Made by a program: the position numbers and the translations under genes. Under the pieces are notes generated by a model. That model was not told the origin of the DNA, did no database searches, and worked only from the letters and a program-made list of their open reading frames with translations. Shown here piece after piece: positions 1 to 28,249 of a stretch of DNA of 28,249 nt. The stretch is taken from the NCBI GenBank assembly GCA_051117555.1, contig JBNPEG010000200.1:1-28249 (forward strand), written 5' to 3'. This DNA comes from Elainellaceae cyanobacterium. GTDB lineage: Bacteria > Cyanobacteriota > Cyanobacteriia > CAZCXK01. Numbering within the stretch: position 1 is the first letter of the stretch; the number at the start of each line of letters is the position of its first letter.

Positions 1-99
1 AGGCGCCGTTGCGACAAACGCGCCTCCTAAGAAATGCACAATTGCAGTTGGGCGTGGCGGAATTAACACCCAGTTGCCCGAAATCTCCTGCCAGTCCAT
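1..99 (-). CDS. DUF1350-family protein, N-terminal part (runs off window start)
   Basis: Manual translation from ATG at 99: MDWQEISGNWVLIPPRPTAIVHFLGGAFVATAP; the HFLGGAF motif is typical of DUF1350; AGGAGG RBS upstream. Confidence 0.75.
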   Translation of the reverse strand, partial: MDWQEISGNWVLIPPRPTAIVHFLGGAFVATAP

Positions 100-210
100 A
101 CCGACCTCCTCAATAGACTCTCTTATCATAGAAGTAATTTCATAGTTGAGACCAATTTTTCAAAGAAGGCTATAGATAAACAGCCGGGAACCCTCTCAGA
201 ACCTGTGCCC

Positions 211-411
211 GCCAATCCAAAATCGCCAATCCAAAATCGAAAATTGGTACTGGCGTGGCACAGCTAATTTGGTAGATTAAAGTAGGTTGGGTTGAGGTTA
301 CGAAACCCAACAGCAGAAACCCTTTCGTTGGGTTACGCTATCGCTAACCCAACCTACTATTTTAGGGTGTGTCAAAACTAAAATCGAAAATCCAAAATCG
401 CAAATTGGTAC
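211..411. repeat. Two blocks of STRR-like AATCCAAAATCG repeats (211-250, 374-411)
   Basis: GCCAATCCAAAATC x2; both blocks end in AATCCAAAATCG(A/C)AAATTGGTAC. Confidence 0.8.
282..357. repeat. GTAG-type REP doublet (REPIN-like)
   Basis: GTAGGTTGGGTT...AACCCAACCTAC terminal inverted repeat enclosing two internal GTTGGGTT/AACCCAAC hairpins. Confidence 0.8.
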
Positions 412-538
412 GAGCTGTTTAGTGCAGCGAAATTCTTTTCTGCAATGGGTGATTGCGGAAATCCCTACGTCTGGATTGTTCCAAAATTTCGTATAACGGA
501 AATATCTGCCCCATCTGCGTCGTTCACGGGTTGCTACC

Positions 539-1030
539 ATGCCGGAGTCCTATTCTCAAGAAGATGTGCAAGAAATTCTTGAATTGGCGATCGCCCGTCA
601 AGTTCGCAAAGGCGACGTGCTATCTCGGGGTCAGCTATTTGAAATCGCTGATGAGATGGGCATCCCGGTGCGAGAGCTTGAGATTGCCGAACGAGAATGG
701 CTCCAGGGTGAAGGGCGCGATCGCGTCGAGTTTAACCGCTACCGGCGGGTTAACTTTCGGCAGCATGTGGTGAAATACCTGATTGTCAACGGGTTTTTGA
801 TCTTGATTGATTTAGTGACCTTTGGCGACGGGGCGTGGGCGTTGTCTTTCTCTCTCTACATCGCGTTAATCTGGGGGTTGTTTTTGACCCTAGATGGCTG
901 GCGCACCTATCAAACGGAAGGACGAGCCTACGAAAATGCATTTCAACGCTGGCGACGGCGGCGGTGGTTTAAGCGATCGGTGGGTAGTTTTCTAAATCGA
1001 TGGTTGAAGCCATCCCAAACACCCCGTTAG
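539..1030 (+). CDS. 2TM domain-containing membrane protein (cyanobacterial)
   Basis: 163 aa; YSQEDVQEILELAI N-terminus, two hydrophobic helices, basic C-terminus. Confidence 0.8.
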   Translation: MPESYSQEDVQEILELAIARQVRKGDVLSRGQLFEIADEMGIPVRELEIAEREWLQGEGRDRVEFNRYRRVNFRQHVVKYLIVNGFLILIDLVTFGDGAWALSFSLYIALIWGLFLTLDGWRTYQTEGRAYENAFQRWRRRRWFKRSVGSFLNRWLKPSQTPR

Positions 1031-1083
1031 ACTAGGGTGAGTCTTCGCGCTAGCACGAAGATGCGTTCTTATCCCAATCTGCT

Positions 1084-1407
1084 GTGAATCATTCTGCGTC
1101 TAACTCTCCAACACCGAAGCGTCGATGCGTGCTGGTCTGCCAGCATCGTTCGTGTCAGCGCAACGGCTCTGAAGCTGTTTTGGCAGCGTTTCGGGAGGCA
1201 GCAACGCCGGGTGTGTTTGTGAGCGGCGGCGGTTGCACGGGGCAGTGTAGCTCAGGGCCGACGGTTCGCGTCATGCCTGACGGCACGTGGTATTGCCAGG
1301 TTAGACCCCCCGATGTGCCTGAGATTGTAGACCAGCATTTTCAACACGATCAGCCCGTCGAGCGATTGCTCCATCCTCGGTTTCATCCTCGATTTGATGC
1401 ATATTGA
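1084..1407 (+). CDS. Thioredoxin-like [2Fe-2S] ferredoxin
   Basis: VLVCQHRSC...GCTGQCSSGPTVRVMPDGTWY Cys pattern. Confidence 0.85.
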   Translation: MNHSASNSPTPKRRCVLVCQHRSCQRNGSEAVLAAFREAATPGVFVSGGGCTGQCSSGPTVRVMPDGTWYCQVRPPDVPEIVDQHFQHDQPVERLLHPRFHPRFDAY

Positions 1408-1408
1408 T

Positions 1409-1452
1409 GGTGCGATCGCCCCTCGAATCTCAAAGGAAGGGGCGATCGCACC
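1409..1452. terminator. Perfect 15-bp inverted repeat (HIP1-containing) between convergent genes; probable bidirectional terminator
   Basis: GGTGCGATCGCCCCT (1409-1423) / AGGGGCGATCGCACC (1438-1452). Confidence 0.6.
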
Positions 1453-1479
1453 TTTAACATTCGGCGTCACCGCCTTAGA

Positions 1480-1716
1480 TTAATCGCTTAAGCCCATGAT
1501 GCGTTTTGTGAGAATTTGCATCACTTCGTTGGGATTCACGGTGGGAATGGGTTTTGACCATTCATAGGGCTGAGCGTAGCCGAGTTGATACATCTGCATG
1601 ATGTGGTGGTTTACTGCTTTGAGCGAACCGACGGCAATCACGCGCAGTACTTCTCGGTCGTCGTTGTTGCATGAGGATGGGTCAAACCGCTCGGGCGGTT
1701 CGTTGGGATTTACCAT
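1480..1716 (-). CDS. Small conserved cyanobacterial hypothetical protein
   Basis: 78 aa, AAGGAG RBS; LGYAQPYEWSKPIPT..NEVMQILTK resembles a recurrent cyanobacterial small-protein family (from memory). Confidence 0.7.
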   Translation of the reverse strand: MVNPNEPPERFDPSSCNNDDREVLRVIAVGSLKAVNHHIMQMYQLGYAQPYEWSKPIPTVNPNEVMQILTKRIMGLSD

Positions 1717-1745
1717 GATGAAACACTCCTTTTAGGTAGTTGAAG

Positions 1746-1917
1746 GAGCGCTCAAACGAGAAGCCACCCCGCTATAAGGCATCGCGAATTGGGATGGCTA
1801 CAGGAGTGTGGTAAAACAATCCATAGCCTCCGATTCTGCTGATTCAGAGTTCGGGGGTTAGTCTCCCGGCACGTGGTGCCAACACTGCTGGGGGACGCTG
1901 CTCATGTTTGAGCGCTT
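1746..1917 (-). promoter_or_regulatory. Structured 5' leader with a short upstream ORF (1798-1824, MDCFTTLL)
   Basis: Closing stem AGCGCTCAAAC (1747-1757)/GTTTGAGCGCT (1906-1916); internal hairpins at about 1796-1828 and 1861-1896; GGAGG RBS before the uORF. Confidence 0.5.
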
Positions 1918-2071
1918 GATAGCCGAGAATACCGCACGTTGTTGGTAAAAACAACCGTATTAATGAATTTCTTTGGGGGGCTAACCTAAATTTTGGAATG
2001 CCGTAACGGTTTGCGGGAATGGGAATTAATCCCAACATGTAGGGGCGTACGGGCGGTAGGGGCGTACGGGC

Positions 2072-2137
2072 GTAGGGGCAGGTTTTGACAACATTGTCCT
2101 GCTGTGTGATTAACGTATTGCCTAAACCTGCCCCAAC
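2072..2137 (+). repeat. 66-bp GTAG-type REP element, copy 1
   Basis: GTAGGGGCAGGTTT...AAACCTGCCCCAAC; preceded by GTAGGGGCGTACGGGC repeats. Confidence 0.85.
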
Positions 2138-2212
2138 GGGCATCGAAACCCTACCAATATGATTCGGAAATACCACGCCATTTTTTTGGGTTAATGATTG
2201 ACCCGCCACGTT

Positions 2213-2283
2213 GTAGGGCGAAGCATTTCGTTGGCACGTTCCGGTGATGCGTTCAACATCTCGACGAAATGCTTCGCCCCAAC
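2213..2283. repeat. GTAG-type REP element
   Basis: GGGCGAAGCATTTCGT (2216-2231)/ACGAAATGCTTCGCCC (2264-2279) perfect inverted repeat. Confidence 0.75.
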
Positions 2284-2545
2284 GGGGTTTATCTGAAGAT
2301 TAAGAAGAAATCGCAGAAGACTAGCCCTGGACAGATGGATCTGTGGGAGCAGTGGGAAGCCCAAATGGATGAAGCCCACGCAATCACTAAGAAGTTTTTA
2401 AGAGCAAATAGCTACGACCCAGATTACGCAATCTCACAGATACCGAAATGCGATCGGTGCCAGGTAACGGATCTCTGTGATGCTGATTCTTCGTAGGAAA
2501 GCAAGCCTGAAATAAAACTTTTGAAAATTCTGAAAGCTCTATGCT

Positions 2546-4834
2546 TTACACTTTACAAGTCTGGATACGAGAGAATAGAAGAAAAATATCGCTAACACTA
2601 ATAAATTCAAGCCACAAATAATAAGGGAGGTGGCCTGTTGGTGCGGAGATATTGTAAGTACAAACGCCAGTCCAGTCATCTTTTGCTCGCCACCCTACGT
2701 GATCGCCAAATTTCTCAAACGCTTCTTTATGATGCTTCCCATCTAGAATGCCGCCGCATTCTAGATAAATTTCTTTTTGCACACTAAAGCCAAATTTGCC
2801 GTTGCTATGCTGCACCCACAAGTGGTCAATGCGGCGTAAGTCATCGCAGGGAAAAGTCAACAACTCGTCTGGCGTAGGATACTGATCTTCACTTTTGCCT
2901 ACCGTACGGAGCATCATCCATACTGTTTCTCCGTCAGCTTTTTGCAATTCCCCCTGCGAGAGATGTGCTGCCAAAGTCTGATATCGCTGTGATTGGAGTT
3001 CCTCAAATACCTCTGCGCTGATCTGATTAGGTGATTCACGCACACAGTCATAGCCCAGTTGCAATGCATCACGAGTGTTGCGCCGACAGGCTTCTTCCAC
3101 TAAAGGTGTGGGATCAGTCTGGGCAGCATAGAGCAAAATGGTTTCTCGCCATTCTGTTTCTTCAAATTTTTCAAACAGGATCGATTCTAGGGATGGCAAC
3201 GCTTTAATCTGTGCCGCTGCTAAATACTCTTGAAAGCTGAGGTGAGCAAATTCATAAATGCGGTCTTCCTTCTCAACTAAAAGCTCACTGACTTTCTCAA
3301 TTTGTTCAATCCACTGTGGCGGTTTTATGGCCCTGTTGATCAACACCAGCGGTTGCCTGATCCAATCCTGTAGCTGAGCATCCGTTACGGTGGTAAGCCG
3401 TCCCTCTGGATGCTGCATCATTTTCAACGCCACTTCTTGCAGCAGCTTCTGACTTTGCTCCAGATTCAGCAACATAGGAATCCCTTTCGCTCTAGGACGG
3501 TCAACCAGTTGCAGCTTACAAATGTCGGCATAGAGTGCTGCTCGATATTTGGGCAAATCATCCCCTGGATGAAACCGATGGAAGGTGGCAATCATGTTGA
3601 GCAGCAGCGGATTCACCGCCATCTCAGACAGCTTCGGTCGCTGCTCAAGCTGTTTCAGTAAGCTTTTTGCTTGTCGATCAGCCGTTGTTCTCACATTAGG
3701 AGTGTCTCGTCCGCCCCGGTCATAGCGCTCTTGGCAGGTATACCATTTATGAATAAATTCATGGCGCTGTTCATAATTAAAGGCACGAACATATAAAGTA
3801 GTTTCTGGTTTTTCAGCTGTGTAGTGCTCCTCATATCCAGGCGGACGTGATGTCAGAATGAACACCGAACGCGGATATCGGAGCATCTGGGTGCTGATCC
3901 ATTCGCTAACATCGGCACGACGAGCTTCGGCGACTTCATCAAACCCGTCAAACATCACCAACGCTCTGCCCGTTTGCAGGAGATTTGCAGCCCAGTTATC
4001 AGGAGGTTTGAGTTCTCCGTGGTCTGGGGGCGGTAAGCGAGACAGGTGATGCGTATGGATCAAATCAGGCAGGGCCGGAAACGTCTCTTTGTCTTGGGCA
4101 AAAAGCTCCCGCAGGTCGCGCAAATACAGCAAGATTGGAATGCGCTTGGGTGCTTTGTATTGCTGCACTACGGATGCCTGCTTTGCATAGCTGAGGGTAA
4201 CGTGTTTCAGCAGCGTCGTTTTGCCGTAGCCCACCGCTGCCAAAATCGCCATGCGTCGATAGGTAGGTGAGTCTTGCGTTTGCGCTAGAAAATCCCAAAT
4301 TTTCCAGTTGTTCTCTTGCTCTATCCCTAAATTTTCCAACTGATTCTTTTGCTCAGCCTTACGATGATGTTTTCTCAACACCATCCGTATCGCTAGATCC
4401 TCTACTTGTCTACCCATCAGCTCTAGCGGCACAAATGCTTCTTCCAGCATCAGAGTCTTGATGCCAAACGGTTTATAACCTTCTACTCGGTAGTCATCAC
4501 ACTCGTAGGCTTGACACTCTAGATATTGCCGATCAAAGCTTGACAGCTTCCAACGCACTGCCTTGTTGAATGTCTCAATCTGGTCGATTAGCGATTTAGC
4601 AATGGAGGCTCGACGCGACTGCCAAATTTCATTCCACAAGTCTGATAATGTTTTGAACACAAATGCCCAAGCGGCTCCAGCGAAAGCAAACCCAAATGCC
4701 TTGCGCAAGTCGCCGTCATTATTTGGATCAGCATACAACCAGCATTCATGCGCAGCAATGAAGAAGAAGATAGTCGCTGGTCCAAAGCTAATCAGATTCT
4801 CGAACAATTTTTCGATGAACTTGTCAAATGACAT
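2546..4834 (-). CDS. Membrane-anchored NACHT (STAND) NTPase with C-terminal GUN4-like domain
   Basis: N-terminal hydrophobic helices; Walker A AAVGYGKTT, Walker B VMFDGFDEV, LTSRP, NPLLL, FAHLSFQEYLAA; GUN4 signature FPCDDLRRIDHLWVQHSNGKFGFSVQKEIY...VGWR...GHLP. Confidence 0.9.
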   Translation of the reverse strand: MSFDKFIEKLFENLISFGPATIFFFIAAHECWLYADPNNDGDLRKAFGFAFAGAAWAFVFKTLSDLWNEIWQSRRASIAKSLIDQIETFNKAVRWKLSSFDRQYLECQAYECDDYRVEGYKPFGIKTLMLEEAFVPLELMGRQVEDLAIRMVLRKHHRKAEQKNQLENLGIEQENNWKIWDFLAQTQDSPTYRRMAILAAVGYGKTTLLKHVTLSYAKQASVVQQYKAPKRIPILLYLRDLRELFAQDKETFPALPDLIHTHHLSRLPPPDHGELKPPDNWAANLLQTGRALVMFDGFDEVAEARRADVSEWISTQMLRYPRSVFILTSRPPGYEEHYTAEKPETTLYVRAFNYEQRHEFIHKWYTCQERYDRGGRDTPNVRTTADRQAKSLLKQLEQRPKLSEMAVNPLLLNMIATFHRFHPGDDLPKYRAALYADICKLQLVDRPRAKGIPMLLNLEQSQKLLQEVALKMMQHPEGRLTTVTDAQLQDWIRQPLVLINRAIKPPQWIEQIEKVSELLVEKEDRIYEFAHLSFQEYLAAAQIKALPSLESILFEKFEETEWRETILLYAAQTDPTPLVEEACRRNTRDALQLGYDCVRESPNQISAEVFEELQSQRYQTLAAHLSQGELQKADGETVWMMLRTVGKSEDQYPTPDELLTFPCDDLRRIDHLWVQHSNGKFGFSVQKEIYLECGGILDGKHHKEAFEKFGDHVGWRAKDDWTGVCTYNISAPTGHLPYYLWLEFISVSDIFLLFSRIQTCKV

Positions 4835-5061
4835 CGTTAGATACTCTGGGGCAAATCAAGTAGGATAAGTGCCTTCAGTGTATGCGATGTAATGGTTTAG
4901 GAGGTTCAAACTAAAGGTTTTTATATAATCGCTTAATTTTTCCGGAGTTCTAGTTCGGCCTGTTCTGACCAAGACCTTGCAAGGGGCGATCGTCCCTATC
5001 ATCATTATCATTTCGGGCATTGCTCATCGACGAATGATTTTCGGAGGGGCAATAGCCCTAT

Positions 5062-5093
5062 GGGCATGGCTTCGCTAAGGCATTGCCATGCCC
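5062..5093. repeat. REP-like palindrome
   Basis: GGGCATGGC...GCCATGCCC followed by GTAC. Confidence 0.55.
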
Positions 5094-5131
5094 GTACAAC
5101 GAGTGGCGTGGGGGCGTAGGGGCGTGGGGGC

Positions 5132-5197
5132 GTAGGGGCAGGTTTAGGCAATACGTTAATCACACAGCAGGACGATGCTGTCAAAACCTGCCCCTAC
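5132..5197 (-). repeat. 66-bp GTAG-type REP element, copy 2 (inverted relative to 2072-2137)
   Basis: Reverse complement matches copy 1 at 63/66 positions by manual alignment. Confidence 0.85.
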
Positions 5198-5227
5198 GCG
5201 GCCTCTACGGGGTTTATTTTTTTGTTA

Positions 5228-5454
5228 TTTCTATTTTGAACCCCGTCGTTTCTATAAATAACTCCGTCTTTTCTATAAATAACTCCATCGACGCCCAAAA
5301 TTTCTTGCCGTTTCTATAAATAACTCCGTCGTTTCTATAAATGACTCCGTCGACGCCCAAAATTCCTTGCCGTTTCTATAAATAACCCCGTCGTTTCTAT
5401 AAATGACTCCGTCGACGCATATCAGAACCCTGTCAGCGGGGTTCAAAATAGAAA
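5228..5454. mobile_element. MITE-like element with 18-bp terminal inverted repeats and an internal 21-bp/62-bp tandem array
   Basis: TTTCTATTTTGAACCCCG (5228-5245)/CGGGGTTCAAAATAGAAA (5437-5454); internal AACTCCGTCGTTTCTATAAAT units. Confidence 0.6.
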
Positions 5455-5555
5455 CTCGTGGTGTTCCCCAATATTGCGATCGCCCTCGTCGGTTACAAAA
5501 AGGCGCGATCGCCCTGACCGCGCCCTTATCAACCGATGATGATCTAGTCAACTAT

Positions 5556-6857
5556 CTACTTCAGTTCTTCCATGACTGCGCGGGCGGCTTCAAGCGTGCG
5601 ATCGATATCGTCATCCGTATGCGCCAACGACGTGAAGCCTGCCTCAAACTGAGATGGAGCCAGATACACACCATGCTCTAACATGCCGCGATGGAAGCGA
5701 CCAAACTTCGCCAAGTCAGACGTTTTCGCATGATCATAGTTATGCACCGGCCCCGGATTAAAGAAGAAGCCAAACATGCCGCTAATGTGTCCGCCGCAGG
5801 CATCATGCCCCGTGTCTTTGGCAACTTGCACCATTCCGTCTGCAAGTTTTTTGGTAATCCGGTCGAGCTGATCGTAGGTGCCAGGACGACGCAACAGCTC
5901 TAGCGTTTTGATGCCTGCGGTCATCGCCAGCGGATTGCCTGACAACGTTCCGGCTTGATACATCGGCCCTGCCGGAGCCACCATTTCCATGATGTCTTTG
6001 CGCCCGCCGTAAGCACCAACGGGCAAGCCACCGCCGATGATTTTGCCCAGCGTCGTCAAATCGGGCGTGACGCCAAACTTTTCTTGGGCACCGCCGTAGG
6101 CAATCCGAAATCCGGTCATGACTTCATCAAAAACGAGCAGTGCGCCATTGGCTTGGGTCAATTCTCGCAAGCCTTCTAAGAATCCAGGCTGAGGAGGAAT
6201 GAAGCCCGAATTGCCGACCACGGGCTCAAGGATCACGCCTGCGATTTGATCGGGGTGTTCGTCAAACAGCTTTTTCACTGCATCGAGATCGTTATAGGGA
6301 GCGGTGAGGGTGCTGCTGGTTGCCGCTTTGGGGACGCCGGGAGAATCGGGCAGTCCCAGGGTGGCGACGCCTGATCCGGCTTTCACCAAAAACATATCGG
6401 CATGACCGTGATAGCAGCCTTCAAATTTGATGACGTTATCCCGCCCGGTGAAGGCGCGCATCAACCGCAGCACGGCCATGCAGGCTTCGGTGCCAGAGTT
6501 GACAAACCGCACCATCTCAATGCTGGGAACTGCGTCAATCACCTGTTCTGCCAGGACGTTTTCGAGATAGCAGGGTGCACCAAAGCTAGTTCCCTTTTCT
6601 AAGACGTCGTGGAGAGCCGCAATCACCTCAGGGTGAGCGTGACCACAGATTGCGGGGCCCCAGGTGCCCACGTAGTCAATATATTGGTTGGCATCGACAT
6701 CCCAGATGTACGCGCCTTTGACTCGATCAAACACAATCGGCTGTCCGCCAACCGACTTAAAGGCGCGCACCGGCGAGCTGACGCCACCGGGCATAAGTTT
6801 TTGAGCTGCCGCAAAAATTTCTTCTGATTTAGTGGTTTTAATCGGTGTAGTAACCAA
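5556..6857 (-). CDS. hemL: Glutamate-1-semialdehyde 2,1-aminomutase
   Basis: [45 protein letters not shown] (PLP lysine), [13 protein letters not shown] start. Confidence 0.98.
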
Positions 6858-6967
6858 AGCTTTCTCCTTCCTTCGTCTTGAATCTGTGTTTCAAGAATCT
6901 GCGTTCAAACTGCCGTGTTTCATTAGGGCGACTATCGCCGTACGCTCTCGCGTCAGGACGTCGAACG

Positions 6968-7143
6968 GTGGTGAGCCCCCGCGCCGTGGGGTATGTATTT
7001 AGCGTAACGCCCTAGAGATCCCCCTAAATCCCCCTTGAAAAGGAGGACTTCAACACCCTGTAAATAGCCCCCTTAAAAAGGGGGCAGCGACAGCGGGGGA
7101 GCTCACACATGCGCTAAACGCATACGGCGCGGGGGCTCACCAC
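6968..7143. mobile_element. Nested palindromic MITE/REP-like element
   Basis: Outer perfect 20-bp IR GTGGTGAGCCCCCGCGCCGT (6968-6987/7124-7143); second IR GTATGTATTTAGCG/CGCTAAACGCATAC; core CCCCCTT-AAAAGGGGG hairpins common in cyanobacteria. Confidence 0.7.
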
Positions 7144-7240
7144 ACAAACCTAAGCCCAGAGGGCTATATTCATTATCCTATCGATCGCGCCTTAGAGTGT
7201 CGGGGATGTAGCAAAGCGTCAAGAAAGGACGAGTTTTGAA

Positions 7241-7292
7241 TGCATTCGACACGCATTCGACGCGCATTCGATCATGCATTCGATCATGCATC
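7241..7292. repeat. Short tandem repeat GCATTCGA(N3-4), 4 copies plus a partial
   Basis: gcattcgacac gcattcgacgc gcattcgatcat gcattcgatcat gcatc. Confidence 0.75.
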
Positions 7293-7366
7293 ACACCGAT
7301 ACAGCGTCGTTACAGCCTGCATGCTAGACTGCAAACCTGCAACGGGAGAGGAGTGAGGAGTATTGG

Positions 7367-8587
7367 ATGTTTGACTATGCGGTGATTGGGAAAGGCTTAA
7401 TTGGCTCATCGGCGGGGCGATCGCTCGCTCAGAGTTCGAGCCGCGTTGCCATCATCGGCCCTGATGAACCGAGCCATTTCGCATCCCATGCGGGTATCTT
7501 CGCTAGCCATTACGACCAAGGGCGCATTACTCGCATCCTCGATGCCGATTGGATTTGGGGAACCCTAGCCAAACGTTCGATCCACCAGTATGCCGACATC
7601 GAAGCAGACAGCGGCATTTCCTTCCATCATCCCGTCGGTGCCCTGCGAGTCGGGCACAATACCCCCGATCGCATCCGCTACATTACTCAAAACAAAGCCG
7701 TCGGGCAAACCCTCCAGGCGACCTTTCAAGACTATTCCCGATCTGAGCTTCAGCAGCAGTTTCCCTATTTTTCATTTGCGTCAGATTCTATTGGGCTCTA
7801 TGAAACAGGGGGAGCGGGGTTCATCAATCCTCGCGGGCTGATTCAGGCACAGCTCCAATGTGCTCAACAGAGAGGAGCAACCGTGATTCGTGAAATTGCT
7901 AAAGATATTTCATTAGAACCCGATCGGTGTATCATCCACACCCAGGATGGGAGCCGCTACGATGCTCAGAAAGTCTTGGTTACGACGGGCGCGTTTACCA
8001 ATTTCTTTTCTCTCATCCAGCGCCCACTCGACCTCAAGCCCGTCGCCGAATCAATCCTGCTGGCAGAACTGAGCGAGTCTAGCTTGCAGGCGATACGCGC
8101 TCCGCATGGGCACGCCACCTCAATGCCATCCCTGATGTATCAATTTCCAGACGAGCATCATGACGATCGAATGCTAGCTGTGTATATGGTGCCTCCCGTC
8201 GAATTTCCCGATGGAAAAACCTATTTGAAAATTGGCGTGGGCAGTCAGCGAGATCGGATATTTGATTCGCTGGAGAACCTGACGACATGGTTTAAGCAGG
8301 GGCCAGACCCGGCGACCCATGACCATATCCACGCCTTGTTAACGGCGATCATGCCTGAGTTAGAAATCGTTGCCACCCATGTCAATCCCTGTGTCTTGAC
8401 CTACACGCCCACTAACTATCCCTTTATTGATGTAATTAAGCCGGATCGCGTGTTTGTAGCGACGGGGGGATGTGGCTATGCGGGCAAGTCATCCGTTGAA
8501 ATTGGGGCGATCGCCGCTCGGCTGACCCGTCATGGCACCTGGGTCGAGGATCTAGATGCGAACTTGTTTAAAGCCAGATGGCGTTGA
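7367..8587 (+). CDS. FAD-dependent oxidoreductase (DAO / monomeric sarcosine oxidase-like)
   Basis: AVIGKGLIGS Rossmann motif, SHYDQGRITR, PCVLTYT..YPFID, GGCGYAGKSS. Confidence 0.85.
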   Translation: MFDYAVIGKGLIGSSAGRSLAQSSSRVAIIGPDEPSHFASHAGIFASHYDQGRITRILDADWIWGTLAKRSIHQYADIEADSGISFHHPVGALRVGHNTPDRIRYITQNKAVGQTLQATFQDYSRSELQQQFPYFSFASDSIGLYETGGAGFINPRGLIQAQLQCAQQRGATVIREIAKDISLEPDRCIIHTQDGSRYDAQKVLVTTGAFTNFFSLIQRPLDLKPVAESILLAELSESSLQAIRAPHGHATSMPSLMYQFPDEHHDDRMLAVYMVPPVEFPDGKTYLKIGVGSQRDRIFDSLENLTTWFKQGPDPATHDHIHALLTAIMPELEIVATHVNPCVLTYTPTNYPFIDVIKPDRVFVATGGCGYAGKSSVEIGAIAARLTRHGTWVEDLDANLFKARWR

Positions 8588-8626
8588 ATTAGACCCTGAC
8601 CCCCCGTCAGAGTTTTTGGATAGGGC

Positions 8627-10063
8627 TTAGGCGTGATTGCGGGGCGGAATCTCTCGTCCGTCGTAAAATCGGCGTTCTAATCGTCCTAACCCAACCCATA
8701 GCCCTGCGGCGATCGCCAAACTTGCTGTGAGTAGACCTGTAATCGTTCCATCCATCAGGCTGATTAAAAGCGGAGATACGATTCCTGCACCGATCCCCAG
8801 AAATGCGGCTCCGCGACGGAGGCGCTGAATGTTATTAAGGGCACCCCGACAGCTTGAACACTGCGCCACATGGGAATGATAGCGATCAAGCAGTTGCGCG
8901 GTTGAGAAAGCAGGCGGCAATGACGCATCGGGAAACGGGTCTGCGTGATAGGTATTCACCCAGGTGCAGAGTTCTGCTACAAACGCGTCAGCAGCGGTGG
9001 GCAGATAAAACGCTTTTGTGAATTGATCACGCCCACCGGATTGCTCAAGGGCGCGTTCTTGCAGATGCAAAAAGATCTGATCGTCTTCTAGGATGGCGTT
9101 TTGGCTGATGTGAGAATACCAGCGGGGCGTACGTTTGATAAAAAATTCGGGAAGCTTTGACGAAAATTTGAACGGAAACCGAGCAAACAGGCGACATTTT
9201 CCTTTACTAATCGGAGTGGCATAAACCACCGTCATCGTTCGGCCAAACTGCTTTGAGGTGAGGTCGTGCCACATGAGAGCAGGCGCGACAAATATCGTGG
9301 TTTGCGACCCTAGCGTGCCCCGTCGCGGCCCCTCTTCCCACCGGCCTCGGAAACCCTGCCGCCCGGACTCAACGACTTCTAAATCAACTGGACTCGCATT
9401 CGCGCGATCGCCCACAGTTTTGTGATGGGTGTAGGGAATATGACTAGAATCAATCACGTTTTCCAATAGGGTCAGCGCATCATAGGGCAAATCGCGCACC
9501 GTATCCAAACAGACCCATTCGTCCGGCGACTCGTCTAGGGGATCAACGATGGGAATGCGCGTTTTCTCAGCATTCGACGGCGTACCCGGATAAACAAATA
9601 GCAAGCCCTGGCAAATTGCAGTGGGCAAGGATGCGACGCAGGCTCGCGACGACGACTCCGCTGCTCCGGTGTCCCGCTGCTGGGGAATTCGCTGACAGTC
9701 TCCCGTTCCCGAAAATGCCCACCCGTGATACGGACATTCTAAAAGCCCGTCCTCTGCGACTCGCCCCTCAGACAGCGGAGCCAGCCGATGCGGGCAGGCA
9801 TCCTCAAAGACGCGCCACGACTGGCTGATTTTATCCCACCAAATCACTAGATTCTGATCGAGTAGCGTGACAGTGGTGAGTCGATTGAGATCAAGATCGC
9901 GCACATAGGCGATCGGATGCCAGACTTCGTACCAGTCGAAGCGATCGGGGTCGGTGCCGCCTGCCGGATGTTCGTCGGCAGAAACGTTGAAACTGGGCGA
10001 TCGCCCAGTTTGATCCAGCGTCAGATCATCGTCAAGAGTGGGGGATGCGGGGTTGTCGAGCAT
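8627..10063 (-). CDS. Rieske [2Fe-2S] oxygenase, pheophorbide a oxygenase (PaO/Lls1) family
   Basis: CPHRLAPLSEG, CPYHGW, ENVIDSSHIPYTH mononuclear Fe site, C-terminal HVAQCSSC and hydrophobic tail. Confidence 0.9.
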   Translation of the reverse strand: MLDNPASPTLDDDLTLDQTGRSPSFNVSADEHPAGGTDPDRFDWYEVWHPIAYVRDLDLNRLTTVTLLDQNLVIWWDKISQSWRVFEDACPHRLAPLSEGRVAEDGLLECPYHGWAFSGTGDCQRIPQQRDTGAAESSSRACVASLPTAICQGLLFVYPGTPSNAEKTRIPIVDPLDESPDEWVCLDTVRDLPYDALTLLENVIDSSHIPYTHHKTVGDRANASPVDLEVVESGRQGFRGRWEEGPRRGTLGSQTTIFVAPALMWHDLTSKQFGRTMTVVYATPISKGKCRLFARFPFKFSSKLPEFFIKRTPRWYSHISQNAILEDDQIFLHLQERALEQSGGRDQFTKAFYLPTAADAFVAELCTWVNTYHADPFPDASLPPAFSTAQLLDRYHSHVAQCSSCRGALNNIQRLRRGAAFLGIGAGIVSPLLISLMDGTITGLLTASLAIAAGLWVGLGRLERRFYDGREIPPRNHA

Positions 10064-10145
10064 GAAAGCCTTTAGGTAAGAAGAATTTGGGTCGTCATAC
10101 CTTATAAATTAATAAATCGACACATTTGTTACAAGTTTCTGCTCA

Positions 10146-11321
10146 TCAAGGCAACAGCTCTCCGCGTTGGAGCATGTCCACAACATCGGTGGTTGAAAAC
10201 GATCGCCGTTTTAGAATCGATAGAGCTTTAATATCTGACCGCAGTTGTTCGTACTGGTCGCGGGTCAGCGGAGTCTGAAGATAGTGCTCAAACAAGTATT
10301 GAAAGTTGCCTGCCCCGCTAAATTTTCCGAACCAGATTTCAGGATGACTATGAGGAAAGATGGAATAACTCTGGCGATCGCGCAGGAGTGAATGGACATG
10401 GATTCCGGTTTCGTGTCGTTGAGACTGCTGAGAATAGGGCGGGTGCGATCGCACTCCTCGCTGATTGAGAAAGTCTGTGACGTGAGCCACTGCATCATAA
10501 TTAATGCCTTCGACCTCCCAGCCAAAGCGCATCCGCAAGCCATTCAGCACCTGCTCTAATGCGACATTTCCCGCTCGCTCGCCGATGCCGCCAAAGGTTC
10601 CTGAGATTCCAGTCGCGCCTGCCTGCACAGCTTGAATCGTGTTTTCTAGAGCCAGTCCCATATCGTTGTGAAAATGAACGGCCAGCGGCGCATTGTGAGT
10701 ACATTCCAAGAGATCGCGAATCCAAATAAAGCTTTTCTCAGGCGTGAGCACTCCCACCGTGTCGCACAGCAAAACCTGGTCGACATAGGGCTGAAATTTG
10801 ATGATGCAGTCGACCAAAAAATCAAAATCAGCCCGGCTGGCATCCTCCGCCGCAAAGCAGATATTTAGCCCCTGCGCCTTGGCATATTGCAGGTGGTCTA
10901 ACACGTTATCCATCATGGTTTGACGCATGCGGTCAATGAGAGACTCAGGAACATTATCATCGACCGTTTTGCCATGATTCGAACTCGCAGCTATCTTTGC
11001 ATCTCGAAGAAACAGCAGGCGATCAGAAACGGCATTGAAGAGAATAATTTGCCCGACCCCACACGCTTTTGACTGGTCAATACAGGCGCGAGTGAGCATG
11101 GTAGACGCAATTACCTGATGCGTTAACCCGGCTGCCACTAAGTGGGTGACCAGTCGTGCTTCTGCGGGGTGTACGGCAGGCATGAGCGCAATTTGGTGAA
11201 CCCCTGTCCTGGCAATTAATTGAGCTAGTTGGTGTTTAGTGTCTCCATCGAAGAACACTCCGACCTGCTGTTCTCCATCTCGCAGAGTTTCATCCGAAAT
11301 AATGAGTTTGATTGTCTCCAT
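10146..11321 (-). CDS. DRE-TIM Claisen-condensing enzyme (2-isopropylmalate/homocitrate synthase-like, no regulatory domain)
   Basis: DETLRDGEQ, CDTVG, HFHNDMGLA, GERAGN, HETGIH; 391 aa. Confidence 0.88.
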   Translation of the reverse strand: METIKLIISDETLRDGEQQVGVFFDGDTKHQLAQLIARTGVHQIALMPAVHPAEARLVTHLVAAGLTHQVIASTMLTRACIDQSKACGVGQIILFNAVSDRLLFLRDAKIAASSNHGKTVDDNVPESLIDRMRQTMMDNVLDHLQYAKAQGLNICFAAEDASRADFDFLVDCIIKFQPYVDQVLLCDTVGVLTPEKSFIWIRDLLECTHNAPLAVHFHNDMGLALENTIQAVQAGATGISGTFGGIGERAGNVALEQVLNGLRMRFGWEVEGINYDAVAHVTDFLNQRGVRSHPPYSQQSQRHETGIHVHSLLRDRQSYSIFPHSHPEIWFGKFSGAGNFQYLFEHYLQTPLTRDQYEQLRSDIKALSILKRRSFSTTDVVDMLQRGELLP

Positions 11322-11701
11322 GATGCTAAGACAAAACCGCCCAAAATCTTAATCCTGGTCTACTGAAGAATGCTGAAACGCACCCAGGAGTCGGCGATCG
11401 CCAACCATGGGCACTGTCATGCTAAACCGTCGTTTCATAGGGTATCGTAAGTCTTGACACCGGTTTTACTCTGGTCAGAAAAAGCTACATAAAATCTACA
11501 TATCGGGTATCGATTGGCGATCGCAACCGCTTTACAGCCGATCAGCGAAACCGCTATCGTACAGCTTCAGAGGAAAGATGATTTGAATCATAGTCGAAAA
11601 CCAAAATCGACAAGGCTAGAATAATGCCGCATGAGTAAATTCGATTCGGATATGCGTCAATCAGGATGGAATTGCTAACGGAGGCGACGGCAACTCGCCC
11701 A

Positions 11702-11729
11702 AGTAAATAGCACGAGTAAATAGCACGAG
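11702..11729. repeat. 13-bp direct repeat upstream of the PKS
   Basis: AGTAAATAGCACG x2 plus AG. Confidence 0.6.
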
Positions 11730-11774
11730 ACGTCTGATATCACCCCAAGTGAATGGTGTTTGAAAGGAGTGAGA

Positions 11775-14700
11775 ATGGGTGATCCCATATTTGAGAATCA
11801 GCCCACCCAACGGGATATCGCACATCAGGAGACAACATCCGCACATCAGCAACCGCATCAGGAGAATCGAGAAACAGCGCTAAAAACCGGGCAGTCAGTC
11901 AGAGTCCATCGGCAGGCGATCGCCCACGGAGAGCCATTTCCTGACCATTTGGATGCGCCAACCACCCTGCCTGAGGTTCTCTATCGGGCTGCTCAGCGTT
12001 CAACAGGGATTCTCTATGTGCATGCGGATGGCACCGAAACCTGTCAGCCCTATTCCGAATTGCTCGACCGCGCAGAACGAATTCTGATGGGCTTGAGAAA
12101 TCGGGGGATTGCGCCTCAGACGCCGGTAATTGTGCAATGTTCTCGCAGTCTAGACGGGGTGAGTGCATTGTGGGGCTGCATCTTGGGGGGATTTGTCCCC
12201 GTGCCGATTGCCCCTGCTCCAGATTTCACCCTCGCCCCCCATAACGCGAATGTGCTGCTGAATGCGCTTCAGCTTCTAGAAAACCCGGTGATATTGACGG
12301 ATGAAACGTTACAGCCTGCGATCGCCACGGTTTTGAGTCGGGCAGCAGATTCGTCAGCCGTGTCGTCCGTGTCGGTGATGACGATTGAGGCATTGAGCCG
12401 AGAGAGTAGTCATGACGGGGGCGATCGCACGCCCCACCCCCGCCAGCCAGACGACCTGGCGCTGCTGCTGCTCACCTCAGGCAGTACGGGCGTGCCGAAG
12501 GGGGTGATGCTCAGCGAGCGGAATGTGCTGTCGAGTGCCTATGGCATGTCGAGCGTGAACGGCTTGACAGAAGCAAGCATCACTCTCAACTGGATGCCGT
12601 TGGAGCATGTCGCCAGCCTGGTGATGTTTCATGTCACAGAAGTGTATTTGGGCTGTCAGCAAATTCACGTCGCTAACGACCTCGTGCTGCAAAATCCGCT
12701 CAGGTGGCTAGATTTGATCGAACAGTATCGAGTCACGGCAACCTGGGCACCCAATTTTGCCTATGGTTTAGTAACTGATCAGGCGGAAACGATTCGTCAG
12801 CGACAGTGGGATCTATCCTCGATTCGGTGGATGGGGAACGGTGCAGAAGCGGTGGTGGGTAAAACAACCCGGCAGTTTCTCGACCTGCTGATTCCTCATG
12901 GGCTAGCAGATGGGACGGTCAGTCCGGGCTATGGCATGTCGGAAACCTGTTCCGGAATTGTCCATTCTCACCAGTTTTCGCTGCAATCCACGACGGACGA
13001 CGATGCGTTTGTCGAAGTAGGCACGCCGATTCCAGGGGTGTCAGTGCGAATTGCAGATGGATCGAATCAGGTGGTTGACGAGGGGGCGATCGGTCGCCTC
13101 CAAGTCAGCGGATTGACGGTAATGACGGGCTACTACAACCGCCCCGATCTGAATGCAGAGGTTTTTACGGCGGATGGCTGGTTTGACACGGGCGACCTGG
13201 GCATGATCCGCGATGGGCGGCTGACGATTACCGGACGGCAGAAAGATGTGATTGTCATCAACGGGGTCAACTATTACAGCCACGAGATTGAGTCTGTGGT
13301 TGAAGAATTAGACGGGGTGGAGGTGTCGTTTACGGCAGCCTGCGGCGTTCGGCAGGCAAATGGTTCGAGCGATCGCCTCGCTATTTTCTTTCATCCCTCC
13401 CAGGCCGAGAATAGTGGAGGAGAATTTGGAGAGGAGGCTGGAGAAAAAAATCTTGCCTCTGTGCTGCGGCTCATCCGTACGCGAGTGATGAGCACCCTCG
13501 GCATCAACCCCGACTATTTAATTCCGGTGGCTCGGCAGGTAATTCCCAAAACGGCGATCGGCAAGATTCAGCGGCAGCAGCTTAGCCAACGATTTGAGCA
13601 GGGAGAATTCGACGAGACGGTGCACCGAGTTCGGGACGTGCTCATGCAGCAAACTCGCCATGCCGCGCCTGGTAGCCATCTAGAACAGCAGATTGCCAAA
13701 ATCTGGCAAGACGTGTTGCAGGTCGAACCTGTCGGCATCCACGATAATTTCTTTGAACTGGGGGGCAATTCTCTGCGGCTGATGCAGGTGCTGCATCGGC
13801 TGCAAACCAGCTTGAATTGCCAACTATCGGTAGTGGATCTGTTCCAATATCCCACGATTGAAACGTTGGCTCGCCTGTGCAAAGCACGTATCGCCCGCCA
13901 TTTCAGCCCAGATTTGAATCCAGCACCTTTAGCATCCAGTCCCCCTCTCCGTCCGCGAACCCGACGAGCCGCTCATTCAGGCGTAGCGGTAATTGGCATG
14001 GCGTGCCGATTTCCGGGGGCAGCTAATTTGGAGGAATTCTGGAAAAACCTGTGCAATGGCGTCGAGTCGATTCAATTCTTCACTGACGACGAACTACGGG
14101 CATCGGGCGTCGATCCGCAAGTACTCAGCCATCCCGACTATGTGAAAGCCAGCCCAATTTTGGACGACATCGAGAGCTTTGATGCAGGCTTCTTCGGCTA
14201 TAGCCCTAAAGAAGCAGAGCTAATCGACCCGCAGCAGCGTCTGTTGCTAGAGTGCGCCTGGGAAAGTCTAGAACATGCTGGATATGACCCGCTTACCTAT
14301 CCAGGAGCCATCGGCTTGTATGCGGGGGCATCGATGAATACCTATTTGCTCAACCAGGTGCTGCCCAATCGCCATCGGCTTGACCCCAATGATTCCTTAG
14401 ACGTGTTGACGCTGAGTTCGATGGGTGGCTTCCAGATGACCGTTGCCAACGACAAAGACTACCTCGCCACCCGCGTTTCTTACAAGCTCAACCTGCGCGG
14501 ACCCAGCGTTAACGTGCAGACGGCATGTTCGACTTCCCTTGTCGCGATTCACATGGCGGCTCAGAGCGTGTTGAATGGCGAATGCGACATGGCGTTGGCT
14601 GGGGGCGTGTCGGTGCATACGCCGCAGACGGTGGGGCATCTGTTTCAAGACGGCATGATTCTTTCTCCTGATGGGCACTGTCGAGCTTTTGATGCCAATG

Positions 14701-17700
14701 CCCAGGGCACTATCTTTGGCAGCGGCGTCGGGCTAGTGGTGCTAAAACCGTTGGATGGGGCGATCGCCGATGGAGACCAGATTTACGCCGTGATCAAAGG
14801 CTCAGCGATGGGCAATGATGGTGGCATGAAGGTGGGCTATTTAGCACCCAGAGCTGAGGGACAAACCGCCGTTGCAGCCGAGGCGATCGCCCAAGCTGGC
14901 ATTGATGCTGACACGATTGCCTACATCGAAGCGCACGGCACGGGCACCGAACTGGGTGACCCTATTGAGATTGCTGGACTGACTCACGCCTTTCGCATGA
15001 GCACGTTAAAGAACCAGTTTTGCGCGATTGGCTCGGTCAAAACCAATGTTGGACATCTAAACATCGCATCCGGGGTGGTGGGCTTTATTAAAACCGTCTT
15101 AGCACTGCACCATCAAAAACTGCCGCCGAGTCTGCACTTTGACGCCCCCAATCCGCAAATTGATTTTGCTAACAGCCCGTTTTTTGTAAACACCACCCTC
15201 ACGGATTGGCAACCCACCGGATATCCGCGACGAGCAGGGGTAAATTCGCTCGGCATCGGCGGGACAAATGTGCATGTGGTGTTGGAGGAGGGGAACAGGC
15301 AGTCAGCCGTCAGCGGTCAGCCGTCAGTAAACGACAGACAGGATGGTTCCCCAGTGCGATCGTCTCGGTCGCGTTCTAATCCAGCGGTAATTGATTCACA
15401 TCAGACGAGGGGACGCGGGCACGATGCCCGCACTGATGTGGATTCTGCGGAACTGCGATCGCCCTTCAATTCCCAGCCGTTAATTACCCAGGAATTCACC
15501 CGTTCTCATCATCTGCTGGCCCTCTCTGCTAAGAGTGAACGGGCGCTGCGAGATTTGGCAACGCGCTATGAGGCATTTCTCCACGCCAATCCAGACATGT
15601 CGTTAGCGAATCTGTGTTTTACCGCCACCATGGGGCGATCGCACTTTGAGGCTCGACTAGCGATCGCGGCTGATTCAGTTACTCAGATGCAGGCACAGCT
15701 TCGAACCTATCTGGATGGGGCTGATGCGATTGGGGTTTCCTCTGCTTCTGCTTCTACTTCTAAATCCACCTCCCAATCTACCTATTTATCCCGTCGTCAA
15801 ATCGCCTTTCTTTTCACCGGGCAAGGCTCCCAATATCTCGGCATGGGGAAGGAGCTTTATGAAACCCAGCCCATCTTTCGCCAAACCCTGGACGATTGTG
15901 ACACCATCCTACGTCCTCTGCTGGGTCAGTCTCTACACGACATTCTCTTCCCCCCTCCCTCCCTCCCTCACCTCCCCACTCCCCCCCTCCTTCACCAAAC
16001 CCAATACACCCAACCCGCAATCTTCGCCGTCGAATATGCCCTCCACCAAGTCTGGACATCGTGGGGCATCGAGCCGTCAATCGTCATGGGGCACAGCATT
16101 GGCGAATATGTGGCAGCCTGTGTTGCGGGGGTATTTAGCCTAGAAGATGGACTGAAGCTGGTGGCAGCGCGGGGTCGGCTGATGCAAGCATTGCCACCAG
16201 GAGGGATGGTAGCCGTGATGGCGGACGAAAACGTAGTGAATGGGGCGATCGCCTCCTATCCTGACCTGTCGATTGCAGCGATCAATGCGCCTCAAAACAT
16301 CGTTATTTCAGGTGCGTCAGATTCTCTGGAAGCCGTCTGTGAAACACTGGCGTCTCAGGATATAAAAGTGATTCCGCTCATCGTCTCCCATGCGTTCCAT
16401 TCCTCGATGATGGAACCGATGCTTGCGGAGTTTAAACAGGTTACACGGGCGATCGCCTTTGATATACCTCGGCTCGATTTGATCTCTAATCTTACGGGAG
16501 AATTGGCGACATCTGATATTGCTACTCCCGACTATTGGTGTGCCCATATCCGGCAGCCTGTGCGGTTTTCGGCGGGTATGGAAACGCTCCGCCAGCTTGG
16601 ATATGAGACGTTTCTCGAATGCGGCGCAAAACCCATTTTGCTCGGCATGGCTCGGCAGTGGGCAGACCAGAGTGAACGAAGTATTTCCCAGCCTCACGCA
16701 GTAACCGGATTAGCGAGTTTGCAGCCCAAACAAGCCGACTGGCAGTCGATGCTTTCTAGCTTGGGCAGATTATACGCGCAAGGCTGGTCGGTCAACTGGC
16801 ATGCAGTGCATCATGGGGAATCGTGTTGCCGAATTCCGGTGCCGACCTATCCCTTTCAGCGGCAGCGCTACTGGCTGGATGTACCGCGCCGATTGGATAG
16901 AAGATTTGACAGTGGATTGAATGGTGGATTGAATGGTGGATTGAATGGTGGATTGAATGGTGGATTGAATGGTGGATTGGATAGCGGTTTGGATAGAAGG
17001 ATTGATGTCTGTGGAGGGCTTGGTAATACCAAGCCCCTACAGATGCCGGATGCTCGACATTCATTATTGGGAAACCGTTTTTCGTCTGCACTCAAAGATG
17101 TTGTATTTGAATCCCATCTCTCCTCGGATGCGCCCGCGTTCCTTACTGATCATCGGGTGTTTCAACGCGCCGTTTTGCCAGGAACTGCCTATTTAGAAAT
17201 GGCGCTATCAGCGGGACACCAGGTGCTGAAAACCAAATCCATTCGCCTCAAGGATGTGGTGATTCAAGCGCCGCTGATTTTGCCTGAGGATGGGGTGAAA
17301 TCCGTTCAAACCATTCTCAGTAACGACTCAATCGGCAACGATTCAGTAGAGGCATCATTTCAGATTTATAGTCTGCTTTGTAATGAGTGTGCTCCTGACG
17401 ACGAAACATGGCAACTGCACTGCTCGGGGGCGATCGCCAAAGCTGAACCTGTTGATTCAAAACCCATTGTTCCAAAACCAATTAATCTAGAGCAGTTGAA
17501 GCAGTATTTCAACGAAAGGCGATCGCCCACTGACCATTATCATACGTGCCAGGCCCGTGGCATTGACTATGGAGCAAGCTTTCAAGGCGTTCATGCACTC
17601 TGGAAAAACGACGGTGAAGCCTTGGGTGAAATTTGTGTTGCACCTACTGACCCATCAACCTATTCCATCCATCCGGCTCTGCTCGATGCGTGCTTTCAAG

Positions 17701-20700
17701 TGGTATTGGCTGCTCTGCCTCAGTCGATGCAGTCGATTACCTATGTACCTGTGAGCATCGACTGTTTTCACCTCTATCATGCTCCGCCAGAGCGGCTATG
17801 GAGCCATGTTCAGCTTCGTTCCATTGAATCCGCTCAGGAATTAGCTCAGGAATTAGTTCAGCCCAGTCTCATCACTGCGGACGTTCGCATCTTTGACGAC
17901 CACGGAGTTTTGATAGCTCAAGCCACCGGACTTTCTGCACAACGAATCAACCGAGAAACGGTTTTGGAGTCTACCTCAGCCGACTGGCAAAATTGGCTAT
18001 ATGAAATCGAATGGCGATCGCTCCCTGCTGTCAAATCTGCAAAGCAACTAGACAAGCAAGAACCGGGGCATTGGCTAATTTTCGCAGATTCGCAAGTCGC
18101 TCCGAGCATCGGTGAGCACCTGATGGCTCATCATCAAATCTGTACAATCGTTACGCCCGCTGAAACCTTTGATTACACCGAACACCACGTCCAGCTTGAT
18201 CCGACGAAGCCTCAGCATTTTGAATCCCTTCTCGCCCGTCAGCCTGCGTCGCTGCGCGGTATGATTCATCTCTGGAGCCTTGATGCCGCACCCATAGGTG
18301 AAAACGATTCCCCTTCCCATACTTTTCGGCATCCTCAGATTGGCTGTCAGAGTGCTCTCTATCTAATTCAAGCTCTAATCAAACAGCCTCATTTATCTGC
18401 ATCTTCTACTCGCGTCTACTTCATCACGCAAGGCACACAATCCGTTCAAGGAGAACCGTTAACTCCCAAAGGAATTGCTCAGTCTCCACTGTGGGGGCTT
18501 GGTAGAGCGATCGCCCGTGAGCATCCAGATCTTCGCTGTCGCCTCATTGACCTCGCCTTAGCCCATGATTCCACCATAGATGCGTCTACGGTTCAACCCC
18601 TCTTTGAAGAACTTTGGGCAGATGTCAGGAGCGGTGATGGGGCAACCCATGCAGAAAATCAAATTGCCCTTCGAGGACAGTCTCGTTACGGAGCACGGCT
18701 CATTCGCAGCAACGCATCTACTCTACTTCCAGCAGAATCTCTTAATCGACAGCTTCACATCTCCACGCGCGGCACGCTGGACAACCTCACCTGGGTATTT
18801 GCGCCTCGTCAGATGCCCCACTCCGATGAAGTAGAAATTCGCGTGCAGGCAACAGGGCTTAACTTCCGAGACGTGCTCAATGCATTGGGGCTGTATCCGG
18901 GCGATGCGGGGGCGCTCGGGCTAGAATGTGCGGGAGAAATTGTTTCGGTTGGGCACGGCGTTCAGCATCTTAATGTGGGTGATCGGGTTATGGCGATCGC
19001 CCCGACTCGTTTCGGCAATTATGTGACTGTCAGTGCAGCGTTAGTGGCTCCGATTCCCGATGGGCTGAGTATCGAGGAAGCGGCAACGATTCCGACTGCA
19101 TTTCTGACGGCAGACTATGCGCTGCGTCGTATGGGAGGCATCAAAGCGGGCGATCGCGTGCTGATCCATGCTGCCGCAGGGGGTGTGGGGCAAGCGGCAG
19201 TTCAAATCGCTCAGCAAGTCGGAGCCGAAATCTTTGCCACCGCATCGCCCAGCAAGTGGGATAGTCTTTATTCCATTGGCATTCATCATGTGATGAATTC
19301 TCGCACCCTTGACTTTACTGACCAGATTTTAGAGGTCACCCAGGGGAAGGGCGTTGATTTGGTTCTGAATTCTCTTTCTGGCGACGTTATTGCCAAGAAT
19401 TTAGACGCATTAACATACGGGGGACACTTCCTTGAAATTGGTAAAGCCGGGATTTGGGAGCCTGAGATCATGGCGATCGCTCGTCCTGATGTGGCCTATC
19501 ACGTCATCGACCTAGTGAATGTGACTCAGCAGCAGCCTGACGTGATTCAGTTGATGCTGCGCCGGTTGGTAGATCAGTTGCAGACCGGGCAATTGCAACC
19601 GCTTCCATACCAAACTTTTTCGGGCGATCGCGTCATTGATGCCTTTCGCTACATGCAGCAAGCCAAACACGTCGGCAAAATCATTGTCCGTAACGCATTG
19701 AATTCCACTGACGCATCATCACCTCCCATTGAGACAGGTGGGCATTCTGCTTCTATCAAGATTCGTGAGCATGGAATCTATGCAATTACGGGCGGGCTGG
19801 GCGCATTGGGCTTGCAGGTCGCCCAGTGGTTAGTTGATCACGGAGCCAGACACCTTCTGCTCATTGGGCGCAACTCTCCATCAATCGAAGCACACTCTAC
19901 CATTGCCCAGCTTCAGCAAAAAGGAGTCTCTGTGTCGGTTGCTCAGGCGGATGTGTCTAACCTTGCAGACCTCACAGAAATTCTGGCCCCCTATCAACAC
20001 CACGGATATAAATCTTCTCCCAAATCCACCCTCCAATCCCCGCCTCCTCTGCTTGGCATCTTTCACCTCGCTGGCCTCGTCGATGATGCCACCCTTCTGC
20101 ATCAAACCTGGCAGCACTTTGAGCGCGTCATGGCTCCCAAAGTTAAAGGCGCATGGAACTTACATGCATTATCTCAAACACTTTCGCTCGACTACTTTGT
20201 GATGTTTTCGTCAGCAGCGTCCTTGCTAGGCTCCGCAGGGCAAGCCAACTATTCGGCAGCCAACGCCTTCTTGGACGCGCTGGCTCACTTTCGTCGTGCG
20301 CAAGGGCTCCCTGGACTCAGCATCAACTGGGGCGCATGGAGTGACATGGGGCTAGCGGTGAAACAGGGCGTGCACGATCGATTTAGTCAAACAGGAATTA
20401 AACTCATCAATCCCCAAGACGGGTTAGATGTGTTGGGGGCTTTGCTTACACAACCAAAACCCCAAGTCGGAGTACTACCTATCGATTGGTTGCAGTGGAT
20501 ACAAGAACACAGACAGTCGTCGTTTCTGGCTGATTTCAATACTGATTTTGGTCGTGAAAGAAAGCATGGATCAACTAAACCCGCATTGTTACAACGGCTT
20601 ACGGCATTGCCAGAGGGCGATCGCCCCGCGTTTCTTTCAGCGCATCTCAAGTCTCAAGTCGCCACGGTGCTAGGACTTAATTCAACCGCGCTCGATGACC

Positions 20701-21050
20701 CTCACCAGGGATTTTCCGATTTGGGGATGGATTCTTTGACATCTATCGAATTGCGAAATCGACTGCAATCTAGCCTAGATAAGCCATTGCCGTCTACGCT
20801 GATGTATGACTATCCCACCCTGGCTGCATTGACTGCCTATGTTGAAACTCTACTTTTCCCTTCCATTTCTGCATCAACGTCTGCATCAACGCCTGCATCA
20901 ACGCCTGCATCCACAGAATCAACGGATAACTCACTCAATGCCCATGAATCAACGCCTATCTCATCAAATGATATATCCCATACTTTAGAACTCTTATCCG
21001 ACGAAGATGCGGAAGCTCTACTACTAGACGAACTCAAACGACTGACTTGA
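11775..21050 (+). CDS. Type I PKS: adenylation/acyl-ligase - carrier protein - KS - AT(malonyl) - DH - ER - KR - ACP - C-terminal docking helix
   Basis: ATG at 11775 after AAGGAG. A: TSGSTGVPKG, WMPLEH, GYGMSET, TGDLG. CP1: GGNSL. KS: VQTACSTS, HGTGT, NVGH. AT: GHSIG, HAFH. DH: HRVFQRAVLP, LLDACFQ. ER: HAAAGGVG. KR: TGGLGALG, VDD, YSAAN. ACP: GMDSL. Confidence 0.95.
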   Translation: MGDPIFENQPTQRDIAHQETTSAHQQPHQENRETALKTGQSVRVHRQAIAHGEPFPDHLDAPTTLPEVLYRAAQRSTGILYVHADGTETCQPYSELLDRAERILMGLRNRGIAPQTPVIVQCSRSLDGVSALWGCILGGFVPVPIAPAPDFTLAPHNANVLLNALQLLENPVILTDETLQPAIATVLSRAADSSAVSSVSVMTIEALSRESSHDGGDRTPHPRQPDDLALLLLTSGSTGVPKGVMLSERNVLSSAYGMSSVNGLTEASITLNWMPLEHVASLVMFHVTEVYLGCQQIHVANDLVLQNPLRWLDLIEQYRVTATWAPNFAYGLVTDQAETIRQRQWDLSSIRWMGNGAEAVVGKTTRQFLDLLIPHGLADGTVSPGYGMSETCSGIVHSHQFSLQSTTDDDAFVEVGTPIPGVSVRIADGSNQVVDEGAIGRLQVSGLTVMTGYYNRPDLNAEVFTADGWFDTGDLGMIRDGRLTITGRQKDVIVINGVNYYSHEIESVVEELDGVEVSFTAACGVRQANGSSDRLAIFFHPSQAENSGGEFGEEAGEKNLASVLRLIRTRVMSTLGINPDYLIPVARQVIPKTAIGKIQRQQLSQRFEQGEFDETVHRVRDVLMQQTRHAAPGSHLEQQIAKIWQDVLQVEPVGIHDNFFELGGNSLRLMQVLHRLQTSLNCQLSVVDLFQYPTIETLARLCKARIARHFSPDLNPAPLASSPPLRPRTRRAAHSGVAVIGMACRFPGAANLEEFWKNLCNGVESIQFFTDDELRASGVDPQVLSHPDYVKASPILDDIESFDAGFFGYSPKEAELIDPQQRLLLECAWESLEHAGYDPLTYPGAIGLYAGASMNTYLLNQVLPNRHRLDPNDSLDVLTLSSMGGFQMTVANDKDYLATRVSYKLNLRGPSVNVQTACSTSLVAIHMAAQSVLNGECDMALAGGVSVHTPQTVGHLFQDGMILSPDGHCRAFDANAQGTIFGSGVGLVVLKPLDGAIADGDQIYAVIKGSAMGNDGGMKVGYLAPRAEGQTAVAAEAIAQAGIDADTIAYIEAHGTGTELGDPIEIAGLTHAFRMSTLKNQFCAIGSVKTNVGHLNIASGVVGFIKTVLALHHQKLPPSLHFDAPNPQIDFANSPFFVNTTLTDWQPTGYPRRAGVNSLGIGGTNVHVVLEEGNRQSAVSGQPSVNDRQDGSPVRSSRSRSNPAVIDSHQTRGRGHDARTDVDSAELRSPFNSQPLITQEFTRSHHLLALSAKSERALRDLATRYEAFLHANPDMSLANLCFTATMGRSHFEARLAIAADSVTQMQAQLRTYLDGADAIGVSSASASTSKSTSQSTYLSRRQIAFLFTGQGSQYLGMGKELYETQPIFRQTLDDCDTILRPLLGQSLHDILFPPPSLPHLPTPPLLHQTQYTQPAIFAVEYALHQVWTSWGIEPSIVMGHSIGEYVAACVAGVFSLEDGLKLVAARGRLMQALPPGGMVAVMADENVVNGAIASYPDLSIAAINAPQNIVISGASDSLEAVCETLASQDIKVIPLIVSHAFHSSMMEPMLAEFKQVTRAIAFDIPRLDLISNLTGELATSDIATPDYWCAHIRQPVRFSAGMETLRQLGYETFLECGAKPILLGMARQWADQSERSISQPHAVTGLASLQPKQADWQSMLSSLGRLYAQGWSVNWHAVHHGESCCRIPVPTYPFQRQRYWLDVPRRLDRRFDSGLNGGLNGGLNGGLNGGLNGGLDSGLDRRIDVCGGLGNTKPLQMPDARHSLLGNRFSSALKDVVFESHLSSDAPAFLTDHRVFQRAVLPGTAYLEMALSAGHQVLKTKSIRLKDVVIQAPLILPEDGVKSVQTILSNDSIGNDSVEASFQIYSLLCNECAPDDETWQLHCSGAIAKAEPVDSKPIVPKPINLEQLKQYFNERRSPTDHYHTCQARGIDYGASFQGVHALWKNDGEALGEICVAPTDPSTYSIHPALLDACFQVVLAALPQSMQSITYVPVSIDCFHLYHAPPERLWSHVQLRSIESAQELAQELVQPSLITADVRIFDDHGVLIAQATGLSAQRINRETVLESTSADWQNWLYEIEWRSLPAVKSAKQLDKQEPGHWLIFADSQVAPSIGEHLMAHHQICTIVTPAETFDYTEHHVQLDPTKPQHFESLLARQPASLRGMIHLWSLDAAPIGENDSPSHTFRHPQIGCQSALYLIQALIKQPHLSASSTRVYFITQGTQSVQGEPLTPKGIAQSPLWGLGRAIAREHPDLRCRLIDLALAHDSTIDASTVQPLFEELWADVRSGDGATHAENQIALRGQSRYGARLIRSNASTLLPAESLNRQLHISTRGTLDNLTWVFAPRQMPHSDEVEIRVQATGLNFRDVLNALGLYPGDAGALGLECAGEIVSVGHGVQHLNVGDRVMAIAPTRFGNYVTVSAALVAPIPDGLSIEEAATIPTAFLTADYALRRMGGIKAGDRVLIHAAAGGVGQAAVQIAQQVGAEIFATASPSKWDSLYSIGIHHVMNSRTLDFTDQILEVTQGKGVDLVLNSLSGDVIAKNLDALTYGGHFLEIGKAGIWEPEIMAIARPDVAYHVIDLVNVTQQQPDVIQLMLRRLVDQLQTGQLQPLPYQTFSGDRVIDAFRYMQQAKHVGKIIVRNALNSTDASSPPIETGGHSASIKIREHGIYAITGGLGALGLQVAQWLVDHGARHLLLIGRNSPSIEAHSTIAQLQQKGVSVSVAQADVSNLADLTEILAPYQHHGYKSSPKSTLQSPPPLLGIFHLAGLVDDATLLHQTWQHFERVMAPKVKGAWNLHALSQTLSLDYFVMFSSAASLLGSAGQANYSAANAFLDALAHFRRAQGLPGLSINWGAWSDMGLAVKQGVHDRFSQTGIKLINPQDGLDVLGALLTQPKPQVGVLPIDWLQWIQEHRQSSFLADFNTDFGRERKHGSTKPALLQRLTALPEGDRPAFLSAHLKSQVATVLGLNSTALDDPHQGFSDLGMDSLTSIELRNRLQSSLDKPLPSTLMYDYPTLAALTAYVETLLFPSISASTSASTPASTPASTESTDNSLNAHESTPISSNDISHTLELLSDEDAEALLLDELKRLT
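16912..16979 (+). repeat. In-frame 12-bp tandem repeat (GTGGATTGAATG x5 plus a partial) encoding (GLNG)5 in the AT-DH linker
   Basis: Read directly from the sequence and translation. Confidence 0.95.
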
Positions 21051-21058
21051 TTCGTAAC

Positions 21059-23032
21059 ATGCCCCAAACTCCAGACCAACCAACCAACCTTTCTCCAACT
21101 AAGCAGGCGCTCCTTGCCATTAAGCAACTCCAGGCAAAACTCGATGCAGTAGAGCAAGCACAGCACGAACCGATCGCCATTGTGGGCATGGGGTGTCGGT
21201 TTCCGGGCGAGGCAGATTCGCCAGAGGCTTTTTGGGAGGTTTTACATTATGGAAAAGATGCCATCACCGACATACCGGGCGATCGCTGGGATGTTGACCA
21301 ATACTACAGTCCAGACCCTACTATTCCAGGAAAAATGTATACCCGTCGGGGCGGGTTTGTGCCTCATCTCTACGAATTTGATGCGCCATTTTTTCGCATT
21401 GCGCCGCGAGAAGCCGCTAGCCTTGATCCGCAGCAGCGCCTCCTGCTCGAAGTAGGCTGGGAGACATTAGAACATGCCGGACTATCTCCCGATCGCCTGG
21501 TTGGGAAACAGGCTGGTGTCTTTGTGGGCATTTGCAGTATTGATTATTGGCATCGGCTGCTCAGTCAGCACAATACCCAGATTGACGCCTACCTTTCGAC
21601 CGGAAACACCCACAGCGTAGCCGCCGGTCGCCTGTCCTATGTATTGGGTGTCACAGGGCCAAGTTTGGCAGTAGATACAGCGTGTTCATCATCGCTCGTA
21701 GCCATTCATCTGGCCTGTCAAAGCCTGCGAAATCGTGAATGCAATCTGGCACTGGCAGGCGGCGTGAATCGCATCCTATCGCCCGAAGCCAGCATCAATT
21801 TTTCGAAAGCAAAGATGCTGTCTCCCACGGGGCAATGCCGTTCCTTTGATAGCGAAGCAGACGGGTTTGTACGCTCCGAAGGGTGTGGCATGGTTGCGTT
21901 GAAGCGGCTCAGTGATGCGGAAGCAGCAGGAGATACCATTTGGGCGGTGATTCTCGGCTCAGCAATGAATCATGATGGACGCACCAGTGGCTTGACGGTG
22001 CCCAACGGGCCGGCGCAGCAGGCAGTCATTCGTCAGGCATTGCACGCCAGCCGCATTCAGCCTGACCGGGTCAGCTATGTAGAAACTCACGGAACAGGTA
22101 CATCATTGGGCGACCCGATCGAGGCGGGGGCATTGGGAGAGGTCTTTGGAACGGGGCGATCGCCCTCTCAATCCCTGGTATTAGGTTCGGTGAAAACTAA
22201 CATTGGGCATCTAGAAGCCGCTGCCGGAATTGCAGGGCTGATCAAGACCGTGCTTGCGATCCATCACGACGAAATTCCTGCCAATTTGCATGTTCAAATA
22301 CCCAATCCCCATATCGACTGGCATAAACTACCGCTCAAAGTTCCGACGCATCCAGTTCCCTGGACAGGGGGAGAACGGCCTCGCGTTGCGGGAGTGAGTG
22401 CGTTTGGGTTTAGCGGCACGAATGCCCACGTGGTAGTTGGGGAGTATAGAAGTCAGCAAAGGAGCAGTCAGCAAGGTAGCAGTCAGCTTGAGAGCAGTGG
22501 GAGAGAAAGCCGTGAGAGGGACGGTCAGAGAGAAAAAGACGATCAGGAGACTGAGGATATTCATCTGTTGACGCTTTCAGCTCGAACGGAGCAGGCATTG
22601 CGAGACTTGGTGAGGCGATATATTGAGCATCTAGGACGGCATCCCGATTTGAAGTTAGGAAATGTGTGTTTTACGGCATGTACGGGGCGATCGCACTTTA
22701 ACCATCGACTCGCGGTGATTTCATCATCCATCGCAGACCTCCGAGAAAAACTGGTAGCATTCGACGCCGGACAGTTTCTAGATGGGGTTCATCACGGGCG
22801 CATTCGGGGGGCAGCAGATTTGGGGCAACTTTCCAGCCCTCAATCCGTCAGTCAATCCGTTAGTCAATCTGGCACTGCCAATCGACGACAGGTACTTGAA
22901 GAACAGGCAATGCTCTATCTCCAAGGTGCTCCGTTGGATTGGAACGTGCTTGATTCTAGGGGCGATCGCCATCACGTAGTGTTGCCGACCTATCCATTTC
23001 AGCGCCAGCGCTATGGAATCGAGTCCCGCTGA
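21059..23032 (+). CDS. Stand-alone type I ketosynthase with docking domain, lacking AT and ACP
   Basis: ATG at 21059; LSPTKQALLAIKQLQAKL docking helix, EPIAIVGMGCRFP, DTACSSS, HGTGT, NIGHLE; the KS-AT linker joins directly to the post-AT LPTYPFQRQRY, then stop. Confidence 0.9.
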   Translation: MPQTPDQPTNLSPTKQALLAIKQLQAKLDAVEQAQHEPIAIVGMGCRFPGEADSPEAFWEVLHYGKDAITDIPGDRWDVDQYYSPDPTIPGKMYTRRGGFVPHLYEFDAPFFRIAPREAASLDPQQRLLLEVGWETLEHAGLSPDRLVGKQAGVFVGICSIDYWHRLLSQHNTQIDAYLSTGNTHSVAAGRLSYVLGVTGPSLAVDTACSSSLVAIHLACQSLRNRECNLALAGGVNRILSPEASINFSKAKMLSPTGQCRSFDSEADGFVRSEGCGMVALKRLSDAEAAGDTIWAVILGSAMNHDGRTSGLTVPNGPAQQAVIRQALHASRIQPDRVSYVETHGTGTSLGDPIEAGALGEVFGTGRSPSQSLVLGSVKTNIGHLEAAAGIAGLIKTVLAIHHDEIPANLHVQIPNPHIDWHKLPLKVPTHPVPWTGGERPRVAGVSAFGFSGTNAHVVVGEYRSQQRSSQQGSSQLESSGRESRERDGQREKDDQETEDIHLLTLSARTEQALRDLVRRYIEHLGRHPDLKLGNVCFTACTGRSHFNHRLAVISSSIADLREKLVAFDAGQFLDGVHHGRIRGAADLGQLSSPQSVSQSVSQSGTANRRQVLEEQAMLYLQGAPLDWNVLDSRGDRHHVVLPTYPFQRQRYGIESR

Positions 23033-23084
23033 TATCGACCCAGTTGAGGTTGAATGAGTCCCGAATTGAGATCTAGTTGATACA

Positions 23085-23753
23085 ATGATGCGGAATGATT
23101 TAAGTCATATGAGTTTTACCCAAAATATGCATATTCCTGGTTGGAAACGCTATCGCTTCGTCATGCTGAGCAGCCTCTCTGCGATCGCCCTAATTGTTGC
23201 CACATCATTTGGTTTTCCTGCATTGGCTCAGTCGGGTAGTGCGGTGAGTCAGCTTCCATCTCAAGATCAAGCCGCATTGCAGTCAGGACGGGTAACACTC
23301 TCTGGCAGCAACGGACAATATACTGTGCGCGTGCTAGTCAGCGCTCCGGCTGCTACGGCATGGAGTGTTCTCACGGATTACAATAATTTTTCGAGGTTTT
23401 TCCCAAGCGTGGCAGAGAGCCGACTTTTGCGCTCCGACGGCAATCAGCGAGTATTTGAACAGATCAATGTCATTAGAATCTTTCCCATTAGCCGCCGAAG
23501 CCGAATTGTGATTGCGGCAACAGAAAGCTATCCTCAGCGAATTGCGTTTAATTTAGTCGAAGGAGATGTCGATTCTCTCCAAGGGACGTGGCAACTTGAA
23601 CCCATTTCAGCCACTCAGGTATTGATTACGCATCAGGTTAGTGTCCAGCCTGAATCGTCTACACCCCGAGGTATTTTCTTTAACATCTATCAAAATACGC
23701 TTCAAGATACATTGGCTGCCTTGAAGCAGGAAGCCGAACGGCGCAATCAGTAA
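23085..23753 (+). CDS. SRPBCC/START (polyketide cyclase-like) protein with predicted signal peptide
   Basis: Hydrophobic N-terminus ending in ALA-Q; AWSVLTDYNNFSRFFP and F.LVEGD...LQGTWQLEP motifs; exact start uncertain. Confidence 0.82.
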   Translation: MMRNDLSHMSFTQNMHIPGWKRYRFVMLSSLSAIALIVATSFGFPALAQSGSAVSQLPSQDQAALQSGRVTLSGSNGQYTVRVLVSAPAATAWSVLTDYNNFSRFFPSVAESRLLRSDGNQRVFEQINVIRIFPISRRSRIVIAATESYPQRIAFNLVEGDVDSLQGTWQLEPISATQVLITHQVSVQPESSTPRGIFFNIYQNTLQDTLAALKQEAERRNQ

Positions 23754-23770
23754 CAGGTATAGGCACAAAG

Positions 23771-24616
23771 ATGGGTGCAGACTCGCGACATATCATCATT
23801 ACGGGAGGATCAAGCGGTATCGGCTATGCCCTTGCCCGCCGACTTGTTCAGAATGGCGATCGCGTGTCAATTATGGCGCGGACTCCCCAAACGCTCGATA
23901 CGGCTAAAGCCCAGCTTGAGCAAGAACGTCTGCACTCGTCTCAACAGATTTTAGCGATTCCAGCCGATGTGTCTAGCCAAGAGCACGTGAATCGAGCCAT
24001 TCAGCAGGCGATCGCCCAACTGGGAATGCCTACTATGCTGATCAACTGTGCTGGAATCGCGCATCCCGGATATTTTCGAGAGGTGCCCATCGAGGTGTTT
24101 GAAACCACGATGGCGATCAACTACTTCGGCACGCTGTACTGCATTCGCGCTGTTCTACCCTATATGGAACAGCAGCGCAGTGGGCATATCATGATGACAT
24201 CATCAGGAGCAGGGTTGATTGGCATCTACGGCTATAGCCCCTACAGCCCCAGCAAGTTTGCTTTGCGGGGGTTGGCAGAGTCGCTCCGAGGCGAGCTCAA
24301 ACCGTGGGGCATCGGGGTTTCAATCGTCTATCCGCCCGATACGGATACGCCGCAACTCGCCCAGGAAAATAAGACAAAACCTCTCGAAACTCAGCGAATC
24401 ACAGCAACGGCTACTATGTGGACTGCGGATCATGTCGCCGCTGAGATTTTGAAGGGGGTAAGAAAAAAACAGTTTGCGATCTCCCCTGGTACAGAAATGT
24501 CAGTGTTATCAAGATTTCATAGCGTCATGTCCCCGGCTCTCAACTGGTACTTCGACCGCATCGTGGCGACGGTGCAAACGGATAATTCTCGCCATGCAAA
24601 TCAGGTCGTTAAGTAA
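23771..24616 (+). CDS. SDR, 3-ketodihydrosphingosine reductase (KDSR/TSC10)-like
   Basis: TGGSSGIG, NCAG, INYFG, YSPYSPSKFALRGLAESLRGEL, VYPPDTDTP (KDSR-subfamily-like motifs). Confidence 0.8.
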   Translation: MGADSRHIIITGGSSGIGYALARRLVQNGDRVSIMARTPQTLDTAKAQLEQERLHSSQQILAIPADVSSQEHVNRAIQQAIAQLGMPTMLINCAGIAHPGYFREVPIEVFETTMAINYFGTLYCIRAVLPYMEQQRSGHIMMTSSGAGLIGIYGYSPYSPSKFALRGLAESLRGELKPWGIGVSIVYPPDTDTPQLAQENKTKPLETQRITATATMWTADHVAAEILKGVRKKQFAISPGTEMSVLSRFHSVMSPALNWYFDRIVATVQTDNSRHANQVVK

Positions 24617-26306
24617 GTTCCTGAATCAGAGAAGACTTGGGCTGAGCAGGGTGCTAAGTCTGGCAGTGCCTCTGTATTATGGACTGATCACGCTGCATCA
24701 CGGGCTAAGTCATGCCTACATCGTGCAAGATGATGCTCGACAACACGTTGCTTGGCTACAGCGATTCATCGAACCGCACCTGTTTCCAGATGACTGGATT
24801 GCCAACTACTTTCAAACCGTTGCCCCGTGGGGATATCAGTCGGTTTACTGGATTGCGGCTCAGTTTGGCGTTGATCCGCTCATGCTTGCCAAGATTTTGC
24901 CCATCATCTTAGCTGCGATCGCCACGGTTTATGTATTTCAGGTGACGTATTTGATCTTGCCGGTTCCACTGAGTGGACTGATTGCGACACTCATTTTCAA
25001 TCAGCATCTCTGGCTCAATGATGATCTCGTGTCTGCAACGCCAAGAGCATTTGTCTATCCCCTGTTTGCTGCATTTTTGTATTACCTGATCCGGAATTCA
25101 CTCGTTCCGTGTTTGATGGCGATCGCCCTGCAAGGACTCTTTTTTCCACAAATGATGGTGCTTGAGGTGGCGATTCTCACCGTTCGGCTGGTGCGCTGGC
25201 CTGGCGGTTCTCCAAGACTTTCAATCAGAGCAGATTATGCCCTGTGGGGGGCAGGCATGGCGATCGCCTTGGTAATTGCACTCATGTTTGCTTTGAATCT
25301 CTCCGAATTTGGCTCCGCCATCACAGCCGATCAGATGCGAACCATGCCTGAATATAACGTAGGTGGACGCAATGAATATTTTGGCGTGACACCCTTCAAC
25401 TTCATCTTCAACGGGGCGAGCGGCATTCGTATTCCGGTGTTTCCATCAATTATCTGGGCAGGGTTTGGACTCCCGTTTCTACTCACCTCCCGATATCCGC
25501 TCGCTCGTTTGATAACGAAGCATGTCGAGGTTTTAGGGCAGGTGTTGATAGCGTCAGTAGGCATGTTTTTCCTCGCTCATCTACTGCTGCTTAGACTTCA
25601 TTTTCCGAGCCGATATACCTACCACAGTTGGCGATTTGTGTTGGCGATCGCCGCTGGGCTGGTGCTCACAATCCTGCTGGATGGCGGATATCGGTGGTGG
25701 CAGAACAAACGCCAGTCTCATCAACTGTCTCGACACGATATCTTTTGCTTGGCGTTAAGCGGGTTGATCATCCTCACGGTGACGATTGTGCCCGCTGTTC
25801 CGGTGCTTGTCTTTAAGTTCCAAGGTTGGATTGTGGGTAACTATCCGACGATCTATCACTATTTAGCCGCTCAGCCCACCGATACGCTGGTGGCATCCCT
25901 AGCACCTGAAGGTAATAATATCCCGGTGTTTGCCAAGCGGTCTACGTTAGTTGGACGGGAATTTGCCTTGCCCCACCATCCCCGCTACTACACCGTGATT
26001 CAAGAAAGGGCGATCGCTCTCGTCAATGCTCAATACAGTCGTGATCCATCAACAATTCAGCAGTTTGTTGACAAGTATGGAGTTGATTTTTTCTTAATGG
26101 ATACGACTGCCTTTACGGCTGATTATTTGTTATCTCACGATTGGCTGGTGCATAGTTCGTTTCAATCGGTGGTGTTTGATGCCGTGAATCATCTTGAACG
26201 TGGATATATCCCTGTCTTGGCACATCTTCCTCAGGCATGTGCGGCTGTATCGACGGAGCAGCTCGTTTTAGTGGATGCAACCTGTGTTTCACGCGGAGCA
26301 AGGTAA
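24594..26306 (+). CDS. Polytopic membrane protein, GT-C glycosyltransferase-like
   Basis: Likely start ATG at 24594, overlapping the SDR by 23 nt; many hydrophobic helices; acidic QDDARQH after the first helix; FPSRY motif; soluble C-terminal domain. Confidence 0.6.
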   Translation: MQIRSLSKFLNQRRLGLSRVLSLAVPLYYGLITLHHGLSHAYIVQDDARQHVAWLQRFIEPHLFPDDWIANYFQTVAPWGYQSVYWIAAQFGVDPLMLAKILPIILAAIATVYVFQVTYLILPVPLSGLIATLIFNQHLWLNDDLVSATPRAFVYPLFAAFLYYLIRNSLVPCLMAIALQGLFFPQMMVLEVAILTVRLVRWPGGSPRLSIRADYALWGAGMAIALVIALMFALNLSEFGSAITADQMRTMPEYNVGGRNEYFGVTPFNFIFNGASGIRIPVFPSIIWAGFGLPFLLTSRYPLARLITKHVEVLGQVLIASVGMFFLAHLLLLRLHFPSRYTYHSWRFVLAIAAGLVLTILLDGGYRWWQNKRQSHQLSRHDIFCLALSGLIILTVTIVPAVPVLVFKFQGWIVGNYPTIYHYLAAQPTDTLVASLAPEGNNIPVFAKRSTLVGREFALPHHPRYYTVIQERAIALVNAQYSRDPSTIQQFVDKYGVDFFLMDTTAFTADYLLSHDWLVHSSFQSVVFDAVNHLERGYIPVLAHLPQACAAVSTEQLVLVDATCVSRGAR

Positions 26307-26362
26307 GCCAAACTTAGCAATTGTTGCGTCATAGGCGATGGGTACTTCGGACATCTCAACAC

Positions 26363-26560
26363 CTGCCGTCGCCCAGATTTGAGGTCGTAGAAGCGTTCGC
26401 CAACCGGAGCATATCCGTAGCCGTAATCATCACGCTTGTCCATCCCCGACTCATCGACATAGACCAGATGAACGGCTTTAGGGTCTCCCAGAGCGGCTAA
26501 AAACGCCTCCCGTTTGGCATTATCGCGTTGGCGATCGCCGTAGGTCTTTTCTTTGCGTGT
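26363..26560 (-). pseudogene. IS630-family transposase internal fragment
   Basis: TRKEKTYG..RD...REAF...LVYVDESGMD.RDDYGYGY...GERF..LKSGRR: region around the first DDE aspartate; both ends missing. Confidence 0.8.
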
Positions 26561-26588
26561 ATTGAATCTTCCGTTGGTGAGTAGGCCC

Positions 26589-26620
26589 TTGACATTAACA
26601 TCAGTGTCAATGTTTATCCT
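26589..26620 (+). promoter_or_regulatory. MerR-type (CoaR-like) operator-promoter
   Basis: -35 TTGACA (26589-26594), 20-bp spacer, -10 TATCCT (26615-26620); dyad ACATTAACA-TCAG-TGTCAATGT. Confidence 0.75.
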
Positions 26621-26649
26621 GATGTTATTAATCATGGATTTCAGGCAGC

Positions 26650-28128
26650 ATGGCTTACAGTTTTCCGACTCCTTGGCAGCAGCAGTTCCGGGCTTGGGTG
26701 CAACCCTATCCTGAAGCGATCGCAGCAGTGACGTGTGGGCTGCTCACTCTGCTGGGATGGCTTGCTTTAGGCGGTAATTGGATTGGTCTTGGAATTTGGA
26801 TTTTGCTGGCGGCTTATGTCATTGGTGGGTTCGACAGTGCTCGTGAAGGCTTGACGACCCTGTGGCAAGAGCGGGAACTGGACGTAGATCTGCTCATGAT
26901 TGTGGCAGCGGTGGGGGCGGCGATTCTTGGGCTGTGGCAGCGAGAGTATTACCTGCTGGTCGATGGGGCGGTGCTGATTCTGATTTTTGCGATCAGCGGA
27001 GCGCTGGAAAGTATCGCGATGCACCGAACAGAGCGGAATATCCGCAGTCTGATGCATCTCACACCAGATACCGCGCGAGTGATTGCGCAGGGGCAGGAAC
27101 AGTTGGTGGCCACGCAGCAGTTAAAGGTGGGCGATCGCATCCTCATCAAACCAGGAGAGTTGATTCCCACGGATGGCCTGATCCGTGAGGGGCACAGTAT
27201 AGTGAATCAGGCTCCTATTACTGGAGAGTCAGTTCCAGTGGAGAAGGCGATCGGCGATGACGTGTTTGCGGGCACCATTAACGGTAACGGAGCATTGACG
27301 GTTGAACTGCACAAGCCGCCAGAGAGCAGCCTAATTCAGCGGGTGATTCGTATGGTTGAGCAGGCCAAAACCTCTGCACCGCCGTCTCAGCAGTTTTTAG
27401 AAATGTTTGAGCGGGGCTACGCTAAGGTGATCGTGATGGTAGGGCTGCTGCTGGCAACGCTACCCCCCTTGCTGCTGCAGTGGAGTTGGGAGACAACCAT
27501 CTACCGAGCACTGGTTTTTCTGGTAGTAGCGTCGCCCTGTGCGCTGATGGCAGCGATTATGCCGACACTGCTGTCGGGGATTGCACGGGGAGCGCGCCAG
27601 GGCATTTTGTTCAAAGACGGGGCGCAGTTGGAGACGGTAGGGCAGACGCAGGCGATCGCCTTTGATAAGACCGGCACCCTCACCACCGGCATACTTCAGG
27701 TCAGTGACCTGATACCGGCACCGGGCGTCAGTGCAGATCGGGTCTTGCAGCTTGCAGCATCTTTAGAAGCATATTCAGAACATCCCATTGCTGAAGCAGT
27801 GGTGCAGGCCGCTCAAAGACAGAAACTACCTTTGATAACCGCTAAAGCGGTGCAAGCAGAAGCAGGGCAGGGTATTTCTGGCACCCTTGAAGAAGTATCC
27901 GTTCGCTTAGGTAAACCCATGTTTGTTACGGCTGACTTAGCAGCAACAACTATCGGTGCAGCGTCCCCCATGCGACCAGAGAGAAATGATGCGATCGCTC
28001 CTACTTTACTTCAAGCTGGCCAGCGCCTTGAGCAAGAGGGTAAAACCGTTATCTGGGTAAGTCAGCAACGGCACGTGCTGGGCTTATTAGCAGTCGCTGA
28101 CCAAGTCCGCCCGACAGCGGCGAGCTTA
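26650..28128 (+). pseudogene. coaT: P1B-4 heavy-metal (Co/Zn) exporting ATPase, CoaT-like, interrupted by IS insertion
   Basis: TGES, VASPCAL (SPC), DKTGTLT, SEHP; homology stops after AVADQVRPTAASL, before the TGD and GDGIND motifs; reading frame ends at 28170 inside foreign sequence. Confidence 0.8.
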
Positions 28129-28249
28129 TACCAATTCTCTTGGTTGAGGCTACAGATTCTGCAATTATGAAGGAGCAGAGTTTGGCATATATCCATGGCA
28201 GGGGTCTACCGATTAGAAATTTCGGAAAGTAGCGAGGAGTTAAAACATC
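28129..28249 (+). mobile_element. IS630-family element left end with start of transposase (ATG 28195, runs off window)
   Basis: TA target at 28127-28128, then TACCAATTCTC...; ORF MAGVYRLEISESSEELKH resembles cyanobacterial IS630 HTH N-termini (from memory). Confidence 0.7.

Follow-up and report, generated by a model that had tools for sequence, protein, structure and literature searches.

The 28,249-nucleotide stretch of DNA analysed here (the window) raises the question of what is made by a polyketide synthase locus (10146-26306) from which thioesterase, reductase-release, condensation and PLP domains are all absent according to Pfam. A LeuA-like gene of the HMGL-like family on the minus strand (10146-11321) is separated by a divergent intergenic region of 438 bp (11322-11759) from five genes on the plus strand: a synthase of 3096 aa with the order A(McyG-like)-PCP-KS-AT-DH-ER-KR-ACP (11760-21050), a stand-alone AT-less ketosynthase (KS-LD; 21059-23032), a START/SRPBCC (Polyketide_cyc) protein (23085-23753), a KDSR-like SDR (23771-24616) and a membrane protein of 570 aa (24594-26306, with its ATG at 24594). 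The open reading frames and translations bear out this gene set, with its gaps of 8, 52 and 17 nt and its 23-nt overlap, as given in a preliminary description of the locus, and the five family calls made there (LeuA-like, AT-less KS, KDSR-like SDR, exported START and GT-C-like) all stand. Promoter-like matches in the intergenic region (11531-11560 and 11594-11622) were no commoner than in shuffled sequence, and thus no promoter is claimed. We consider it somewhat more probable than its negation that a single pathway conserved among cyanobacteria is dispersed over at least three loci, one of which lies in the window, and that it makes a PKS-derived 2-amino-3-hydroxy (sphingoid-type) lipid, which is probably glycosylated and exported. 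An envelope (glyco)lipid, as originally proposed, is still the most likely kind of product, most likely in the form of an amino-alcohol (sphingoid-like) envelope lipid that has so far been characterised by no one.

The cluster is genuine and is kept in many filamentous cyanobacteria. Its core, in which the LeuA-like gene and the A-PCP-KS-AT-DH-ER-KR-ACP synthase point away from each other and the AT-less KS, START and SDR genes follow the latter, was found repeatedly in about 30 cyanobacterial species. Of the 38 HMGL-anchored loci whose upstream DNA extends to 1500 nt or more, 31 have the synthase in divergent orientation to HMGL; an SDR orthologue (56-64% identity) was located in 10 of 10 of the HMGL-anchored genomes, with START adjoining in all 10 and the KS in nine. 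The KS orthologues come after the synthase in the 13 loci where the flank reaches, and lie ahead of START in 9/10 genomes as well as in G202 and G014. The preliminary description had reckoned with a chance assembly or decaying remnant should gene order not recur in other genomes; the core order is kept, and this conservation indicates an arrangement beyond chance. That the pathway genes of this genome are spread over three or more contigs would fit a remnant with no coherent function. However, every reading frame of the locus is open with its catalytic motifs intact, and the order of its six genes is identical at 38-65% identity in a genome of another family (G017), with the core order held in dozens of species, which makes such a remnant scarcely credible.

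For the synthase, whose exact start is uncertain in that orthologues align from about residue 53, Pfam and motif analyses placed all of the following domains on the plus strand: an AMP-binding and DIP2-like region (aa 97-617, ~nt 12048-13610), a PCP-like first carrier with the motif GGNSL (aa 643-706, ~nt 13686-13877), KS1 (aa 741-1128, ~nt 13980-15143), AT (aa 1350-1660, ~nt 15807-16739), DH (aa 1767-2067, ~nt 17058-17960), ER (aa 2355-2643, ~nt 18822-19688), KR (aa 2672-2862, ~nt 19773-20345) and a second carrier around DLGMDS (aa 2987-2992). The Cys, His and His of KS1 are all present, the KR and ER carry LVDD and HAAAGGVG, and the AT carries HAFH, which we take to indicate malonyl specificity. 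The A domain was most similar in the PDB to McyG (4r0m, 3.1e-139) and 6ulw (1.9e-136), the latter presumably a keto-acid-selecting A domain, and we assume that the solved members of this clade take aryl or 2-oxo acids. The loader was also considered as a FAAL, a candidate that was rejected as FAALs matched at only 1e-47 to 1e-24.

The LeuA-like gene (Pfam HMGL-like, 2.1e-42) belongs to the LeuA/homocitrate synthase family and lacks the LeuA regulatory domain; its scores against the NCBIfam models of LeuA, NifV and CimA all stay under the cut-offs. The housekeeping genes are its paralogues, with 27.5% identity at the next-ranked match in this genome; orthologues with at least 53% identity occur at 47 loci and in 14 of the 401 sampled genomes. 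The top PDB match was homocitrate synthase 6ktq (6.6e-35). When the pocket residues were placed by alignment to 6ktq and 3eeg, the set S73, C155, A157, L184 and S240 matched neither homocitrate synthase nor isopropylmalate synthase at any of the five positions; two of the five are identical to those of HphA (PMC12961565). The gene thus appears to encode an HphA-like 2-alkyl/benzylmalate synthase. Its HphB-like and HphCD-like partners sit elsewhere in the genome: contig C247 has a gene of fused aconitase type (72% identity), and contig C132 has one of isopropylmalate dehydrogenase type (Iso_dh); the aconitase-like gene is present in 24 of the 47 HMGL loci. Given a McyG/6ulw-like loader together with an HphA/B/CD-like trio, the chain starter is probably something other than an ordinary fatty acid. 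The trio is not obligatory, since G202 carries the loader (45% identity) with no HMGL orthologue at E <= 1e-90 and G014 carries the KS-START pair, SDR and second synthase with neither loader nor HMGL.

This second synthase bears on how the chain is released. It consists of KS-AT-DH-ER-KR-ACP fused to a PLP-dependent alpha-oxoamine synthase (AONS), and in this genome it lies on C132, unlinked to the window cluster, in the order PMT_2 -> GT4 -> PKS-AONS -> Iso_dh. The AONS domain contains the PLP lysine motif TLSKS, and its top PDB matches were the serine palmitoyltransferases 3a2b and 8guh (4.5e-72), with a modest margin over BioF/KBL (1.9e-68). PKS-AONS orthologues (70-74% identity) co-occur with the core in 9 of the 10 genomes tested; the one in which none was found (G403) is a 4.2-Mb assembly whose completeness is not established. 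In addition, PKS-AONS adjoins the core in G017 and four other loci. The G017 order is GT4 / LpxO-like / two PMT_2 genes <-> PagL-like <- PKS-AONS <- HMGL <-> loader-PKS -> KS -> START -> SDR -> GT-C-like. The idea that the window cluster is a complete pathway was thus not sustained, and the lack of a PLP enzyme holds within the window but not genome-wide. As judged from sequence comparison, the AONS domain would be the release enzyme reported missing, and both synthases and the Hph-like genes appear to form one system. An N-acyltransferase of the ceramide synthase type did not turn up, which counts against the sphingoid-type pathway.

The end product of the Hph pathway as known is an amino acid (PMC12961565), and the trio might accordingly, with a general transaminase, feed a homologated amino acid to the AONS in an otherwise unchanged pathway, the loader taking another acid. 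The HMGL gene is immediately ahead of PKS-AONS in G017, L078, L079, L080 and L106, and Iso_dh and/or aconitase genes adjoin PKS-AONS, not the loader, in Leptolyngbya sp. JSC-1 (L064), in L076 and in this genome. However, the divergent pairing of HMGL with the loader gene in most loci, the roughly 60% identity to the C132 domain that AONS domains retain in genomes with no HMGL orthologue, and the aryl or 2-oxo acids presumed for the loader's clade make this arrangement unlikely, if still worth a small share of belief.

The assignment of the SDR (Pfam adh_short, 1.6e-51) follows the AONS genes. Its top PDB match was the yeast-type 3-ketodihydrosphingosine reductase TSC10 (8jat, 1.3e-28), with a modest margin over other SDRs (1.8e-24). 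SDR orthologues lie immediately 3' of AONS genes in G364, G162, G116 and G298, within simple ligase-ACP-AONS cassettes with FAAL-like ligases and no keto-acid loader. Of 22 AONS-positive genomes 16 carry one and the other six none, vs 0 of 14 AONS-negative genomes. The co-occurrence counts given here and above include related genomes, and the negative controls were taken from the top of a list rather than at random. We propose that the SDR acts as the 3-ketoreductase of the AONS product.

The AT-less KS comprises KS N and C domains, KAsynt_C_assoc and a CurL-like/RhiE-like linker in Pfam, with no Acyl_transf_1 and no ACP. It retains DTACSS, HGTGT and NIGH in intact form, and the top PDB matches were 7zma (4.6e-233, residues 38-655) and then CurL (4.1e-212). 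Its identity is 52% with the KS of the AONS synthase on C132 and 42% with KS1 of the neighbouring synthase; a 35-residue N-terminal extension precedes its KS domain and is missing from the KS on C132. The scheme of the preliminary description can be read as a self-contained pathway with no amine: after loading and a single extension of a starter, the KS joins a second acyl chain by a Pks13- or NocG-like Claisen reaction, the SDR reduces the beta-keto group, START exports the product and the GT-C enzyme glycosylates it. The intact Cys-His-His without a carrier of its own, Pks13 as the second-best NCBIfam model for this KS, the tight packing of the five genes, and a nocuolin A KS described in the available part of PMC11837247 as joining two acyl-ACPs are all consistent with this scheme. 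However, the window has no release enzyme, SDR orthologues follow AONS genes directly in genomes without such a KS and track AONS presence, PKS-AONS accompanies the core in nearly every genome tested and adjoins it in five loci, and most cluster versions have no GT-C-like gene. KS-mediated coupling followed by ketoreduction thus finds no support, the SDR going with the AONS step, and we regard the scheme as quite improbable.

The START protein (PF03364, 5e-19) begins with a run of basic residues, a hydrophobic segment of 20 residues and ALA-QS, and under a criterion of a hydrophobic N-terminal window (Kyte-Doolittle 19-mer >= 1.35) Sec-type signal peptides were predicted in 11 of 14 KS-linked START orthologues, most with an ASA-Q type site; by these features it is predicted to be exported. 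Its location bears on whether the product is instead a diffusible specialised metabolite, in which the loader takes the 2-oxo acid of the trio, the SDR reduces the starter alpha-keto group like the embedded KRs of keto-acid-loading modules, and START is a cyclase/dehydratase or a self-protection binder. The similarity of the loader to 6ulw and the Pfam name 'Polyketide cyclase/dehydrase' favour such a metabolite, and HMGL relatives elsewhere serve NRPS products, with HMGL-Iso_dh-aconitase operons adjoining NRPS genes in other cyanobacteria. A precedent, an isopropylmalate-type trio beside a keto-acid loading module, is proposed for a cyanobacterial cluster in the available part of PMC13252402. 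However, the SDR orthogroup accompanies AONS genes in cassettes without a keto-acid loader, the solved structure closest to it is that of a 3-ketosphinganine reductase, an exported START is away from carrier-bound intermediates, and the recurrent neighbours are of envelope type (GT4, LpxO-like, PagL-like and PMT_2). A diffusible product is thus distinctly unlikely.

The polytopic membrane protein showed no Pfam or NCBIfam match, even at an E of 10. Its AlphaFold2 model (mean pLDDT 88.6) matched STT3, PglB, AglB, DPY19, AftA, AftD, ALG9 and ArnT among Foldseek PDB hits (probability 1.00, TM ~0.45-0.57, 28 matches at E <= 0.001), and Q45-D46-D47 in the first loop is invariant across 44 homologues. 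A GT-C fold is thus predicted, as originally called. Of 401 genomes, 61 contain the family, and this genome has six copies. The gene overlaps the SDR gene here and in G158, G017 and G014, and follows it only in four genomes of three families; in none of the 10 HMGL-anchored genomes checked did it come after the SDR. The original placement of the gene in the cluster holds in these three families only, and we regard it as an accessory member.

Returning to the sphingoid-type pathway, the HphA-like synthase, together with the fused aconitase-like isomerase (C247) and the isopropylmalate-dehydrogenase-like enzyme (C132), would add one carbon to a bulky non-polar 2-oxo acid, and the McyG-like A domain may place the resulting acid, or a derivative, on its PCP. 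The HMGL-Iso_dh-aconitase operons and the proposal in PMC13252402 cited above speak for this use of the trio as well. The domains and motifs of KS-AT-DH-ER-KR-ACP predict the addition of one malonyl unit and its full reduction. The AT-less KS might then receive the chain and prime the second synthase, which is the weakest step. The C132 PKS-AONS would lengthen the chain, possibly iteratively in an SgaA-like manner, and its PLP domain would release it by decarboxylative condensation with an amino acid to give a 2-amino-3-ketone. Two or three non-iterative extensions only would yield a short chain for a lipid, which speaks against the pathway. The comparative evidence suggests that the window SDR would reduce the 3-keto group; GT4, LpxO-like and PMT_2 enzymes, plus the GT-C-fold protein in this lineage, may decorate the lipid, and the exported START protein may move it past the inner membrane. 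Taken together, the proposed pathway would represent a cyanobacterial variant of the SgaABC pathway of Pseudomonas, in which, according to the available part of PMC12134224, SgaA, SgaB and SgaC make sphinganines.

The ORF listing, translations and Pfam matches confirmed the gene positions and spacings of the preliminary description. An HMGL (LeuA/HphA-like) gene, placed by ORF listing and translation at 10146-11321 on the minus strand, is accompanied by five genes on the plus strand: a 3096-aa synthase (11760-21050) with Pfam AMP-binding, carrier, KS, AT, DH, ER, KR and carrier domains, the A-PCP part of which we call the loader; a KS gene (21059-23032) with a KS and a KS-AT linker but no AT; a START/SRPBCC protein gene (23085-23753; Polyketide_cyc, PF03364); an SDR gene (23771-24616; adh_short); and a gene for a 570-aa membrane protein with no Pfam match (24594-26306). 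From the loader synthase onward the spacings are 8, 52 and 17 nt, followed by a 23-nt overlap. The earlier family assignments (LeuA-like, AT-less KS, KDSR-like SDR, START, probably exported, and GT-C-like) also hold, and in the stretch from 10146 to 26306 Pfam detected neither a TE or R domain nor a C or PLP domain. Both flanks look like housekeeping genes, namely hemL at 5556-6857, which at 603.8 bits clears its cut-off of 527.3, and, by Pfam, a P-type ATPase gene starting at 26650. A promoter and terminator scan of 9900-27000 gave 15 and 15 sites, respectively, compared with 14.4 and 15.7 in shuffles; because these counts are near the shuffle expectation, operon boundaries cannot be drawn from the scan. 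The public sequencing runs containing part of this stretch are three soil-metagenome DNA runs, and no RNA run is listed.

Two other genes of the window deserve mention. On the minus strand at 2546-4834, 722 nt (about 0.7 kb) downstream of hemL and on the same strand, lies a gene for a 762-aa protein with a NACHT/STAND NTPase and a C-terminal GUN4 domain (Pfam); it is unusual for a porphyrin-binding domain to be joined to a signalling ATPase in this way. A Rieske/PaO-type oxygenase gene (8627-10063, minus strand) begins 82 nt downstream of the HMGL gene on the same strand, a position kept only in the closest relatives (L031, L062 and L103; L-numbers denote fetched loci), and a KshA-like Rieske gene is also present in an AONS (alpha-oxoamine synthase) locus, L148. 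The oxygenase may be a tailoring enzyme, or it may be unrelated.

The order of these genes is conserved in other genomes, which goes against the refuting condition set in the preliminary description, an absence of conserved gene order. A scan of one genome per species, with an alignment of three HMGL orthologues as the query, returned 59 loci, 12 of which were left out (L109-L120; identity no higher than 32%, most of them LeuA-like genes of archaea). The 47 retained loci (L062-L108; 53-92% identity) are cyanobacterial by title, with the exception of one 'uncultured bacterium' and one Binatia MAG. Of the 38 loci that extend 1500 nt or more upstream, 31 have the loader synthase in divergent orientation to HMGL, and the AT-less KS follows the synthase in 13 loci, i.e., wherever the 10-kb flank extends far enough. 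In ten HMGL-anchored genomes searched for the SDR, one orthologue was found in each (56-64% identity); START lies beside it in all ten and KS beside START in nine. A core of five genes (HMGL, loader synthase, AT-less KS, START and SDR) is kept among Leptolyngbya-, Elainella- and Phormidesmis-like cyanobacteria, about 30 species in all, and the full set of six genes occurs in the window's order, at 38-65% identity, in a genome of a different family (G017; G-numbers denote genomes of a 401-genome sample of the phylum, G000 apparently being the window's own).

Several local features of these loci were also observed. In the Candidatus Binatia MAG (L102), which is not cyanobacterial, the HMGL orthologue (53% identity) has an LpxO-like gene before it and a fused aconitase-like gene after it. 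In L035 (G202) and L045 (G014), both genomes without an HMGL gene, KS-START adjoins a PMT_2 gene and genes for alpha/beta hydrolases of the DUF1400 and other types. In four related MAGs (L084, L088, L089 and L099), a bacteriorhodopsin-like gene and a DUF2254 membrane protein gene lie a few kb from the cluster, which is probably only local synteny.

In G017, HMGL heads a same-strand operon leading into a second synthase (2.7-kb-aa; KS-AT-DH-ER-KR-ACP-Aminotran_1_2) and a PagL-like outer-membrane protein, past which lie GT4, an LpxO/OlsC-like gene (Asp_Arg_Hydrox) and two PMT_2 genes. The same PKS fusion to a PLP alpha-oxoamine synthase (AONS) domain follows HMGL in L078, L079, L080 and L106, and in the window's genome it is encoded on another contig, C132, in the order PMT_2, GT4, PKS-AONS, Iso_dh. 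An AONS orthologue (70-74% identity) inside a very long open frame was found in nine of ten core-bearing genomes searched, G403 being the one with no such orthologue. The C132 domain carries the PLP lysine motif TLSKS, and its best PDB matches are serine palmitoyltransferases (3a2b and 8guh, 4.5e-72), with a BioF/KBL enzyme close behind (1.9e-68). The earlier statement that no PLP enzyme is present is therefore true of the window by Pfam and false of the genome, which encodes the PKS-fused Aminotran_1_2 domain on C132. Contrary to what had been supposed, the window does not hold a complete pathway: by its sequence, the AONS domain is predicted to supply the release step, and the window alone resembles a cluster without such a step because the release enzyme is encoded elsewhere.

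Across the phylum sample, AONS homologues at E <=1e-120 were found in 22 of 401 genomes. The domain is fused to a PKS in G000, G158, G017, G014 and G202, and others are either stand-alone, behind a FAAL-like ligase and an ACP, or part of a ligase-ACP-AONS fusion. The genes around AONS recur: GT4 (46-52% identity) on C132 and in G017, G014, L146 and L148; an LpxO/OlsC-like hydroxylase in G017, G014, L146 and L148; a PagL-like barrel in G017, G014, L076 and L080; and PMT_2 on C132 and in G017, G014 and G202. These neighbours point to a decorated envelope lipid as the probable product, rather than a diffusible toxin, and the envelope-lipid idea of the preliminary description appears sound.

The FAAL-like ligase, ACP and AONS cassettes themselves, found in L146 (G246), L147 (G364), L148 (G312) and L150 (G162), look like an uncharacterised amino-lipid pathway of their own. 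AONS is followed by an orthologous SDR in L147 and L150 and by a B12-radical-SAM/DUF4070 gene in L146 and L148; the latter two loci also have GT4 and one or two LpxO-like genes, and L147 has an acyl-CoA-dehydrogenase-like gene. In the window's genome, a distant AONS-family gene (C54:54568-60086), which shares 27% identity with the domain fused to the PKS, is separated by about 4 kb from the LpxO-like gene.

The SDR of the window can be connected with the AONS domain by both similarity and distribution. Its best PDB match is the 3-ketodihydrosphingosine reductase TSC10 (8jat, 1.3e-28; next SDR, 1.8e-24), and the nearest other SDR in the genome shares only 28% identity with it. Orthologues at 56-63% identity lie directly downstream of AONS in G364 and G162 and, by coordinates, also in G116 and G298. 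An SDR orthologue was present in 16 of 22 AONS-positive genomes (the exceptions being G008, G041, G152, G204, G300 and G380) and in none of 14 AONS-negative genomes, the latter being a non-random set, the first non-matching genomes listed; in both counts, related genomes are not independent. Taken together, these data indicate that the SDR is a putative partner of the AONS step.

This assignment also bears on the AT-less KS, for which the preliminary description had proposed a KS-mediated coupling before ketoreduction. The protein has the make-up of a KS-linker of trans-AT style: it keeps Cys-His-His and, by Pfam, has a KS, a linker and a post-linker with no AT. An AT fragment is still present at the KS of G202. 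Its PDB matches are 7zma, presumably a trans-AT PKS, over residues 38-655 (4.6e-233) and CurL (4.1e-212). It shares 52% identity with the KS of the AONS synthase against 42% with the KS of the window's synthase (KS1), and its N-terminus is extended by 35 residues, as in proteins that dock to one acting before them; the AONS-synthase KS begins at most five residues from the conserved EPIAIVG, both here and in G017. With these catalytic residues, the KS may perform a Claisen coupling of two chains, as was proposed; that step is, however, not supported by the present analysis, in which the ketoreductase is tied to the AONS step instead. Our best guess is that the AT-less KS would take the chain from the window's synthase and prime condensation on the carrier of the AONS synthase.

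The loader of the window's synthase (its first 647 residues) is most similar, over nearly its full length, to the McyG A-PCP structure 4r0m (3.1e-139) and to 6ulw (1.9e-136), the former of which we take to load phenylpropanoid acids and the latter to be an alpha-keto-acid-selecting adenylation domain. A FAAL loading domain was considered and rejected: FAAL structures matched far more weakly (7r7f, 1.3e-47; 3pbk, 2.5e-38; FadD32, about 1e-24), and every score of the loader against the NCBIfam FAAL models was below cut-off. The first carrier is PCP-like and the active site of KS1 is of the VQTACSTS type. Like McyG 4r0m/6ulw, the protein has a PCP-like carrier after the loader and then a KS of the PCP-following type, but no KR or methyltransferase is embedded in the loader. 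Both ATs carry the motif HAFH, which we take to be malonyl-specific; LVDD is present in the KR, and both the ER and the KR retain intact cofactor motifs. HMGL is missing from G014 and G202; G014 has no loader either, and that of G202 is more distant (45% identity).

What the loader receives may be read from the HMGL gene and its partners. All-against-all ORF clustering of the loci gave, as the third conserved family, a fused Aconitase_C and Aconitase protein of about 590 aa, which is present in 24 of the 47 HMGL loci and has an orthologue (72% identity) on contig C247 of the window's genome. The Iso_dh gene beside PKS-AONS on C132 is a second LeuB-like copy (308.6 bits against a leuB cut-off of 353.2), 40% identical to the other copy on C248. 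Dedicated LeuA-, LeuB- and fused LeuCD-like paralogues are therefore all found, in the window, on C132 and on C247, respectively; housekeeping roles for HMGL and Iso_dh were ruled out by more distant second copies and sub-cut-off NCBIfam scores. HMGL orthologues at 57-59% identity also occur in 14 of the 401 sampled genomes, and in each of the nine contexts fetched the adjoining DNA matches the A-PCP part of the query weakly and more than once; Pfam identified two of these neighbours as NRPS (C-A-PCP-TE in L132; A, C, PCP and MT in L137), and in three (L137-L139) HMGL, Iso_dh and aconitase form a single operon. The hphA/hphB/hphCD arrangement, as described in PMC12961565, is that of such operons beside NRPS genes.

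The pocket of HMGL offers a further indication. At positions taken from PMC12961565 and mapped by alignment to 6ktq and 3eeg, rather than to HphA itself, the residues are S73, C155, A157, L184 and S240; the corresponding residues given in that paper are A73, D157, A159, M186 and S242 in HphA, H, R, T, S and H in homocitrate synthase, and L, E, S, N and E in isopropylmalate synthase. HMGL is thus identical to HphA at two of five positions and to either of the other enzymes at none. The remaining three residues (S, C and L here, compared with A, D and M) are small or hydrophobic, and positions 73, 157 and 186 vary among HphA homologues according to the same source (PMC12961565). In HphA numbering, the shared features are a small residue at 73, Ala at 159, a hydrophobic residue at 186 and Ser at 242 (PMC12961565). 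We read the trio of HMGL, Iso_dh and fused aconitase-like protein as a putative homologation set whose substrate would be a 2-oxo acid that is bulky and non-polar. For a cyanobacterial assembly line that has an isopropylmalate-type trio next to it, a 2026 preprint has put forward from genomic data that the trio supplies the keto-acid loading module (PMC13252402), and the divergent pairing of HMGL and loader would fit the same logic.

The START protein and the membrane protein concern what may happen to the lipid after its synthesis. In most KS-linked START orthologues (by hydropathy, 11 of 14), the N-terminus consists of a basic stretch followed by 12-20 hydrophobic residues and an AxA-Q site, and because of these features, judged by eye and by hydropathy, the protein is likely exported. 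START was of little use as an anchor for finding the cluster, with four of 20 loci PKS-linked among the best homologues from 17 genomes. The model of the membrane protein (pLDDT 88.6) has GT-C enzymes as all of its top 23 Foldseek PDB matches, each at probability 1.00, and its residues Q45-D46-D47, invariant in 44 homologues, lie in the first extracytoplasmic loop after helix 1 of the modelled secondary structure. It resembles the GT-C enzymes (STT3/PglB/AglB, DPY19, AftA/AftD and ArnT) in predicted fold, invariant acidic loop pair and C-terminal soluble domain, but differs in having no detectable sequence family: identity is 10-16%, and no Pfam-A or NCBIfam model (PMT_2, STT3 etc.) matched even at E 10.

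In four genomes of three families, G000, G158, G017 and G014, the GT-C-like gene comes right after the SDR and its frame overlaps or abuts that of the SDR; it is absent from this position in the ten HMGL-anchored genomes, and in other SDR-positive genomes it lies elsewhere by coordinates. Its place in the core, as first described, is therefore not upheld, and we treat the protein as a putative lineage-specific tailoring enzyme of the pathway. The family is multicopy, for which reason it was dropped as a cluster anchor: it is present in 61 of 401 genomes, with six copies in that of the window, and most of its cyanobacterial members are not near PKS genes, PMT_2 being a frequent neighbour. In the window's genome, three of the other five copies adjoin PMT_2 genes, on contigs C173 and C111. 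At C173:14735-19909 and C111:40419-43786 the paralogues are directly beside PMT_2 (ArnT-like), twice in tandem on C173, which suggests arrays of periplasmic-face glycosyltransferases.

On balance, we lean towards a general mechanism in which a PKS chain is released by AONS and reduced by the SDR; the starter, the role of the AT-less KS and the export are held with less confidence. More tentative still, and rather doubtful at present, is the idea that this dispersed gene set is the missing genetic basis of cyanobacterial sphingolipid-like lipids. The product would be an envelope glycolipid with a PKS-made long-chain base from a homologated (aryl or branched) 2-oxo-acid starter instead of a fatty acid; a PKS-fused SPT-like domain would release it, a KDSR of eukaryotic type would reduce it, the START protein would take it through the periplasm as a secreted carrier, and a GT-C enzyme of no known class would glycosylate it on the outer side of the cell membrane. 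According to a 2022 study (PMC8895605), only two cyanobacterial sphingolipids are reported and no biosynthetic genes are known; the one candidate tested, in Nostoc punctiforme, which makes no sphingolipids, was negative. If true, a defined and widespread gene set, comprising the core and the simpler ligase-ACP-AONS-SDR cassettes, would make cyanobacterial sphingoid lipids testable. The system also joins elements in unusual combinations: a homologation trio of LeuA/B/CD type that would feed a PKS, two cis-AT modules with an AT-less KS placed between them, a START protein, probably secreted, encoded within a PKS operon and a GT-C fold family without a sequence family. For genome mining, it is a caution that the release enzyme may sit outside an apparently release-less cluster, as here.

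No description of this cluster type was found in searches of open-access papers, and several known systems share parts of it. The olefin synthase Ols, FAAL-ACP-KS-AT-KR-ACP-ST-TE as given in PMC11837247, likewise fuses an N-terminal acyl-activating domain and a carrier to one extension module. The window's synthase was rejected as an Ols: Pfam finds no C-terminal sulfotransferase-thioesterase in the window's genes, DH and ER are present, and the loader is not FAAL-like. The HphA/HphB/HphCD set of Nostoc punctiforme (homophenylalanine/homotyrosine), as presented in PMC12961565, shares a LeuA-family synthase without a regulatory domain (closest solved structure, homocitrate synthase 6KTQ) and two dedicated paralogues, a LeuB-like dehydrogenase and an isomerase of the fused LeuD-LeuC type; here, however, the trio accompanies PKS rather than NRPS genes.

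Other parallels are found among the sphingolipid pathways. The canonical bacterial cassette is described in PMC9386255 as Spt, ACP and an acyl-ACP/CoA synthetase, and it is matched by the ligase, ACP, AONS and SDR genes of other cyanobacteria, of which AONS (about 60% identity) and SDR (56-63%) are orthologous to those of this system. In the present system, two PKS modules stand in place of the ligase, ACP and fatty-acid supply, and the reductase is KDSR-like rather than CerR-like, a contrast drawn from PMC12134224. The fungal systems for fumonisin (FUM1/FUM8/FUM13) and sphingofungin, as outlined in PMC12134224, have the same sequence of a PKS chain, AONS release with an amino acid and a KDSR-like 3-ketoreductase; the likeness is one of pathway logic alone, as the fungal PKSs are iterative and their products are diffusible toxins.

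The closest characterised system appears to be SgaA/SgaB/SgaC of Pseudomonas fluorescens MYb115, in which sphinganines are made by a PKS that works iteratively, together with an AOS of SPT type and a KDSR-like SDR; these lipids were reported in 2025 as the first bacterial PKS-derived sphingolipids (PMC12134224, the main text of which mentions cyanobacteria zero times). In that system the acyl chain comes from a type I PKS, which we take to be fully reducing from its saturated sphinganine products, and not from fatty acid synthesis; the PLP alpha-oxoamine synthase/SPT releases a 2-amino-3-ketone, and the proposed reductase of this ketone is the KDSR-like SDR encoded in the cluster. All three functions have counterparts here, the AONS step as a putative one, as matched by description only, and KS-AT-DH-ER-KR-ACP occurs in both the window gene and the C132 gene, the former with ER/KR NADPH and catalytic motifs. 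The two systems differ in that the genes here are scattered and the host is a cyanobacterium, and what is new in comparison with sphingolipid systems of the PKS kind is the fusion of AONS to the PKS, together with the McyG-like loader module, the AT-less KS, the secreted START protein and the Hph-like trio.

Follow-up and report, generated by a model that had tools for sequence, protein, structure and literature searches.

The gene at positions 21059–23032 (+ strand) of the window, the whole 28,249-nucleotide stretch of cyanobacterial DNA analysed here, encodes a type I ketosynthase (KS) that carries neither an acyltransferase (AT) nor an acyl carrier protein (ACP) domain. The protein is a member of a family of cyanobacterial KSs in which the AT is absent or dead and, judging from its sequence, it is very probably a real, conserved and catalytically competent stand-alone KS, and not the product of a recent deletion. 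It is probably a functional elongating KS that serves as third subunit in a conserved synthase of three proteins, by which cyanobacteria would make a sphingoid-base-like lipid. The mechanism that we propose, in which the KS would dock on the upstream polyketide synthase (PKS1) and condense the PKS1 chain onto an ACP in trans, probably that of a second synthase (PKS2), has as a whole a probability of roughly 0.45.

Architecture of the stand-alone KS

The translation of the gene (P0001) comprises 657 residues, free of internal stops, arranged as an N-terminal helix, a KS domain, a linker domain and a post-AT linker, all encoded on the + strand. The N-terminal helix (LSPTKQALLAIKQLQAKL..., residues 13–35; 21095–21163), which is helical in the AF2 model, is a candidate docking or coiled-coil element. 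It is followed by the KS catalytic domain (residues 37–465; 21167–22453), for which Pfam recognizes the N- and C-terminal domains of the thiolase-fold KSs at residues 37–287 (PF00109, 5.4e-99) and 296–412 (PF02801, 2.8e-43), together with a KS C-terminal extension at residues 415–550. The motifs DTACSSS, HGTGT and NIGH contain the catalytic residues Cys209 (21683–21685), His344 (22088–22090) and His384 (22208–22210), respectively. A charged low-complexity linker (residues 466–500; 22454–22558), with pLDDT values below 50 at residues 470–488 and the highest dN of the gene, leads to the KS-AT linker domain (residues 501–581; 22559–22801). This domain contains beta-alpha-beta elements in the AF2 model and is recognized by Pfam (PF22621 and PF22336), the CurL-like/RhiE-like KS-AT linker being placed at residues 502–571. 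Finally, a post-AT-type linker (residues 606–652; 22874–23014), which can be aligned with its counterpart in PKS1, ends in LPTYPFQRQRY, and the protein stops after the residues GIESR. The AF2 model of the whole protein has a pLDDT of 88.7 and a pTM of 0.91, and it matches KS structures.

Neither Acyl_transf_1 nor a PP-binding domain was found in the protein by Pfam, and alignment to the KS-AT of PKS1 shows that the whole AT is missing, from the GQG region to the AT end, with both flanking linkers retained. An earlier interpretation of this DNA (the sequence-only reading) had described an intact Cys-His-His triad, a cleanly absent AT and a KS-AT linker joined directly to LPTYPFQRQRY, five residues before the stop; translation, Pfam and alignment bear it out. 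Its further statement, that no ACP follows the KS, also holds, as the next gene encodes an SRPBCC protein and, apart from the two ACPs of PKS1, a tblastn search of the window with three ACP domains turned up no free ACP gene. The best NCBIfam model was NF045894 (‘PKS_plus_SDR’); membership was rejected at a score of 785 bits against a cut-off of 1740.

Conservation and age of the family

The sequence-only reading had suggested a search for homologs sharing the KS-only architecture of about 660 residues and an estimate of dN/dS. Among the 120 best homologs, 81 are KS-only (599–710 aa), and a further 29 are longer forms with a decayed AT (793–855 aa). Cys209, His344 and His384 are invariant in the KS-only proteins (81/81) and in the decayed-AT relatives (29/29), which extends the intact triad to 110/110 relatives. 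Lys379 is also invariant in the 81-row KS-only alignment, as are L642, P643, Y645, F647, Q648 and R649 of the post-AT linker, and the N-terminal helix (residues 13–35) is near-invariant across the 110 family members. The dN/dS of the KS gene is 0.167 against the copy at locus L010 and 0.146 against that at L009, values (0.15–0.17) that indicate purifying selection; the KS core gives 0.11 and PKS1 0.217.

A FastTree analysis of 143 KS regions placed the 119 family rows apart from 24 modules with a support of 98, and a quick IQ-TREE run on 60 rows recovered the family grouping with an SH-aLRT of 91. The GHSxG serine of the AT is lost in 12/12 longer forms inspected of the 29 (11 aligned plus P0062), and the small subdomain with the HAFH motif is missing in 11/11 of the aligned ones. 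Close relatives with a full module at this position had been named by the sequence-only reading as the mark of a strain-specific deletion; what was found is an AT-less design common to relatives at 88–90% identity and at 56–68% identity. Since near and far relatives share it, the family is old and does not stem from a deletion in one strain. The gene is carried, among others, by Stanieria cyanosphaera PCC 7437 and Leptolyngbya ohadii (names as given by the sequence sources).

PKS1 and the candidate docking pair

PKS1 (11760–21050, + strand; 3096 aa) lies upstream, with its TGA stop 8 nt ahead of the ATG of the KS gene. According to Pfam it has the domain order FAAL-ACP-KS-AT-DH-ER-KR-ACP, without a thioesterase or reductase release domain, and the same order is found in the orthologs of six genomes. 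The C-terminus reads ...LSDEDAEALLLDELKRLT and includes an acidic tail (HTLELLSDEDAEALLLDELKRLT; 20979–21047, + strand), which is a candidate C-terminal docking element. Columns L43, A48, E49, L52 and L56 of the tail are invariant in 8/8 aligned PKS1 tails, and its net charge ranges from -4 to -9 in 10/10 orthologs, including those of genomes in which the PKS1 and KS genes are unlinked. On the KS side, the N-terminal helix matches the N-terminus of CurL with an E-value of 0.0047, and the CurH part of 4MYY only with an E-value of 1.6.

The likeness of these two ends to a cyanobacterial class 2 docking pair, proposed by the sequence-only reading, finds support in the resemblance of the helix to the CurL/CurH N-terminal docking helices and in the conservation of the acidic tail. 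The part of the class 2 arrangement that stands is the alpha4-type coiled-coil helix before the KS; only about 12 residues precede it, also across the family, which leaves room for one helix, and alpha3 is absent. We regard the KS helix and the PKS1 tail as a candidate docking pair. The single N-terminal helix without alpha3, as well as a PKS1 tail for which no PDB sequence match was found at E ≤ 10, count against docking.

PKS2 and partners in trans

PKS2 is encoded on contig C132 of the same genome. It comprises KS-AT-DH-ER-KR-ACP fused to a serine-palmitoyltransferase (SPT)-like PLP domain (Aminotran_1_2), the best PDB matches of which are the SPTs 3a2b and 8guh (E 4.6e-72). The protein begins 3–5 residues ahead of EPIAIVG, so that no N-terminal helix is possible. 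The helix is still missing in genome G190, where PKS2 starts 3 nt past the PKS1 stop; this translational adjacency also fits a direct transfer from PKS1 to PKS2 without the stand-alone KS, and counts against the proposed mechanism. The KS of PKS2 is itself intact, and a second KS looks redundant beside it unless PKS2 iterates, which is a further point against.

Regarding other partners, tblastn detected no free ACP at the KS-only loci without a PKS neighbour, except for one small ORF 8.7 kb away at locus L014. Across the genome, PF00698 recognizes FabD, PKS1, PKS2 and a PKS fragment on contig C183, and no discrete trans-AT besides FabD was found.

The fused SPT-like PKS2 is present in 10/10 genomes with a KS-only gene and PKS1 in 9/10, the remaining genome (G001) having only a partial PKS1 copy at a contig end; related genomes in these counts are not independent observations. 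Among 244 cyanobacterial genomes of good quality that were sampled, the four found to have PKS1 are also the four with the KS-only gene and the fused PKS2, and they represent four families. These findings come from searches that scored 4–6 candidates per genome (4 in the phylum-wide whole-KS search) and may therefore have missed family members. Three short-frame KS candidates (two in G160 and one in G049) were dropped, their genes being cut by contig ends.

Neighbouring genes

The gene that follows the KS encodes an SRPBCC (Polyketide_cyc) protein (23085–23753, + strand; Pfam) and starts 52 nt past the KS stop. It is found immediately downstream of the KS-only gene in 13/15 informative loci. 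Its N-terminus is signal-peptide-like, as judged by eye also in 11/11 homologs. It is this putatively exported SRPBCC protein, and not a PKS, that most regularly neighbours the KS, an observation that counts against the proposed mechanism. As a marker for the KS the SRPBCC gene was rejected, since six genomes carry it with no KS within about 4 kb; a KS match at E ≤ 1e-130 was absent from 3/5 of these that were searched.

Next comes a short-chain dehydrogenase/reductase (SDR; 23771–24616, + strand; Pfam adh_short) that resembles 3-ketodihydrosphingosine reductases (KDSR). Its best PDB match is 8jat (TSC10), with an E-value of 1.3e-28 against 1.8e-24 for the next one, a modest margin, and it follows the SRPBCC gene in seven other loci. 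The sequence-only reading had assigned to this SDR a ketone formed by the KS in a head-to-head Claisen reaction. That assignment finds no support in a TSC10-like SDR and a genome that encodes the SPT-like PKS2; the SPT-like domain would supply a substrate of the 3-keto type. The Claisen product was rejected as the SDR substrate in favour of an SPT-type ketone.

The SDR gene is followed by that of a polytopic membrane protein, possibly a GT-C-type glycosyltransferase (24621–26306, + strand; the start is uncertain, the ORF being open from 24474), which is kept after the SDR in four other loci. Pfam, NCBIfam and PDB sequence searches gave no match for it, and the ESM Atlas offers a lead only, as some clusters of its neighbours have 15–32% of members carrying PMT_2. 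On the other side of PKS1, and divergent from it, lies a gene for an HMGL-like enzyme (homocitrate/isopropylmalate-synthase-like; 10146–11321, - strand; Pfam and NCBIfam), which also adjoins PKS1 in L010, G005 and G022, and the KS-only gene in L026. In G022, PKS2-HMGL adjoins PKS1-KS-SRPBCC-SDR-membrane protein, and in L026 all the genes of the set lie within 12 kb; in G005, G003 and G004 the KS, PKS1 and PKS2 genes lie apart.

Proposed mechanism and alternatives

In the mechanism that we favour, the N-terminal helix of the KS dimer would bind the acidic tail of PKS1, and the saturated acyl chain would move from the last ACP of PKS1 to Cys209. A decarboxylative condensation would follow with malonate held on an ACP in trans, most likely that of PKS2 loaded by the AT of PKS2, and the FAAL-derived chain would in this way enter PKS2, which probably iterates like SgaA (see below). 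The PLP domain of PKS2 would free the chain by condensing it with an amino acid, the neighbouring KDSR-like SDR would reduce the 3-keto group, and handling of the lipid outside the cytoplasm would fall to the putatively exported SRPBCC protein together with the membrane protein of GT-C-like type. In favour of this route count the conserved acidic tail of PKS1 and the helix of the KS, the lack of such a helix in PKS2, the absence of a discrete AT other than FabD, and the co-occurrence of the three synthase genes. Among the options offered by the sequence-only reading (release or condensation by a Claisen reaction, ester or amide transfer, or the use of a trans ACP, possibly with iteration), the use of a trans ACP fits best. 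Of that reading as a whole, the intact KS, the absence of AT and ACP, and the docking-like helix and tail have been supported, and the Claisen ketone for the SDR has not. If the KS does couple a modular PKS to a docking-less and probably iterative one, it would show a way of joining synthases of two kinds, which would be useful for PKS engineering.

The lack of a release domain in PKS1, together with a conserved gene set that showed neither a thioesterase nor a condensation domain nor any other acyltransferase, would also suit an off-loading acyltransferase, in which Cys209 passes the PKS1 chain to the long-chain base that PKS2 and the SDR produce, at either an amine or a hydroxyl group. The product would be a two-chain, ceramide-like lipid and PKS2 would be primed independently; it starts straight at its KS, like self-primed iterative synthases, and PagL-like, LpxO-family and glycosyltransferase genes nearby would fit a two-chain lipid. 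However, decarboxylative condensation depends on the two histidines and on Lys379, all of which are invariant in the family, and we know of no type I KS that makes amides. In genome G192, moreover, a compact FAAL-PKS is followed by a stand-alone AOS, so that a direct, single-line route from FAAL-PKS to AOS exists. Published transfer-only KS domains carry an inactivating active-site change, as the available text describes for the ngl KS* (PMC10849952), and we consider off-loading unlikely. Its more specific form, a ceramide-synthase-like enzyme on a KS fold that would put the PKS1 chain on the amine of the PKS2-derived base, is a shade less likely still. If true, it would mean that cyanobacteria build glycosylated, sphingolipid-like envelope lipids with two chains from PKS products, by a route unparalleled in known bacterial or eukaryotic ceramide synthesis.

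The only predicted contact of the KS is with the ACP tail of PKS1, and the two genes adjoin in the window, in L009, L010 and L026, and in G022. Both points would agree with a docked KS that takes the chain back from the terminal ACP and joins it to malonate placed anew on this ACP by the AT of PKS1, adding extra fully reduced rounds ahead of the hand-over; the first KS of PKS1 receives its chain from the FAAL-loaded ACP and may be unable to take one from the second ACP. Such a helper for PKS1 iteration would nevertheless not account for the passage of the chain to PKS2, a protein without a docking helix, and the KS gene lies away from PKS1 in 9/16 loci. We rate it as low as the ceramide-synthase-like form of off-loading.

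Mycobacterial FabH connects FAS-I to FAS-II. By analogy, the KS might condense the PKS1 chain with malonyl-AcpP loaded by FabD, for elongation by the type II FAS, a connection that would suit FabD as the sole discrete AT of the genome and the KS genes that, in many genomes, have housekeeping neighbours and no PKS close by. The model does not, however, require the KS to occur strictly together with PKS1 and the fused PKS2, as it does in the genomes examined, and by sequence the KS is a type I enzyme most similar to CurL, which makes the link to fatty-acid synthesis distinctly doubtful. The conserved interaction surfaces (helix, linker domain and post-AT linker) could also belong to a non-catalytic adaptor that merely connects PKS2, or the membrane machinery, with the PKS1 tail, but the invariance of the catalytic residues in 110/110 relatives and the dN/dS of the KS core make this very improbable. 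Finally, a recent deletion confined to this strain, or a pseudogene left over from a full module, is suggested by an AT precisely excised between two linkers but can practically be dismissed, because 81 protein clusters, spread over many genera of cyanobacteria, have the same design, the family forms one clade, selection is purifying, and no close fused form was seen, the best 120 listed proteins of 1151–3285 aa being multi-KS synthases of 39–61% identity (weak evidence, because long proteins crowd that list).

Comparison with known systems

Like KS0/KS* of the ngl cluster of Nostoc punctiforme, as described in the available text of PMC10849952, the KS is sited where no ordinary extension module follows. 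Unlike KS0/KS*, which has an inactivating active-site change according to the same text, the family keeps the Cys, both His and the Lys in the members examined, and a non-elongating KS0 identity was rejected in view of the intact HGTGT and NIGH motifs. Both the polyunsaturated fatty acid synthases and mycobacteria offer more distant parallels. PfaC of the former is a KS subunit that acts on the ACPs of another polypeptide. What the stand-alone KS shares with PfaC and mycobacterial FabH is only the logic of a carrier and a loading activity supplied in trans; the KS subfamilies and the partners differ.

Like the KS-linker units of trans-AT synthases (bacillaene PksJ KS2, 4NA1; PksL KS6, 5E5N; Brevibacillus C0ZGQ5 KS2, 4Z37), the protein combines a KS, an AT-less linker domain and a C-terminal strand that returns to the KS, and Foldseek gives whole-chain, target-normalised TM-scores of 0.90–0.94 to these structures, with alignments spanning residues 36–655. 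Identity to the trans-AT KSs is, in contrast, only 36–38%, against 53% to the KS-AT of CurL, and the nearest neighbours in the tree, which was built without trans-AT KSs, are cyanobacterial cis-AT modules. By sequence, the KS is of cis-AT descent and does not belong to the trans-AT lineage. It also differs from the trans-AT units in being a free protein, not part of a multimodular chain, in a genome without a dedicated trans-AT. The series from intact AT through dead AT to no AT shows how cis-AT ancestors can give rise to a KS-linker architecture of trans-AT-like form.

The closest parallel for docking is found in the class 2 pairs CurK/CurL and CurG/CurH (4MZ0, 4MYZ, 4MYY): the KS helix aligns to CurL residues 6–46, and the partner, PKS1, has an acidic, putatively helical tail after its ACP. 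CurL also lacks the first N-terminal docking helix, alpha3, according to the available text of PMC9113145; unlike the stand-alone KS, it is a full module with an AT and further domains. With complete catalytic residues, an AT that was shed and an ACP that was never present, the KS has been kept across cyanobacterial families as a natural free condensing subunit of cis-AT lineage, for which docking is predicted.

The family is not described in the available text of Calteau et al. 2014 (PMC4247773), FAALPred (PMC12820801) or Milano et al. 2013 (PMC3870968), the last of which, in the same text, notes SPT-like domains in PKS lines, including an AMP-binding enzyme of Synechococcus PCC 7002. No description of PKS-derived sphingoid lipids in cyanobacteria was found in the literature searched. 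The closest known system is SgaA/SgaB/SgaC of Pseudomonas fluorescens MYb115, which, as far as its available text goes, makes PKS-derived very-long-chain sphinganines and phosphoglycerol sphingolipids (PMC12134224, Nat Commun 2025). The main text, as available, does not name cyanobacteria, and a stand-alone KS is not mentioned there for SgaABC. The two systems have in common a type I PKS that gives its acyl chain to an SPT-type PLP enzyme and a KDSR-like SDR encoded nearby, and the structures closest to the PLP domain of PKS2 (3A2B and 8GUH) are the SPT structures named for SgaABC in that text. The cyanobacterial set differs in that the SPT-like enzyme is fused to a PKS, in the extra FAAL-primed PKS1 and the stand-alone KS, and in the exported SRPBCC protein and the GT-C/GT4 genes that accompany it. 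The gene context predicts that PKS-derived sphingoid lipids, a class first shown for bacteria in 2025, are made in several cyanobacterial lineages.

Architecture of the stand-alone ketosynthase

The gene at positions 21059–23032 (+) translates into a stop-free frame of 657 residues. Pfam places the ketosynthase (KS) domains at residues 37–287 and 296–412, followed by the C-terminal extension of the KS and by the KS-AT linker (502–571), and detects neither an acyltransferase (AT) nor a carrier domain in the protein. The DTACSSS, HGTGT and NIGH motifs are all present, and the chain ends five residues after LPTYPFQRQRY. Alignment to the KS-AT region of PKS1, the polyketide synthase (PKS) encoded upstream, reveals that exactly the AT is missing, both flanking linkers being kept. 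No free ACP gene was found within the window by tblastn with three ACP domains as queries. The sequence-only reading, which had described an intact triad, an absent AT, this C-terminal end and no downstream ACP, is borne out in every element. A linker of the protein also carries a low-complexity tandem run, SQSVSQSVSQS (residues about 590–605, window 22830–22870).

The AF2 model (pLDDT 88.7, pTM 0.91) comprises a helix (13–35), the KS, a disordered charged stretch (470–488), a β-α-β linker domain and, at the C-terminus, a segment that returns. Among solved structures, the cis-AT CurL KS-AT is nearest in sequence (53% identity), whereas the best whole-chain coverage is given by KS-linker units from trans-AT PKSs (4Z37, 4NA1, 5E5N and 4ZDN; target-normalised TM-scores 0.90–0.94, identity 36–38%), whose architecture the protein shares. 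A KS of cis-AT descent has thus reached the trans-AT architecture.

An old family with decaying acyltransferases

Judged from sequence comparisons, the gene is a member of an old family and not a recent deletion. The family set, made up of the 120 best listed matches of comparable length, contains 81 proteins of 599–710 aa (query included) with the KS-only architecture, together with 29 of 793–855 aa and 10 of 981–1143 aa. The named sources are cyanobacteria (Leptolyngbya, Stanieria PCC 7437, Aphanothece, Limnospira, Thermoleptolyngbya, Nodosilinea, Hydrococcus and Vacuolonema); one metagenome-assembled genome (MAG) with a family member is labelled Gracilibacteria, and its contig carries cyanobacterial genes. 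The two shorter groups (110 proteins) show no change at Cys209, His344 or His384 and almost none in the N-terminal helix or the C-terminal LPTYPFQRQ motif, and Lys379 is invariant in the 81-row KS-only alignment.

The 793–855-aa group retains a decayed AT. In the 12 of 29 forms inspected (11 aligned plus P0062), the GHSxG serine is always replaced (GYGVG, GETVG, GDDVG, GWGAG, GEGVG, GHGIG), and the small subdomain with HAFH is missing from all 11 aligned proteins. A FastTree phylogeny of 143 KS regions (one short match omitted, two identical rows merged) separates 119 AT-less and dead-AT rows from 24 full modules with a support of 98, and places at least five origins of the AT-less state inside the family; an IQ-TREE quick search with 60 rows recovers the same split (SH-aLRT 91). 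The dN/dS of the gene is 0.167 and 0.146 against its two closest relatives (KS core 0.11), no higher than that of PKS1 (0.217) or of neighbouring genes. Among the 120 best matches listed for proteins of 1151–3285 aa, none exceeds 61% identity. The recent strain-specific deletion considered in the sequence-only reading is thus not what the clade, the dN/dS values and the shared design of the homologs indicate.

In three MAG contigs the genes look damaged, which may reflect assembly errors or decay: the KS is broken into two frames (L033:9998–11928), PKS1 is frameshifted ahead of its ACP and separated from the KS by an inserted RHS-repeat gene (L023:7147–9889), or PKS1 stops after its KR, with no ACP match (L024:83–1894).

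Gene neighbourhood

The stop codon of PKS1 (11760–21050, +; FAAL-ACP-KS-AT-DH-ER-KR-ACP) precedes the KS-only start codon, ATG, by 8 nt, and an SRPBCC gene begins 52 nt past the KS-only stop. Behind the post-AT linker of PKS1, GLNGG is repeated about six times (residues about 1745–1790, window approximately 16950–17100). A KS-only or dead-AT gene was compared in 16 loci: the window, L009, L010 (G146), L011, L013, L014, L023, L024, L025, L026, L028, L033, L035, G022, G019 and G190. An exported-looking SRPBCC gene directly follows the KS gene in 13 of 15 informative loci, the exceptions being L024 and L026 (L009 stops at the contig end); the short-chain dehydrogenase (SDR) gene comes next in eight loci and a membrane protein after it in five. 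PKS1 lies directly upstream in only five (the window, L009, L010, L026 and G022) and in damaged form in L023 and L024; in the other nine the KS gene is found away from it, often amid housekeeping genes. PKS1 is nevertheless present elsewhere in the genomes of unlinked loci, its first KS being 72–77% identical in G002–G005 (67–93% in G146, G022, G019 and G190); in G001 only part of it is present, where a contig ends. In G003–G005 it is an isolated gene that lacks a release domain and is not followed by another PKS gene.

The genome of the window encodes a paralog of the exported SRPBCC protein (C161:12580–13098, 34% identity), and homologs occur in cyanobacteria with no close KS (G132, G182, G085 and other genomes), so that the role of this protein is broader than this pathway. 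The window also encodes a 762-aa protein with a NACHT NTPase and a C-terminal porphyrin-binding GUN4 domain (2546–4834, −) and a partial P-type ATPase (26650–28170, +; E1-E2 ATPase and part of the hydrolase domain) that finishes in an unusual tail close to the end of the contig and may be truncated or frameshifted.

A second synthase and a predicted sphingoid lipid

A second synthase, PKS2 (KS-AT-DH-ER-KR-ACP fused to Aminotran_1_2), follows the HMGL-like gene divergent from PKS1 in G022 and G005. In the genome of the window it is a 2686-aa protein on contig C132 (L058:4541–12601, minus strand), and its neighbours are an isopropylmalate-dehydrogenase-like gene, a GT4 and a PMT_2 glycosyltransferase. 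Its PLP domain is nearest to bacterial serine palmitoyltransferase (SPT; 3A2B, 8GUH; E 4.6e-72), and the window SDR to the 3-ketodihydrosphingosine reductase TSC10 (E 1.3e-28). From these genes a cyanobacterial PKS-derived sphingoid lipid, probably glycosylated, is predicted.

Fused PKS2 was detected in 10 of 10 examined genomes that hold the KS-only gene. Sampling of the phylum (251 genomes, 244 of them of good quality) detected the KS-only gene in four genomes, each from a different family, and PKS1 and fused PKS2 in these same four; as few candidates were scored per genome and related genomes are not independent, the shared pattern is suggestive and no proof of absence elsewhere. The SPT-like enzyme takes other forms elsewhere, stand-alone in six genomes and of about 1085 aa in three.

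In L026 (Spirulina), the PKS1 tail, KS, HMGL, aconitase, FAAL, PagL-like, Iso_dh and PKS2 genes lie within 12 kb. HMGL-like (homocitrate/isopropylmalate-synthase-like), aconitase-like and Iso_dh genes recur around the synthases (window 10146–11321, −, an HMGL-like gene; L026:2181–3533, 3570–5312 and 7995–9056; L058:3275–4330); as a set of three they would carry out 2-oxoacid chain elongation, and they may supply the pathway with an unusual amino or oxo acid. A PagL-like gene (PF09411) stands beside PKS2 in three genomes (L056 of G019, L059 of G022, and L026), and an Asp/Arg β-hydroxylase (PF05118, the LpxO family) in two, which hints at an outer-membrane lipid remodelled like lipid A.

Docking elements

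The sequence-only reading had likened the N-terminal helix and the PKS1 C-terminus (...LSDEDAEALLLDELKRLT) to a class 2 docking pair. The likeness holds for the helix: the N-terminal 44 residues match the CurL N-terminus (E 0.0047) and, weakly, the CurH helix of the CurG-CurH docking structure 4MYY (E 1.6). According to a review (PMC9113145), each side of a class 2 docking pair supplies two helices, and CurL is without the first N-terminal one; this helix is likewise absent from the KS-only protein, which has ~12 residues before its helix. The PKS1 tail is conserved, with five invariant columns in eight sequences, and acidic, with a net charge of −4 to −9 in 10 of 10 orthologs; it has no PDB match at E ≤ 10.

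PKS2 starts only 3–5 residues ahead of EPIAIVG in G000 (the genome of the window), G190 and G019, in-frame stops excluding a longer N-terminus. In G190, PKS2 starts 3 nt past the PKS1 stop, the PKS1 tail is still present and the KS with the helix is encoded on a different contig. Since PKS2 leaves no room for an N-terminal helix and PKS1 of G190 keeps its tail, the stand-alone KS is the only candidate partner found for this tail.

A related arrangement is found in G192 (contig C49, L073), where a compact FAAL-PKS (2421–10166; FAAL-ACP-KS-AT-DH-KR-ACP) has an acidic tail similar to that of PKS1 and is followed by a separate SPT-like enzyme (10179–11498) with a basic N-terminal helix, and by a methyltransferase. 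The query used detected no stand-alone KS in this genome. The pairing suggests that tail–helix pairs of this kind are used in related lines.

Proposed role

The protein is best read as an elongating KS using carrier and loading domains in trans, because every residue for decarboxylative condensation is invariant. As FabD is the only discrete AT found in the genome, malonyl-ACP must come from PKS2, PKS1 or the fatty-acid synthase. PKS2 is the favoured source: PKS1 lacks a release domain, PKS2 has no way of docking, the three genes have one phyletic pattern, and PKS2 opens directly with its KS, as iterative synthases can. Rival readings are that the KS off-loads acyl chains onto the amino alcohol, iterates on PKS1, passes the chain to the type II FAS, or has a purely structural role. 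With PKS2 as the source, the helix would dock to the PKS1 tail, the stand-alone KS would perform the first condensation on the ACP of PKS2, and the KS of PKS2 would then continue.

Comparison with known systems

Precedents exist for PKS-derived sphingolipids, for KS-linker units and for class 2 docking. In the literature searched, which takes in only a part of the subscription journals, no published description was found of the stand-alone KS or of its association with a FAAL-PKS and with a PKS fused to an SPT. What is new is a free, catalytically complete and putatively docked KS of cis-AT descent, in a family where the decay of the AT can be followed in stages, and its conserved association with these two synthases in cyanobacteria. 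The closest published system is SgaABC of Pseudomonas fluorescens MYb115, in which, according to PMC12134224, an iterative type I PKS (SgaA), an SPT (SgaB) and a KDSR-like enzyme (SgaC) yield C24–C28 sphinganines and phosphoglycerol sphingolipids.
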